From contig CAWKNZ010000009.1 in assembly GCA_963851265.1 (NCBI GenBank), positions 64,001 through 128,000 of the forward strand: a DNA stretch of 64,000 nucleotides, in the 5' to 3' direction. The position numbers were made by a program, and so were the translations under genes. This DNA comes from an uncultured Gemmatimonadales bacterium. GTDB taxonomy: Bacteria > Gemmatimonadota > Gemmatimonadetes > Gemmatimonadales > Gemmatimonadaceae. Positions 1 to 64,000 of the stretch are shown piece after piece (position 1 is the first letter of the stretch; every line of letters starts with the position of its first letter). Below the pieces are notes generated by a model. That model was not told the DNA's origin. It saw only the letters and a list, made by a program, of their open reading frames with translations, and did not search any database.

Positions 1-111
1 GACGCGCGGTTCGGCCACCACGCGGCGCTCGCGTGCCACATGGCGAACGCGTCGTACTTCGCGCACGGCGCCGCGACGTGGGACGCGTCCGCTCGGCGCG
101 TGCGGAGCTGA
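1..111 (+). CDS. 3' end of a probable Gfo/Idh/MocA oxidoreductase (partial)
   Basis: Frame 1 reads DARFGHHAALACHMANASYFAHGAATWD...VRS-TGA(109-111), resembling the C-terminus of this family. Confidence 0.5.
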   Translation, partial: DARFGHHAALACHMANASYFAHGAATWDASARRVRS

Positions 112-374
112 CGCCGGGCGGCGCGGGCGGCGCGGGCGGCGCTGGTCGAACGCGCGCCCGCCGTTAGGCCGGTTCGGCGCGTGCCCGCGAGCGCGGGCGC
201 GGGCGGGCGGGCGACGCCCGCCGGTGTGATGGTCGTCCCCCGACTCGGGCCGAGCTGCGTGCGTGCGCGCCCACCCTGGCGCTGTCGTGACGGCGGCGGT
301 ACTGTAGCGCGCCGGCGGCGTCTGCCGGCGGGTCCACCGCCCGGGCCCATTCCCATCCGAACACGGAGAGTCTC

Positions 375-2689
375 ATGGTCGGCGCCCAGCGGCCGACGGC
401 CGCAGGCTGCAGCTCGTGGCCTCGGTCGCGGGGTCCGCTCGCGACCCGGTGCCGGCTCGCCGCAATCGCCGCGTTCGCCGCCGTCCCGGCGGTCAGCTGC
501 ATGACAGGCGACGCGAGACCGGCCGCGCCCGAGGTGATCGACGTGGGGCGGGCGCGGTCGGTCGTGGTCACCGGCGCCGCCGCGTCGATGCCGGGCGGCG
601 CGGTCGTATTCGTCCGGAACCCCGGTCCGGGCCCGCGCCGCGTGCGCGCGGTACTCGCGGCGGTGAGCGGCGAGGGCAAGGGCCTAACGGATTCCGCAAG
701 AGCAGCCGCCGGGCCCGCCCGCGGGCGCGACAGCCGCACGCACAGCCGCACGCACAGCCGCACGCGCAGCCGCACGCGCAGCCGCACGCAGAGCAGGATG
801 TACCCGCCAGCGCGGGCTCGGCTGGGCCGGACGGCCCGCGCGTTCTCGGGATCGACACGGTCGTGAGTGTGGCCGAGCGCGACAGCGTCGCGCTTCGCGT
901 CAGGCTCGGCGGCGACCTTGCGCGGGGGAAGGTCGCGCGCGCCGCCCTCGTGCTCCGCGACACGGCGGACGCCCGGCCGCGCGCCGCAGCGGCCGCGCCC
1001 GCCGCCCGCGCGGACACGCACGCGGTGCTCGTCGTCGGAACCGGCCTGACCGCGGCCGCGAGGTGGTCGACGACCGCCGTGCGCCTGGCTCCGTTAGGCG
1101 ACGCGCCGCTCTGGGTCCTGCGCGACGTCGTCCCCCTGCCGTCCGGCGTCGCGCCCGCGGCGTACCTCCCCACCTGCGCGGCCGCGCGTTCTCCCCTCCA
1201 CCCCGGCGGCTCGACGCCAAAGGACGGGATCGCGTTCGCGTGCGTCGCGTCGGTCGACACCGCTGCGGGGCCCGGATTGCGGCTCGCGGTGGACGGCGTC
1301 TCGGGCGTGGGGGAGTACGAGGGCACCCTGCCGGTTTTCACCCCGACCGCGGCCGACACCCTGGCGCTCCGGGTGCGAGTCACGGACCTTCCTGTCTGGC
1401 CACTGCTGGTGCTGTCGGCGGGACTCCTGCTCGCGCTCGCGTCGCGGCGCTACACCGGTGTGCGACGCGCGCAGTGGCAGTTGCGGCGCCGCGCGCTCCT
1501 CCTGCGCCCGGCGTTCGCGTCGGCGCAGGGGGCGTTCATGGCCGGGTTGAATCGCGCGACGTCGGCCGCGGCGGGTGCGCCGGGTGCCCCCGCCCCGCAC
1601 GACGACTCGAAGCACACGCCATCGATCGCCGCGGATTTCTACGCGCAGGCCGACGCACTCGTCGACCGCGTGCAGACAGCCGCGCTTCCGGTGCTCGGGT
1701 CGTGGGACGTGAGCGACCCGACGTACAAGGCGCTCTCGGACGCGGCCGGCATGCTCGAGGCGACCCTGGTCGATTGGGGGGCGTTCGGACATCAGCTCCG
1801 CAGCCTCCGCGCGGCCGCGAAGGTCGCGTCCGCGGCGGCGACGCGGCTCCCGCCGCTCGTGACCGACCCCCCGCGTCAGGCACCGCAGGGCGTCATCGAC
1901 GCGCGTGCGATCGGCGCGCCCGGCAACCTCACGCTCGAGGCGTTCGCCGCGCGCAAGAAGGGCGTCGACGCCGCGACCGCGTTTCTCGCCACGCTCGCCG
2001 ACGAGATCACGCGTGCGGTGCGCACACGCGACTGGATCGACCAGCTGCGCCCGGCGCCGGGCGCGGCAGCCGGGGCCGCCCCGGCGCTCGCGGCGACGGT
2101 GGACGCGCAGCTCCGGCAGGTCATACTCGACGTCTGGGAGGCGCGTGACGCGGCCGACCTCGGTGTCCGCGCGACCGCGACCACGCTGCTGCAACTCGAG
2201 CACGCCCTCGCCGCGGCCACGGTGCCGCGCGGGGACCGGCTCGCCCTCGCGGCGCCTTCGCCCGCCGCGAAGCAACTGCGCTTCCGCACCGTGGCGGCGC
2301 TCGACGCCGCGCAGCACGTCGCCGCGCGCCGGGTGCTTCGCGCCGTCCCACCGTCGCCGGCCGAGGTCGCGGCACGGAACCGCCGGACCGCGCAGTCGCT
2401 GCTCGCCGCCCTGGGCCGGACCGACTGGCGGTACGCCGCGCTCGCCTGGGTCGTCGCGGTGCTCGGCTGGCTCTCTAAGTCGTACCTCGGCCAGTCGTTC
2501 GGAACGCTCGCCGACTATATCGGCGCGTTCACGTGGGGCTTCGGCGCGTCGGTCGGGCTCGACTTTCTGCAAACCACGCTCGGAAAGCTCGGCGCATCGA
2601 CGTGGGGCGCGACGGCCGCACCGCAAGCGTCGGCGTCCGCGGCGGTCGCGAATGCCGTGACCGCGGTGACGGCCGCGCGAACTCCGTAG
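375..2689 (+). CDS. Large membrane protein of unknown function, apparently split across two frames
   Basis: GGAGAG before ATG375; signal-like N-terminus in ORF 375-866; protein-like sequence continues in ORF 416-2689 from about 835, with one central and two C-terminal hydrophobic helices (FGTLADYIGAFTWGFG). Confidence 0.55.
731..790 (+). repeat. 5 x 12-bp tandem repeat CAGCCGCACGCR
   Basis: Units start at 731, 743, 755, 767, 779; encodes (QPHA)5 in the 416 frame. Confidence 0.95.
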
Positions 2690-2767
2690 CGCCGATCGCG
2701 CGGCACTTCCAGGCGCGTGGTCGACACGCGCGAGCCTCCACGTATCACCAACCGAGGAGCGTTGGGC

Positions 2768-3265
2768 ATGGCAGCCATCTCGCAGACGGTGCACTTCGAC
2801 CCGGCAGGCGGCCCGCTGTCCGCCCGGCTGCGGTGTGACTTCGCGAACGCCGGGAGCTTCGGGCTGCTGCTGCTCGAGCACGACCGGGTCACGATCGTCG
2901 AGGAGTTCAGGGACGACTTCTCCAGTCCGCCCCAGAACACGCATCAGCTGCCCGGCGCGGCTGCCGATCAGGACGGTCGCGTGCTGGATTTCGTCGCCAC
3001 GGTCGGCATCCTCGATGCGAGCGGCGCGTTCGCCGTCGCCATGACGATCGTGCAGGACGGCCGCGAGCTCGCGACGGCAGCTACCGATCCGAAGACGTCC
3101 ACCAGCCAGACGGAGAATTGCGAGCTCGCCGTCGCACTGTCTGCGACACCGGCGCTGGCGATGATGAGCCGTTCGGTGGAGCGGTTGCTCGCGGCTCGTC
3201 CGACGCAGAAGACGAAGCGGGTGCCGGGCAACGCCGGCGCGCCGCGGCCGCGAGCCGGGCGATGA
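2768..3265 (+). CDS. Hypothetical beta-rich protein
   Basis: GAGGAG upstream of ATG2768; stop overlaps next ATG (ATGA). Confidence 0.65.
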   Translation: MAAISQTVHFDPAGGPLSARLRCDFANAGSFGLLLLEHDRVTIVEEFRDDFSSPPQNTHQLPGAAADQDGRVLDFVATVGILDASGAFAVAMTIVQDGRELATAATDPKTSTSQTENCELAVALSATPALAMMSRSVERLLAARPTQKTKRVPGNAGAPRPRAGR

Positions 3266-4416
3266 GCGTCGCCCACAGCGCGGGCCGTCGCGCGCGGGTG
3301 GCGGCCGCGTGCGCCGCGCTCGCCGCCTGCGCGGGCTCGGCGCGCGCGCAGGCGAACGCGGCCGCACTCGCGACGCCTAACGACGCGACGCCTGGCACGG
3401 CGAAGCTGCTGCAGGCCGACTACGCCGTCCCGGAGGTCCCCGCGCTGAAGATGCTCGACCTGGACCAGAGCCGGCTCGTACGGCCGTACAGCGCGCGGGC
3501 GCTCGCGACGGGGTTCACCAGCGCCACGGGCGGCTCCGTGTACGTCCCCTCCGGGCTCGGCGTCGAGTTCTCGCCGCTGTTGCTCGTGTACGGCCGCCAG
3601 CTGTCCATCGCCGACTACGAGGCCGCCCCGTGGAAGTACCGGCTTCGCACGTCCTTCGCCGCCCGGCGCGACTCGACCACGTCGCGGCGCACGCTGCTCG
3701 CCGGGGCGCTCCGCATCAGCCTGCAGGACCAGTCGGACCTCCGCACCAACCGCGCGTTCCGCCGCGCGCTGACCTCGCTCACGCGGGCGCGGCGCGACAG
3801 CATACTGCTGGTGCGCGAGGCGTGGTCGCGCGCGGGGGTGCCGCTCGTCGGCGACCGAACGCCGGCGCAGGACAGCCTCGCGCGCGCGGTCGAGCGCGGG
3901 GTCGGCGCGCGGCTCGTCACCGGGTACGGCATCCAGCTCGACTCGCTCGACGAGCTGGTCAAGGCGGCCAAGGAGGAGGCGCTGTGGAACGCCGACGTGT
4001 TCGACGTCGCGCTCGGCGTGCGCAGCTCCGCACGCGACTCGCTGGCCGGCGGCATGCGCTTCGACGGGGTGGCGGGGTGGCTCACCAAGGGGTGGGCTCC
4101 GCGGTGGCTCCCGGGGCAGTTCCTGGTCGGCACGCGCGGGGCGTACGAGCGCGACTCGACCGGCCGGGATCTGCGCGGCACGGGCGACGCCATCGCACGC
4201 GTCTACGTCGGCCGGAACGCCTACCGGGTGCACGCCGACGTACAAGGGACGGGGCGGGGCTCGTCGCGTCCGAGTTGGCTCGTCGGTGGTGGCGGCGAGT
4301 TCCGGGCGGCTACCGGGTTCTGGGTGGATCTCGCGGCGAACTGGCGGGCGACGGGCGCGCTCGGGACCGGGCGCCTGCTGCACTCGGTGAAGCTGAAGTT
4401 CTCGCCGCCCGGCTGA
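3262..4416 (+). CDS. Secreted, possibly outer-membrane beta-barrel-like protein
   Basis: Signal peptide (ARA-QA); alternating amphipathic beta-strands in the C-terminal half ending VKLKF. Confidence 0.6.
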   Translation: MSVAHSAGRRARVAAACAALAACAGSARAQANAAALATPNDATPGTAKLLQADYAVPEVPALKMLDLDQSRLVRPYSARALATGFTSATGGSVYVPSGLGVEFSPLLLVYGRQLSIADYEAAPWKYRLRTSFAARRDSTTSRRTLLAGALRISLQDQSDLRTNRAFRRALTSLTRARRDSILLVREAWSRAGVPLVGDRTPAQDSLARAVERGVGARLVTGYGIQLDSLDELVKAAKEEALWNADVFDVALGVRSSARDSLAGGMRFDGVAGWLTKGWAPRWLPGQFLVGTRGAYERDSTGRDLRGTGDAIARVYVGRNAYRVHADVQGTGRGSSRPSWLVGGGGEFRAATGFWVDLAANWRATGALGTGRLLHSVKLKFSPPG

Positions 4417-4462
4417 CCGCGCAACGCGCGCGGCCGGCTGGCGAACGACTCCGTGCTCGTAC

Positions 4463-5713
4463 TCAGCCGGTCGGCACCGTGATCTGCACGCTGTCGCGGG
4501 CGGTCTTGGTCGTGCCCTCGACACTGTAGAAGTCCACACGGACGCCCCCCGGCGACACGCGCACGAGTAGGTAGCCGTACCCACCGTACGACGCGTCGAA
4601 CGAATGGTCGCCCGTGACCTGCCCCGATGCCGGACCGATCGGGGCGAGGCCGTGCCCGCCCCCGCCCGCGACGAGGAAGGGGATCTGGCGCGCGACGCCG
4701 CCCACCGTGAGACGCCGCGTGTAGCGCTGGTAATTGTGCGAGTGCGCGGACAGCACGAGGTCGGGCCACACGTCGCCGGCCGAGCGGCACGCGTCGTCGA
4801 TGTCGGCGAGCATCTCGGGACTCCCGGCGTGCCCTCCGCTGCTGAAGGGCGGGTGGTGCGTGACGACGATGAGCGCCTTCCGCGGTGTCGCGCCGCGGGA
4901 GGGCGGGGTGCTGGGATGGCCGGCGTGCGCGTGGCCCGCCCCGGTGCGCGCGGACCCGATCGCACGCAGGGTCGCGACGAGCCAGTCCTTCTGCACCGAC
5001 CCGGCGGTCGGCCCCGAGAGAAAGCCCGGATTCTCGGCCGTGTTGGAGTAGAGCCCGATGATCTGGACGAACGGTGCGTCGAGCAGCCAGTAGACGCCCG
5101 GCAGCGTCATCGTCTGGCGAAAGACTGTGCCCGCGACCGGCGGCACCTGCGCCGTAGTCGCGCAGAAGTTGGCGAGGAACGCCCGCAGGCTGGCCGGGTC
5201 GGTCGGCGGCAGCACCTCGCCGTCGTGGTTGCCCGCGATCGCGACGATCTTGCCCGGGTAGCCGCGGTTCGGGACGTAAAACTGGTCTCGGTAGGTCGCG
5301 TCCTTGTTGGGGCCGTACACGACGTCGCCCAGGTGGAGCCAGAACGCGGGCGAGTGGGCGGGGTCACCCAACTGGTAGTCCTGCGCCATCGCGGCGGCGA
5401 CGTCGCTCTGCGGCGAGTGGTCGCCGTGCCCGGTGTCGCCGACGGCGTGGAAGACCATCGCGCCCGCGGCCTCGATCTGCGCCACGCCGGCCGCGCCGAT
5501 GATGCCGTCGAGCGGGACCGGCGCGTCGCTCCGCGCGCGCGGGATCGGTTCGACGCGCGACTGCACGAAGGCGAGCAGGGCGTCGTCCGCTGCGGCCGAG
5601 GCGTCGAGTTCGACGCGCGCGTCGGCGGGGCGGCCGTCGCCGCCGAGCGCCGTCGGGAGCGGGAAGGCGAAGCGCAGCGGATCGCCGGGCGCAGAGCGCG
5701 CGTCGTCGGACAT
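4463..5713 (-). CDS. Calcineurin-like metallophosphoesterase
   Basis: Motifs GDTG, HLGDVVY, GNHD, HHPP, SAHSHNY. Confidence 0.9.
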   Translation of the reverse strand: MSDDARSAPGDPLRFAFPLPTALGGDGRPADARVELDASAAADDALLAFVQSRVEPIPRARSDAPVPLDGIIGAAGVAQIEAAGAMVFHAVGDTGHGDHSPQSDVAAAMAQDYQLGDPAHSPAFWLHLGDVVYGPNKDATYRDQFYVPNRGYPGKIVAIAGNHDGEVLPPTDPASLRAFLANFCATTAQVPPVAGTVFRQTMTLPGVYWLLDAPFVQIIGLYSNTAENPGFLSGPTAGSVQKDWLVATLRAIGSARTGAGHAHAGHPSTPPSRGATPRKALIVVTHHPPFSSGGHAGSPEMLADIDDACRSAGDVWPDLVLSAHSHNYQRYTRRLTVGGVARQIPFLVAGGGGHGLAPIGPASGQVTGDHSFDASYGGYGYLLVRVSPGGVRVDFYSVEGTTKTARDSVQITVPTG

Positions 5714-5808
5714 GGCTCGGGGGCTCGGAGGGAACGACGTGACGTTAGGCAGCACCGCCGCCCCGCGAATACCGCGCCGCAGGCGCGCGCTGCGGCCGTC
5801 CCGGTGCC

Positions 5809-7917
5809 CTACCGCGGGATCACGGGCAGCGTCACGTGCGACGGGTGCGCCGCGTCGTGCACGAGCCGCTGGTGCGCGACCACGAACGTGCTGTCCCGCT
5901 CGTTATTCGCCCCCGTGTTCAGGTTGCGGTCGTACTTCGGAAAGAGCGCCGACGACACGCTCACCCGCAGCCGGTGGCCGGGCTCGAACACGCGCGACGT
6001 GAACCAGAGGTCGAGGTCGTACCGCTCGACGCGCCCCGGCGTGAGCGGCACGCTGCGGTCGAACCCCCGGCGGAAGCGCGCCCGCGCCACGCCGTCCTGC
6101 ACGCGCTCGGCGTGCCCGTCGGGGAAGACGTCCAGCAGCATCACGTCCCAGTCGGTGTCGCGGGCGTCGGTCGCGGCCCAGAGCGTGGCCGACATCTGCC
6201 CCGTCACCTCGACCGGCTTCGCGAGCGGCGCCGACGTGAACACGAGCGCGTCGTGCCGCGCGGCGTTGAGCGCCGTGTAGTCCTCGTTGAGCGAGGTCTC
6301 GAGTTCGCGCGAGTCGATGAGGAAGGGCGTCGGGTCCGCGGGGTCGTAGGTGAACGCGTCGGCCGGCGCGCCGCGCGGCGGGAGCGTGTCGAGCACCCCG
6401 TCGCCGGCGCTCGTGTTGGCCCGGCCGCCGGACGACAGATACCAGTTGGTGCGCACCGCCCGCGCGAGCGGCCACGCCGCCTCGTGGCGCCAGACGTCGT
6501 CCCCGAAGACGAACACGTCGACCGGGCGCTCGCGGTCGACGCCGTTGGGCTTGCCGAGCAGGTAGTGGTCGAACCAGCGGAGCTGCAGGCGCCGGGTGTC
6601 GACGCGCGACTGCGGCCCGAACTCGCCGGCCACGTAGTCGACCCCCTTGTGCGCACCGGGCCCCATCACGAGCCGGACCAACGGGTGCCCCGGCACGCGG
6701 TTCAGCGCGTCGGTGTAGTCGATCGGCCCGCGCGAGTCGTCGTACCAGCCGGAGATCTGCAGCACCGGCGCGCGCACCTTCGCGATGTTGGTCGTCACCG
6801 CGTGCGCGCGCCAGTACGCGTCGAGCGTGGGGTGCGCGATCCACCGGTCCCACAGCGGCACGTCGCCGCAGCCGAGCCGCCGGGGCAGGTCGGTGAGCGG
6901 CAGGTGCATGAGCGCCGGACCGATGTCCAACTCGCTCACGTCCTGCAGCGTGCGGGCGCGCATCAGGCAGGCCCACGCCACGTTGATCGGCGAGAACACC
7001 ATGTCCTCGTACGGCACGATGCGCCACGGATCGCCGGTCGCCGCCGACGGCGCGATGGCCGCGAGATGCGGCGGCGCGCTCACCGCGGCGTACCACGCGA
7101 GCCGGCCCTCGTCGGAGTGACCGATCATGCCGACGCGGCCGTTGGCGCCGGGCAGTCGGGCCGCCCACTCGACGGCGTCGTAGCCGTCGCGCACGTCGGT
7201 GTCGTAATCGCCGAAGTCGCGCCCCGACGAGACGTCGCGCCCGCGCACGTGCTGCGCGACGAAGATGTACCCGCGCGAGGCCCAGTACCGGCCGGCCGCG
7301 TGCAGGATGCGGGTGTAGGGCGTGCGCTGCAGCACGACGCCGAACGGCCCCGCGCCGACCGGACGGGCGACGTAGCTCGCCAGCCGCGCCCCGTCGCGCG
7401 TCGGCATGAACACCAGGGTGTCCTCCGTGACGGCGTACGCGGAGTCGGACACGGGCCCCGGCCAGAGCGCGTAGGCGCGCTCCACGACGAACGGCGTCGC
7501 GCGGCGGACGAAGCGGATCTGCCGGCCGGCCGGCCGGCCGTTCACCAGCATGACGCCCGTGAGGGTGTCGCCGCGCCACGCGGCGGCGACGGACTCATCG
7601 CCCGCGCCACTCAACGTCACCGAGTCGCCCCGCGCGGCGACGCGGGTGACGTCGAGGATCGGCTCCCCGGTGCGCCGGCGGATCGGCCCCGCGACCCCCG
7701 ACTCGCGCAGGACGAAGTGGGCGAACCCCATCCGCCGCCACCCCTGGAAGCCGGGGCGCGCCGTCGAACCGCTCGCCAGGTAGACGTCCCAATCGCCCTC
7801 TAGCGCGGGGGGACCGGCCGGGCGGGCGAACGCCGTCGTGACGCCGACGGCGAGGAGCGCGGCGAACGCGCGCGCGCCGCGCGATAGTCGCGATAGTACA
7901 GTGACGTGACCAAACAT
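5809..7917 (-). CDS. CocE/NonD-family hydrolase, secreted; start uncertain
   Basis: RDGARL, RTPY, GHSDEG elbow, GWYD, GPGAH, C-terminal jelly roll (YDPADPTP, GHRLRVSVSS, RNLNTG). Confidence 0.9.
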   Translation of the reverse strand: MFGHVTVLSRLSRGARAFAALLAVGVTTAFARPAGPPALEGDWDVYLASGSTARPGFQGWRRMGFAHFVLRESGVAGPIRRRTGEPILDVTRVAARGDSVTLSGAGDESVAAAWRGDTLTGVMLVNGRPAGRQIRFVRRATPFVVERAYALWPGPVSDSAYAVTEDTLVFMPTRDGARLASYVARPVGAGPFGVVLQRTPYTRILHAAGRYWASRGYIFVAQHVRGRDVSSGRDFGDYDTDVRDGYDAVEWAARLPGANGRVGMIGHSDEGRLAWYAAVSAPPHLAAIAPSAATGDPWRIVPYEDMVFSPINVAWACLMRARTLQDVSELDIGPALMHLPLTDLPRRLGCGDVPLWDRWIAHPTLDAYWRAHAVTTNIAKVRAPVLQISGWYDDSRGPIDYTDALNRVPGHPLVRLVMGPGAHKGVDYVAGEFGPQSRVDTRRLQLRWFDHYLLGKPNGVDRERPVDVFVFGDDVWRHEAAWPLARAVRTNWYLSSGGRANTSAGDGVLDTLPPRGAPADAFTYDPADPTPFLIDSRELETSLNEDYTALNAARHDALVFTSAPLAKPVEVTGQMSATLWAATDARDTDWDVMLLDVFPDGHAERVQDGVARARFRRGFDRSVPLTPGRVERYDLDLWFTSRVFEPGHRLRVSVSSALFPKYDRNLNTGANNERDSTFVVAHQRLVHDAAHPSHVTLPVIPR

Positions 7918-8042
7918 GCGGCAGACCGGGTGGGACGGTGGACGGTCGGTACGGGGGGCGTTCGCTCGGCGATCGTCGTCCTCCGCGCGACCGGACGAGC
8001 GCGTAAGTTGACGGCTCACCTGTCCCCGGAGCCAGCGACGCC

Positions 8043-8753
8043 GTGCGCATCAGCGACATGAACTGGATGCAGGTGGAGGAATACCTGCAACGCGACGACC
8101 GCGCCGTGCTGCCGCTCGGCAGCACCGAGCAGCACAGCCATCTGCGGCTCACGGTGGACTGTATCCTCCCCGAGCGCGTGGCCGCAGAGGCGGCGGAGCC
8201 GCTCGGCGTCCCGGTGTTCCCGGTGCTGCCGTACGGGGTCACCCCCTACTTCCGCGACTTCCCGGGGTCGATCTCGCTCCGCGTCGAGACGCACCTGCGC
8301 GTGGTGCGCGACATCCTCGACGGCATGGCGCACAGCGGGTTTCGTCGCATCCTGATCGTCAACGGGCATGGGGGCAACGGCGCGGCGCAGCAGTTCGTGC
8401 AGGAGTGGGCCGCCGACCACGCCGGCTGCCGGGTGATCTTCCACAACTGGTGGAGCGCGCCGCGCACCTGGGCCAGGGTGCAGGCCACCGACGCCGTCGC
8501 GTCGCACGGGTCGTGGATGGAGAACTTCCCCTGGACGCGCCTGCCCAACGTCGAGGTGCCTGCGGAACGGCGGCCGATGGTCGACCTCGCCCGCGTGCGC
8601 GCGCTCGACCCGGCGGCGCTCCGCGAGTACCTCGGCGACGGCAACTTCGGCGGCTGGCACCAGCGCCCCGACGAGGACATGCTCGCGATCTGGCAGGTGG
8701 CGGTCGACGAGACGCGCGAGTTGCTCGCGGGCTCGTGGGGCGAAGCGGTCTGA
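8043..8753 (+). CDS. Creatininase-family amidohydrolase
   Basis: LPLGSTEQH, D, NGHGGN, HGSWME motifs. Confidence 0.9.
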   Translation: MRISDMNWMQVEEYLQRDDRAVLPLGSTEQHSHLRLTVDCILPERVAAEAAEPLGVPVFPVLPYGVTPYFRDFPGSISLRVETHLRVVRDILDGMAHSGFRRILIVNGHGGNGAAQQFVQEWAADHAGCRVIFHNWWSAPRTWARVQATDAVASHGSWMENFPWTRLPNVEVPAERRPMVDLARVRALDPAALREYLGDGNFGGWHQRPDEDMLAIWQVAVDETRELLAGSWGEAV

Positions 8754-8767
8754 CGGCGCGGGCGACG

Positions 8768-9808
8768 ATGCGATGTCTGGTGTGGGGCGCGGGCGCGATC
8801 GGCGGCACCATGGGCGCGCACCTCGCGCGGGCCGGGCACGACGTCACGTTCGTCGACGCGGTCGGCGAGCACGTCGACGCGATCGGCCGAGACGGGATCC
8901 GGATCACCGGCCCGCTCGCGGCCTTCACCGTGCGGGCGCCCGCCTTCACCCCCGAGCGGGTGCGCGGCGCGTGGGACACGATCATCCTGGCGACCAAGGC
9001 ACAGCACACCGAATCCGCCACGCGCGCGCTGCGCCCCCACCTGAGCGCCGGCGGCTGCGTGATTTCGGCGCAGAATGGACTCAACGAGCTCGCCATCGCC
9101 GAGGTCGTCGGCCCGGACCGCACGGTCGGCGCCTTCGTCAACTTCGGCGCGGACTACCTCGAGCCCGGCGTGATTCATTACGGCGGCCGCGGCGCGGTGG
9201 TCGTGGGCGAGATCGACGGACGCCTCACGCCGCGGGCGGTCGCGGTGCGCGACGCGTGGCGCGACTTCGACGACCGCGCGGTCGCGACGCCCAACGTCTG
9301 GGGCTATCTCTGGGGCAAGGAGGCCTACGGCGCCATGCTCTTCGCCACCGCCCTGACCAACGAATCCATCGCCGACGCCCTCGCGCTGCCGGAGTACCGC
9401 GGCCTCTACATCGCGCTCGCGCGCGAGATGCTGGCCGTGGCCGCCGCGCGCGGGGTGACGCCCGAAGCGTTCGACGGGTTCGATCCGGCGGCCTATCTGC
9501 CGTCGGCCCCTCCCGGCGCCGCGGCGCGCTCGCTCGACGACCTCGTCGCCTTCAACCGCCGGTCGGCCAAGACGCACAGCGGGATCTGGCGCGACCTCGC
9601 CGTGCGTAGGCGTCCCACCGAGGTCGACGCGCAACTCGGGATCGTCGCCGCGCTCGGCCGGCAGGCGGGCGTGCCGACGCCGCTCACCGAGCGGCTCGTC
9701 GCGCTCGTCCACGACGTCGAGCGCGGCGCGCGCCCGCAGTCGCTCGACACGCTGGCGGCGCTCGCCGCCGCGCGCCCCGCGGCGCCTAACGATACGGCCG
9801 GCGGATGA
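8768..9808 (+). CDS. Ketopantoate reductase (PanE/ApbA)-family protein
   Basis: GAGAIGG, ATK, QNGL, WGK, TEVD motifs. Confidence 0.88.
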   Translation: MRCLVWGAGAIGGTMGAHLARAGHDVTFVDAVGEHVDAIGRDGIRITGPLAAFTVRAPAFTPERVRGAWDTIILATKAQHTESATRALRPHLSAGGCVISAQNGLNELAIAEVVGPDRTVGAFVNFGADYLEPGVIHYGGRGAVVVGEIDGRLTPRAVAVRDAWRDFDDRAVATPNVWGYLWGKEAYGAMLFATALTNESIADALALPEYRGLYIALAREMLAVAAARGVTPEAFDGFDPAAYLPSAPPGAAARSLDDLVAFNRRSAKTHSGIWRDLAVRRRPTEVDAQLGIVAALGRQAGVPTPLTERLVALVHDVERGARPQSLDTLAALAAARPAAPNDTAGG

Positions 9809-10569
9809 CCGTCCCCGCCGGTAGGACGGCCGTCGTCACGGGCGCCGCGCACGGCTTCGGACGCGCGATCGCCGTCGCGCTCGCGGCGCGCGGGGCGCGC
9901 GTGTGGGCCTGCGACGTGCTCGCGGACGAACTGCCCGAGACGCGGCGGCTGTGCGAAGCGGCGGGCGGCGCGTGCGCGGTGCGTGCGGTGGACGTGCGCG
10001 ACAAGGGCGCCGTCGACGCGTTCGTCGCGGAGGCTGCCGCGGCGACGGGGCGTGTCGACATCCTCGTGAACAACGCCGGCGGCGTTCTCGGGCAGGTAGG
10101 CCGCCCGCTGGAGGAGGTGACCGCGCCCGAGTGGCAGAGCATCTTCGACGTGAACGTGGGCGGCGCGTTCTACTGCGCGCAGGCGGTCGCGCCGGGGATG
10201 AAGGCCGCGCGCTGGGGCCGCATCGTGAACATTTCGAGCGGCGCCGGCCTCGGGATCAGCCTCACCGGCATCCAGGCGTACGCGTCGGCGAAGGCCGCGC
10301 AGATCGGGCTCACGCGGCAGCTCGCGCACGAGTTGGGCCCGTGGGGGATCACGGTCAACAACGTCGCGCCAGGCTTCGTCCGCTCCAACGCGGCGACCGA
10401 GCGCCAGTGGGAGTCGTACGGCGAGGAGGGCCAGCGCGCCCTCGTCGAGCGGATCGCGCTGCGGCGCCTGGGTACGCCCGCCGACATCGCCCATGGCGTG
10501 CTCTTCTTCGCGTCCGACGAGGCCGGGTGGATCACCGGCCAGGTGCTCTCGATCGACGGCGGCCGCTGA
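9805..10569 (+). CDS. SDR-family oxidoreductase
   Basis: TGAAHGFG, NNAG, YASAK, APG, GQVLSIDGG. Confidence 0.92.
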   Translation: MTVPAGRTAVVTGAAHGFGRAIAVALAARGARVWACDVLADELPETRRLCEAAGGACAVRAVDVRDKGAVDAFVAEAAAATGRVDILVNNAGGVLGQVGRPLEEVTAPEWQSIFDVNVGGAFYCAQAVAPGMKAARWGRIVNISSGAGLGISLTGIQAYASAKAAQIGLTRQLAHELGPWGITVNNVAPGFVRSNAATERQWESYGEEGQRALVERIALRRLGTPADIAHGVLFFASDEAGWITGQVLSIDGGR

Positions 10570-12038
10570 TGACCCGGAACGGGACGGCCGGCGAGTCCGG
10601 CGCCCCCCCGGCGCCGACGACGCCGCCGACGACGGCGCTCGCGCGGGCCGAGGCGCGCGTGGAGGCGCACAGCGCCGCCCTGAAGAAGGAGCTGGGCGTG
10701 GGCGACCTCGTGCTCACGCAGATCCTCTTCATCGTCGGCCTGTCGTGGATCGGCGTGGCGGGCAAGCTCGGGCCGCCGCACGTCATGTTCTGGCTGTTCG
10801 CGATCGTCCTGTTCTACCTGCCGTCGGCCGCGGTCGTGATGTACCTCAGCCGCCTGATGCCGCTCGAGGGCGGGCTGTACCAGTGGGCGAAGCTCGGCTT
10901 CAGCGAGACGGTCGGCTTCCTGCTCGCGTGGAACCTGTGGCTGTACGTGATCGTGCACACGTCCGAGATCGGGCTGGAGTGCGCCACGTATCTCTCGTAC
11001 GCGCTGGGGCCCGGCGCGGCGTGGATGACGACGAGCACGTGGTTCGTCGCGCTGGCGACGGCGGTGCTGCTCGCACTCATGGTGGTCGCGTCGACGGTCG
11101 GGCTCGCGGTCGGCAAGTGGGTGCACAACGCGGGCGGCATCGTGATGCTGCTCGTCTTCGGCCTGCTGGTCGTGCTTCCCGTGCTCGGTCTCGCCACCGG
11201 CCACCTGCGCGAGTACCACCCGCTGCGGACGAGCGTCCCGCCCTTCACGCTCTACAACCTGAACATCCTCGGCAAGATGGGGTTCGGGGCGCTCGGCGGG
11301 TTCGAGTACGTCGCGATCCTCGCGGGCGAGACGCGGTCGCCCGCGCGGGCCGTCCGGCGGTCGGTGGTGATCGCGGCGCCGGTCATCGCGCTCATGTTCA
11401 TCCTGGGCACGAGCACCGTGGTCGCGTACATCCCGACGCGCGACATCGACTTGGTGGGGCCGCTGCCGCAGGTGCTGCGCGCGGGGTTCGGGCCGTTCGG
11501 GATCGCCGGGCAGCTGGTGACGGTCGCGATCCTGATGTCGCTCGCGATGCGCGTCGCGCAGACCAACGTGAGCTTCACCGCGGTGGCGCGCCTGCCGATG
11601 GTGGCCGGGTGGGACCGGCTGCTGCCGGAGTGGTTCAGCCGACTGCACGCGACCTACCGGACGCCGGTCAACTCGATCGTGCTGGTCGGCGTGTGCGCGT
11701 TCGGCGTCGCGCTGCTGAGCCTCGTCGGCGTCGGACAGGCGGAGGCGTTCCAGCTGCTGTTCAACGCGAGCGGCATCTTCTACGCGCTGACGTACGTGGT
11801 GATGTTCGCGATCCCGCTGTTCGGGCTGCGCGGCGTGTCGCCGCGTCCGCCGGCGTGGCTCAAGGTGGCGTCGCTGTCGGGGCTGCTGATGACGCTGCTC
11901 AACGTCGTGCTGTCGGTGATCCCGATCATCGACGTGAAGAGCGTCGCGGCATTCGCGTTCAAGATCACGCTCGTGATCGTGGTGGCGAACCTGCTGGGGG
12001 TCGGCATCCTCGTGTCGGCGCGGCGACGGTCGGCCTGA
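10569..12038 (+). CDS. APC-family amino acid permease
   Basis: About 12 TM helices; PLEGGLYQW, GFE, LAGE, LLPEWF; TGATG coupling to the SDR. Confidence 0.9.
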   Translation: MTRNGTAGESGAPPAPTTPPTTALARAEARVEAHSAALKKELGVGDLVLTQILFIVGLSWIGVAGKLGPPHVMFWLFAIVLFYLPSAAVVMYLSRLMPLEGGLYQWAKLGFSETVGFLLAWNLWLYVIVHTSEIGLECATYLSYALGPGAAWMTTSTWFVALATAVLLALMVVASTVGLAVGKWVHNAGGIVMLLVFGLLVVLPVLGLATGHLREYHPLRTSVPPFTLYNLNILGKMGFGALGGFEYVAILAGETRSPARAVRRSVVIAAPVIALMFILGTSTVVAYIPTRDIDLVGPLPQVLRAGFGPFGIAGQLVTVAILMSLAMRVAQTNVSFTAVARLPMVAGWDRLLPEWFSRLHATYRTPVNSIVLVGVCAFGVALLSLVGVGQAEAFQLLFNASGIFYALTYVVMFAIPLFGLRGVSPRPPAWLKVASLSGLLMTLLNVVLSVIPIIDVKSVAAFAFKITLVIVVANLLGVGILVSARRRSA

Positions 12039-12089
12039 CGCCGGACGCTGCCTGATGCGTGTCGTCGCCGCCGGGACCGTGCGGCAGGT

Positions 12090-15000
12090 CTAGCGGGACT
12101 CGGCGCGCTCGCGCGGCCGCGGCTCCCGGTCGCGCGCCGGTGCCGACCCGCCAATCCGGAAGAGGTCGTCCAGCGCCGCCGCGATCTCCTCTTCGAGCGC
12201 GGCGCGGTCGACCAGCGCGGCCGCCCCGATCCGCCGCCCGATCCGCGCCAGCACCGCCTCCCGCGCCTCGTCGAGCAGCTCGTACACCGTCGGCACGACG
12301 AGCAGCGTGAGAAGCGTGCTCGTGAGCGTGCCGCCGATCACCGCGATGCCCAACGGCGCGCGGAACTGCGCCCCCTCGCCGGACCCCAGCGCGACCGGGA
12401 TCATCCCCGCGATGAGGGCGAAGGTGGTCATGAGGATCGGCCGCAGCCGCGTCGCGCCGGCGTCGACGAGCGCCGCGCGCAGCCCGAGCTGCCGCTCCTC
12501 GCGCGCCGACTTGGCGAAGTCGATGAGCAGGATCGCGTTCTTGGCCACGATGCCGCAGAGGAGCATCACGCCGATCAGGCTCATGATGTTGATCGTGTCG
12601 CCCGTGACCGCGAGCGCGAACATCACGCCGACCAGCGACAGCGGCAGCGAGAGCATGATCGCGATCGGGTCGAGGAAGGAGCCGAACTGCAGGACGAGGA
12701 TCAGGTACATCAGGAGCACCGCGGTGCCGAGCGCCGCGCCGATCTCGCCGAACACCTCGTCCTGGTCCTTCGACTCGCCGCCCATCGTGACGCGCACGCC
12801 CGGCGGGAGGGCGAGCGCGCGGACCTTGCCCTCGACCTCCGCCGAGACGTCGCCGCTCGGCCGGCCGGCGGTGTTGGCCTCGACCGTGACCACGAGGTCG
12901 CGGTCGAGGTGGTCGATCACGGCGGGGCCGACGCTGCGCGTGACGCGGGCGACCTGGCCCAACGGCACCGTGGCCGCGCCGTCCGGGCCCGCGACGGCGA
13001 GCGGCAGCTCGGCGACGTCGGCGGCGCGGGCGCGCGCGCCGGGGGTGAGGCGCACCTGGACGTCGCGCATCCGGCCGCCCGGGTCCTGCCAGTCGCCGGC
13101 CTTGATCCCCGCGAAGGCGGGGCGCAGCGCCTGCGCGACCTGCCCCGCCGTGACGCCGAGCACGCCGGCGACGCCGCGGTCGAGCACTACGTTCAGCTCG
13201 GGCTTCTGTCCCTTGGTCGAGAGGCCCACGTCGACCGCGCCGGGCACGCCGCGCACCGCGGCCGCGACCTGCTCGGCCGCCCGCGAGAGCGTGGCGAGGT
13301 CCGCGCCGCGCAGCTGGAGCTGCAACTGCTTCTGCCCGCCGTCGAGGTCGTTGGTGAACACGGAGAACGTCGCGCCCGCGAGCCGCGACGTCTCACGCCG
13401 CAGCTCGGCCGCGACCGCCTCGGCGTCCTTCGCGCGGCGCTCCTTCGGGACGAGGCGGACGTAGACGTTCCCCTCGTCGACGCTCCCGCCCGCGCCGCCG
13501 CCTAACGTGACGTACGTGTAGCGCACTTCGGGGTGCGCGCGCGCGATCCGGACGGCCTCCTCGGCCTTCTCGCGCGTGTAGGCGAGGTTGGAGCCCGGCG
13601 GCGTCTCGATGGCCATCGTGAACTCCGAGCGGTCGTCGGTCGGGAAGAAGCTGACGCCGACCGGACGCCAGGCGGGCACCAGCTGCGGCCCGACAGCGAA
13701 CACCGCGACGCCGAGCGCCCCGAGGCCGAGGCGGGCGGCGACCGGCGCGCGCGCGAGGGTGAGCGCGCCGACGACCAGGCCGATCCCGGCGAGCGCGACG
13801 CCGAGCCCGGTGAGTCCCGCGGAGGGGAGGACGAAGGAGGCGAGGAAGCTGCCCACCGCCACGGTGATCATGACCGCGCGGTGGTCGAGCGCCCACGCGA
13901 TCACGTCGCGGTAGCGTTCCGACTGCCGGTCGAACCACGCGTTGAAGCGGTCGAGCGCGCGCGTGAGGCGCGATTTCTCGTCCTCGCGCACGTGCGGGTC
14001 GGGCCAGTAGGCCGAGAGCATCGGGTCGAGCGAGAAGCTGACGAACAGCGAGACGAGCACCGCGCACGCGATCGTGAGCGCGAAGGGCTTGAACCACTGC
14101 CCGCCGACCCCCGGCATGAAGCCGATCGGCACGAAGACGGCGAGGATCGAGAACGTGGTCGCGGCCACGGCGAGCCCGATCTCGTCGGTGCCCTCGTGCG
14201 CGGCCGCCACGTGGTCCTTCCCCATCTCGACGTGACGCACGATGTTCTCGCGCACGACGATCGCGTCGTCGATCAGGATCCCGATGGCGAGCGAGAGCCC
14301 GAGCAGCGACATCGTTTCGAGCTTGAAGCCGAGCAGCCAGACGGCGATGAACGAGGCGAGCACGCTCACCGGCAGCGCGAGCCCGGTGATGATCGTCGAG
14401 CGCCACGAGTTGAGGAAGACGAACACGACGAGTACGGTGAGCACGGCGCCCTCGACGAGCGCCTCCTCGACGTTCCGCACGGCGGCATCGACGCGCGTGC
14501 CGGCGTCGCGCACGAGCTCGAGCCGGGTGCCCGGCGGCAGGCGGCGCTGGATCGCGGCGACGCGCTCGCGGACCCGCTCGCCCACGTCGGTCGTGCTGTA
14601 GCCCTGCCCCTTCTTGATGTCGATGCCGACGGCCTCGCGCCCGTCGTAGAGGGCGAGCGAGCGCGCCTCCTCGGTGCCGTCGCCGACGTCGGCCACGGCG
14701 CCGAGCCGGACGAGGGCGCCGTTGCGCTGCGCGACGACGAGGTCGGCGAACTCGCGCGGGTCGACGAAGCGGCCCTTGAGCCGGATGCTGCGCTCGTCGA
14801 GTGCGCCCTCGACGCGCCCCACGGGGGCGGCGAGGTTCTGCGCCTGCAGCGCCTGGACGACGTCGCTCACGCTCACCCCGTTCGCCCTGAGCGCGTCGGG
14901 CTTGAGCAGCACCGAGATCTCGCGCACGGCCTTCCCGAACACCTGCACCTCGGCCACGCCCGGGATCGCGCGCAGCTCGCGCGTGATGCCCGGGTCGACG

Positions 15001-15467
15001 ATCGACGTGAGCGCGGCCTGCGACTGCGACGTGCTGGCGAGGGCGAGCGAGACGATCGGGCGATCGGTGTCGGAGAGCTTCTTGATCTGCGGCTCCTTCA
15101 TCTCCGCCGGCAGGTCGGCGCGGATGCCCGAGATCGCGTCGCGGATCTCCTGCGACGCCTCGTTCAGGTCCTTGCCGTACTGGAACTCGACCTGGACGCT
15201 TGCGTAGCCGTCGTAGGCCTTCCCCTGCACCTCCTTCACGCCGGCGATCGTCGCGATGTGTTCCTCGATCGGGTCGACGATCTCCTTCTCGACGCCGTCG
15301 GGCGAGGCGCCGGGATAGGCGATGTTGACCGCGACGACCACGGGCGAGACGTCGGGGTACTCGTCGGTCTTGAGCTTGAGCAGCGCGACGAGCCCGACGA
15401 GGGCGAGCGAGACCATCGCCACGAGCGTGACGAGCGGGCGCCGGATGGCGAAATCGGAGATGACCAT
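12090..15467 (-). CDS. RND efflux permease (AcrB/D/F family)
   Basis: ISDFAIRRP, YPGASP, GILIDDAIVVREN, GIVAKNAILLID, RLRPILMT. Confidence 0.95.
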   Translation of the reverse strand: MVISDFAIRRPLVTLVAMVSLALVGLVALLKLKTDEYPDVSPVVVAVNIAYPGASPDGVEKEIVDPIEEHIATIAGVKEVQGKAYDGYASVQVEFQYGKDLNEASQEIRDAISGIRADLPAEMKEPQIKKLSDTDRPIVSLALASTSQSQAALTSIVDPGITRELRAIPGVAEVQVFGKAVREISVLLKPDALRANGVSVSDVVQALQAQNLAAPVGRVEGALDERSIRLKGRFVDPREFADLVVAQRNGALVRLGAVADVGDGTEEARSLALYDGREAVGIDIKKGQGYSTTDVGERVRERVAAIQRRLPPGTRLELVRDAGTRVDAAVRNVEEALVEGAVLTVLVVFVFLNSWRSTIITGLALPVSVLASFIAVWLLGFKLETMSLLGLSLAIGILIDDAIVVRENIVRHVEMGKDHVAAAHEGTDEIGLAVAATTFSILAVFVPIGFMPGVGGQWFKPFALTIACAVLVSLFVSFSLDPMLSAYWPDPHVREDEKSRLTRALDRFNAWFDRQSERYRDVIAWALDHRAVMITVAVGSFLASFVLPSAGLTGLGVALAGIGLVVGALTLARAPVAARLGLGALGVAVFAVGPQLVPAWRPVGVSFFPTDDRSEFTMAIETPPGSNLAYTREKAEEAVRIARAHPEVRYTYVTLGGGAGGSVDEGNVYVRLVPKERRAKDAEAVAAELRRETSRLAGATFSVFTNDLDGGQKQLQLQLRGADLATLSRAAEQVAAAVRGVPGAVDVGLSTKGQKPELNVVLDRGVAGVLGVTAGQVAQALRPAFAGIKAGDWQDPGGRMRDVQVRLTPGARARAADVAELPLAVAGPDGAATVPLGQVARVTRSVGPAVIDHLDRDLVVTVEANTAGRPSGDVSAEVEGKVRALALPPGVRVTMGGESKDQDEVFGEIGAALGTAVLLMYLILVLQFGSFLDPIAIMLSLPLSLVGVMFALAVTGDTINIMSLIGVMLLCGIVAKNAILLIDFAKSAREERQLGLRAALVDAGATRLRPILMTTFALIAGMIPVALGSGEGAQFRAPLGIAVIGGTLTSTLLTLLVVPTVYELLDEAREAVLARIGRRIGAAALVDRAALEEEIAAALDDLFRIGGSAPARDREPRPRERAESR

Positions 15468-15681
15468 GGCCGCGTCGTGAAGGCGGGGTCGAACGGGGGA
15501 GGGACGGACTGCTGTCCCTGGACGATCGTCCGCCGATCCGGTCCCACGGCGGGGAGCGACTGACACGAGAACGTGGTCGCAGGCGCGCGGGCGCGGCCTA
15601 ACAGCGCGCGCCCGCCGCGGCCCGCGCCGGGGGCGCGGGCCAGCCTTCCGGGCCGTCGCGCTGTCTCAATCCGTATCCCGT

Positions 15682-15709
15682 TGTAACGCGCCGCCCCGCT
15701 GTTCCGTAC
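15682..15709 (+). promoter_or_regulatory. Putative ECF-sigma promoter TGTAAC-N17-CGTAC
   Basis: Ends 9 nt before ATG15719; identical boxes and spacing recur at 43042-43069 on the minus strand. Confidence 0.5.
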
Positions 15710-15718
15710 ATTCGAGTC

Positions 15719-17803
15719 ATGACCCACTCCGACGGCGACCCGACTGCCGACGACGGCTTCGGCGAGGCGCTCGCCGCGGCGCTCGCCCCTGCCCTCGAGC
15801 TCGAACGCGAGCTGGCCGGCGGCGCCATGGCGCGCGTGTTCGTCGCCCGCGAGGTGGCCCTCGACCGGCGCGTGGTCGCCAAGGTCCTCCCCCCGATGCT
15901 CGCCGCGGGCATCAACCGCGACCGGTTCCGCCGCGAGATCCAGCTCGCCGCGCAGCTGCAGCACCCGCACGTCGTGCCGCTCCTGGCCGCCGGCGAGGTC
16001 GGGCCCGCGACGGGCCCGGCGGCCGCCGGGGCGGTGGGCTCGCTCTACTACACGATGCCCTTCATCGAGGGCGAGTCGCTGCGGGCGGAGCTGGCCGCGC
16101 GTGCGGCGCGCGGTGCGCCATTCACCTGGCGCGAGGTGCTCCGCATCCTCCGCGACGTGGCCGAGGCGCTCGGGTACGCCCACGCGCGGGGCGTGGTCCA
16201 CCGCGACGTGAAGCCGGGCAACGTGCTGCTGCTGCACGGGCACGCCCTGGTCACCGACTTCGGAGTCGCGAAGGCGCTCGCGTCGGCATTGTCCCCGTCA
16301 CCGGCGGCCACGATGACCACGCTCGGCATGGCCATCGGCACGCCCGCCTACATGGCGCCCGAGCAGCTCGCGGCCGATCCGGCGGCCGACCACCGGATGG
16401 ACCTCTACGCCGCCGGGCTGGTCGCCTACGAGATGCTGAGCGGGGAGTCGCCGTTCGCCGCGGCGTCGCCGCAGGCCACGCTCGCCGCGCAGCTCACGCG
16501 CGTGCCGGCAGACCTCGCCGCGCTCCGCCCCGACATCCCGCCCGCGCTCGCGGCGGCGGTGATGCAGTGTCTCGCGAAGGACCCGGCCGAGCGCCCCCCT
16601 ACGGCCACCGCGCTGGTGGCCATGCTCGACGCGGTGGTGGAGGTGCCCGGCGGCGCGGCGGCCAGCGGCACCTCGCCCGCTCGCGCGGTGCGGGCGGCGC
16701 GGTGGTCCGCGCCGTCCCGCGCACGGGTGGGCGGCCTCGCTGCGGCGGTCGCGGTCGCGCTGGCGGCGGCCGGCGGTGCATGGGTCGCGCGTGGGCCCGA
16801 CCGCACCGCGGGTGTCGCGACCGCCGCGTCCATCGTGCCCGCCGCGGCGGGAGCCGCCGGACCGCGTGGCGTGGCCGGCCCGGTCGGCGCGGGGGCAGGC
16901 GGGGCGGGCGTAGTCGACGCCGGCCTCCCCGGCGCTGCGAACGGCACGCCCGGCCGCGCGGCCCTGTCGCGCGCCGACTCCGCCGCCATCGCCGCCGCGG
17001 TCGAACGCGAGTTCGAGCGGGCGGCCGTCCGGCACGCGCGCCCACCGGCCGACGAGCCGGGCGCGCCGCCGCGCTCCGTCGCCGCGCCCCCCGCGGCGAC
17101 GGTCGGGGACACCGCCGATCTGCGCCGCGCGGCGCGCACGATGGTCGCTGATTCGCTCGTCCGCATGGGCGATCGCTGGTCGCACCTCCCCCCCGAAATG
17201 GTGCGGGCGCTCGTCGGGCGGCTCGCGGCCGATGCGCCGCACGGGCCGCGCACCGGGCGGACCCGTGACCTCGACGGCGGGCAGGGGGGCCCGACGCCCG
17301 ACGACCTCGACGCGTTCGCGCCGCCGTCGGCACGCGGGCGCGCGGGCGCGTTCGCGAGCATGGCGGCCGCGCTCCCGCCCCCGACGCCGGGCGCGCGTCG
17401 CGTGGTGCTCGTGATGCTGCACGACGGCACCGGGACCCCGGCGCTCCGCGGGGTCGCGCCGTTGGTCGATGCCGCGTTGCGCGCGCAGCTCCGCACTCTG
17501 GGCACGTTCGATCTCACGGACGTCGGCCTCGGCGCGGTCATCCGGCACGAGCACGTCCCGGACGGCGAGGTCGCGCGCGCGGCGAACGCGTCCGCGGTGC
17601 TGCACGGGACCGTGATCACGGCCGGCGATCGCGTGCGGGCCATGCTCGTCGTCTACGACGCGCGGCGCGGCGTGCCGGCGATGGTCCAGGCCGACGCGCC
17701 GATCGGGAGTGCGTCGACGCCCCCCTCGCTCGCCGACGCGCTCGCCGCGCCGCTGGCGCGCGCCGTCGCGAGCGCGCTCGATGCCACGTCCGCGGGGCGC
17801 TGA
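15719..17803 (+). CDS. Hanks-type Ser/Thr kinase with TM helix and C-terminal domain
   Basis: GGAMARV, HRDVKPGN, DFG, GTPAYMAPE. Confidence 0.92.
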   Translation: MTHSDGDPTADDGFGEALAAALAPALELERELAGGAMARVFVAREVALDRRVVAKVLPPMLAAGINRDRFRREIQLAAQLQHPHVVPLLAAGEVGPATGPAAAGAVGSLYYTMPFIEGESLRAELAARAARGAPFTWREVLRILRDVAEALGYAHARGVVHRDVKPGNVLLLHGHALVTDFGVAKALASALSPSPAATMTTLGMAIGTPAYMAPEQLAADPAADHRMDLYAAGLVAYEMLSGESPFAAASPQATLAAQLTRVPADLAALRPDIPPALAAAVMQCLAKDPAERPPTATALVAMLDAVVEVPGGAAASGTSPARAVRAARWSAPSRARVGGLAAAVAVALAAAGGAWVARGPDRTAGVATAASIVPAAAGAAGPRGVAGPVGAGAGGAGVVDAGLPGAANGTPGRAALSRADSAAIAAAVEREFERAAVRHARPPADEPGAPPRSVAAPPAATVGDTADLRRAARTMVADSLVRMGDRWSHLPPEMVRALVGRLAADAPHGPRTGRTRDLDGGQGGPTPDDLDAFAPPSARGRAGAFASMAAALPPPTPGARRVVLVMLHDGTGTPALRGVAPLVDAALRAQLRTLGTFDLTDVGLGAVIRHEHVPDGEVARAANASAVLHGTVITAGDRVRAMLVVYDARRGVPAMVQADAPIGSASTPPSLADALAAPLARAVASALDATSAGR

Positions 17804-17843
17804 GCGGATCGCCTCGCGCGAACGCGTGACGCGATCGTGCGGG

Positions 17844-18434
17844 CTACGGTTCGAGCGTCGCGCCGGGTGAGGGGTCGGGCGCGCGCCGTGCGCGTACCGT
17901 CAGATAGGCCACCGTGTCCCACGCGTTGTGGATGCCGATGCAGAGCAGGACCAGCGTCATGGCCGCGACCACGAAGAGCGCGGCGTGGGGATCGCGCACC
18001 AGCCCCGCCGCGACGGCGACCCCGGCGTATGCACCCGCCGGCAGCCCCACGTGCCAGATCCAGTCTTCCAACACGGGCTGGTAGACGGTCTGGCGACGCG
18101 TACGGCGGAGAACGATGCCGACGTACCCTACCCCGATGAGCCCCGCCGCGACGAGCACGAGACGCACACCGGCGAGCGAGGGCCACGGGGCACTCAGGCC
18201 GGCCGAGAAGAGAAGCGCCGCGGCGAAATGCACCACCGTCGGCGTTCCGAACGCCGCGACGGTGTGCTCGGCGTTCCCGTCGATCGGCGTCGGCACCGAC
18301 GCCTGCCCGATGAGCGTCTGCACGACGAACTGCAACCCGGTCAGCGCCGCGGCAGCCGACCCCGTGATGACGTAGTAGTTCGCCCACGGTTCGAGCAGGG
18401 CGTGCGCCAGCTCGGGCCCGGTCACCGGCGTCAC
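17844..18434 (-). CDS. Hypothetical membrane protein (about 5 TM)
   Basis: GTG 1 nt after the AKR stop; WANYYVITGSAAAALTGLQFV...IGIHNAWD. Confidence 0.75.
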   Translation of the reverse strand: MTPVTGPELAHALLEPWANYYVITGSAAAALTGLQFVVQTLIGQASVPTPIDGNAEHTVAAFGTPTVVHFAAALLFSAGLSAPWPSLAGVRLVLVAAGLIGVGYVGIVLRRTRRQTVYQPVLEDWIWHVGLPAGAYAGVAVAAGLVRDPHAALFVVAAMTLVLLCIGIHNAWDTVAYLTVRARRAPDPSPGATLEP

Positions 18435-18435
18435 G

Positions 18436-22640
<4,205 letters not shown>

Positions 22641-22830
22641 GGGGCGTCCGTGATAGGGCCGGCGTGGAAGCGGAAGCGCTACACGCCTCGGCCACAACAA
22701 TACGCATCGCGTGTCACACCGCGAGTGAGGATCGGGTGAGGATCGGGTGATCGCGCCGCGCGATAGTCGCGTCGCCGCGTCGGACACCCCGGTTCTGCTG
22801 CGGCTCGTCCCCGACTCCTGGTGTGTACCG

Positions 22831-23790
22831 ATGCGATTCCTGAGTTTCCCCGGGCGTACGCCGCGCGAGGCACGTTGCACGCTCGGCGCGCTCGCCGTGG
22901 GCGCGCTCGCGCTCGGCGCCTGCGCCGATGGCCCCGGCGCGACGGCGCCGTCGCCGGCCGCGGCGATCGTCGCGCCGTGCGCGGCCAACCGCGCCAACCA
23001 GTCGCAGCTGCAGTTGGTGTGCAGCGCGGGGGTGACCGACGCCGTGCAGACCGGGCACGCACCGGGCGGCTCGATCTTCCGCACCGGCTTCGAGCCGCCC
23101 ACCTACACCGCAGGCCCGCTGACCGGTCAGGACGGCTGGCTCAGCATCACCCACGACGCGGCCGCGACGGTCTCCGCGGACCGGCCGCGTGAGGGCCGCC
23201 AGTCCATGCACATCGATGGCCGGCTCGTCGTGCCGATTCCGGGGCAGGACGCGACCGGTAGCGTGAACTTCCGCAATCTGTTCTACGACACCGGTGCGGC
23301 GGGAACGCCGATCGTCGACGTGCAGGCGGACGTGCGACTCGACGGGCCCCGGACGTACAGCGACGATCCCAACGACGACGCGGTCAGCGCCCGTCTCGTG
23401 GCGATCGGCCTCGACCCGGATGGTGCGCGCCGGCGCCTGGGCTTCGCCGTGGTGTCGTCGGTCGGCGCGTTTCACGCCGAAGCCGACGGTGGCCGGATCG
23501 TCGCGGCCGCGCCGACCACGCTGGGCCACGCGCACACCGTCCGGATGCGGTGCGATTTCGCGCGTCGCACCATCGAGTTCTTCCTCGACGGCCGCTCGTT
23601 AGGCACCTGGCCGTTCTTCGACGCCGCCGCCACGTCCACCGTACTCGCGAACGTGCGGCTCGACCTGCGGGCCGAGAGCACCCCGCAGTACGACGCCGCG
23701 CCATACCAGGCCTCCTTCGACAAGCTCGCCGTGCGGGTCGCGCGGCCGGGGGCAGAGCGCCCCGACCCGGACGACGACGACGGACGGTGA
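22831..23790 (+). CDS. Hypothetical lipoprotein, probable beta-sandwich
   Basis: Lipobox LGA-C; beta-rich body (GFEPPTY, GQDGW, FFLDG). Confidence 0.7.
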   Translation: MRFLSFPGRTPREARCTLGALAVGALALGACADGPGATAPSPAAAIVAPCAANRANQSQLQLVCSAGVTDAVQTGHAPGGSIFRTGFEPPTYTAGPLTGQDGWLSITHDAAATVSADRPREGRQSMHIDGRLVVPIPGQDATGSVNFRNLFYDTGAAGTPIVDVQADVRLDGPRTYSDDPNDDAVSARLVAIGLDPDGARRRLGFAVVSSVGAFHAEADGGRIVAAAPTTLGHAHTVRMRCDFARRTIEFFLDGRSLGTWPFFDAAATSTVLANVRLDLRAESTPQYDAAPYQASFDKLAVRVARPGAERPDPDDDDGR

Positions 23791-24368
23791 GCACCGTCGG
23801 TCGACGGTGGCGTGGGGTCACGCCGGTTCCACCCGGGCCGCCCCGGCGCGGGCCGGCGTCGGGCGCGCCGGGTCCGCGTTCCCGGCCGCGCGACTCGCGC
23901 GGAGGCCCGCCCGACGTTTGCGCGGTCGCGACCGTCGTCGTATCCTGGGCGCGGGTCCGGGACGGCGTGAACACCCGTGGAGAAGAGAATGGGCACGGTC
24001 AGGGGTTCGGGCACTTTCTGTTTTGGACCGGCACGCAGCTCCGGAACGTCGAGGGGCGCACGTTCCTCGTCACCCTCGTCAGGCGCGACGACCATGGGAC
24101 GTTCAACGAGTACCTGATCCGAAGGACGGTCGAGAACGACCTGGCGCGCATGGGCGCGGTGCGAGTGGCCGCCGGACGCATCCCGTCGCGCGTGCTCGCC
24201 ACGATGAGCGACGTCGACGAGCAGAGCCTCGGCGCGGGGCTCGGCGACGCCTGGAACGATCCGGTCCAGACGTGGCGGGTCCGGCGCCCGACCGGCGACC
24301 TCTGGGTGCAGTACACGGACAACTCGGCCGAGGCCTCGCCGGCGGTGGTCGAGGCGCGGCCCGACTGA
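23787..24368 (+). CDS. Hypothetical protein; start uncertain
   Basis: C-terminal half of ORF 23550-24368 is protein-like; possible GTGA overlap start. Confidence 0.4.
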   Translation: MSTVGRRWRGVTPVPPGPPRRGPASGAPGPRSRPRDSRGGPPDVCAVATVVVSWARVRDGVNTRGEENGHGQGFGHFLFWTGTQLRNVEGRTFLVTLVRRDDHGTFNEYLIRRTVENDLARMGAVRVAAGRIPSRVLATMSDVDEQSLGAGLGDAWNDPVQTWRVRRPTGDLWVQYTDNSAEASPAVVEARPD

Positions 24369-24438
24369 CCGGTTCGCGGTCCGGCGCGCGTGAACCCGTC
24401 CGGCCGCACCGAGCGCGACGTCCCGAGCAGAATCAGCC

Positions 24439-25359
24439 ATGACACACACGAACGGTCACGCGAGCGCCGACAACGCGTCGCCGGCGCGTGACGCGTGACG
24501 CCCGGCGCGTGACGCGCCGACGCTCGCCGCATCGGACCCATTCACGTCGTTCAAGGCCGCCCAGCGCGACGTGTGGGCCGGCTTCGCCGTGAACGAGGCG
24601 GCGACCACGCCTCCTGCCGCTGCCCTCGTCGGGTTCGCCGCGGTGCGCCCGGGCGAGACGGTGCTCGACGTGGGGTGCGGCACGGGTGTCGTGGCGCTCA
24701 CCGCGGCCCGCGTCGGCGCGCACGCAACGGGGCTCGACCTCACGCCCGCCCTGCTCGAGCGCGCCCGCGAGCACGCCCGGATCGTACAGCTCGCCGTCAC
24801 GTTCGACGAGGGTGATGCCGAGTCGCTCCCCTACCCCGACGCGGCGTTCGACGTGGTGCTCAGCCAGTTCGGCCACATGTTCGCGCCACGACCCGAGGTC
24901 GCGACCGCAGAGATGCTCCGCGTGCTGAAGCCCGGCGGGCGGATCGCCTTCTCGACCTGGCCGCCGGAACACGGGATGGGCCAGCTGTTCGCCCTGCTCG
25001 GTCGGTACCAGCAGCTGCTGCAGCCGCCCGCCCCCGGCGCGCCTCCCCCCGGCGCGCCCGCCCCCGCCGCGCCGGCGCGGTGGGGCGACCCGGCCGTCGT
25101 ACGCGAGCGGCTCGGCGAGGCCGTGACCGACCTGCGGTTCGACCGGGGCGTGATGGCGACTCCGGCGCTCAGCCCCCGGCATGCGCTGGCCTTTCTCGGC
25201 GCCACGTTCGGCCCGCTCGTCCGGATCGTCGCCGGGCTGGACGCGCAACCGGAGCGCGTCGCGCAGCTGCGCGACGAGGTCCTCGCGCTGCTGGACGGGA
25301 TCTTCGTCGACAACACGCTGCGGCAGCATTTCCTGATGACACGCGCCCTCAAGCGCTAA
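24439..25359 (+). pseudogene. Class I SAM methyltransferase with in-frame TGA near the N-terminus (or truncated CDS from GTG24571)
   Basis: VLDVGCGTG, GDAESLPY, VLKPGG; ATG24439 is in frame but TGA at 24496-24498 lies in a local duplication. Confidence 0.7.
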
Positions 25360-25652
25360 CGCCCGCCCCCCGGTCGGCGCTCGTCCGACCGCGTCTGCAC
25401 GTCCTGCTCGAAGGGGCGCGTCACGTCGTCGGCAGCCACAGGCGTGGCAATGCCTGGCAGACGGACTGCGGCCGGTCGATTTGACGCGACTCGTCGACCG
25501 GTCGACGCATGCGGGCGAACCTGCGGCTCCTGAAACGCCATGCCACGCGATTGGAGGACTTCGATGTCCGCACCACCACGCCCACTGTCTCCGACCCACC
25601 GCGACGGTCGGTGGGAGCTCGTCGTCCATCGGACACCGCCGGTGCCCGAGCC

Positions 25653-26363
25653 GTGAGGGGCGCCGCGCTCTGGAGCATGGTCGCCGCACTCGCGCCTGCG
25701 GCGCTCGTGGCGCAGGCGACTCCGCCGCGCGCCGGTGCGCTCGGCGTGCCGTCGGCATCGGACGAGGTACGGTGCGTGGATCCGGCGGCGGCTGTCCCGC
25801 GCCCGGCGTACGGCTGCTTCAACGTCGGCCACCGCGCCGGCCTGACGTTCGCCGACACGCTCGTCGTCTGGCGCCTGTATCGCTTCGCGGACCGCGCCGC
25901 CGCCGAGGCGGCCCGCAGCCCGCGCGGCGTGGTGGCGGAGGTCGCAGACACCGTGTGGCTGAGTGAACTCGCGGAGCAGGGGGCGCCGCCGGCGCGCGCG
26001 GCCGGCGGCGCCCTCGCGCTGGAGAGCGGTCCGCTGGTGCTACCCCCGGCGCCCAGCTACGAGGCGAGCCTGGCGTACGCGGTCTTCCGCCCCGGGATGC
26101 GCTCGCGCGTGCACGTGCACGCCGGGCCCGAGGCGTTCTACGTGCTCGCGGGCGCGCAGTGCGTCGAAACGCCCGCCGGCGTCGTCCGCACCGCGGCCGG
26201 CGGGACGACCGTGCTTGCAGCCGGCACCCCGATGGCGCTCGCCGCGGCAGGCGACGGAGAGCGCCGCGCGTTCGCGATCGTCGTGCACGACGCGCGGCGC
26301 CCGCAGGCGGAGGCCACGCCGTGGCGCCCCGCGGGCGCGTGTGGCGGCACGACGGGACGTTAG
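25653..26363 (+). CDS. Secreted cupin-domain protein
   Basis: Signal peptide; HVHAGPEAFYVLAG cupin motif. Confidence 0.75.
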   Translation: MRGAALWSMVAALAPAALVAQATPPRAGALGVPSASDEVRCVDPAAAVPRPAYGCFNVGHRAGLTFADTLVVWRLYRFADRAAAEAARSPRGVVAEVADTVWLSELAEQGAPPARAAGGALALESGPLVLPPAPSYEASLAYAVFRPGMRSRVHVHAGPEAFYVLAGAQCVETPAGVVRTAAGGTTVLAAGTPMALAAAGDGERRAFAIVVHDARRPQAEATPWRPAGACGGTTGR

Positions 26364-26755
26364 GCAGATGCACGCATGCTCACCGTCCCGGGCGTCCGCG
26401 CGTCGGGTCGATAACACCCGTTAGGCCGGCGCGGTCGTGAGGTCCGCCGCGTGGCGGGTGCCGTGCGGGCCGGTGACACCCGGCCCGCACGCCGAGGCGT
26501 GGACACGGCCCCGGTCGGGCGCGCCGACGCGCGCCGCCACGCGTGTTCCCGATGGCGCAGCGTCCACGCTACGCCGTCGCACGACGTCGATCGACGGAGA
26601 CCGTGTCGCGTGCGCCCGGACGTCCCCGTTGCGCGTGCGATTTGTTGCGTCACAATGTAATGTGTGAGATCCGAACGGAGCACGACGGCGCCCGCACACC
26701 GGGCGCGCGCGCGCCTCCGTGCCTGGACACCGTGCATCCGACGCCGCCGCCTCGA

Positions 26756-28639
26756 ATGTCCGTATTCGCCACCGCGCGTCCTCGACACGCCGCCGTCGGC
26801 GTGGTCCCGCGCCCTCGCACCCTGGCGCTTCTCGCCGGGCTTCTGTTGGCCGGCGCCTGCGTGCGCGAACGGGAACGCGCGCCCGCCGCCGAAGCGGCGC
26901 GGTCCCCCGCCCTCCCCAGCGGCCCGCGCGCGAGTGCGGTCCTCGACGCCGAAGACGGCCAGTGGACGCGGCCCGCCAAGAGCTACTCGTCGCTGCGCTA
27001 CAGCCAGCTCGGCGAGATCACGACGGCCAACGTGCGCGGCCTGCGGCCAGCGTGGACGTTCTCGACCGCGGTGCTGCGCGGGCACGAGGAGCCGCCGCTC
27101 GTCGTGAACAACACGATGTACGTGCTCACGCCGTTCCCGAACCTGCTCTACGCGCTGGACCTGACGCAGCCGGGCGCGCCGGTGAAGTGGACGTACACGC
27201 CCAAGCCCGAGCCGGCGTCGCAGGGCGTCGCCTGCTGCGACGTCGTGAACCGCGGGCCGGTCTACGACAACGGCCGCATCTTCTACAACACGCTCGACGA
27301 CCACGTCGTCGCGGTGGACGCGGCCACGGGCAGGGAGGTCTGGAAGACCAAGGTCGGCGAGATCAACCTCGGCGAGACCATGACCATGGCGCCGCTCGTC
27401 GTGAAGGGGAAGGTGCTGGTCGGCGATTCGGGCGGCGAGATGGGCGTGCGCGGGTGGATCAAGGCGCTCGACGCCGGGACCGGGAAGGTGGTCTGGACGG
27501 CGTACAACACCGGACCCGACAAGGACGTGCTGATCGGGCCGCGTTTCAAGGCGTTCTATCCCAAGGATCAGGGGAAGGACCTCGGCGTGAACTCGTGGCC
27601 CGGCACGCAGTGGCAGATCGGCGGCGGCACGGTGTGGGGGTGGCTGTCGTACGACCCCGAGCTGAACCTGGTCTACTACGGCAGCGGCAACCCCGGGCCG
27701 TGGAACCCGTCGCAGCGGCCGGGCGACAACAAGTGGACGTCGACCGTGTTCGCGCGCGACCCCGACACGGGTGAGGCGGTGTGGGCCTACCAGGTGAGTC
27801 CGCACGACATGCACGACTACGACGAGGTCAACGAGTCGTTGCTCCTCACGGTGCCGTGGAAGGGACGGCAGCGCCGCGTGCTGCTGCGCCCCGGGCGCAA
27901 CGGCTACGTGTACCTCATCGACCGGACCAACGGCGAGGTGCTGTCGGCGGAGCCCTTCGTGCACATCACGACGACGAAGGGCGTCGACCTGAAGACAGGG
28001 CAGCTGCTGTACGAGCCGACGCAGGAGCCGCAGGTGGGCCGGGTGGTGCGCGACGCCTGCCCCGCAGCGCCGGGCGGCAAGGACTGGCAGCCGTCGGCGT
28101 TCTCGCCGCGCACGGGGCTCGCGTACCTGCCGCACCAGAACCTCTGCCAGGACGTCGAGGGGCTCGAGGCCAACTACATCGCCGGCACGCCGTACGTCGG
28201 GATGAACGTGCGCATGAAGGCGGGCCCGGGCGGCCACCGCGGCGAGTTCACGGCGTGGGACCCGGTCGCGGCGCGCCCGGTCTGGACGATCAAGGAGCGC
28301 TTCCCGGTGTGGAGCGGCGCGCTCGTCACGGCGGGCGACGTCGCCTTCTACGGCACGATGGACGGCTGGTTCAAGGCGGTCGACGCGCGCACGGGCCGGG
28401 AGCTGTGGAAGTTCAAGTGCGGCTCGGGGATCATCGGCCAGCCGGTGACCTACCGCGGGCCGGACGGGAAGCAGTACGTCGCGATCGCGTCCGGCGTGGG
28501 CGGGTGGTCGGGCGCGATCGTCTCGGGCGGCCTCGACCCGCGCGACTCGACGATCGCGTTAGGCTTCGGCGCCGCGATGGCCGACCTGCCGCAGGCGACC
28601 ACGAAGGGGGGCACGATCTACGTGTTCGCGCTGCCGTGA
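26756..28639 (+). CDS. PQQ-dependent methanol/ethanol-family dehydrogenase, lanthanide-type motif
   Basis: Lipobox LAGAC; ACCDVVNRG, GGEMGVRG, GNPGPWN, RPGDNKW, HDYDEVNE, QYVAIASGVGGW. Confidence 0.93.
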   Translation: MSVFATARPRHAAVGVVPRPRTLALLAGLLLAGACVRERERAPAAEAARSPALPSGPRASAVLDAEDGQWTRPAKSYSSLRYSQLGEITTANVRGLRPAWTFSTAVLRGHEEPPLVVNNTMYVLTPFPNLLYALDLTQPGAPVKWTYTPKPEPASQGVACCDVVNRGPVYDNGRIFYNTLDDHVVAVDAATGREVWKTKVGEINLGETMTMAPLVVKGKVLVGDSGGEMGVRGWIKALDAGTGKVVWTAYNTGPDKDVLIGPRFKAFYPKDQGKDLGVNSWPGTQWQIGGGTVWGWLSYDPELNLVYYGSGNPGPWNPSQRPGDNKWTSTVFARDPDTGEAVWAYQVSPHDMHDYDEVNESLLLTVPWKGRQRRVLLRPGRNGYVYLIDRTNGEVLSAEPFVHITTTKGVDLKTGQLLYEPTQEPQVGRVVRDACPAAPGGKDWQPSAFSPRTGLAYLPHQNLCQDVEGLEANYIAGTPYVGMNVRMKAGPGGHRGEFTAWDPVAARPVWTIKERFPVWSGALVTAGDVAFYGTMDGWFKAVDARTGRELWKFKCGSGIIGQPVTYRGPDGKQYVAIASGVGGWSGAIVSGGLDPRDSTIALGFGAAMADLPQATTKGGTIYVFALP

Positions 28640-29211
28640 CGCGCGCGTCGACGCGACCGCTCGTGATCGCCGCGCTGCTCGCGCTGGTCGGCTGCGAGCG
28701 CGAGCAGCGCGAGTTCCGCGAATCGCCGCCGAGCGCGATGCCGGCCGGGATCGTGCGGGTGAGCGCGCTGCAGCCCGGGCCGACGCTCGACTCGACCCAC
28801 GTGCGCAACCCCGACGAGGCGCGCGCCTACGACGTGAGCGAGGGGCAGCGGCTGTTCGCGTGGTACAACTGCAGCGGCTGCCACTCCAACGGCGGCGGCG
28901 GCATGGGGCCCGCGCTCATCGACGACACGTGGATCTACGGGAGCGCGCCGGAGAACATCTACGAGACCATCGTGCAGGGGCGGCCCAACGGCATGCCCTC
29001 CTTCGGCTCGCGCATCCCGACCCCGCAGGTGTGGCAGCTCGTCGCCTACGTGCGTTCGCTCGGCGGCCTGACGTCGGTGACCGTCAACTCGGCGCGCACC
29101 GACCACATGATGTACCAGCCCGGCTCGCAGGCTGTCCCGCAACCGCAGCCCGGTTCGGGGCCCGCTAAGGGGCAGGGGTCGAGCCGCCCGCCGGCGTCCG
29201 AGATGCCGTGA
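28636..29211 (+). CDS. Lipoprotein cytochrome c, probable acceptor for the PQQ enzyme
   Basis: LVGC lipobox; CSGCH, GGGMGPAL, GRPNGMP. Confidence 0.9.
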   Translation: MTRASTRPLVIAALLALVGCEREQREFRESPPSAMPAGIVRVSALQPGPTLDSTHVRNPDEARAYDVSEGQRLFAWYNCSGCHSNGGGGMGPALIDDTWIYGSAPENIYETIVQGRPNGMPSFGSRIPTPQVWQLVAYVRSLGGLTSVTVNSARTDHMMYQPGSQAVPQPQPGSGPAKGQGSSRPPASEMP

Positions 29212-29228
29212 GGGAGATGCCGTGAGGG
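29201..29228 (+). repeat. 2 x 14-bp tandem duplication AGATGCCGTGAGGG
   Basis: Units 29201-29214 and 29215-29228 span the cytochrome c stop. Confidence 0.9.
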
Positions 29229-29235
29229 ACGTCCC

Positions 29236-30189
29236 GTGAATCCGCATTCGGTGCTCGACCCCGTCGGCCCGCAGGCGGCGCGCGTCGCGAAACTGTGGTG
29301 GTTTTCGTTCGCGACGGCGACCGCGGTCTACGTGCTGACCATCGGCACGCTGCTGTGGGCCGCGTGGCGCGCGTGGCGCCGCACGCGCGAGGGCGCGGTG
29401 GTCGCCGCGGACGGAGAGCGGCGCATGACGCGCGCGGTCGCGACGGCGACCGGCGTCACGGTCGCCGTCCTGCTCGTCTTTCTCGTCTACGACCTCACGG
29501 TCGGGCGCGCCATGACGCCGGCGCCGGTGAAGCGGCCGCTGACGATCGAGGTGACGGGGCACCAGTGGTGGTGGGAGGTGCAGTACGCCGACACGTCGCC
29601 GCACGGGCGGTTCACGACCGCGAACGAGGTGCACGTGCCGGTGGGCGTGCCGGTCGTGTTCCTGCTCACCGCGCGCGACGTGATCCACAGCTTCTGGGTG
29701 CCCAACCTCGGCGGCAAGAAGGACCTGATCCCCGGCTACACGCAGAGCGTCTGGTTCCAGGCCGACACGCCGGGCGTGTACCGCGGGCAGTGCGCGGAGT
29801 TCTGCGGCCTGCAGCACGCGAAGATGGGGCTGCTCGTCGTGGCGGATCCGCCCGACCGCTACGCCGCGTGGGTCAGGGGGATGCAGCAGCCGGCCGCCAC
29901 GCCGGTGGACTCCGCCGCGCGGCGCGGCGAGGCGGTCTTCATGAACGGCACCTGCGTGATGTGTCACGCGATCGAGGGCACGCGCGCGCGGTCGGTCGCG
30001 GGGCCCGACCTCACGCACCTCGCCAGCCGCCGCACGATCGCCGCGGCCACGCTGCCCAACAACCGCGGCAACCTCGGCGGGTGGATCGTCGACCCGCAGC
30101 GCATCAAGCCCGGCACGCACATGCCGCCCAACGGCCTGCCCGCGCAGGAGCTGGACGCGCTGCTGACCTACCTCCAGACCCTTCGCTGA
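29236..30189 (+). CDS. ctaC: Cytochrome c oxidase subunit II with fused cytochrome c (caa3 type)
   Basis: GHQWWW, DVIHSFW, CAEFCGLQHAKM (CuA), CVMCH. Confidence 0.95.
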   Translation: MNPHSVLDPVGPQAARVAKLWWFSFATATAVYVLTIGTLLWAAWRAWRRTREGAVVAADGERRMTRAVATATGVTVAVLLVFLVYDLTVGRAMTPAPVKRPLTIEVTGHQWWWEVQYADTSPHGRFTTANEVHVPVGVPVVFLLTARDVIHSFWVPNLGGKKDLIPGYTQSVWFQADTPGVYRGQCAEFCGLQHAKMGLLVVADPPDRYAAWVRGMQQPAATPVDSAARRGEAVFMNGTCVMCHAIEGTRARSVAGPDLTHLASRRTIAAATLPNNRGNLGGWIVDPQRIKPGTHMPPNGLPAQELDALLTYLQTLR

Positions 30190-30202
30190 CCGGAGCGACG
30201 TC

Positions 30203-32260
30203 GTGACCGCATCCGCGATTCCCGTCCCCACGACCGCGCCGCCCGGCGCGGCCGAGCGCGACGACGCCGAGCTGGCGGCGCTGCGGCGCACGTGGCGCGC
30301 GCCGGGCGGACTCTGGGGGTGGCTCACCTCGGTCGATCACAAGGACATCGGGCGTCGCTACGCGGCGACCGCGTTCCTGTGGTTTCTGCTCGCCGGGGTC
30401 AACGCGCTGCTGATGCGCCTGCAGCTCGCGCGGCCCGAGGGCCACGTGTTGGGCCCCGACCAGTACGACCAGGCGTTCACCACGCACGGCACGGCGATGA
30501 TGTTCCTCTTCGCCGTGCCCACGATGGCCGCGATCGCGCTGTACCTCGTGCCGCTCATGGTCGGCACGCGCAACGTCGCGTACCCGCGGCTCAACGCGTT
30601 CGGCTACTACGTGTTCCTGATCGGCGGGCTGTTCCTCTTCACCTCGCTGTACCTCAACACCGGGCCGGACACCGGGTGGTTCGCCTACGTCCCGCTGTCG
30701 GGCCCGGAGTACTCGCCGGGGAAGCGCGTCGACGTGTGGGCGCAGGTGGTGACGTTCACCGAGATCGCGGGACTCGTCTCGGCGGTCGAGGTGATCGCGA
30801 CCGTGCTCAAGCTGCGCGCGCCGGGGATGTCGCTCAACCGCATCCCGCTCTACGTGTGGTCGGCGTTCGTGATCTCGGTGATGATCATCTTCGCGATGCC
30901 CGCGATCGCCACGGCGAGCACGCTGATGCTCGCGATGGACCGGCTCGTCGCGACGCACTTCTTCAACCCCGCCGAGGGGGGCGACGCGCTGCTCTGGCAG
31001 CACATGTTCTGGTTCTTCGGGCACCCGGAGGTCTACATCATGTTCCTCCCCGGGCTCGGCTTCGCGTCGGCGGTGATCGAGACGTTCACGGGGCGGCGCA
31101 TCTTCGGATATCCGGTGATGGTACTGTCGCTCTTCCTCACCGGGTTCGTGGCGTTCGGGCTCTGGGTGCACCACATGTTCGCCACGCCGCTGCCGCAGCT
31201 CGGGCAGAGCTTCTTCACGGCGGCGAGCGTGCTGATCGCGATCCCGACCGGCGTGCAGATCTTCTGCTGGATCGCGACGATCTGGGCCGGGCGCCCGCGC
31301 TTCACGACGTCGATGCTCTTCGCCCTCGGCTTCCTCGTCGTGTTCGTGATCGGCGGGCTCACGGGGGTGATGATCGCCTCGGTCCCGTTCGACCTGCAGG
31401 TGCACGACACCTACTTCATCGTCGCGCACTTCCACTACGTGATCCTCGGCGGCGTGGTCTTCCCGATCTTCGCCGCGACGTACCTGTGGTACCCGAAGGC
31501 GGTCGGGCGCATGCTCGACGAGCGGTTGGGGCGATGGCACTTCTGGCTGTTCTTCGTCGGCGTCAACGTGACGTTCTTCCCGATGCACCTGCTCGGGTTC
31601 GCCGGCATGCCGCGCCGCGTCTACACGTACCTGCCCGAGATGGGGTGGGGCAACCTGAACCTGCTCGCGACGGTGGGGTCGTGGATCATCACCGCGAGCA
31701 TCGTCGTCTTCCTCGTCAACGTCGTGCGGAGCGCGCGCAGGGGGGCGGTCGCGGGCCCGAATCCGTGGGGCGCGCCGTCGCTCGAGTGGGCGGCCGCGTC
31801 GCCGCCGGAGCCGTGGAACTTCCGGCAGCTGCCGACGGTCGAGAGCCACACGCCGCTGTGGACGGCCGCCGAGCGCGGGGAACTGCCCGTGCTCACCGGG
31901 CTGCGCACCGACCGCCGCGAGGTGCTCGTGACGAGTTCGCTCGACGCGGTCCCCGACAACCGGCACGAGCACCCGCGCGAGTCGATCTGGCCGCTGGTGA
32001 TGGCGCTTGCGGTGGGCGTGACGTTCATCGGGGCGATCTTCACGCCGTGGGCGTACGTGATCGGGTTCGCGTTCGGGATCGTCGCCTTCGCGGGCTGGGC
32101 GTGGCCGCGCGCCGCGGACCGCGACGACACGCGGGTCGTCCGCCCGGGCGGCACGGACCCGCGGGCGCGGCCCGCGAACGCGCGCCAGGGTCCTCCGCCT
32201 AACGCGCACGTCGCGCCGCGCCCGGTGCTGGCGAGCGCCACCGCGCCGGAGGCCGCGTGA
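30203..32260 (+). CDS. ctaD: Cytochrome c oxidase subunit I (A1 type)
   Basis: DHKDIG, HG, WFFGHPEVY, WVHHMF, HDTYFIVAHFHY, MPRR. Confidence 0.97.
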   Translation: MTASAIPVPTTAPPGAAERDDAELAALRRTWRAPGGLWGWLTSVDHKDIGRRYAATAFLWFLLAGVNALLMRLQLARPEGHVLGPDQYDQAFTTHGTAMMFLFAVPTMAAIALYLVPLMVGTRNVAYPRLNAFGYYVFLIGGLFLFTSLYLNTGPDTGWFAYVPLSGPEYSPGKRVDVWAQVVTFTEIAGLVSAVEVIATVLKLRAPGMSLNRIPLYVWSAFVISVMIIFAMPAIATASTLMLAMDRLVATHFFNPAEGGDALLWQHMFWFFGHPEVYIMFLPGLGFASAVIETFTGRRIFGYPVMVLSLFLTGFVAFGLWVHHMFATPLPQLGQSFFTAASVLIAIPTGVQIFCWIATIWAGRPRFTTSMLFALGFLVVFVIGGLTGVMIASVPFDLQVHDTYFIVAHFHYVILGGVVFPIFAATYLWYPKAVGRMLDERLGRWHFWLFFVGVNVTFFPMHLLGFAGMPRRVYTYLPEMGWGNLNLLATVGSWIITASIVVFLVNVVRSARRGAVAGPNPWGAPSLEWAAASPPEPWNFRQLPTVESHTPLWTAAERGELPVLTGLRTDRREVLVTSSLDAVPDNRHEHPRESIWPLVMALAVGVTFIGAIFTPWAYVIGFAFGIVAFAGWAWPRAADRDDTRVVRPGGTDPRARPANARQGPPPNAHVAPRPVLASATAPEAA

Positions 32261-32943
32261 GCGCGCCCGTGGCCCCCGCGCCGTCCGGGATCATCGCGCC
32301 GCACGCGCCGGGGCACCCGCTCGCGGCGCCGCCGCGGCGCGTCGCGCTCGACGTCGCCGAGCTGCCGGACGTGACGTTCGGCCCGCGCGACCTGATGTGG
32401 TGGGGCACGATGGGCTTCGTCGCGATCGAGGGGTTCACCCTCGTGCTCTGCTCGGCGGTGTACCTGTACCTCTGGAAGAACTTCGACGCCTGGCCGCCGG
32501 CCGGCACCGAACTGCCGACGCTCGGCATCCCGACGGCGCACGTGGCGCTCATGCTGCTCAGTCTTCCGGTCGTGAGCTGGATGGAGCGCGCAGCGCGCCG
32601 GTTCGACCTCGCGCGCGTGCGGCAGGCGCTGACGGTCGCGACCGCGTTCGGCGCCGCGTTCGTCGCGCTGCGCGCGCTCGAGTTGCTCGTCGCGCTGCAC
32701 GTGAAGTGGGATACGAACGCCTACGGGTCGGCGCAGTGGCTCGTCGTCGGCTCGCACGCCACGCTGCTGATCATCGAACTCGTCGAGATCGCCGGGTTCG
32801 CGCTGTTCTTCTGGACCGGCGTGCCCGAGGAGAAGCACTTCGCCGACGCCGCGGACGCGGGGTTCTACTGGCGGTTCATGGTGCTCGCGTGGCTGCCCCT
32901 CTACGTGCTGTGCTTCTGGGGCCCGCGGTGGACGGGGCAGTGA
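32257..32943 (+). CDS. Cytochrome c oxidase subunit III-like protein
   Basis: 5 TM; AIEG, WPP, NAYGS, FYWRF; directly after ctaD. Confidence 0.8.
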   Translation: MSAPVAPAPSGIIAPHAPGHPLAAPPRRVALDVAELPDVTFGPRDLMWWGTMGFVAIEGFTLVLCSAVYLYLWKNFDAWPPAGTELPTLGIPTAHVALMLLSLPVVSWMERAARRFDLARVRQALTVATAFGAAFVALRALELLVALHVKWDTNAYGSAQWLVVGSHATLLIIELVEIAGFALFFWTGVPEEKHFADAADAGFYWRFMVLAWLPLYVLCFWGPRWTGQ

Positions 32944-33332
32944 CCGCGCCCGGGACGCGGGCGGCAGCCGAGGCGGCGCCCGCCGGGCAGGTGCCGGGCG
33001 TCGCGATGCAGTGGGTCGGGCTGCTCCTCGCGCCGGCCACGTTCTTCGCGCACCTGCAGCTCGGCTACGTGCTCGTCTACCGCGCGTGCCGCTATCACAC
33101 CGACCTCTGGGTCCACCTCGCCGGCGCGACGTCCGTCGCGCTCGCGGCGTTCGGCACCTGGACGGCGTGGCGGGTGTGGACGCGCACGGGGCGGACGATG
33201 TCGATCGAGGAGGCGGGGGCCGTCGCCCGGGCGCGCTTCCTCGGGATCACCGGAGTCGGGAGCGGCGCGCTGTTCGTGCTGCTGCTGTTCTCGCAGTGGA
33301 TGACCGCGTGCTTCCTCTCGCCGTGCCAGTGA
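32940..33332 (+). CDS. Small 3-TM membrane protein
   Basis: GTGA overlaps at both ends; hydrophobic; ends SPCQ. Confidence 0.7.
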   Translation: MTAPGTRAAAEAAPAGQVPGVAMQWVGLLLAPATFFAHLQLGYVLVYRACRYHTDLWVHLAGATSVALAAFGTWTAWRVWTRTGRTMSIEEAGAVARARFLGITGVGSGALFVLLLFSQWMTACFLSPCQ

Positions 33333-33718
33333 GCGGGCGGGCCGCCGCACTGGGACTCGCCGCCGCCGTGCTCCTCGCGGCGGCGTGCGCGGGTCGCGCC
33401 GACGAGGAGCGTCGCGCCGAGGCGATGGCCCTGACCGGCGGCGACCCCGAGCGCGGGCGCGTGCTGCTGCGCAGCTACGGCTGCGCGAGCTGCCACACGA
33501 TCCCCGGCGTGGACGGGGCGAACGGGCTCGTCGGCCCGCCGCTCGGCGGTATCGCGAGCCGGAGCTACGTCGGCGGGGTGCTGACCAACACGCCGCCCAA
33601 CATGATCCGCTGGATCGAGGATCCGAAGGGCGTGAACCCGCTCACCGCGATGCCCAACGTCGGCGTGACCGACCCCGACGCGCGGCGCATCGCGGCCTAC
33701 CTCTACACGCTCCGCTGA
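33329..33718 (+). CDS. Small lipoprotein cytochrome c
   Basis: LAAAC lipobox; CASCH, VGPPL, TAMP. Confidence 0.9.
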   Translation: MSGRAAALGLAAAVLLAAACAGRADEERRAEAMALTGGDPERGRVLLRSYGCASCHTIPGVDGANGLVGPPLGGIASRSYVGGVLTNTPPNMIRWIEDPKGVNPLTAMPNVGVTDPDARRIAAYLYTLR

Positions 33719-34731
33719 TGCGCCCTCTCACCCGTGCCCTCGCCGCGTTCACGACCGCGATCGCCGTTCCGCTCGCGGCGTGCGGACGCGCACAGGCCGC
33801 GTCCGCCGGTGCGCGCGGCGTCGACAGCGCGACCGCCGCCGACGGCGTGGCCGCGGGCGTGGGGTCGGGCGGCGCGCGCTTCGTCGTCAACGTGCTCGGC
33901 TTCGAGGGCCCGGAATCGGCGCGCTACGACTCGGCCCAGGACGTCTTCTTTGTCTCGAACATGACCGGCTACGGGTCGAGGAAGGACGGCAACGGCTACG
34001 TCACCCGGATGAGCGCCGCGGACCCGAACGCGGCCACCGTGTTCGTGCAGGGCGGCCGGAACGGCGCGGTGCTGAACTCGCCGAAGGGGCTCGCGCTGCA
34101 CGGCGACACGCTCTGGGTGGCCGACATCGACGCGCTGCGCGGCTTCGACCGGCACACCGGGGCGCCACTCGCCACCGTCGACCTCGCGCCGTTAGGCGCG
34201 GTGCTGCTGAACGACGTGGCGGTGGGTCCGGACGGGACGGTCCGCGTCACCGACACTGGGATCGAGATGGGCGAGGTCGGCGTGGTCCACACGGGCCCGG
34301 ACCGCATCTTCGTCGTCGGCCCCAACCGCGCCGTGTCGGTGATGGCCGCGGGCCCGGCGCTCCGACAGCCGAACGGCATCACGTGGGATGCCGCCGGGCG
34401 GCGCTGGATCGTCGTCTCGTTCGACCCGTTCGTGGGCGAGATCGCCGCCTTCGCCGAGGGCGACAGCACGCGGCACGTCGTGCACCGCGCGCCGAAGGGG
34501 CGCCTGGACGGCGTCGAGGTCCTGCCGGGCGGCGCGATTCTGTACGCGAGTTGGGCGGATTCGAGCGTGCACCTCCTCGCCGGCGGGCGCGACCGGCAGG
34601 TCGTGCGCGCGGTACCCGAGCCCGCCGACATCGGCGTCGACACGCGCCGCCACCGCCTGGCGATCCCGCTCTCGACGTTAGGCCGCGTGCAGCTGTGGGA
34701 CATCGCCGCGCTCTACCCGGCGGCGCCGTGA
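33718..34731 (+). CDS. SMP-30/gluconolactonase-like beta-propeller lipoprotein
   Basis: PES, FVSN, SPKG, LNDV, PNGI, LDGV, PADI blades. Confidence 0.8.
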   Translation: MRPLTRALAAFTTAIAVPLAACGRAQAASAGARGVDSATAADGVAAGVGSGGARFVVNVLGFEGPESARYDSAQDVFFVSNMTGYGSRKDGNGYVTRMSAADPNAATVFVQGGRNGAVLNSPKGLALHGDTLWVADIDALRGFDRHTGAPLATVDLAPLGAVLLNDVAVGPDGTVRVTDTGIEMGEVGVVHTGPDRIFVVGPNRAVSVMAAGPALRQPNGITWDAAGRRWIVVSFDPFVGEIAAFAEGDSTRHVVHRAPKGRLDGVEVLPGGAILYASWADSSVHLLAGGRDRQVVRAVPEPADIGVDTRRHRLAIPLSTLGRVQLWDIAALYPAAP

Positions 34732-34741
34732 CGGCGGCACC

Positions 34742-35683
34742 GTGACCACGCCCGCGCGCACCGCGCGCCGCGCGGCGGCGGCGGGCGGCGCGATGATCGT
34801 CGCGCTGGTCCCGGCCGTTGCGCACGCGCACCCGGGGCTCCCCCCCGAACCGCACGACCTCGCCGGCGCCTGGACGTGGGAACCGGGCGTGGTGCTGCCG
34901 CTGCTCCTCACCGCCGCGGCCTACCTGGCGGGCGTGCGCCGCGTATGGGCGCGGGCCGGATCGGGGCGCGGCGTGCGCCGCTCGGACGTGGTACGCTTCG
35001 CCGCGGGGTGGGTCGTGCTCGCCCTCGCGCTGGTCTCGCCGCTGCACGCGTTGGGCGGCGCGCTTTTCAGCGCGCACATGGCGCAGCACGAGCTCCTGCT
35101 GGCCGTGGCGGCCCCACTGCTCGTGCTCGGCCGGCCCGGCGTCGCGACGGCGTGGGCGCTGCCGCGGCGGTGGCGAGCGCCCGTGGGACGCGCCGCTTAC
35201 GCCGTCGCGCGTCGCTGCCGCGCACTCGCCGCGCCGTACGGGGCCACGGCGGCGCACGCGGCGGCCATCTGGCTCTGGCACGCGCCGCCGGTCTACGGAC
35301 TGGCGCTCCGGTCGGAGGTGGCGCACGCCGCGCAGCACGCGAGCTTCCTCGGCACGGCCCTGCTCTTCTGGTGGGCGGTGCTCTCACCGCGCGGCCGGCG
35401 GCACCCGGGTGCGGGCGTGCTCGCGCTGTTCCTCACCACGCTGCACACCGGCGCGCTCGGCGCGCTGCTCGCGTTAGGCACCCGCGTGCTCGTCCCGCAC
35501 TACCTCACGACGACCGCGCCGTTCGGGCTCTCGCCGCTCGAGGACCAGCAGCTCGCGGGGCTGGTGATGTGGGTGCCCGGGAGCGCGGCGTACGTGGCGG
35601 CCGCGCTCTGGCTGCTCGGCACGCGGCTGCGCGACGGCGTGCCCCGCGCCGCGCCGACCCTTCCCTCCCACTCCCGCGCATGA
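34742..35683 (+). CDS. ctaG: caa3-type cytochrome oxidase assembly factor
   Basis: FSAHMAQH, WLWHAP, H-x3-H, DQQLAGLVMWVPG. Confidence 0.9.
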   Translation: MTTPARTARRAAAAGGAMIVALVPAVAHAHPGLPPEPHDLAGAWTWEPGVVLPLLLTAAAYLAGVRRVWARAGSGRGVRRSDVVRFAAGWVVLALALVSPLHALGGALFSAHMAQHELLLAVAAPLLVLGRPGVATAWALPRRWRAPVGRAAYAVARRCRALAAPYGATAAHAAAIWLWHAPPVYGLALRSEVAHAAQHASFLGTALLFWWAVLSPRGRRHPGAGVLALFLTTLHTGALGALLALGTRVLVPHYLTTTAPFGLSPLEDQQLAGLVMWVPGSAAYVAAALWLLGTRLRDGVPRAAPTLPSHSRA

Positions 35684-37638
35684 CGGCACCGCCCACGCCC
35701 CGCCGGTCCGTTCTCCCCGCGCACGTGACGCGCTGGTGCGTCGCGCTCGCCGCCGTCGCGGGGGGCGCGTGGAGTGGACGCGTGCCGGCACGCGCGCCGG
35801 CACGCGCTGCCGCGGGCATGGCGGATCGCGCGGCCTCCACGGGCGAGCTCGCGTACGTGAGCAACGAGGCCGGGCGGACGCTCTCCGTGATCGACGTCGC
35901 GACCGACCGCGTCGTCGCGACGATTCCGGTGGGCACGCGCCCGCGCGGCGTGCGCAGCGGGCCCGGCGGGGCGTTCGTGTACGTCGCGCTCTCGGGCTCG
36001 CCGCGCTGCCCGCCGACGATGGCGGACGCGGAGTGCGCGCGCATGCAGTCGGACCGCTCGCTCGACGGCATCGCCGAGGTGGACGCGGTGACGCGGCAGG
36101 TCACGCGCGTGCTGCCCGGCGGCACCGACCCGGAGCAGTTCGCGCTCAGCCCCGACGGCCGGCGGCTCTACGTGTCGAACGAGGACGCCGGAACCGCGTC
36201 CGTCGTGGACGTGCGGAGCGGACGCGTCACGACCACCGTCCCCGTCGGGCGCGAGCCCGAAGGCGTGCGCGTGACGCCGGACGGCCGCACCGCGTTGGTC
36301 ACCTCCGAGGCCGGCAACGCCGTCGTCGCGCTCGACGCGAGCAGCGGCCGCGTGCGCGCCCGGGCGACGGTCGACGCGCGCCCGCGCGACATCGTCGTTA
36401 CGCGCGACGGCGCGCGGTACTACGTGTCCGCGGAGGCCGGCGGGACGGTCAACATCGTCGACGCGCGGCGCGACACCGTGCTCGCGCGCATCGCGCTGCC
36501 CGCGGGTGCGAAGCCGATGGGGCTGGCACTCTCCCCCGATGCCACGACGCTCTACGTCGCGACCGGTCGGCACGGGACCGTCGAATTCGTCGACACGCGG
36601 ACGCGCGCGGTGACCGGTTCGGTTCGGGTGGGCGCACGCCCGTGGGGGATCGCGCTCGCCGCGGCGGGGCGCAAGCTCTACGTCGCCAACGGGTCGTCGA
36701 ACGACGTGTCCGTCATCGACGTGGCCGCGCGACGTGTGGTCGCGACGATTCCCGTCGGCGCGCTGCCGTGGGGCGTCGCGGTCGCGCCGGCTCCCTCTTC
36801 ACGATCGGCGCGGAACGGCGGAACGACCGGTGCGCGTACCGGCGTCCTGCGCGTCTGCGCCGACCCCAACAACCTGCCGTTCTCCGACGCGCGCGGCCGC
36901 GGGTTCGAGAACCGGATCGCCCGCGTGCTCGCCGCCGAGCTGCACGACACGGTGCAGTACACGTGGTGGGCGCAGCGGCGCGGCTTCGTGCGGAACACGC
37001 TCAAGGCGCGCCGCTGCGACGCCGTGATCGGCGCGCCCGTCGGCGACGAGCAGCTGCGCACGACGATGCCGTACTACCGGTCGACGTACGTGTTCGTCAC
37101 GCGACGCGGGACGCCGCCGGTGCGCTCGTTCGACGACCCGCGCCTGCGTCGCATGCGCGTCGGCGTCCACGTGATCGGCGCCGACAACAACAGTCTGCCG
37201 CCGGGCGTCGCGCTCACGCGCCGCGGGATCGTGCGCAACGTGCGCGGCTACAGCATCTACGGCGACTACCGGCAGGAGTCGCCACCCGCGCGGCTGGTCG
37301 AGGCGGTCGCGCGCGGCGACGTCGACGTTGCGGTCGTGTGGGGCCCGCTCGCCGGCTACTACGCGCGCCGCAGCCGCGTGCCGCTCGACGTCACGCCGGT
37401 GGCGCCGACGCCCGCCGACGGGCCGACCGCGCGCATGGACTTCGCCATCGCACTCGGCGTGCGCCGCGCCGACGATTCGCTCCACGTCGCGCTGGAACGG
37501 GCGCTGGTGCGACGGGCGGGCGCGGTGCGGCGCATCCTGCTCGAGTACCGCGTGCCGCTCGTCGGCGGCGACCTGGTCCAATCGGGCGAAGGGGCAGCCC
37601 GAGCCGCCGCGCCCGGTCCGCCGTCCCGGACCCGTTAG
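35680..37638 (+). CDS. Fusion of YVTN-type beta-propeller and MxaJ/XoxJ-like substrate-binding domain
   Basis: YVSNE and VATIPVG repeats, then LRVCADPNNLPFS, GFENRIA, PYYRSTYVF, DVAVVWGP in one ORF. Confidence 0.88.
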   Translation: MTAPPTPRRSVLPAHVTRWCVALAAVAGGAWSGRVPARAPARAAAGMADRAASTGELAYVSNEAGRTLSVIDVATDRVVATIPVGTRPRGVRSGPGGAFVYVALSGSPRCPPTMADAECARMQSDRSLDGIAEVDAVTRQVTRVLPGGTDPEQFALSPDGRRLYVSNEDAGTASVVDVRSGRVTTTVPVGREPEGVRVTPDGRTALVTSEAGNAVVALDASSGRVRARATVDARPRDIVVTRDGARYYVSAEAGGTVNIVDARRDTVLARIALPAGAKPMGLALSPDATTLYVATGRHGTVEFVDTRTRAVTGSVRVGARPWGIALAAAGRKLYVANGSSNDVSVIDVAARRVVATIPVGALPWGVAVAPAPSSRSARNGGTTGARTGVLRVCADPNNLPFSDARGRGFENRIARVLAAELHDTVQYTWWAQRRGFVRNTLKARRCDAVIGAPVGDEQLRTTMPYYRSTYVFVTRRGTPPVRSFDDPRLRRMRVGVHVIGADNNSLPPGVALTRRGIVRNVRGYSIYGDYRQESPPARLVEAVARGDVDVAVVWGPLAGYYARRSRVPLDVTPVAPTPADGPTARMDFAIALGVRRADDSLHVALERALVRRAGAVRRILLEYRVPLVGGDLVQSGEGAARAAAPGPPSRTR

Positions 37639-37692
37639 GCGCGCTGCCTGCGATCCGGCGCCGCGGGCGGGCGTACCCTGCCGTAGTGCAGC

Positions 37693-39393
37693 TCAGGATG
37701 TGGTGTTCCGCCGCGGATCGTCGTCGCCTGCCACGTCCACCACGCGCCGGAGCGTGACGGTGAACGTGGAGCCCGTGCCTTCGCGGCTCCGCACGCGCAG
37801 GTCACCGCCCATGCCGCGCGCCAGGTCGCGGCTGATGGCCAGGCCGAGGCCGATCCCCTCGCTCGTGCGTGTGAGCCCCGTGCTGACCTGAACGAACGGT
37901 TCGAACACCGCGTCCTGCTGGTCGCGCGGGATACCCACCCCGGTGTCGCGGACCCGCAGGTACGCCAGCGTCGGGTCTGCTCCAGTGGGTGCCTGCCCGG
38001 CAGGTGTCTCGCCGACGAGTACCTCGCCGGCCGAGGCTTCGGCGCGTCCGGTGAACTCCACGCGCACGACGCCCGGCGTACCGTCGGGCTGCCGGGCCGG
38101 CGTGAACTTGATCGCGTTCGCCAGGAGGTTGAGCAGCACCTGGCCGAGCTTCGCGCGGTCCGCCCACACCGGGCTCACGTCGCGCAGTGCGAAGCCCTCG
38201 TCCGGCGACGGCTCGGCGGCCGGCGCGGCGGGCGCGGCCGGCAGGCGCACCTCGAGCACGAGCCCCTTCGCGTGCGCCTGCGGCTCGACGAGGGGCAGCA
38301 CGTCGCGCACTACGTCGGACACCCGCGTCGGGCGCAGGTCGAAGGTGACGCGTCCTTCCTCGAGCCGTGTGAAGTTGAGCACGTCGGTCACGAGCGCGAG
38401 CAGGCGGGTCTGCGCGCGGCGGATGCGTTCGAGCGGCTCGCGCTGCGCTTCGGCGACCGGGCCGTACAGGCCGTCGGCGAGCAGGGCCACGTAGCCCTGG
38501 ATCGCGTTCAACGGCGTACGCAGCTCGTGCGACATGCTCGCCAGGAAGTCGGCCCGGGCGCTGTTGGCCCGCTCCGCCGCCTCGCGGTGCCGCTCGGCGT
38601 CGCCGCGCTGGCGCTCGGCTTCGTCGGTGCGCTCTTCGAGCGCGGTCGCCTGTGCCTGCAGCTCCTGCGTCAGCACCTCCAGCTCCGTCGCCTGATCCTG
38701 CAGCCGCATCGCCGCGTCCTCCGCCTCGGTGCGCGCGGCGCGTTCGGCCGCCGCATGACGCTCGTTCGCGCGGGCCGCGGCCGCGAGCAGCAGGCCGACG
38801 ACCACCACGCACGACGCGGCCGCGAGCGTTTCGCCGAAGACGACCCACCCCGTCGTCGCGCGCAGCCGGGTCTCCTCCGCCTCGCGCGCGGCGAGCAGTC
38901 GCTGCTCCTCCGAGCCGACGGCGGCGGCCGCGGCCCGGAGCGCGTCCATGCGCGCCTTGCCCGTCGCCAGGAGCGCCGTCGCCTCGGTCCGCTCGCGTGG
39001 GCGGGCGCGCGTGAGGGCGACGGCGGAGTCGAGTTGGGCGACGACGGCACCGGCGCGCGCTTCGAGCGTGTCGAGCCGCAGCTGCTGGGACGGATTGTCC
39101 GCGGTCAGGCGCCGGAGCCGGGCGAGTTCGCGCGCGACATCGCGGTCGGCACGCACGTACGGTTCGAGGAAGCGCGCAACGCCCGTCGCCACGTAGCCCC
39201 GCACGCCGGTCTCGGCGTCCACGGCGCGTCCCCGGGTGGCTTCGAGCGTGGCGAGCACCTCGTACGTGTGCGCCACCCACACCGCCGCGTCGCGGCCGCG
39301 GAGGGTGGTCAGATACGTGAGGAGGCCGAGGAGGAGCACGGTGCCCGCCCCGGCGACGACGGCGACGGCGCGACGCGCAGGCGTGAGGCTCAC
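37693..39393 (-). CDS. CHASE3-domain sensor histidine kinase
   Basis: WVAHTYEV, ETGVRGY, LTADNPSQ; SHELRTPLN; NAIKFT; DTGVGI; GLGL. Confidence 0.93.
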   Translation of the reverse strand: MSLTPARRAVAVVAGAGTVLLLGLLTYLTTLRGRDAAVWVAHTYEVLATLEATRGRAVDAETGVRGYVATGVARFLEPYVRADRDVARELARLRRLTADNPSQQLRLDTLEARAGAVVAQLDSAVALTRARPRERTEATALLATGKARMDALRAAAAAVGSEEQRLLAAREAEETRLRATTGWVVFGETLAAASCVVVVGLLLAAAARANERHAAAERAARTEAEDAAMRLQDQATELEVLTQELQAQATALEERTDEAERQRGDAERHREAAERANSARADFLASMSHELRTPLNAIQGYVALLADGLYGPVAEAQREPLERIRRAQTRLLALVTDVLNFTRLEEGRVTFDLRPTRVSDVVRDVLPLVEPQAHAKGLVLEVRLPAAPAAPAAEPSPDEGFALRDVSPVWADRAKLGQVLLNLLANAIKFTPARQPDGTPGVVRVEFTGRAEASAGEVLVGETPAGQAPTGADPTLAYLRVRDTGVGIPRDQQDAVFEPFVQVSTGLTRTSEGIGLGLAISRDLARGMGGDLRVRSREGTGSTFTVTLRRVVDVAGDDDPRRNTTS

Positions 39394-39605
39394 GGTGTCA
39401 TGCGCGGGTTACACCCGCCGCGGGCGCTGAGCAGACGAAAAATGCATGCGGCGCGCGTCGGCAGGTCCCGTACCGGGCGCGATCGGCCGCACAGCGCTTG
39501 GCCCGGTCGAACAGGGTCGCGCGTCAGCGCGACCGATCCGCCGCGCTCGCCGCAGGCGCGGAGCAGGCTTGCGCGATCGGAATCGCTCGCCTTCGCCGAC
39601 GACGG

Positions 39606-42296
39606 TCAGGTCGCGGCGGGGAGCGTGAGCGTGAAGGTGCTCCCCACGCCCGGCTCGCTCTCGGCCGTGAGGTCGCCGCCCATCCCGCGCGCCAGGTCGC
39701 GGCTGATCGCCAGTCCCAGCCCCACGCCCTGCTGGCTCGCGTGCGTGCGCTGCCGGTCGAGCTGGACGAACGGCTCGAAGACCCGGTCGAGCTGGTCCGC
39801 CGCGATGCCCCGCCCCGTGTCGGCCACGCGCACGCGCACGACTCCCGTGGTCTCGGTGTCGCACGCGAGCGTCACGCGGCCGCCGGCGTCGGTGAACTTG
39901 GCCGCGTTCGTGAGCAGGTTGAGCAGGATCTGACGCACCTTCTCGGCGTCCGCCCACGCGACGTGTGGCCGCTCCCGCGTGTCGGGGCCGCACGCGTCGT
40001 GGTCGTACGCGAGCCCCTTGGCCGCGAACTGCGGGCCCACCAGTGCCTCCAGGTCCGCGACCACGGGGCCGAGCCGCACGGCCTCGAAGTGGTACTCGAC
40101 CTGGCCCGCGTCCAGCCGTGCGAAGTTGAGGACGGACTCCACGAGCCCGGTCATGTGCTGGTTCGCCCGGCGCAGTCGCTCCAGGTCCTGCCGCTGCGCG
40201 TCGGTCACCGGCCCGCGCAGGCCGAGCGTGAGCAATTCGGCGTAGCCGCCGATCGCGTTCAGTGGCGTCCGGAGCTCATGGCTCATCGTCGAGAGGAACT
40301 CGCTCTTGGCCTGGTTCGCCGCGTGCGCCGCCGCTCGCTGCCGCTCGGCCTCGGCGCGCGCCATCTCCACCTCGCGGCGCGCGCGCACCTGGCCCGTCAC
40401 GTCGTAGGTGGCGCTCGCGACGGCGTAGATGTGGCCCTCGCGGTCCCGGAGCGCCTGGTAGCCGATGTTGAGGTAGTGCTCCACGAGGGCGCCATCGCCG
40501 CCGCGAAGAAGCACCCGGCGCTCCGCGGCGGCGAACGGCTCGCCGGTGACGTAGACCCGGTCCATCGTCTCGACATAGCCGGTGCCCTCCAGCTCGGGGA
40601 ACGCCTCCCGTACGGAGCGGCCGAGCAGCGTCCGGCCGCCGCCCGGCGTCTCGGCGTAGAGCGGGCTCACGATGCTGTACACGTGGTCGGGCCCGGTCAG
40701 CACGGCCACCGAGACCGGCGCCTGCTCGAACACGTCGCGCAACCGCGCCTCGGCAACCTCCGCGGCGCCGCGCGCGGCGTGCTCCGCCTCGAAGAGCCGG
40801 GCGCGCTCGAGCGCCTGCGCCGCCTGCCCGGCGAGTGTCTCGAGGAGGCCCAGTTCGTCCGCCAGCGCGCGCGGCGCCGGGAAACTCAGCCCGAGCGCGC
40901 CGAGCACGCGGCCGTCCGGCGCCGCGACGGGCAAGGCGCACATCGCCTCCGTCCCGTACGTCCGGCAGAGATCCGCGATCGTGGGCGCGTGCGCCGCGAT
41001 GGCGTCGAACGTCGGAAGGACCACGGCATGACCGAGCCGGGCTGCCTCTGCCAGCGGCACTGGCGCCTCGAGCGGGAAGGTCGCCCACGCGCGCCAGGTC
41101 TCCTCGCGGAGTCGCTCGGCCGCCGCGACGGCGAGGCGGTCCCCCGCGGGCGTGACGAGCGCCAGGACGCCGAGGTGGGCGCCGAGCGCCGTGCTGATCC
41201 GCTCGATGACGACGGCGGCGACCTGCTCGCGCGTCAGCGCCTGCGAGAGCGCCGCCGTCAACTCCTGCAGCAGTGCCGCGCGGGCCGCCGCGGCCTCCGC
41301 CTCCGCGCGCGCGGCGCGCTCGGCGGCGAGCAGGCGCTCGACCTCGCCGCGCGCACGCACCTGGGCGGTCACATCCACGCCGTGCACGAACACCCCCGAG
41401 CGCGTGCCGTCGACCTCGGTGAGCGCCTGGTACACGAAGTCGACGTACCGCACGTCCTCGTTGCCGGTGTCGTCAGGCCGGCGGTACGGCACCTCGCGTC
41501 CGACGAACGGCGCGCCGCTGGCCAGCACCTCGTCGAGCAGTGCCACGAAGCCCTGAGCCGCCGCCTCGGGGAGCGCCTCGGCCACCGAACGGCCGCGCAC
41601 GTCGCGGCCCCCGACGAGCGCGTCGTAGCCGGCGTTCGTCAATGCGATGACGTGGTTCGGCCCGCGGAGCACGGCCATGAACGCGGGCGCGAGCCGCACC
41701 ACCTCGGCGAGGCGGGCGCGCTCCGCCTCGAGCGCCTGCTCCGCACGCACGCGGGCCGTGGTCTCGGGCGAGATGTTCAGCACCGCGACAACATCTCCGT
41801 CCTCGTCGCGGAGCGCCGAGAGCGAGTAGCTGAACCACGCGTCCTCCGTCCGGCCGCCCTCCAGACGCGCCATCACGAACCGCGCGTCCTCGCCGTAGAC
41901 CGCCGGCCCGCCGGCCGACACCTGCGCGAACTGCGGCGCGAGCGCCTCCCAGATCTCGGCCCACACGACGGAGCCGGGCTGACCGAGCGCGCCCGGGTGC
42001 TTGGCGGCGAGGATGCGGCGGTAGGCGTCGTTGTAGACGAGGGCGTACGCGGGACCCGACCAGAGGCAGATCGGGTGCGGGGCGTCGAGCATCGCCCGGG
42101 TCGCGATGCGCAGCGCCGGCGACCAGGTGTCGGGCCAGCGGAGCGGGGTCGCGCCCCAGTCGAGCGTACGGGCGAGCTCGCGCACCTCGCCCGGCCCGGC
42201 GAACAGGGCAGCCGCAGCGGCGCGCCCGCTGACCACCTCGGCCGCACGGCCCGCCGCTCCTCCCAACCCGTCCCGCCCGCGTGCGCTCGTCGTCAT
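39606..42296 (-). CDS. Cytoplasmic PAS-PAS-GAF-PAS histidine kinase
   Basis: DWGATPL, PAS and GAF segments; SHELRTPLN; NAAKFT; GLGL. Confidence 0.92.
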   Translation of the reverse strand: MTTSARGRDGLGGAAGRAAEVVSGRAAAAALFAGPGEVRELARTLDWGATPLRWPDTWSPALRIATRAMLDAPHPICLWSGPAYALVYNDAYRRILAAKHPGALGQPGSVVWAEIWEALAPQFAQVSAGGPAVYGEDARFVMARLEGGRTEDAWFSYSLSALRDEDGDVVAVLNISPETTARVRAEQALEAERARLAEVVRLAPAFMAVLRGPNHVIALTNAGYDALVGGRDVRGRSVAEALPEAAAQGFVALLDEVLASGAPFVGREVPYRRPDDTGNEDVRYVDFVYQALTEVDGTRSGVFVHGVDVTAQVRARGEVERLLAAERAARAEAEAAAARAALLQELTAALSQALTREQVAAVVIERISTALGAHLGVLALVTPAGDRLAVAAAERLREETWRAWATFPLEAPVPLAEAARLGHAVVLPTFDAIAAHAPTIADLCRTYGTEAMCALPVAAPDGRVLGALGLSFPAPRALADELGLLETLAGQAAQALERARLFEAEHAARGAAEVAEARLRDVFEQAPVSVAVLTGPDHVYSIVSPLYAETPGGGRTLLGRSVREAFPELEGTGYVETMDRVYVTGEPFAAAERRVLLRGGDGALVEHYLNIGYQALRDREGHIYAVASATYDVTGQVRARREVEMARAEAERQRAAAHAANQAKSEFLSTMSHELRTPLNAIGGYAELLTLGLRGPVTDAQRQDLERLRRANQHMTGLVESVLNFARLDAGQVEYHFEAVRLGPVVADLEALVGPQFAAKGLAYDHDACGPDTRERPHVAWADAEKVRQILLNLLTNAAKFTDAGGRVTLACDTETTGVVRVRVADTGRGIAADQLDRVFEPFVQLDRQRTHASQQGVGLGLAISRDLARGMGGDLTAESEPGVGSTFTLTLPAAT

Positions 42297-42705
42297 GCCC
42301 CCCGTCCTCGGTCACGGTCGTGTGCTCGACCCGGAATGTGGCACGGCGGTCACGGCTTCCATAGCCGGGGCGCGTGATCACCGGCGCCACGCGGGCCGAC
42401 ACCGCGCCGTTCCGGACGCCAGTCGGATCCGGTCGGCGCAGGCGCGAGTCGTTGGACGAGATCGGTTCGGAGCGCCGTGCGCGGCGTGTCGCATTGCCAC
42501 CCACGCCGCGGGGGCTTCGAGCGCCGAATCGACAGCAGACCGCAGTCGCTGGTTATCCGGCTTATCCGGCGCCGGCGGCGGCGTCCGTCGCGCGCCGCCT
42601 AACGTGGACGCCGAGCCGTACAGCAATCGCGGCGCACCGGACCTGCCACGGCGGGCCGGGCCGCTTTGGCAGCTTCCGCGCTGGGAGGGTGCGCGGGCGA
42701 GGGGC

Positions 42706-43002
42706 TCAGTGGGGCGTCAGCACGCGCGATTCGGCGGCGGGGATGTCGCTTCCGGTGACGACGCCCCGCCCGGTCAACGCGCGCGTCAGGAACCGTTGGC
42801 CCTCACCGACGCGCTCCACCTCGACCGCGATCGCCTCGACCGCCTGTTCGAGCCGGGTCAGGCGGGCGTCGTCCGCCGGCAGGCGCTTGCGCTCGGCGGC
42901 CAGTTCGGCCAGCCGCTCCCGGTGCTGGAACCAGCGCCAGAGGATCGCGACGGGGGTGGCCAGCGCGACGGCCAGCGGGACGGCGACTTCGGGGTTGATC
43001 AC
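42706..43002 (-). CDS. Small single-TM coiled-coil protein
   Basis: TM helix then RLTRLEQAVEAIAVEVERVGEGQRF. Confidence 0.7.
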   Translation of the reverse strand: MINPEVAVPLAVALATPVAILWRWFQHRERLAELAAERKRLPADDARLTRLEQAVEAIAVEVERVGEGQRFLTRALTGRGVVTGSDIPAAESRVLTPH

Positions 43003-43041
43003 GGACCGTAGGGGCGGGGGGACCGGCGGCGACGCAAGCGC

Positions 43042-43069
43042 GTACGGGCGCGCCCGGTCGAGAGTTACA
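43042..43069 (-). promoter_or_regulatory. Putative ECF-sigma promoter TGTAAC-N17-CGTAC
   Basis: Same boxes and spacing as 15682-15709; about 40 nt before GTG43002. Confidence 0.5.
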
Positions 43070-43088
43070 GCCCGGCGCCGCCAAGCGG

Positions 43089-43736
43089 TCACGGACGTCG
43101 GCGGATGACGACGTGGGTGGCGCGCTCGCCGGCGACGGTCTCCGCGCACTCGTAGCCGAGCGCGCGCAGGTCGATGTCCCGCATGAGGTGCTCCCCGGTT
43201 CCGAGCAACACCGGCCCGACGGCGAGGTGCATCTCGTCGACCAGTCCGGCCTGCAGGTACTGCCGGACGGTGGCCACCCCGCCGCCGAGCCGGACGTCGC
43301 GGCCGGCGGCCGCCGCGGTCGCCTGCTCCAGCGCGGCGTGGATGCCGCCGGTCACGAAGTGGAACACCGTGCCGCCGGCCATCGCGAGGGGCGGGCGGGG
43401 GTGGTGCGTCAGCACGAACGCCGGGACGTGGTACGGCGGATCGTCCCCCCACCAGCCCTTCCAACTCTCGTCGGGCCACGGCCCGCGCACGGGGCCGAAC
43501 ATGTTGCGGCCCAGGATCCAGGCGCCGACGTTTTCGAAGCCCCGCTGGGCCATCGTGTCGTCGACCCCGGTCTCGCCTCCGGGCTGGCCCTGCTTCGCGC
43601 GCCACGTGCGCGTGTGGACGAACCACGCCATCAGCTCCGGGCCGTTGACGCCGAGGGGGTGCTGGAGATCTTGGTCGGGGCCGGCGCCGAACCCGTCGAG
43701 CGACATCGCGAAGCCGTGGACGCGCAGTCTGGACAT
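43089..43736 (-). CDS. Dihydrofolate reductase/RibD C-terminal family protein
   Basis: MSLDGF, LGRNMF, FVLTH, GGG, DEMHL, PVLLG. Confidence 0.9.
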   Translation of the reverse strand: MSRLRVHGFAMSLDGFGAGPDQDLQHPLGVNGPELMAWFVHTRTWRAKQGQPGGETGVDDTMAQRGFENVGAWILGRNMFGPVRGPWPDESWKGWWGDDPPYHVPAFVLTHHPRPPLAMAGGTVFHFVTGGIHAALEQATAAAAGRDVRLGGGVATVRQYLQAGLVDEMHLAVGPVLLGTGEHLMRDIDLRALGYECAETVAGERATHVVIRRRP

Positions 43737-43907
43737 GCAGTGGGTGGGTGGGTGGGTGGAAGCGGGACCGATGGTGGCCCGCCTAACGCATCAGTGCGGC
43801 AGGAACGCGTCCGGCTCGACGCCGAGGTGCCGGCATCTCTGGCGCAGCCGCGGCGCCGCGAGGTCCCGACCCGCGTGGAGCTGCGAGTCGTCCGAGCGAG
43901 ACGGCGC

Positions 43908-44360
43908 TCAGGCCCCGAACTGCCGCAGGTGGTGATCGAGGTGCTTGTACATCAGCACCGCCCACTCGTCGGGCGTGAGGCGGCCGAAGAAGCTGTGCGG
44001 GTGCGTCGTGCAGGCGCCCCGGCCGGCGGCCACGAATCGCGAGATTAGGCCGTCCAGCCGCCGCCGCTCGACGTCCAGGTCGCGCTCGTTCGCGACCACG
44101 GCTCCCGGCACTGTGGGCGAGTTCCGGCGCATGGGGGCGTCGTCGCGCAGCGCGAGCCGCTTGATGGCGGGGCCGAGGAGCCGGCCGATGAGTACCCGAG
44201 GGGGACGCTGGTCGCCGGTGGCGAGCTCCATACCGTACGTGCAGTGCGCGACCGCTTGGGCGACGGTCATCGTGCCCCAGCGGCGGGCGTTGTCCTGCCG
44301 CAGTCGCGTGAGCCGCTCCCGCACCTCGGCGGCGGTGGCAGGCTCGAAGAGGTTCTTCAT
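43908..44360 (-). CDS. DUF1569/DinB-like protein
   Basis: WGTMTVAQAVAHC, HSFFG, KHLDHHLRQFG. Confidence 0.88.
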   Translation of the reverse strand: MKNLFEPATAAEVRERLTRLRQDNARRWGTMTVAQAVAHCTYGMELATGDQRPPRVLIGRLLGPAIKRLALRDDAPMRRNSPTVPGAVVANERDLDVERRRLDGLISRFVAAGRGACTTHPHSFFGRLTPDEWAVLMYKHLDHHLRQFGA

Positions 44361-44476
44361 GGTACGCTTCGATACGAGGACGGTGTGGCCACGCGCGGCC
44401 CCACGTGCGACGGGGCGCGGACACGATGCGATCGCGGACGACCACGGTGCAGCACAATGATAAGCTCGTGTGCGCC

Positions 44477-44572
44477 GTCGAAGGCACCAGTTCAGCGGCG
44501 CGGCGGCCGCGAGGGGTCCCGCGCCGCCGAGGAGCACCGGGCCGCTGCGTCGGCTGATGCACAGCGTTAGGC
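44477..44572 (-). mobile_element. Degenerate integron attC-like site (96 bp)
   Basis: GCCTAAC-5nt-GCATCAGCCGACGC...GCGCCGCTGAAC-6nt-CTTCGAC; arms pair; right core has 2 mismatches to GTTRRRY. Confidence 0.6.
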
Positions 44573-44576
44573 TCTG

Positions 44577-44684
44577 CTACGCCAGCAGCAGCCGGCGCCC
44601 GTTCGGCCCGGGCACGGCGTCGCCGAACACGCGGTCCGCCGCGTCCCAGTCGACGATCAGCTCGTACTTGGACGGCTCGCTCAC
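44577..44684 (-). pseudogene. hicB: HicB antitoxin remnant 2 (internal deletion)
   Basis: KYELIVDWDAADRVFGDAVP joined directly to a C-terminal-like PNGRRLLLA; GTGA overlap with hicA remnant. Confidence 0.6.
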
Positions 44685-44920
44685 GGTGCATTCGCTTCGG
44701 GCGCTTCGGTGCTGGTCAGCCCGGCCACGATCAGGGCGGCGCGGACCTGTAGTACCTGGTACGCGTTCGCCTTGGCGCCATCGCGCTGCACGTGGAGCCG
44801 CGCCTCCACCCCCGAGCGCCGGCACCCGTGGTGGCTCCCGCGCGTGCGCTCCGCGAAGCCGCGGTCGCGCAGGAACGCCCGGAGCGCGTCGGAGCCGACG
44901 TTCCCGTCGGCGTGCCGGCG
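44681..44920 (-). pseudogene. hicA: HicA toxin remnant 2 (5' end lost)
   Basis: Manual translation ADGNVGSDALRAFLRDRGFAERTRGSHH...LHVQRDGAKANAYQVLQVR; no start codon. Confidence 0.7.
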
Positions 44921-44965
44921 GGCGCGTCGGGGTGTCGCCGCAGACTCGACGGCAGCAGCGCTGCG

Positions 44966-45103
44966 TTAGGCGGCCACGACTTCGCGCATTTCGCGCTCGA
45001 CCTCCTCCCGGGTACCGCGCGCGGCGACACACCCGGGCAGGTCCGGCGACTAGGCGGAGAACCCGGTCGCGGTCGGCTCGACGACGATGAGATCCCGAGT
45101 CAT
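44966..45103 (-). pseudogene. hicB: HicB antitoxin remnant 1 (internal TAG, shortened)
   Basis: MTRDLIVVEPTATGFSA*SPDLPGCVAARGTREEVEREMREVVAA*; stop at 45050-45052. Confidence 0.8.
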
Positions 45104-45309
45104 GGCGCCTCCCAGGGCCCCGGTCTCTTTAGCCCAGCTTGCTCGAGGATGCTGTTCAGCGTGCCGGGGGCGAGGTCGTCGCCGCCAGTTCCCGCGACCG
45201 TCACGAGCCCCGCCTTGCTCGGGTCCGAGCACTGCGCGTCGGTGTCCCGGGTCCGGGCGAGGTACCAGCCGTCGTCGGGCAAGACGCGGAGTACGTCGCG
45301 GACCCGCAC
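45100..45309 (-). pseudogene. hicA: HicA toxin 1, catalytic GSH replaced by DTD
   Basis: VRVRDVLRVLPDDGWYLARTRDTD...VTVAG...DDLAPGTLNSILEQAGLK. Confidence 0.78.
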
Positions 45310-45625
45310 GGCGGATCGATACCGCCGTGCGGGGCCGCGCGCGACAGTTCCGCCCACAGGCTGTCCGCGTCGCCCCCGGGCGCGGCCACGCGGACCCGGA
45401 GCCACGACCACGCCTGAAAAGCCTAACGCCGACTCCACTGCGTGCTCACGCGCTCGGGACGCTGGCGCACACCGCACGTCGGTCCCGAAACGCCCGCCGC
45501 GGAGACGCCCTCGATGCGGCGGTGGCTGCGGCGTTGCGCGACGATCTCCGGCACACGGGATCACGAACAATCCCGCGCCGGAGTGTGGGCCCGTGACACG
45601 ACGGGCGGGTCCACCCTCACCCCCA

Positions 45626-45654
45626 TTGCATTTGGGTGTTACAACACGCATATT
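45626..45654 (+). promoter_or_regulatory. Sigma70-like promoter with probable MarR operator
   Basis: TTGCAT-N17-CATATT ending 7 nt before ATG; GTGTT-AC-AACAC at 45636-45647 in the spacer. Confidence 0.6.
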
Positions 45655-45661
45655 GACCTGC

Positions 45662-46129
45662 ATGGCGTCCGCTCTCCAACAGGAACTCCGACAACACAAG
45701 CCCTTCGCGAGCCTCGAACAGGAGGCCTCGCTCAGCGTGGAGCGCACGGCGGCGCTGCTGCGGCACGAGCTGGCCGAGGCGCTCCGGCCGTTCGACCTCA
45801 CGGGCACGCAGTACAACGTCTTGCGCATTCTGCGCGGCGCCGGCCCGGCGGGGCTGTGCCGCTACGAGGTCGGCGACCGCCTCGTCGCGCAGGTGCCGGA
45901 CGTGACGCGTCTCCTCGACCGCCTCGAAGACGCCGGCCTCGTCGCGCGCGGGCGTAGCGCGGAAGACCGGCGCGTCGTGTCGACGCGGATCACGGCCGAC
46001 GGCCTCGCGCTCCTCGACCAGATCGAGGCGCCGATCACGGCCCTGCACGCCCGGCAGCTCGCTCGCCTCACACGCGACCAGCTCGCGACACTCATCGACC
46101 TGCTCGCAATCGCGCGGCGGCGCGACTGA
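45662..46129 (+). CDS. MarR-family regulator
   Basis: LTGTQYNVLRILRG, PDVTRLLDRLE, EDRR. Confidence 0.92.
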   Translation: MASALQQELRQHKPFASLEQEASLSVERTAALLRHELAEALRPFDLTGTQYNVLRILRGAGPAGLCRYEVGDRLVAQVPDVTRLLDRLEDAGLVARGRSAEDRRVVSTRITADGLALLDQIEAPITALHARQLARLTRDQLATLIDLLAIARRRD

Positions 46130-46224
46130 CCCGCGCCCCCCGCGTACGATCGCGCCGGCACGCGCGCCTGCACGTCCTCCAACACGTGTCGTCACATCCT
46201 TCGTCACCTCAACCAACATCCGCC

Positions 46225-46695
46225 ATGCACACCCGCAACGATCCCACTCGCATCGACATCGCCCTCACCGTCCTCCGCGTCGTCGTCGGCGGCATCTTCC
46301 TCGCCCACGGCGCGCAGAAGCTCTTCGTCTTCGGCTTCGCCGGCGTGTCCGGCGCGTTCGGCGGTATGCACGTTCCCGCGGCCGGCCTCACGGGCCCGCT
46401 CACCGCACTCGTCGAGTTCTTCGGCGGGCTCGCACTCGTCGCGGGGCTGCTGACGCGCCTCGCCGGCGCCGGCCTCGCCGTCGTGATGCTCGGCGCGATC
46501 GTCTTCGTGCACCTCGCGGGCGGGTTCTTCGCGCCGCACGGATTCGAGTACCCGCTGGCGCTGTTCGGCGCGCTCGTCGCGCTGGCCATCGCCGGTGCCG
46601 GACGCTACTCGCTCGACCAGATGCTGGCGGACCGCCGCGCGGCCGGCGCCGCGCGCGGGAACGAGGCGCCGGGCGCGTTCGCCGCCGCGCGCTGA
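46225..46695 (+). CDS. DoxX-family membrane protein (CatD-like)
   Basis: HGAQKL, EFFGG, GFEY, GAGRYSLD. Confidence 0.9.
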   Translation: MHTRNDPTRIDIALTVLRVVVGGIFLAHGAQKLFVFGFAGVSGAFGGMHVPAAGLTGPLTALVEFFGGLALVAGLLTRLAGAGLAVVMLGAIVFVHLAGGFFAPHGFEYPLALFGALVALAIAGAGRYSLDQMLADRRAAGAARGNEAPGAFAAAR

Positions 46696-46733
46696 CCGCC
46701 CGTCCCACCGTACACCCCTCACCCCAGGCTGCC

Positions 46734-47750
46734 ATGAGTGCGACCACGCACGACCTCTTCGGCGGAGCACCGGCCACCGCGCCGGCCACCCCGGGCAGCT
46801 ACGGCGACCCGCCGCACGGCGCGCACCGCCTTCCCGACGCGACGCGCCTCGGCGCCGTGCGGCTGCAGGTCGCCGACCTGGCCCGCTCGCTCGCGTTCTA
46901 CGAGGGTGTGCTCGGCCTGCACGTGCGCGCGCGCAGCGCCGGCCGGATCTCGTTAGGCACGCCGGCCGCACCGCCGGGCGGTGCGGCCGGCGACGGCCGC
47001 GAGCTGGTCGAACTCCGCGAGCGCCCGGGCGCGCGTCCCGTTCCGCGGCGCGGCCGGCTCGGGCTCTATCACTCCGCCGTCCTCCTTCCCGACCGCCCGA
47101 CGTTGGGGCGCTTCGCACGCCACCTCGCGACACTCGGCGTCCGCGCCGGCGCGGGCGACCACCTCGTGAGCGAGGCGCTGTACCTCACGGACCCCGACGG
47201 GCTCGGCGTCGAGGTCTACGCCGACCGCCCGCGGGAAGGCTGGCGGCGCGAGGGGCGCGAGCTGATGATGGCCACCGACCCGGTCGACATGACCGACCTC
47301 GTCGCCGCGGGGGGGGACGCGCCCTGGACCGGCGTGCCCGCGGGCACGACGATCGGGCACGTCCACCTGCACGTCGGGAGCACCGAGCAGGCTGCGGCGT
47401 TCTTCTCCGACGCGCTCGGCTTCGACCGCACGGTGTGGCGCTACCCCGGCGCGCTCTTCCTCGGCGCCGGCGGATACCACCACCACCTCGGCGCCAACAC
47501 GTGGGCCGGACCGGGCGCACGACCGCCGGCCGCGGACGACGCGCAGCTCCTCGAGTGGACGATCGAACTCCCCACGCCGGCCGACGTGGCGAACGCGGCA
47601 CGCAGTCTCGTCGCCGCGGGGCACGCCGTCGAAGGCGGGCGCGGCGCAGAGCCCGGACACGAGATCCTGACGCGTGATCCGTGGGGCACGGCGGTTCGGC
47701 TCCGCATCGCGGCGTCGCCCGGCGCGGACCGCGTTCCCGACGGTCCGTAG
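46734..47750 (+). CDS. VOC-family catechol 2,3-dioxygenase (CatE-like)
   Basis: GLYH, DHLVSEALY, DPDG, GHVHL, GGYHHH. Confidence 0.88.
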   Translation: MSATTHDLFGGAPATAPATPGSYGDPPHGAHRLPDATRLGAVRLQVADLARSLAFYEGVLGLHVRARSAGRISLGTPAAPPGGAAGDGRELVELRERPGARPVPRRGRLGLYHSAVLLPDRPTLGRFARHLATLGVRAGAGDHLVSEALYLTDPDGLGVEVYADRPREGWRREGRELMMATDPVDMTDLVAAGGDAPWTGVPAGTTIGHVHLHVGSTEQAAAFFSDALGFDRTVWRYPGALFLGAGGYHHHLGANTWAGPGARPPAADDAQLLEWTIELPTPADVANAARSLVAAGHAVEGGRGAEPGHEILTRDPWGTAVRLRIAASPGADRVPDGP

Positions 47751-47799
47751 CGGGTCTCATTGAGCGCGACGACGCGCGGGCAGCGCGACCGCGCCCAGG

Positions 47800-49197
47800 T
47801 CACGCGCGCCCGCCGAGCGCCGCGGCGAGCAGCACGGTGAAGGCGAGGGCGGCGACCGAGATCAGCGTCTCGCACACCGTCCACGTGCGGAGCGTCTCGG
47901 AGACCGACAGCCCGAAGTACTCCTTCACGAGCCAGAAGCCCCCGTCGTTCACGTGCGAGAGGACGAGCGACCCGGCGCCGGTCGCGAGCACCATCAACTC
48001 GGGCGAGACGCCGGCCGCGCGCGCCGCGACCGGGGCCGCGATCCCGCAGGCCGTGGTCATGGCCACCGTGGCCGAGCCGGTCGCGACGCGGATGAGCGCG
48101 GCGACGAGCCAGCCGAAGAGCAGCGGTGGCACGCGGGCGCGCGTCGCGAGCGCGACCACCGCGCCCGACACGCCGCCCTCCGTCAACACCCGCCCGAACC
48201 CCGCGCCCGCACCGACCACGAGGATCACCGCGGCCACCGGGCCGAGGCACTCGTTGGTGTAGCGGAGAATCGTGTCGCGGTCGAACCGGCGCCCGAGGGT
48301 CGCGAAGCTGGCGAGCAGCGCGACGAGGAGCGCGACGACGGGCGTGCCGGCGAGGCGCAGCATGCCGTTAGGCACGCCCCCCGCCGGCGCGACCGCGTCG
48401 GCCGCGTTGCCCAGGAGCATGAGCGCGACCGGCAGGAGCACCGTCCCCACGGTCACGCCGAACCCCGGCCGGCCACCGCGCCGCGCCGCGGGCTCCTGCT
48501 CGGTCAACTCGGCGCCGAGCGCGGTCGCGCCGCGCGGGACTGCATCCCGCGGCGTCCTACCCACGGCGCGCCGCGCCGCGACGCGCGGCGCGACGACGCG
48601 CGCGAACACCGGACCGGCGAGCGCTGCGGTGGGCAGCCCGACGGCGAGCGCGTAGAGCATGGTGCGGCCGATGTCGGCGTGGTACGCGGTCACCGCGATC
48701 AGCGCGGCCGGGTGCGGCGGGACGAGGCCGTGCACCACGCTCAGCGCCGCCACCATCGGGATGCCGACGAGCACCAGCGACGCGCCGGTGCGCCGCGCGA
48801 GGTCGAACGCGATGGGCGCGAGCAGCACGAGCCCGACGTCGAAGAACACCGGGAGGCCGACGAGCAGCGCGATGCAGGCCATCGCCCAGTGGACGTTCCG
48901 CGCGCCGAAGGCGGCGATCACGCGGCCCGCGATCTGCTCCGCCCCGCCCGACTCCGCCAGCATCTTGCCCAACATCGTGCCGAGCGCGATCACCACGGCG
49001 ATGTGCCCGAGCGCGGACCCCGCCCCGGCCTCGAACGACGCGACGACCTTGCCGAGGGGCATTCCCGTCGCCACGCCGAGGGCGAGCGAGACGAGAACGA
49101 GCGCGACGAACGGGTGCAGCTTCAGCCGCGCGATGAGCAGCACGAGGCACACGACCGCGGCCGCCGCGGCGAGCAGCAGCTGATTACCCTGAAGCAC
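47800..49197 (-). CDS. GntP/DsdX-family permease
   Basis: KLHPF, LGKMLAESGGA, HGLVPPHP, SHVNDGGFW. Confidence 0.92.
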   Translation of the reverse strand: MLQGNQLLLAAAAAVVCLVLLIARLKLHPFVALVLVSLALGVATGMPLGKVVASFEAGAGSALGHIAVVIALGTMLGKMLAESGGAEQIAGRVIAAFGARNVHWAMACIALLVGLPVFFDVGLVLLAPIAFDLARRTGASLVLVGIPMVAALSVVHGLVPPHPAALIAVTAYHADIGRTMLYALAVGLPTAALAGPVFARVVAPRVAARRAVGRTPRDAVPRGATALGAELTEQEPAARRGGRPGFGVTVGTVLLPVALMLLGNAADAVAPAGGVPNGMLRLAGTPVVALLVALLASFATLGRRFDRDTILRYTNECLGPVAAVILVVGAGAGFGRVLTEGGVSGAVVALATRARVPPLLFGWLVAALIRVATGSATVAMTTACGIAAPVAARAAGVSPELMVLATGAGSLVLSHVNDGGFWLVKEYFGLSVSETLRTWTVCETLISVAALAFTVLLAAALGGRA

Positions 49198-49230
49198 GCG
49201 CGGGATCCGATGTGTGAGGGGGAGGACGGC

Positions 49231-50691
49231 ATGCAACGCTGCGACACTCTCATCCGCAACGCCACGGTGGTCGACGGGACGGGCGCGCCCGCCGTGCGCG
49301 CCGACGTGGCGCTCGCGGCCGGGCGGGTCGCGGCCATCGGTGCACTCGACCCGCGGGCGTGGCGGGCCGACGACGAGCGAGATGCCGCGGGACTGGTGCT
49401 CTGCCCCGGGTTCGTCGACGTGCACACGCACGACGACACGAGCGTGGTCCGCGCGCCGGGCATGTGGCCCAAGCTGTCGCAGGGTGTGACGACGGTGGTG
49501 GTCGGCAACTGCGGCGTGAGCGCCGCGCCCGTGCGCCTGCGCGGCGAGCCGCCCGACCCGATGAACCTGCTCGGGCGGGCGGAGGACTTCCGCTACCCCA
49601 CATTCGCGTCGTACCGCGAGGCCGTCGAGCGCGCGCACCCCGCGGTCAACGTGGCCGCGCTCGTGGGCCACACGGCGCTGCGCGCCAACCACATGGACCG
49701 CCTCGACCGTCCTGCCGCGCCCCGCGAGGTCGCCGCCATGCGCGCCGAGCTGCGCGACGCGCTCGCCGGCGGCGCGTTAGGCCTCAGCACGGGGCTCGCC
49801 TACGCGAACGCGCGCCACGCCCCGGCGGCGGAGGTGCTCGCGCTGGCCGAGCCGCTCGCGGAGGCGGGCGCGCTGTACGCGACGCACGTCCGGAGCGAGT
49901 TCGCCGGGATCCTCGATGCGCTCGACGAGGCGGTGCGCGTCGGGCGGCACGCGCGCGTGCCGGTGGTGGTCTCCCACCTGAAGTGCGCAGGCCCCGAGAA
50001 CTGGGGGCGGAGCGACGAGGTGCTCGCCACGCTCGACGCCGCGCGACGCACGAGCCCATCAGGCGACGACGTGGTCGGGTGGGACTGCTACCCGTACGCC
50101 GCCGGCTCCTCGACGCTCGACCTCGATCAGGTCGACGACCGCGTCGAGATCACGATCACCTGGTCGGACCCGCACCCCGAGGCGGGCGGACGGTCGCTCG
50201 CAGAGGTCGCGGCCGCGTGGGGCATGCCGCCCATCGAGGCGGCTCGGCGGCTGCAGCCGGCGGGCGCGATTTATCACTCGATGTCGGAGGCCGATGTCCG
50301 GCGCATCCTGTCACACCCGGCCACCATCATCGGCTCGGACGGGCTGCCCAACGACCCCCGCCCGCACCCGCGCCTCTGGGGGGCGTTCCCGCGCGTGCTG
50401 GGCCACTACTGCCGCGACGTGGGCCTGTTCCCGCTCGCCGACGCCGTGCACAGGATGACCGGGCTCTCGGCCCGGCGCTTCGGGCTCGCCCGACGCGGCG
50501 AGGTGCGCGAGGGGCACTGGGCGGACCTCGTGCTGTTCGATCCCGCGACGGTGCGCGACGTGGCGACGTACGCGGACCCGCAGCGGCCGGCCGCGGGCAT
50601 CGCGGCCGTGTGGGTCAACGGCGTGCTGAGCAGCGAGGGGCAGGTCCCGACCGGCGCGCGCGGCGGGCGGTTCCTCCCCCGCGGCGCCTAA
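49231..50691 (+). CDS. N-acyl-D-amino acid deacylase
   Basis: PGFVDVHTHDD, GNCG, HVR, SHLK, GSDG, HPRLWGAF; GGAGG RBS. Confidence 0.93.
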   Translation: MQRCDTLIRNATVVDGTGAPAVRADVALAAGRVAAIGALDPRAWRADDERDAAGLVLCPGFVDVHTHDDTSVVRAPGMWPKLSQGVTTVVVGNCGVSAAPVRLRGEPPDPMNLLGRAEDFRYPTFASYREAVERAHPAVNVAALVGHTALRANHMDRLDRPAAPREVAAMRAELRDALAGGALGLSTGLAYANARHAPAAEVLALAEPLAEAGALYATHVRSEFAGILDALDEAVRVGRHARVPVVVSHLKCAGPENWGRSDEVLATLDAARRTSPSGDDVVGWDCYPYAAGSSTLDLDQVDDRVEITITWSDPHPEAGGRSLAEVAAAWGMPPIEAARRLQPAGAIYHSMSEADVRRILSHPATIIGSDGLPNDPRPHPRLWGAFPRVLGHYCRDVGLFPLADAVHRMTGLSARRFGLARRGEVREGHWADLVLFDPATVRDVATYADPQRPAAGIAAVWVNGVLSSEGQVPTGARGGRFLPRGA

Positions 50692-50699
50692 CACCCCGG

Positions 50700-52447
50700 C
50701 TACGGCCGCAGCGGCCGGTAGTTCACGTCGAGCGCGTCCAACCGCCGCAGGTGCGCGCGCAGTCGCGCCGTGAAGTTCGCGAAGTCCCGCGACGCGCGAG
50801 GCGACCACGTCACCTCGGCCAGCGCCGACAGGCGCGGGTACGCCATGTACTCGGCCTGCTTGGGCGTCGGCACGTACTCCGTCCACAGGTTGCCCTGCGC
50901 GCCGAGCACGTGGCGCGCCTCCGAGGCGGAGAGTTCGGTCGGCACGGGCTCGAAGGCGTACACCGTGTCGAGCGGCAGATATCCGCCGCCGGCGAGCGGC
51001 TCCGACGCGTGGTCGCGCGACTGGTAGTAATCGAGGTACACGCGGCTCGTCGGCGTCATCACCACGTCGTGGCCGGCGCGCGCGGCCGCGATGCCACCCG
51101 CGGTGCCGCGCCACGACATCACCGCAGCGCCGGGCGCGAGCCCGCCTTCGAGGATCTCGTCCCACCCGATGAGGCGGCGTCCGCGCGCCGTGAGGAACGC
51201 GTCCATCTGCCGGATGAACCAGCTCTGCAATTCGTGCTCGTCCTTGAGCCCGAGCGCGCGGATGCGCGCCTGCACCTGCGGGTCGGCGCGCCATCGCGCC
51301 TTGTCGGCCTCGTCGCCCCCGACGTGCACGAACGGACCCGGGAAGATGGCGAGCACCTCGGTCAGCACGTCCTGCATGAACCGGACGGTGCCCGGCTCCG
51401 CGTTCAGGATGTTGTCGAACACGCCCCAGCGCGTGGCGACCGCCGAAGGCTGGGGGGCGACGCCGAGCTCGGGGTAGGCGGCGATGGCCGCGACGGCGTG
51501 CCCGGGCATCTCGATCTCGGGCACGACCGTGACGTGGCGCGCGGCGGCGTAGGCGACCACCTCGCGCGCATCGTCCTGCGTGTAGAAGCCGCCGTGGGGC
51601 ACCGAGTCGTACACCCACGCCGCGGAATCACCGCGCGCCTGCCGGCCCGCGACCGTCATCGCGCGCCGCGAGCCCACGGCCGTGAGGCGCGGGTACTTCT
51701 TGATCTCGAGCCGCCACCCCTGGTCCTCGGTGAGGTGCCAGTGAAAGGTGTTCATCTTGTGGAGCGCGAGCAGGTCGATGTACTTCTCGACGAACTCCTT
51801 GGGCATGAAGTGGCGGCCCACGTCGAGCATCCCGCCGCGCCACACGAAGCGCGGCGCGTCCTCGATGCGCGCGGCGGGCATCGTCCACGCGACCCCGCGC
51901 ACCGGCGCCGCGCGAAAGACGTCGGGCGGCAGCAGCTGACGGATCGTCTGCACGGCGTAGAACAGCCCGGCCTGCCCGGCCGCGCGCGCCGTCACCCGGT
52001 CCGGACGTACCTCGAGCGCGTAGCCCTCGTCACCGAGCCGCGCGAGCGACGCGTCGAGCCGGAGCACGATCGCCCCCGCCCTGGCGGACGCGGCGCCCGG
52101 CGGCAGCATCCCCTCGCGCACCGCGAGCGCGTAGCCGGTGGCCGGCTCGAGGTAGCCGGCGAGTTGACGCCCGACCGTGGCCGCCGCGGGCTGGCCGGGC
52201 GCCGTCCAGATCACCGTGCCCGCCGTGAGCGCGAACCGCCCCGGCTTGGCGTCAGCTGTACCGGCCGGGGGACGACCGAGATCGCGGGCGCTGAGTCCCT
52301 CACAGGCGAACCCCCCGCGGGCGAAGTCCCCGCGCGGGGCTCGGTGGCGGCCTGCGCGCCCGCGGGCCGGCTCGCGAGCGCCGCCAGACACGCCCCGAAC
52401 GCGGCGGCCGACCGCGTTGCGCGCGTTGCGCGCGTCGCGCCTGTCAT
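50700..52447 (-). pseudogene. GH20 beta-N-acetylhexosaminidase with a frameshift near 52249
   Basis: RGGMLDVGRHF, HWHLTEDQGWR, EIEMPGH, HVGGDEA; signal peptide and ISVVPRPVQL lie in another frame from ATG52447. Confidence 0.85.
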
Positions 52448-53400
52448 GCGCCGAACCGCACGCGACGCGTCTCCAGCTCCTGCCCCGTGGAGTGCGTGAG
52501 CGACCCGTAGAGGTCGGGCCGGCGCGCGCGGAGCCACCGCCGCCCCGACGACGTGGGCAGCAGCGACGCGTCGAGGTCCGCGACGACCATCGCGTCGCCT
52601 AACGCGCGCGTCTCGGCGACGATCTCGCCGTAGGGGTCGAGCACCATCGCGTTGCCCGTCCGGATCTCGTCGTCGTCGGGGCCGATGCCGTTACTGAACA
52701 GCAGGAACATGCCGTTGTCGTGCGCCCGGCTCGGGAGCCAGCGCATCAGCCACCCGCGCCCCTTGGGCCCGCACAGCTCGGCCTCGCACGCCGCCGGGTC
52801 CTCCCCACGGCGCGCCCACACGGCGGGGTCCACCGGCTTCATCCCGCGCGGGCTCACCGAATCGCACCCGCCGGTCTGGTGCGGCGCGAGCAACACCTCG
52901 GCGCCGAGCAGCGCGGTGGCGCGCACGTTCTCGACGATGTTGTTGTCGTAGCAGATCAGGACGCCCACGCGGCAGCCGTGCGGGGTGTCGAACACCGTAT
53001 ACCGGTCACCCGCGGCGATGTCGGGGTGCTCGAACACGTGCAGCTTGCGGTGGACGGCCCACGCGCCGTCGGGCATCGCGACGACGTACGCGTTGTAGAC
53101 GCGCCCGTCCTCGCCCAGCTCCAGGAGCCCCGCGCCGACCGTCATCCCGTGCTCCCGCGCGAGCCGCAGGAGCTCCGCGGTCGACGGCCCGTCGGGCACC
53201 GGCTCGGCCAGCGCCTCGAAGGCCTCGCGCGAGAGCTTGCGCACGTGCCAGTATCCCGTCAGGCACATCTCCGGAAAGACGATCAACTCCACGCCCGCGC
53301 GGGCCGCGTCGGCCGCGAAGTGTCGGACCCGCCCGACGTTGTACGCCTTGTCGCCCGGCGCGTGCTGGAACTGGACCGTCGCCACCCGGATATCGCGCAT
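52444..53400 (-). CDS. Nitrilase/carbon-nitrogen hydrolase family protein
   Basis: E-K-C triad: FPEM, HRKLH, ICYD. Confidence 0.92.
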   Translation of the reverse strand: MRDIRVATVQFQHAPGDKAYNVGRVRHFAADAARAGVELIVFPEMCLTGYWHVRKLSREAFEALAEPVPDGPSTAELLRLAREHGMTVGAGLLELGEDGRVYNAYVVAMPDGAWAVHRKLHVFEHPDIAAGDRYTVFDTPHGCRVGVLICYDNNIVENVRATALLGAEVLLAPHQTGGCDSVSPRGMKPVDPAVWARRGEDPAACEAELCGPKGRGWLMRWLPSRAHDNGMFLLFSNGIGPDDDEIRTGNAMVLDPYGEIVAETRALGDAMVVADLDASLLPTSSGRRWLRARRPDLYGSLTHSTGQELETRRVRFGA

Positions 53401-53539
53401 GTTCTCCCCTGACGGATACGCCCGCTGCCGTGGGCGACGCCCGACAACATGGCCCCGCGCACGCCGGCGGCAAAGTGCGCTCGGCGTCCGCGCGACGCGG
53501 AGCCGCGCGAGCGCCGCGCGAGCGCCGCGCGAGCGGCTG

Positions 53540-55489
53540 TCACCCCGGCCCCCCATCGAGCAGCGCGCGCGCCGCCGCGATCTCGGCGCCGAGGTCGTCG
53601 GGTTCGCCGACGCCCGCGCCGATCCGCAGCAGCTGCACGCGGATGTTCTCGCGCGCGGCGGCCAGCGCCGTGCGCCCCGCGCGCGCCGCGTCGAGTGCGC
53701 GACGCATGTCCGCCACCAGCGCGTCGCGGTGCGCGAGCAGCGCGGACGGCGCGCGGGTCGGGTCGTCCGTCGTCACGTCACCGGCCGCCGAGATTCCTGC
53801 CGCGGCCACGGCGCGCGCGACGTCGGCCTCGCGCGCGCCGAGCGACGCGTACGCCGCCTCGATCCGCCGCAGCGTGTGCGGCAGCTCAGGGAACCGCGCC
53901 AGCACGGCGGGCGGCAGCGCGTCGGGCGACGCCAGCGCGTCCGGCGCCGCACCCCTCGCCCCGGGCGCGCCGCCGTGTGCGCGCGCAGGGCGGCCCACGC
54001 CCGCGAGTCGGAAGAACGCCGGGCCGAATCGGCCCTCCCAGACCCGGGCGGTGAGGCGAAAGAAGCGCCGCTCCGCCCGCGGCGACGCGTTGAGCGCGAT
54101 GACGAGGCTCAGCGCCGTCGTCAGGTCGGCGAGGACGGTCGCCGCGATCCAGCCCCCGCCGGGGTGCGTGCCGGGCGCGGGGCGCAGCAGCCGCACGAGC
54201 GTCACCCCCTTGAGCACGAGCGCGACGCCGAGGACCGCCCAGGCGCGTCGCCGCGTGCGGCGGTCGGCCTCCGTGCGGCGTGCGTCGAACACGGCGCGCA
54301 GCTCGGCTTCGTGCGACCGCCGCTCGCGCGCGAACGCCCAGCGCACGTCGCCGGCGCCGTAGCCCTCGGCGATCAGCTCGCGCGCGCGACGCAGCAGATC
54401 GGCCGACACCACGATCGCGCCGAATGCGATGCCGAACGCCAGCGCGGCGAGGTTGCGCGTCGACGGGAGCCCGTAGAACACCGTGAACACCACGATCAGC
54501 CACACGAGCCACATCGTCTGCTCGGCGGCGCGCACGAAACTGCGCACGGGCGGCGCGATGTCCGCGTCCGACGTCGCGCCGCTGCGCGGCACGAGCGCCT
54601 CGGCGACCGCCTCCCCCGACGGGAACCGCGCTTCCGGCGCGCGTGCGAGACACCGGTCGATGACCCCGGCGAGCCACGGCGGGACGTCCGGACGGACCGA
54701 GGCGACGGGCGGCGCGGCGGTCGTGAGCCGCTGGACCAGGAGCGCCGCCGCGGTCGGCGCCTGGAACGGCGGCCGACCGGTGAGCAGGTAGAAGCCGAGC
54801 CCCCCGAGGGCGTAGAGGTCGCTCCGCCCGTCGACCGGCTCGCCCGCGGCCTGCTCCGGGCTCATGAAGGCGACCGACCCGAGGATCTCACCCTCGCCCG
54901 TGAGCGTCGATGGCGCGCGCTCGGATCGGGCGATCCCGAAGTCGCTCACCAGGGCACGCCCCGAGCCGCGCTCGACCATCACGTTCTCGGGTTTCACGTC
55001 GCGGTGCACGACCCCGCGACCGTGCGCGTACGCGAGGGCCCATGCCACCTCGCGGAGCACGCGCGCCGCCTCCCCCGGCGGGAGCGGCCCCGCACGCCGC
55101 ACGCGGTCGGCCAGCGTCTCGCCGTCCACGTAGGCCATCGCGAAGAACACCGCGTCCGCGTGCTCCTCGACCGCGTGGATCGGCACCACGTGCGGGTGCG
55201 ACAGGCCGGCGCTGATGCGCGCCTCGCGGAGGAACCGCGCCCGGAGCCCAGGGTCGACTCCCAGAGCGCCCGGCAGCACCTTGATCGCGACCGGGCGGTC
55301 GAGCGCCACGTCGCGCGCGAGCAGCACCAGCCCCATGCCCCCGCGCCCGAGCTCGCGTACGAGCGCGTACCGCCCCGCGACAGCCCCCTGCAGCGCGGCG
55401 ACGTCGCGCGCGAGCGGGGCCGGGCTCAGGAGGCCTGTCCTCCGTCCGCAGTCACGCGGGCCACCGGCGCCGGAAGCACGCTGCGGCAC
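53540..55489 (-). CDS. Hanks-type Ser/Thr kinase with 4 TM helices; true start probably near 55429
   Basis: GRGGMG, VAIK, HRDVKPEN, DFG, MSPE. Confidence 0.9.
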   Translation of the reverse strand: MPQRASGAGGPRDCGRRTGLLSPAPLARDVAALQGAVAGRYALVRELGRGGMGLVLLARDVALDRPVAIKVLPGALGVDPGLRARFLREARISAGLSHPHVVPIHAVEEHADAVFFAMAYVDGETLADRVRRAGPLPPGEAARVLREVAWALAYAHGRGVVHRDVKPENVMVERGSGRALVSDFGIARSERAPSTLTGEGEILGSVAFMSPEQAAGEPVDGRSDLYALGGLGFYLLTGRPPFQAPTAAALLVQRLTTAAPPVASVRPDVPPWLAGVIDRCLARAPEARFPSGEAVAEALVPRSGATSDADIAPPVRSFVRAAEQTMWLVWLIVVFTVFYGLPSTRNLAALAFGIAFGAIVVSADLLRRARELIAEGYGAGDVRWAFARERRSHEAELRAVFDARRTEADRRTRRRAWAVLGVALVLKGVTLVRLLRPAPGTHPGGGWIAATVLADLTTALSLVIALNASPRAERRFFRLTARVWEGRFGPAFFRLAGVGRPARAHGGAPGARGAAPDALASPDALPPAVLARFPELPHTLRRIEAAYASLGAREADVARAVAAAGISAAGDVTTDDPTRAPSALLAHRDALVADMRRALDAARAGRTALAAARENIRVQLLRIGAGVGEPDDLGAEIAAARALLDGGPG

Positions 55490-56103
55490 ACCCCGTCGAA
55501 CGTCGCGCGCAACAGCGCGTCGGTGACGTCGAGCTCACCCGCGTCGCGCATCGCGACGAGCGCGACGATCGGCCCCGTGTAGAGCGCCCAGAACACATCG
55601 CGCGGCAGGTCGCGGAGCACGCCGCGCGCGATCGCGGCCGCGAACGCCGCCAGCCCGTCCGCGGTCGCGCGCCGTTCGCGGTCGCGAGTCGCCGTCGTGA
55701 GAATGCCCGACGCGCGGCATTGATGGATCACGTTCGACGCCTCGGGGTGGTCGAGGTGCCAGCGCGCGAGCCCCGACCACGCGCGCCACAGCGAGGCGCG
55801 CGGGTCGTCGGTGTGTGCCGCGAGCGCCCCCGCGTCCGCCGTCGCGGCCCGGTGCTGGTCGTCGAGCAGTTCGAGGTAGAGCGCGTTGATGAGCGCGTCC
55901 TTGCTCGGGAAATACCGGTACACCGTGCCGGCACCCACGCCCGCCGCGCGCGCGAGGGCGGAGATCGGCGTGTCGTGCAGCCCCGCCCGAGCGATGAGGC
56001 GCCGCGCGGCGTCGAGCAACGCGGCACGCTTGTCGGCGACCGGTCGGACGGGCACGGCCGGTGGCGCGGCGGCGGGCGCAGAACGCGGGACGGAAGCGGG
56101 CAT
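55426..56103 (-). CDS. TetR/AcrR-family regulator
   Basis: LARAAGVGAGTVYRYFPSKDAL helix-turn-helix. Confidence 0.93.
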   Translation of the reverse strand: MPASVPRSAPAAAPPAVPVRPVADKRAALLDAARRLIARAGLHDTPISALARAAGVGAGTVYRYFPSKDALINALYLELLDDQHRAATADAGALAAHTDDPRASLWRAWSGLARWHLDHPEASNVIHQCRASGILTTATRDRERRATADGLAAFAAAIARGVLRDLPRDVFWALYTGPIVALVAMRDAGELDVTDALLRATFDGVCRSVLPAPVARVTADGGQAS

Positions 56104-56135
56104 CGGGCCGGGTCGGCCGCGGCGTTCGGCGCGCC

Positions 56136-56194
56136 TTGACAGTGCGGAACACCGAACCTACCGTGCCGAACGGTGTGGAGTGAACGTTCGCTCC
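56136..56194 (+). promoter_or_regulatory. Sigma70 promoter plus candidate TetR operator
   Basis: TTGACA(56136)-N17-TACCGT; near-palindrome GGAGTGAACGTTCGCTCC at 56177-56194. Confidence 0.7.
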
Positions 56195-56273
56195 GCGCCG
56201 AACGTAGCGCCATGGGCGACGGCCGGCAACCGGCCCGGGCAGCCCCGACCACCCTCGACGAGGAACGACTCTG

Positions 56274-56690
56274 ATGCTGCTGCCCCTGCTGCTCGCGACC
56301 GCGCTCCACGTCACCGTCGCCGATTCCGTGTCCGGCACCTGGCAGGTCACGGGTGACGTCGTGGGCAATCCGGTGAACGAGATCTGCACCCTGAAGCTCG
56401 CCGACGCGAAGATCACGGGCACATGTCGCACCGCAGGGGCTGCCAAGAGCTACGACGTGACCGGCGCGGTGAAGGACGGCAAGATCACCTTCAGCCACGG
56501 CGGCGAGTACGAGGGCCAGCCGCTCACGCTCACCTACACGGGCACGATGGCCTCGGCCAAGTCGCTCACCGGCAGCATCGACGTCCAGCCGTTCGGCGTC
56601 TCCGGCCAGTTCACCGCGGCCCCGGCCGCCACGCCCGCGCCGTCTCCCACAGCGCCCCCCGCCCCCGCCCGGTCGCCCGAGGAGCGGTAG
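56274..56690 (+). CDS. Small secreted beta-rich protein
   Basis: GAGG RBS; signal peptide; SGTW and eight-strand-like pattern with two Cys. Confidence 0.8.
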   Translation: MLLPLLLATALHVTVADSVSGTWQVTGDVVGNPVNEICTLKLADAKITGTCRTAGAAKSYDVTGAVKDGKITFSHGGEYEGQPLTLTYTGTMASAKSLTGSIDVQPFGVSGQFTAAPAATPAPSPTAPPAPARSPEER

Positions 56691-56696
56691 CGCCTC

Positions 56697-58778
56697 GTGC
56701 GCGCCGTCGCGGAGCGAGCGCATCGGGTGCGGTTCTTCGAGAGGGCCGGCGCGCGCGCGTGGCGAATCCTTCGCGCGGCGACCGCGTTGGCCGTGTCCGC
56801 GTCGTCGGCCGAGGCGCAGCACACGGGATCGGCGCTCGGCACGGGGGTGACGACCCGGTCGCCCGACGGGCGGATCGCGCTCACGGTGCGCGTGCGCCCG
56901 GCGCCCGATGGGCGCCAGGTGCCCACGTACGAGATCAGCTTCCGGGGTGTGTCGCTCGTCGGCTCGTCGGCCCTGGGACTCGACCTCGGCCGCGCCGGCG
57001 CGCTGGGCCGCGACGTACAGGTCACCGGGTTCACGCGCGCCGCCCACGACGGGATCGTGCGCGGGCTGCTCGGCAAGGCGAGCACCGCACGGGACCGCTA
57101 CCAGGAGACGGTGATCGCGCTCGCCGAGCGTGCGCCGTCGGGGCGGCGGTTCGAGGTGGTCGTGCGCGCGTACGACGACGCCGTCGCGTTCCGGTACCGC
57201 ATTCCGCGCCAGCCGGGGCTCGCGGACGTCACGGTCACCGGCGAGCGCACGGAGTTCACCCTCGACGCGCGCGATACGGCGTACGTGCTGCCCCGCGCGG
57301 GCTTCGTGTCGTCCTACGAGGGCTTCTACACGGTCACTCCGCTCGGCGCGATCACGCCCGATACGCTGCTCGCCCTCCCCGCCCTGTTCCATCATGCGGG
57401 CGGCGCGTGGTTCGCGCTGACCGAGGCGGATCTCACGGATTTTGCCGGGCTGTATGTCGTCCACTCGGCGCCGTCACCCGGGCGAGCCGGCGTGCTCGCG
57501 AGCCGGCTCTCGCCGCTGCCGGGCGTACCGGGTGAGATGGTCCGCACGGCCGCCCCGGTCGCCGCGCCGTGGCGCGTGCTGCTCGTCGGCGACGCCCCTG
57601 GTCGGCTGATCGAGTCGAACGCGGTCGCGCTCCTCAACCCGCCGTCCGCGATCGCCGACGCGTCGTGGATCCACCCGGGCAAGACCACGTTCCCGTGGTG
57701 GAACGACTACGTCGTGCCGGACACCACGTTCCGGGGCGGGTTGAACACGGCCACGGCCAAGTACTACATCGATTTCTGCGCCGCGCACGGGATCGCGTAC
57801 CACACGCTCGACGGCTTCCAGGACACGGCGTGGTACGGCGGCGGCATCGACCCGGGCGACCACGTTCCCGACGTCACCGCGGCGCTCCCCGCGATCGACC
57901 TGCCGGAGGTGCTCCGCTACGCGCGGTCGCGCGGCGTGCGCATCCGGGTGTGGACGCACTGGAAGGCGCTGCGGCCGCAGCTCGATACCGCGCTCGCGCG
58001 CTACGCGCGCATGGGGATCGAGGGAATCATGGTCGACTTCATGGACCGGGACGACCAGGAGATGGTGCGCTTTTACCACGAGGTCGTGGCGAAGGCGGCC
58101 GCGCGTCACCTCACGGTGGTCCTGCACGGGGCCTACAAGCCGACGGGGATGGGGCGGACCTACCCGAACCTGCTCACGGTCGAGGCGGTGATGGGGCTCG
58201 AGTACGACAAGTTCGACGGCAGCCGGGGCGTCACGCCGTCGCACGAGTTGCTCGTCCCGTTCACGCGCATGCTCGCCGGCCCGCTCGACTTTCACCAGGG
58301 CGGCTTTCGGTACGTGAGCGAGGGCGCCTTCCGTCCGCGCTACACCGGGCCGCGCGTGATCGGCACGCGCGCACGGACGCTCGCGACCTACGTCGTCTAC
58401 GACGACCCGCTCCCGATGATGGCCGACGCGCCCTCCGCGTACGCCGGGCAGCTGGGCCTCGACTTCGTCGCCGCGGTGCCCACCACGTGGGACGAGACGC
58501 GCGTGATCGCCGCGCACGTCGGCGAGGTGCTCACCGTCGCGCGCCGCCGCGGCGCCACGTGGTACGTCGGCACGATGACCGACGGGACCGCGCGCACGGT
58601 CGACGTGCCGCTCGACTTTCTGGGTGGGGGCGCGTACACGGCTGACGTGTATGCCGACGCGCTCGACGCCGTCCCTCAGGCCCGCCGCACCACGCGGCGC
58701 GTCACACGCGCCGACGTCGTGCACGTCGCGCTGGCCCCGGCCGGCGGGCACGCGATGCGGCTCACGCCCGCGCCGTAG
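56697..58778 (+). CDS. GH97 glycoside hydrolase, probably retaining type
   Basis: SPDG, RAYDDAVAFRY, WIHPGK, GIMVDF, RTYPN, PFTRMLAGPLD, PTTWDET. Confidence 0.92.
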   Translation: MRAVAERAHRVRFFERAGARAWRILRAATALAVSASSAEAQHTGSALGTGVTTRSPDGRIALTVRVRPAPDGRQVPTYEISFRGVSLVGSSALGLDLGRAGALGRDVQVTGFTRAAHDGIVRGLLGKASTARDRYQETVIALAERAPSGRRFEVVVRAYDDAVAFRYRIPRQPGLADVTVTGERTEFTLDARDTAYVLPRAGFVSSYEGFYTVTPLGAITPDTLLALPALFHHAGGAWFALTEADLTDFAGLYVVHSAPSPGRAGVLASRLSPLPGVPGEMVRTAAPVAAPWRVLLVGDAPGRLIESNAVALLNPPSAIADASWIHPGKTTFPWWNDYVVPDTTFRGGLNTATAKYYIDFCAAHGIAYHTLDGFQDTAWYGGGIDPGDHVPDVTAALPAIDLPEVLRYARSRGVRIRVWTHWKALRPQLDTALARYARMGIEGIMVDFMDRDDQEMVRFYHEVVAKAAARHLTVVLHGAYKPTGMGRTYPNLLTVEAVMGLEYDKFDGSRGVTPSHELLVPFTRMLAGPLDFHQGGFRYVSEGAFRPRYTGPRVIGTRARTLATYVVYDDPLPMMADAPSAYAGQLGLDFVAAVPTTWDETRVIAAHVGEVLTVARRRGATWYVGTMTDGTARTVDVPLDFLGGGAYTADVYADALDAVPQARRTTRRVTRADVVHVALAPAGGHAMRLTPAP

Positions 58779-58818
58779 GACGGCGCGGTCAAGCGGTGCG
58801 GCGGGCCTGAGGGACGGC

Positions 58819-59011
58819 GTTCGGTTACCGAATCGCCCGGATCAGGGTCGCCCATTCGGTAACCGAACGGGCCAGATCACGCGCGGGGCGGCGAGGGGCC
58901 GAGCGGCCGACACGCGGTCTCCGCGCGTTCGGACGCGCTCCGTTTCAGCTCGCGGCAGGCGAACACGCGGCGTTCGGTAACCGAACGACCCAAGCCGTTC
59001 GGTTACCGAAT
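58819..59011. repeat. Four 15-bp palindromes RTTCGGTWACCGAAY (candidate parS/operator)
   Basis: Copies at 58819-58833, 58854-58868, 58972-58986, 58997-59011. Confidence 0.85.
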
Positions 59012-59171
59012 GGTGACCACCGCCTGCTGCCCAGATCACCCCTGCGATTGCCCCTCGCGTGATTGTCGGCGCGGCGGGCCCGCACTACGTTCGAGTCCCC
59101 GCGGCGTGGTGCGCCCCGTCCGGGGGCCGCGCACGGTGCCGCGCGGCCGTCGTCTCACGCCCTCCCCGGTC

Positions 59172-60014
59172 ATGGCCCTCACAGTCGCGTTCATCGGCGC
59201 CAAGGGCGGCACGCTCAAATCCGCGTGCACCCTCAGCGTCGGCGCCGAGTTCGCCCGGCGCGGGTTTCGCGTCGCGCTCGTCGACTGCGACCCGCAGGCG
59301 ACGACGACCCGCGCCCTCCCCGACGTCGCCGCGGACGGGAGCGAGGCGCCGTTCACCACGGTCGCCGACCCGCTGCACGCGGACCCGGCGGCGGCCACCC
59401 TCGACGCGGTGCGCGCGGCGGGCGGGACGCTGCTCCTCTACCGCAGCGGGGCCTCACTCTGGCGGGCACCGCACGACGCGGTCGTCGCGCACGTGCGCCG
59501 CGCCGCGACGGGGGTCGACGTCGTGCTCGTCGACACGGTGCCCGTGCTCGGCGACATCGCGCTCGCCGTCGCGGCGGCGGCCGACCTGGTCGTCATTCCG
59601 ACCGCGCCAACCGCCGACGACCTCGACGCGGTCGAACACGTGATCGCCGCGGTGCACGAATCGGTCGACCGCGAGAAGCGGATCCGCCTCGTCGTGACCA
59701 AGGCGATCGCGGGACGCCGCAACACGCGCGACGCGCTCGACCTGCTCCGGGACCGCCACCCGGACCTCCTGTACCCGACCGTGATCCCGCACCGCACCAC
59801 CGGCGAGACCGCCAACATGTACCTCCGACCCGCCGTGCTCTACGACGCCGTCGTCGGCGACGGATCGCTGGCCGCGGCCTACGTCGCACTCGCCGATCAC
59901 ATCGCCCACGACCTCGGCCTGCACGCCCCCGCAAGGCCCGCCACGCCGCGCGGCGGCGCCAGGGCCCGGAAGCGGGCCGCGGCCGGCGCACCCACGACGC
60001 GGGGCACGCCGTGA
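59172..60014 (+). CDS. parA: ParA-family partition ATPase
   Basis: KGGTLKS, LVDCDPQ, VLVDT, ADLVVIP. Confidence 0.9.
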   Translation: MALTVAFIGAKGGTLKSACTLSVGAEFARRGFRVALVDCDPQATTTRALPDVAADGSEAPFTTVADPLHADPAAATLDAVRAAGGTLLLYRSGASLWRAPHDAVVAHVRRAATGVDVVLVDTVPVLGDIALAVAAAADLVVIPTAPTADDLDAVEHVIAAVHESVDREKRIRLVVTKAIAGRRNTRDALDLLRDRHPDLLYPTVIPHRTTGETANMYLRPAVLYDAVVGDGSLAAAYVALADHIAHDLGLHAPARPATPRGGARARKRAAAGAPTTRGTP

Positions 60015-61267
60015 GCACGCGCACGCCGCTCAAACGCGGCCTCGCGGGCGGCGTGCGCCGCGAGGTGCGACCCGAAGAACGCGCCGAACTCGCCGCACTC
60101 CGACCCGACCCGCAGACGCAGGCGGTACTCGACGCGCTCCCCCAACCGCCGCGGCCGATGACACGACCGGCATCGCGGCCGGCGTCGACCGCGGCGGAGG
60201 ACGCCGCGCCGGGCCGCGACGAGGCACCGGCCGACGCGGGGCAGGGAACCGGGACCGCCGGCGGCGCCGCGCGCCCCGTCCACCTCGTGCCCACCGAGGC
60301 GGTCGCGCCGTCGCCGCACCAGGCCCGGCGCCACTTCGCCGGGATCGAGGAGCTCGCGGCGTCGATCGCCGCGTCGGGACTGCAGCACCCGATCCTCGTC
60401 CGCCGGAATCGGCCCGCTGCCGCCGGAGGACCCCCGAACGCGGGCGCGGCGCCATACACGCTCGTCTTCGGCGAGCGGCGACACCGCGCGTTCCGGCAGC
60501 TCCAGAGCGACGCCGATCCCGCGGTCGCCGCACGCCACCGCGAGATCCCGGCCTTCGTCCTCGAAGCAGACGATCTCTCGGACGCCCGGCTCGCCGTGCT
60601 CACCGCCGAAGAGAACGCGCAGCGCGCCGGGCTCACCGCGTGGGAGCTCGCGCAGAACGTCGTCCGCCTCAAGGCCGCCCTCGACGTGGGGGCCGAGCGG
60701 CCGGTGCGCTTCGACGTGCTCGCGCGCCACTTCAACCTGCAGGCGGGGTCGACCAACGAGTACTACACGATCGGCACCGCCATTCCCGAGACGATCCTCC
60801 GCGAGGCCGGACTCGTCCACGGCGACGCGGTCGACTGGCCGCGCGTGGCCCTTCTCAAGAAGCAGCGCCTGCTCGCCATCGCCCGGAAGCCCGCCGCCGA
60901 GCGCGTCGCCCTCCTGCGGACGTACGCAGGCCTGAACGTCGCGCCGCGCCGGCGCGGCGCCGGGCCACGCTTCTCGGTCGAGGGGCTCCGCGCCGCGGGC
61001 GGCTTCGCACTCAAGATCGAGAAGCCCGTGTCGAGCGCGTCCTACAGCCGCACGCAGAGCGAGAGCTTCCTCCGCGACCTCGAGCCCGCGCTCGCCCTCC
61101 TGGCCGAGATCGCCGGCGACCACGCACCCGTCTACCGCCCCGACGCGCCCAACCTCCCGGGCGTCTACTTCGTGCTGCGCGACCGCCCCGAGAACCTCAC
61201 CGCCGACGACCGGAAAGCCGCGCTCGACGCGCTCGACGCGCTGCGACGGGAGTTGGTCAGGAAGTAG
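60011..61267 (+). CDS. parB: ParB/RepB/Spo0J-family partition protein
   Basis: PHQARRHF, LAASI, GLQHPI, GERRHRA, EENAQR; GTGA overlap with parA. Confidence 0.9.
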   Translation: MSTRTPLKRGLAGGVRREVRPEERAELAALRPDPQTQAVLDALPQPPRPMTRPASRPASTAAEDAAPGRDEAPADAGQGTGTAGGAARPVHLVPTEAVAPSPHQARRHFAGIEELAASIAASGLQHPILVRRNRPAAAGGPPNAGAAPYTLVFGERRHRAFRQLQSDADPAVAARHREIPAFVLEADDLSDARLAVLTAEENAQRAGLTAWELAQNVVRLKAALDVGAERPVRFDVLARHFNLQAGSTNEYYTIGTAIPETILREAGLVHGDAVDWPRVALLKKQRLLAIARKPAAERVALLRTYAGLNVAPRRRGAGPRFSVEGLRAAGGFALKIEKPVSSASYSRTQSESFLRDLEPALALLAEIAGDHAPVYRPDAPNLPGVYFVLRDRPENLTADDRKAALDALDALRRELVRK

Positions 61268-61305
61268 CCCACGGTACGGCGGCGCGAACGCGCCGCGAGG
61301 GCGGG

Positions 61306-63276
61306 TTACGCCCCCCCGTCCGCCGGCTCGCCATCGTCCGAGCCGCCGAGCATCGGGCGGAGAACGGGCTGATGCCCGTCGCGCGCGCGGCCGATCTGGT
61401 CGATCCGCACACGCGCCGGCAGGTCGCCGGGGCCCGGCTCGGACGCGGCCGACAGTTCGGAGAGCGCCGCCGTGACCGCCGCGCGCACGCGGCGCACCGT
61501 GCTCGGGGCGACGAACAGGTCGGTCCCGAGCACGAGCATGCCGTCGGCGAGCGAGACGGGCACGAGGTGGCCGAGCAGCTGACGCTCGGGCATGCTCGCC
61601 GTCGCCCCCTCGGGCAGCAGGTCGCGGAGCAGCGCCCAGACGGCCACGGCCCGCGCATCGCCGGGCAGCGACGCCGCCAGCTCCGCCGCCGCGGCCGCGC
61701 CCGCGACCTCGGGATCGACGTTGGGTGCGACGACGGTCGGCGGACGGACGGCCGCGTTGCCCGCGGGCGCGCCCACCGCGTCCGACGCGGGCACGAGACG
61801 CGCCGCGGCCCACGTCGCGAACCCGACGTCGCCGGTATTCGGGCGGTTGGCGGCGACGCGGTCGAGCACGAACCCGCGCCAGCTCCGCGTCACCCGCCCG
61901 GGGTCCGTCTCGCGCACGTAGAGCGCGAAGCAGAGCGCGTCGTACGCCGCGTGCGGGCTCGCGGCGAGCAGCGCGCGCGCGCCCGCGTCGTCGAATCCGA
62001 AGTAGTGCAGGAACGCGAGCTGCGCCCGGTCGCTCGTGAGGTCGATGACGCTCGTCCCGCGCAGCAGCGCGGCAAGGGCGAGCGCGGGCCCGGGCTCGAA
62101 GGTGAGCACCCACTCGCCCTTCTTCGGCGAGGTCGCCCCGAGTCCCGCGGCGAGCACCCCAACCCCCACGAGTTCGTCGGCCGCACGCACGAGGTCCCGC
62201 TTGACCTCGTTCGCATACCGGCTCGGCAGCACGCCGCAGGCGGCGCGCAGGGCGCGGAGGTCGAACGCCCACGGCGCCGGGCGCCCGCTCGCCGCCTCAC
62301 CGGCGAGCAGCACGTAGAGCCGCCGCGCGAGCGGCGACGAGAGCGCGCGATACCGGTCGGCCTCGATCCACGCCACCCACCCGGTGACGAGATGCTCGTG
62401 AAAGCGTGCGTTGAGCTTGAGACGCGTGATGCGCAATTCGCCCGTGGCGCTCCGCTCGTAGCTCAGCCGCCACGCGTACTCGAGCAGGTGCGTGACCTCC
62501 TCCTCGATCGCGACCACGCCGTCGCCCGCCGAACGCCCGCGGCCGCTCGCCGCGCGGTCCGGCACGCGCGGACGCGCCCCGGGCTCGCCGCCGACGATCG
62601 CGGCCGCCTCGCCCGACGCGTCGCGGAACACGCGCCCGGTCGACGTGAACTTCAGGTACCCGAAGCGGCGCAGCGCCTGGCGCACGCGCCGGCTCGCGGT
62701 CGCGTTCCGCTCCTTGCGGTCGACGCCCATCGCGGTGAGGATCTCGTTCACCGACACGTCGGCGAGCGCGCCATCCACGAGGCGCGACGGCTTGCCCGCG
62801 AGCACCGCCTGATAATCTTCCGCGTAGAGCGCGAGCACCGCGAGGAATACGTCGAGGTCGCGCCCGCGCGGCATCCCGAGCCGGCTGTGCCCTTCGACGC
62901 GGATGGTCACCGTGCGGCCGAAGCGCTCGATGAGTTCGTACTTCGCCTGCCACGCCTCGACCGGCAGGACGGGCAGCCGTTCGAGGAAGTCGGCGTCCCG
63001 CTCGTCCGTCTCGGCCTCGGGCGGATCGTCGTCCTCGCCCTTCGACCGCCCGGGCAGGGCTGGCGCGCGCAGCGACGCGAGCACGAACGGCACCTGCGCC
63101 AGGTCGAGCGGAGCCGGCACGTTGGGCACGACCGCGCCCCCGGTGCGCTGCAGCAGCGCGACGTCGGGGATGCCGCTCGCGGCCGAATTCGTGGGGGTGG
63201 CGCCCGTCACCGGCGGCCGTGCGACGCGACGCGGCGCGCGTGACCGGGGATGGGGCGAATCGGCGGCCGACGACAT
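61306..63276 (-). CDS. Probable plasmid/chromid replication initiator
   Basis: PRGRDLDVFLAVL and YRALSSPLARRLY resemble winged-helix Rep proteins; lies between parAB and an iteron-like array. Confidence 0.7.
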   Translation of the reverse strand: MSSAADSPHPRSRAPRRVARPPVTGATPTNSAASGIPDVALLQRTGGAVVPNVPAPLDLAQVPFVLASLRAPALPGRSKGEDDDPPEAETDERDADFLERLPVLPVEAWQAKYELIERFGRTVTIRVEGHSRLGMPRGRDLDVFLAVLALYAEDYQAVLAGKPSRLVDGALADVSVNEILTAMGVDRKERNATASRRVRQALRRFGYLKFTSTGRVFRDASGEAAAIVGGEPGARPRVPDRAASGRGRSAGDGVVAIEEEVTHLLEYAWRLSYERSATGELRITRLKLNARFHEHLVTGWVAWIEADRYRALSSPLARRLYVLLAGEAASGRPAPWAFDLRALRAACGVLPSRYANEVKRDLVRAADELVGVGVLAAGLGATSPKKGEWVLTFEPGPALALAALLRGTSVIDLTSDRAQLAFLHYFGFDDAGARALLAASPHAAYDALCFALYVRETDPGRVTRSWRGFVLDRVAANRPNTGDVGFATWAAARLVPASDAVGAPAGNAAVRPPTVVAPNVDPEVAGAAAAAELAASLPGDARAVAVWALLRDLLPEGATASMPERQLLGHLVPVSLADGMLVLGTDLFVAPSTVRRVRAAVTAALSELSAASEPGPGDLPARVRIDQIGRARDGHQPVLRPMLGGSDDGEPADGGA

Positions 63277-63494
63277 GGGCGACGAGCGGAGGGCAGAAAC
63301 GGTGCAGGGCACGCTAGCCGGACGCTCTGCACCAGGCAACGCGCCGGGTTGGAGGGAGTTGTCGTTCTGAAAAAGACAACAGACCTACCTACGCATGGGC
63401 GATCCGCACTCTGCGTCGCGGACCGTAAGTCGTGCGTTGAGGGGCGATTGCGCGCGAGTCGAGCACTCCGACCCCGTCACGGCACCCACGTCCG

Positions 63495-63883
63495 GTCCGT
63501 GTCAGCGCCCGTACCCCGCGCGGTTCACCGACCGGATACACGCTGCGACGCATGAAGTCCGTGTCAGATCCCGTACGCCACCATACCCAGCGCCCGTGGT
63601 GGAGTACCCCGGGCGCGCTGGCGTGCATCCGTCCAATGCAGCCCTAGAACCCCCGATACGGGAACTGACACGGAGTAAACGCCGCCCGACACACGGCTGT
63701 GCTCCCGAGCGCTGGGGCAGTGCCGGTCCACTGGCCAGGCACTGCGGATTGACGAGCCCGGGTACTGTCTCCCATACTCCCGGTATGGGCGTTGACACGG
63801 AGTTCTGCCGCGGCTCGCTCGCGTGACCACGCGTCGCATGGTCCGGGCGACGACGCGCGCTCCATCCGTGCGATGACACGGAG
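63495..63883. repeat. Five 20-bp iteron-like repeats STCCGTGTCA-NNN-CCCRTAY-like (candidate origin)
   Basis: Plus strand: 63495-63514, 63557-63576; minus strand: 63656-63675, 63783-63802, 63864-63883 (weakest). Confidence 0.8.
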
Positions 63884-64000
63884 ATCGCGCGTTCCGAATC
63901 GCGCCGTCGCGTCGAGCCTCTCCGCGGCGAGTGCTTCGGCAGCCCAGGATGCGCCTGCTTCGAGCGGCAGCACGCGCGGCGGCGCGAACGACGTGCGGTG

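What the first reader, a model, noticed from the sequence alone, without database searches (positions are those of the whole stretch)
162..52604. Octamer GCCTAACG/CGTTAGGC is strongly over-represented and imposes rare TTA codons inside genes
Seen: at least 27 exact copies by eye, on both strands (162, 682, 1092, 3375, 5743, 9784, 13500, 18805, 19558, 23597, 26358, 26419, 28557, 32197, 34190, 34676, 35472, 37633, 42597, 43781, 44565, 44964, 45421, 46951, 48366, 49775, 52597), plus GCCTAACA at 15596 and 50686. A base-composition estimate at about 75% GC gives only about 2. Eleven copies sit in frame as NCG-TTA-GGC (x-Leu-Gly) in conserved genes, although TTA is otherwise scarce here. Others read CCT-AAC or supply stop codons (19560, 26363, 37638, 44966). 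Known: it matches the integron core consensus RYYTAAC/GTTRRRY, and dispersed motifs such as HIP1, Chi and uptake sequences overwrite codons in this way. Inference: a DNA-level signal (uptake, recombination, methylation or nucleoid-protein site) that I cannot assign to a described system. I saw none after 52.6 kb.
Basis: partly seen in the sequence, partly recalled or inferred. Interest (0 to 1): 0.85.

Follow-up and report, generated by a model that had tools for sequence, protein, structure and literature searches.

The report
Genome-wide GTTAGGC word in Gemmatimonadaceae
This soil bacterium and a scattered set of its relatives have written one exact 8-letter DNA word into their genes, stop codons and spacers about 20 times more often than codon-aware chance allows, most likely as a tag used in DNA exchange, and the word is spelled like the recombination core of the integron gene cassettes found in the same bacterial order.

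Summary
In detail: 27 exact GCCTAACG/CGTTAGGC copies lie at the stated places (about 1 expected). It is genome-wide: 1,396 copies in 4.6 Mb, 24-fold over an order-3 Markov model and 23-fold over a codon-aware shuffle. In the genome, 783 of 1,337 in-frame TTA codons are CG-TTA-GGC; in the window, 10 of 10.

The word is Y-GTTAGGC-R, strand-symmetric, without replication or transcription polarity, and densest in 3' spacers. In two conserved genes, 17 of 17 orthologues from word-rich genomes carry it and 0 of 40 from word-poor relatives do. Separate genera placed it at the same codons, sometimes by changing the amino acid.

Richness is patchy: 10 of 31 relatives, at least 3 changes on a tree, and 0 of 63 genomes outside the order.

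New here:
- Methylation is unlikely, from the published SMRT methylome of a word-rich cultured strain and the lack of C5 methylases.
- The integron integrase, a ComP-type pilin and a type IV secretion system do not track richness.
- The word equals the local attC core.
- Plasmid-type replication/partition modules lie in word-free zones.

Best reading (0.45): an uptake-sequence-like transfer tag whose reader is unknown. This scan reported the word before on other DNA (at least 9 findings, at least 4 genomes).

The parts
162..169 (-). word copy in a spacer (no gene called)
682..689 (+). word copy in a spacer (no gene called)
1092..1099 (-). word in frame as CCG-TTA-GGC (P-L-G) in gene 863-2689 (+), no Pfam family
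3375..3382 (+). word as ACG-CCT-AAC-GAC (T-P-N-D) in gene 3262-4416 (+)
5743..5750 (-). word as CTG-CCT-AAC-GTC in gene 4463-5755 (-), metallophosphoesterase
9784..9791 (+). word as GCG-CCT-AAC-GAT in gene 8780-9808 (+), ketopantoate reductase family
13500..13507 (+). word as ACG-TTA-GGC (T-L-G) in gene 12090-15467 (-), AcrB-type RND pump
15596..15603 (+). variant GCCTAACA (= TGTTAGGC) in a spacer
   Evidence: the variant is 11-fold enriched genome-wide
18805..18812 (+). word as CCG-TTA-GGC in gene 18436-19443 (-), aldo/keto reductase
19558..19565 (+). word supplying the TAG stop (CGT-TAG) of gene 19560-22640 (-), Ser/Thr kinase
23597..23604 (-). word as TCG-TTA-GGC in gene 22747-23790 (+)
26358..26365 (-). 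word supplying the TAG stop of gene 25653-26363 (+)
26419..26426 (-). word copy in a spacer
28557..28564 (-). word as GCG-TTA-GGC in gene 26756-28639 (+), PQQ dehydrogenase
32197..32204 (+). word as CCG-CCT-AAC-GCG in gene 30203-32260 (+), cytochrome oxidase subunit I
34190..34197 (-). word as CCG-TTA-GGC in gene 33718-34731 (+)
34676..34683 (-). word as ACG-TTA-GGC in gene 33718-34731 (+)
35472..35479 (-). word as GCG-TTA-GGC in gene 34742-35683 (+), CtaG
37633..37640 (-). word supplying the TAG stop of gene 35680-37638 (+)
42597..42604 (+). word copy in a spacer
43781..43788 (+). word copy in a spacer
44565..44572 (-). word copy where no gene is called
45421..45428 (+). word copy in a spacer
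46951..46958 (-). word as TCG-TTA-GGC in gene 46734-47750 (+), glyoxalase family
48366..48373 (-). word as GTG-CCT-AAC-GGC in gene 47800-49431 (-), GntP permease
49775..49782 (-). word copy where no gene is called
50686..50693 (+). variant GCCTAACA in a spacer
52597..52604 (+). word as GCG-TTA-GGC in gene 52444-53400 (-), CN hydrolase; last copy in the window
52605..64000 (.). word-free stretch (14.6 kb in all, reaching 3.2 kb past the window). It holds a plasmid-type module: parA 59106-60014, parB 60011-61267 and a RepA-like initiator 61306-63210.
   Evidence: The initiator matches only the two G. kalamazoonensis megaplasmids among 72,556 plasmid records.

Best explanation
The word Y-GTTAGGC-R is read as double-stranded DNA by a sequence-specific protein of a DNA-exchange pathway. 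The most likely pathway is natural transformation through the type IV pilus and ComEC. DNA that carries the word is then transferred, and recombined into the recipient, more often than DNA that lacks it.

Over time this bias acts as a molecular drive. It converts every tolerable site into the word, through synonymous codons, conservative amino-acid changes, stop codons and spacers. It does so most in long-resident core DNA and least in young or rarely exchanged DNA.

The spelling is that of the integron attC/attI core used in this order. I infer that the specificity was taken over from, or evolved together with, the cassette pool.

What is shown: the enrichment, its DNA-level and strand-symmetric nature, parallel gains in separate lineages, identity with the attC core, and the presence of the uptake genes.
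For: Strength and exactness.
- 1,396 copies in 4.6 Mb against 58 expected under an order-3 Markov model.
- 1,049 in coding sequence against 45.8 under a codon-aware shuffle.
- Single-letter variants lie at 0.4- to 3.7-fold of expectation. The exception is GCCTAACA at 11-fold.

DNA-level and symmetric.
- 688 forward and 708 reverse copies.
- Orientation follows the gene strand, not position along the contig.
- In spacers between tandem genes the two orientations number 66 and 65.

Occupancy of the sites where the amino acids allow the word:
- [SPTA]-L-G: 782 of 4,781.
- x-P-N-[VADEG]: 176 of 821.
- [SRCG]-L-T: 66 of 1,935.
- x-V-R-x: 24 of 3,192.
- Genes ending in Ala carry GCC-TAA-CG in 95 of 868, and genes ending in Arg carry CGT-TAG-GC in 74 of 737.

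Density is highest where constraint is least. It is 1.17 per kb in convergent spacers, 0.52 in tandem spacers, 0.30 in divergent spacers and 0.255 in coding DNA.

Random placement. Counts per gene are close to Poisson and the coefficient of variation of the gaps is 1.07.

More words in native genes. Occupancy rises from 7.5% to 23% across quintiles of codon adaptation.

Parallel writing in orthologues.
- uvrA: 8 of 8 rich orthologues carry 2-4 words and 0 of 20 poor orthologues carry any.
- acnA: 9 of 9 rich carry 1-6 words and 0 of 20 poor carry any.
- The same codons hold the word in different genera and families: uvrA columns 539 and 668, acnA columns 109, 335 and 619.
- At acnA column 266, genus g1 and G012 both replaced Ala/Pro/Glu by Leu(TTA).
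- G030 used the double rare pair GTT-AGG.

Uptake genes are present in G000:
- ComEC.
- DprA.
- ComEA-like HhH proteins, one of them beside pilB/pilT.
- PilA and PilMNOPQ.

Literature. The abstract and one section of PMC13756078, and the search-listing abstract of bioRxiv 10.1101/2024.09.10.611283, link the cyanobacterial word HIP1 to transformation.
Against: - No uptake bias has been measured, and I found no paper on competence or uptake sequences in this phylum.
- The ComP_DUS family gives no match in G000, G012 or G008, and only weak pilin hits in rich and poor genomes alike.
- ComEC is in 31 of 31 genomes. Two pilins of G000 have homologues in rich and poor genomes. Nothing I tested separates rich from poor.
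- The sharp fall-off at one mismatch is steeper than a graded uptake bias would suggest.
- Inverted pairs that could act as terminators are rare: 9 convergent pairs.
- Uptake alone predicts neither the identity with the integron core nor the word-free zones. Those zones lie at replicon maintenance modules and at some housekeeping operons.
- The CTA frame is 5-fold less occupied than the TTA frame although both tRNAs exist. I cannot explain this.
Confidence: 0.45

Rival explanations
1. The word is the binding site of an abundant protein that acts inside the cell, such as a nucleoid-associated, repair or 'self-marking' protein. Copies are kept by selection on each site, or by a repair bias, rather than by transfer.
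For: All five replication or partition loci of G000 lie in long word-free gaps. Together these gaps cover at most 6% of the genome.
- Chromosomal parAB with three parS-like sites: 45.1 kb.
- dnaA-dnaN: 15.0 kb.
- The repA-parAB modules on C9, C6 and C8: 14.6, 15.2 and 21.4 kb.

The 45-kb zone holds 66 eligible [SPTA]-L-G sites with no TTA and no TTG.

Both megaplasmids of G. kalamazoonensis have ParB in a gap of 10.9 or 9.2 kb. Control stretches of the same plasmids show at most 4.1 kb. This kind of exclusion is what a bound roadblock near a centromere would cause.
Against: - The exclusion is not general on chromosomes. Words lie inside parB or within about 1.6 kb of parS in G012, G159, G114, G206 and G188. 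The gaps in G004 and G001 are only 7.8 and 8.7 kb.
- Other long gaps hold ordinary operons such as nusA-infB, infC-rplT-pheST, a type VI secretion cluster and histidine synthesis.
- Placement is otherwise random.
- Selection per site on 1,400 to 6,400 sites would be very weak, yet it would have to override codon use and even amino acids.
- No candidate protein is known.
Confidence: 0.18
2. The word is a signal for another route of biased DNA transfer, such as packaging by a gene-transfer-agent-like particle or by a phage, with the same drive logic as uptake.
For: All the drive signatures listed for the best explanation fit equally well. The patchy spread, with at least 3 changes of state on the uvrA tree, would suit a mobile determinant.
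Against: - The type IV secretion ATPase VirB4 is found in 2 of 31 genomes, one rich and one poor.
- I did not test any particle or terminase genes.
- Packaging signals known to me (recalled) are longer and few per genome.
Confidence: 0.12
3. The word is used by the integron machinery: an integrase of the IntI type, or a relative, reads the dispersed cores as secondary recombination sites.
For: In a word-poor genome of the order (G021:C95), about 29 cassettes in 24 kb are bounded by GCCTAAC(A)...C-GTTAGGC. The two attC 8-mers, CGTTAGGC and TGTTAGGC, are exactly the two enriched forms in G000. By my own arithmetic, about 0.2% of 7-mers fit GTTRRRY on either strand.
Against: - IntI (TIGR02249) passes its cut-off in 5 of 10 rich and 13 of 21 poor genomes.
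- It is a fragment or not found in rich G001, G002, G008, G012 and G018.
- In G000 it is split by an insert of about 2 kb.
- Only 9 of about 1,800 cores in G000 pair up like an attC.
- Copies arise by point changes inside conserved genes, not by insertion.
Confidence: 0.08
4. The word is the target of a DNA methyltransferase, and a repair bias of the very-short-patch type multiplies it, as was proposed for HIP1 in cyanobacteria.
For: HIP1 is a comparably hyper-abundant 8-mer tied to two methylases (PMC4390886 and PMC5861425, abstracts seen in the listing).
Against: - The SMRT methylome of G. kalamazoonensis KBS708 lists only RGATCY, ATGCAC and CCAGN7TCA (PMC3974934, whole text read).
- That strain carries the word at 36 and 33 copies per 50 kb on its megaplasmids.
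- C5 methylases (PF00145) match in 3 of 31 genomes, and in none of G000-G004, G008, G012, G017 or G030.
- The word is not palindromic.
- Variants with C changed to T are not depleted.
Confidence: 0.04
5. The pattern is translational: TTA codons are kept as regulatory rare codons, as with bldA in Streptomyces, or the word is a polar recombination signal of the Chi or KOPS type.
For: TTA is the rarest leucine codon apart from CTA, and it sits in 1,018 of 3,780 genes through the word. An AddA-like helicase-nuclease exists in G000.
Against: - The word is as enriched on the antisense strand (CCT-AAC frame, 21% occupancy), in spacers and at stops.
- There is no orientation bias relative to transcription in spacers, 66 against 65.
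- There is none relative to the majority gene strand.
Confidence: 0.03

Closest known systems
DNA uptake sequences: DUS of Neisseriaceae (read by the minor pilin ComP) and USS of Pasteurellaceae
   Same: - A short exact non-palindromic word at 0.1 to 1.25 copies per kb.
- Both strands are used equally.
- The word is written into genes in the least costly frames and by conservative amino-acid changes.
- It is enriched in spacers downstream of genes.
- It is specific to a lineage.
- Pilus, ComEA-like, ComEC and DprA genes are present.
(abstracts of PMC3630211 and PMC3868556 seen in the listing.)
   Different: - The phylum is different and has no reported competence.
- There is no ComP-family match.
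- Richness is patchy inside one family rather than universal.
- Inverted terminator pairs are almost absent.
- The spelling is that of the integron core.
- Uptake bias has not been measured.
HIP1 (GCGATCGC) of cyanobacteria
   Same: A hyper-abundant 8-mer, 15- to 300-fold over-represented according to the abstract of PMC5861425. It is written into genes and is now being tied to transformation (PMC13756078, abstract and section 9 read; bioRxiv 10.1101/2024.09.10.611283, abstract in the listing).
   Different: HIP1 is palindromic and methylated by DmtA and DmtC. Here the word is asymmetric. No methylation of it was reported in a word-rich strain. C5 methylases matched in 3 of 31 genomes: one fragment in a rich genome (G018) and none in the other 9 rich genomes.
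Integron core sites (R' GTTRRRY and R'' RYYYAAC of attC, and attI)
   Same: Letter-for-letter identity with the R' and R'' boxes of real attC sites in cassette arrays of the same order, including the flanking C or T. A review records integrons in Gemmatimonadota (PMC8618304, one passage read).
   Different: The dispersed copies lack the partner box and the L boxes, so they cannot fold as an attC (9 pairs only). They sit in frame in housekeeping genes. They persist where intI is broken or not found.
Chi sites and KOPS/SRS (polar 8-mers read by RecBCD/AddAB or FtsK)
   Same: An 8-letter asymmetric word, over-represented in core DNA, that could serve as a mark of 'self'.
   Different: There is no strand polarity. 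The enrichment and the codon cost are far higher than I recall for Chi (recalled, not tested here).

Membership tests
DNA uptake sequences (DUS/USS) | One exact short word far above codon-aware expectation across the whole genome | tested here: met
   1,396 copies against 58 under an order-3 Markov model; 1,049 against 45.8 in coding sequence under a synonymous shuffle.
DNA uptake sequences (DUS/USS) | Both orientations about equally frequent, with no replication polarity | tested here: met
   688 against 708; 66 against 65 in tandem spacers; occupancy is similar in majority-strand and minority-strand genes.
DNA uptake sequences (DUS/USS) | DNA uptake machinery encoded (pilus, ComEA, ComEC, DprA) | tested here: met
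   The feature does not discriminate: ComEC is in 31 of 31 rich and poor genomes.
DNA uptake sequences (DUS/USS) | A cognate receptor (ComP-type DNA-binding minor pilin in Neisseriaceae) | tested here: not met
   PF16732 gives no match in G000, G012 or G008, and weak hits in 13 of 31 genomes of both classes. Two G000 pilins do not track richness. A receptor of another family is not excluded.
DNA uptake sequences (DUS/USS) | Preferential uptake or transformation by DNA carrying the word | not testable with these tools
   This needs uptake or transformation assays in a word-rich isolate such as G. kalamazoonensis KBS708.
HIP1-type methylated words | The word is methylated by a cognate methyltransferase | tested here: not met
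   The SMRT methylome of a word-rich strain lists three other motifs. PF00145 matches in 3 of 31 genomes, with no match in 9 of the 10 rich ones. 5mC made by an unrecognised enzyme remains untested.
Integron attC sites | Inverse core and core paired 50-150 bp apart with L boxes, able to fold as a hairpin | tested here: not met
   Only 9 convergent pairs at 30-150 bp in G000, against about 1,800 cores. True attC sites in G021:C95 show the full architecture.
Integron attC sites | Dependence on an integron integrase | tested here: not met
   TIGR02249 passes its cut-off in 5 of 10 rich and 13 of 21 poor genomes. The G000 copy is interrupted.
Chi / KOPS polar motifs | Strong orientation bias with the direction of replication | tested here: not met
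   The origin and terminus of this draft genome are not mapped, so the test rests on gene-strand switches on contig C2.

The most novel reading that the evidence does not exclude
Some Gemmatimonadales have turned the integron recombination core into a genome-wide tag. An unknown reader, either a DNA-uptake receptor or a protein inside the cell, recognises Y-GTTAGGC-R. The same word then marks mobile gene cassettes and, through molecular drive, has been painted over whole chromosomes and megaplasmids, but not over plasmid-type replication/partition modules. This would couple DNA exchange directly to cassette capture. It would be the first uptake-type word outside Proteobacteria, setting aside HIP1, whose role is still debated.
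Probability: 0.2. Interest if true: 0.9.

Novelty: new variant of a known kind. Interest (0 to 1): 0.8.

Why it matters
Sequence-specific self-tags for DNA exchange are established in only two proteobacterial families, and the cyanobacterial HIP1 is still under debate. A third case would be independent of both. It lies in an abundant but little-studied soil phylum. It shows sharp on/off states among close relatives, and a cultured, fully sequenced carrier exists (Gemmatirosa kalamazoonensis KBS708).

These features make two open questions directly testable: what reads such words, and how fast they are written.

The identity with the integron core raises the possibility that cassette traffic and genome-wide tagging share one recognition step.

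For annotation, the word explains nearly all TTA codons, many TAA and TAG stops, and some amino-acid replacements in these genomes.

Tried and rejected
- TTA as a translational signal: rejected on strand symmetry and on enrichment in spacers and at stops.
- tRNA supply as the cause of the low CTA-frame occupancy: both tRNA-Leu(UAA) and tRNA-Leu(UAG) exist, so it remains unexplained.
- G+C content as the determinant: poor genomes reach GC3 of 0.95-0.98 in uvrA, while rich G012 has 0.75.
- Methylation.
- Integron integrase as reader.
- ComP-type pilin.
- A PilW-like pilin of contig C9 and a PilA-like pilin beside polA have homologues in rich and poor genomes alike. The other pilin-like genes (10 N-methyl hits in all) were not profiled.
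- Conjugative type IV secretion: VirB4 in 2 of 31 genomes.
- Words excluded from ParB spreading zones: this was suggested by 5 of 5 loci in G000 and 2 of 2 KBS708 megaplasmids. It failed as a general rule for chromosomes. Words lie next to parS in G012, G159, G114, G206 and G188, and G124 and G008 were uninformative.
- The 45-kb zone as a recent import: identity to congeners is 78.2% and 76.7% inside the zone against 81.4% and 81.6% outside. That gap is too small to show an import, and ParB groups with the genus.
- A syntenic comparison of the window's cox region: many paralogues at 65-83% identity made orthology unsafe, so I dropped it.
- A literature search for the octamer strings listed, among the 20 papers shown, titles unrelated to genome-wide motifs.
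- Accession look-ups that found no record.
- A blastn search of the window's cox region against plasmids was uninformative about relatives.

Full report
**1. Observation**

The window holds exactly 27 copies of GCCTAACG/CGTTAGGC at the coordinates given. Dinucleotide shuffles give a mean of 1.02, and 0 of 100 reach 27. G+C is 0.71-0.77.

The window is contig C9:64001-128000 of a 4.60-Mb, 12-contig genome, G000. Genome-wide there are 688 forward and 708 reverse copies, at 0.27-0.41 per kb on every contig. An order-3 Markov model expects 58.3, so the word is 24-fold enriched. Among single-letter variants only GCCTAACA stands out (243 copies, 11-fold); the rest lie between 0.4- and 3.7-fold.

In 216 copies that lie wholly in spacers, the only extra information sits one letter on each side. 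The letter before GCCTAAC is C or T in 77%, and the letter after it is G or A in 90%. The word is therefore Y-GTTAGGC-R, with no longer flank.

**2. Codon-aware test**

No gene finder was on hand, so I wrote a crude one based on a codon log-likelihood. It ORFs covering about 90% of the genome. All frame statements rest on it.

Synonymous codons were shuffled within each gene, 15 replicates.
- All coding sequence: a mean of 45.8 copies (sd 8.0, largest 64) against 1,049 observed.
- The window's genes: 1.13 (largest 3) against 15 observed.

TTA context: 783 of 1,337 in-frame TTA codons are CG-TTA-GGC, 168 are TG-TTA-GGC and 1,008 are followed by GGC. No other rare codon has a dominant context above 6%. 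In the window, 10 of 10 TTA codons are in the word.

**3. DNA-level and strand-symmetric**

I normalised by the sites where the amino acids permit the word.

| Frame | Amino-acid context | Occupied |
|---|---|---|
| xCG-TTA-GGC | [SPTA]-L-G | 782 of 4,781 (16%) |
| xxG-CCT-AAC-G (opposite strand) | x-P-N-[VADEG] | 176 of 821 (21%) |
| xGC-CTA-ACG | [SRCG]-L-T | 66 of 1,935 (3.4%) |
| xxC-GTT-AGG-C | x-V-R-x | 24 of 3,192 (0.75%) |

At stop codons, GCC-TAA-CG ends 95 of 868 genes that finish in Ala, and CGT-TAG-GC ends 74 of 737 that finish in Arg.

Other measures agree.
- Spacers between tandem genes carry the two orientations 66 against 65.
- Density is 1.17 per kb in convergent spacers, 0.52 in tandem spacers, 0.30 in divergent spacers and 0.255 in coding DNA.
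- Along contigs the orientation follows the local gene strand.
- Occupancy is similar in majority-strand and minority-strand genes, so I see no Chi- or KOPS-like polarity.
- Copies per gene are near Poisson: 2,762 genes with 0, 821 with 1, 173 with 2, 22 with 3 and 2 with 4.
- The coefficient of variation of the gaps is 1.07.
- Occupancy rises with codon adaptation, from 7.5% in the lowest quintile to 23% in the highest. This is the opposite of what a dominant translational cost would give. The lowest quintile may contain false ORFs.
- Both tRNA-Leu(UAA) and tRNA-Leu(UAG) exist, so the 5-fold deficit of the CTA frame stays unexplained.

**4. Relatives**

Among G000 and 30 relatives, 10 genomes are rich. 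They are G000-G004 of the same genus, G008, G012 (6,360 copies in 5.1 Mb), G017, G018, and G030 of another family. The other 21 have 3 to 194 copies, below the reversed-word control.

In a phylum-wide sample of 201 genomes, 7 exceed twice the control. All 7 are in the same order: 5 in family f1 (counting G000) and 2 in genus g67 of family f2. None of the 63 genomes outside the order does.

These tallies include unpublished genomes: G011 in the first sample, and G011, G078, G117 and G198 in the second. All of these are word-poor, and leaving them out changes no conclusion.

**5. Orthologues**

uvrA.
- 8 of 8 rich orthologues carry 2-4 words, and 0 of 20 poor orthologues carry any.
- I dropped G006 and G017, whose fetched loci were the 50% paralogue, and G018, for which no locus was fetched.

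acnA.
- 9 of 9 rich orthologues carry 1-6 words, and 0 of 20 poor ones carry any.
- G002 and G023 had no match, and only the C-terminal half was used for five rows of family f3.

What the alignments show.
- The same eligible codons carry the word in separate genera and families. At uvrA column 539 it is present in G001, G002, G003, G008, G012 and G030, with the TTG form in G000 and G004. Other shared sites are uvrA column 668 and acnA columns 109, 335 and 619. Poor genomes keep CTC or CTG at these sites.
- Words were also made by changing the protein. Examples are Val to Leu and Gln/Glu to Gly in genus g1, Tyr to Leu in G012, and Ala/Pro/Glu to Leu at acnA column 266 in both g1 and G012.
- G030 made one word from the double rare pair GTT-AGG.
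- GC3 does not separate the classes.

On a quick uvrA tree the rich state needs 4 changes, of which at least 3 are forced by well-supported branches. So a strong, lineage-specific, repeatedly gained or lost process writes the word.

**6. Integron link**

In a word-poor genome of the order, G021:C95 carries about 29 cassettes in 24 kb. Their ends are GCCTAAC(A) followed by an imperfect palindrome and C-GTTAGGC. These are textbook attC sites. Both attC 8-mers, CGTTAGGC and TGTTAGGC, are exactly the two forms enriched in G000.

The integrase nevertheless does not track richness.
- TIGR02249 passes its cut-off in 5 of 10 rich and 13 of 21 poor genomes.
- It is a fragment or not found in rich G001, G002, G008, G012 and G018.
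- The G000 copy is split by about 2 kb after the motif CHTFR.
- Only 9 core pairs in G000 are arranged like an attC.

**7. Methylation**

Earlier notes of this scan named Gemmatirosa kalamazoonensis as a carrier. I confirmed 36 and 33 copies per 50 kb on its two megaplasmids.

Its published SMRT methylome (PMC3974934, whole text read) reports three m6A motifs: RGATCY, ATGCAC and CCAGN7TCA. None overlaps the word.

C5 methylases (PF00145) match in 3 of 31 genomes. Only one of the 10 rich genomes, G018, has a match, and it is a fragment. 5mC made by an unrecognised enzyme is not excluded.

**8. Search for a reader**

- ComEC is in 31 of 31 genomes.
- G000 has PilA and PilMNOPQ, PilB and PilT, ComEA-like proteins and DprA.
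- The ComP_DUS family finds nothing in G000, G012 or G008.
- Two pilins have homologues in both classes.
- VirB4 is in 2 of 31 genomes.

**9. Word-free zones**

The longest gap in G000 is 45.1 kb, at C1:182,877-227,963. It has native G+C and native codon use. It holds gidA, parA, parB and mnmE. It also holds the only two perfect copies of a parS-like palindrome in the genome, plus a third copy with 2 mismatches. Its 66 eligible sites include no TTA and no TTG.

The other four replication or partition loci also lie in long gaps:
- dnaA-dnaN: 15.0 kb.
- The repA-parAB module on C9: 14.6 kb. This is the window's word-free end.
- The module on C6: 15.2 kb.
- The module on C8: 21.4 kb.

Gaps of at least 14.6 kb cover 6% of the genome.

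Both KBS708 megaplasmids have ParB in a gap of 10.9 or 9.2 kb, against at most 4.1 kb in control stretches.

The rule fails on other chromosomes, however. Words lie inside parB or within about 1.6 kb of parS in G012, G159, G114, G206 and G188. G004 and G001 have gaps of 7.8 and 8.7 kb. G124 and G008 are uninformative.

Other long gaps in G000 hold ordinary operons. Word-free parts are slightly more diverged from congeners (78% against 81% identity; Spearman 0.41 and 0.49 on 33 and 34 segments).

My reading is this. Plasmid-type maintenance modules (5 of 5) are poor in words, perhaps because they are young or rarely exchanged. The large chromosomal zone is peculiar to genus g1 and remains unexplained.

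**10. Verdict**

The finding is real, strong and DNA-level. It works most like an uptake sequence (confidence 0.45). Membership in that family is unproven, because no receptor is known and no uptake bias has been measured. Methylation, the integron integrase, Chi-like polarity and TTA regulation are each disfavoured by a direct test.

I found no paper that describes the word. The searches were made, and only a library of open-access papers and preprints was searched.

The family name Gemmatimonadaceae for G000 comes from earlier notes of this scan. My own support for it is indirect: the window's RepA-like initiator matches only the two Gemmatirosa megaplasmids among 72,556 plasmid records.

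Noticed in passing
window 59106-63210 (also G000 C6:80667-85053 and C8:256200-260526): Three plasmid-type modules are present: ParA, ParB and a RepA-like or DnaA_N-bearing initiator. G000 therefore probably has three secondary replicons besides the chromosome, as G. kalamazoonensis has megaplasmids. The window's initiator matches only the two Gemmatirosa megaplasmids among 72,556 plasmid records (31-32% identity).
   Followed up: partly
G000 C1:182877-227963; C1:2108-17074; C9:116597-131159 (window 52605 onward); C6:76506-91677; C8:248138-269545: All five replication or partition loci of G000 lie in word-free gaps of 14.6 to 45.1 kb. Both KBS708 megaplasmids show the same at ParB (10.9 and 9.2 kb). 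Chromosomal parS regions of five other word-rich genera do not, so this is not a general rule for centromeres.
   Followed up: yes
G000 C1:186276, 192709, 195715; G004:C1:1524698, 1527620; G001:C5:732446, 735453: Genus g1 uses a G+C-richer parS spelling, TGTGGCACGTGCCACA, with two perfect copies per genome beside parAB. G012, G159 and G114 carry perfect copies of the parS consensus as I recall it next to parB, and G206 and G124 carry near-consensus copies.
   Followed up: partly
G000 C6:3005-6044: The only integron integrase gene of G000 that passes the family cut-off is split by an insert of about 2 kb just after the conserved CHTFR motif. A few attC-like sites lie at C6:1592 and C10:188936-203674.
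   Followed up: partly
L001+L002 (G021:C95:1-24000): A chromosomal integron array of about 29 cassettes lies in a word-poor relative. It shows two recurring attC types that share the same R boxes.
   Followed up: partly
L104 (NZ_CP007129.1:1005343-1005437): Seven copies of the core lie within about 95 bp. Six of them are spaced at exactly 12 bp, forming a short tandem repeat built on the word, on G. kalamazoonensis plasmid 1.
   Followed up: no
G000, all [SPTA]-L-G sites: Apart from the word, leucine before glycine is CTC about nine times as often as CTG (3,233 against 371). Genome-wide the ratio is under two. This is a strong codon-pair effect.
   Followed up: no
G000 C7:759936-763025: A ComEA-like helix-hairpin-helix gene lies directly upstream of pilB-like and pilT-like ATPase genes. 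This small competence-style cluster lies apart from the pilA-pilMNOPQ cluster at C5:26-35 kb.
   Followed up: no
window 45100-45309: A HicA-type toxin gene (69 aa) sits in a stretch with five word copies and few called genes (43.7-45.6 kb).
   Followed up: no
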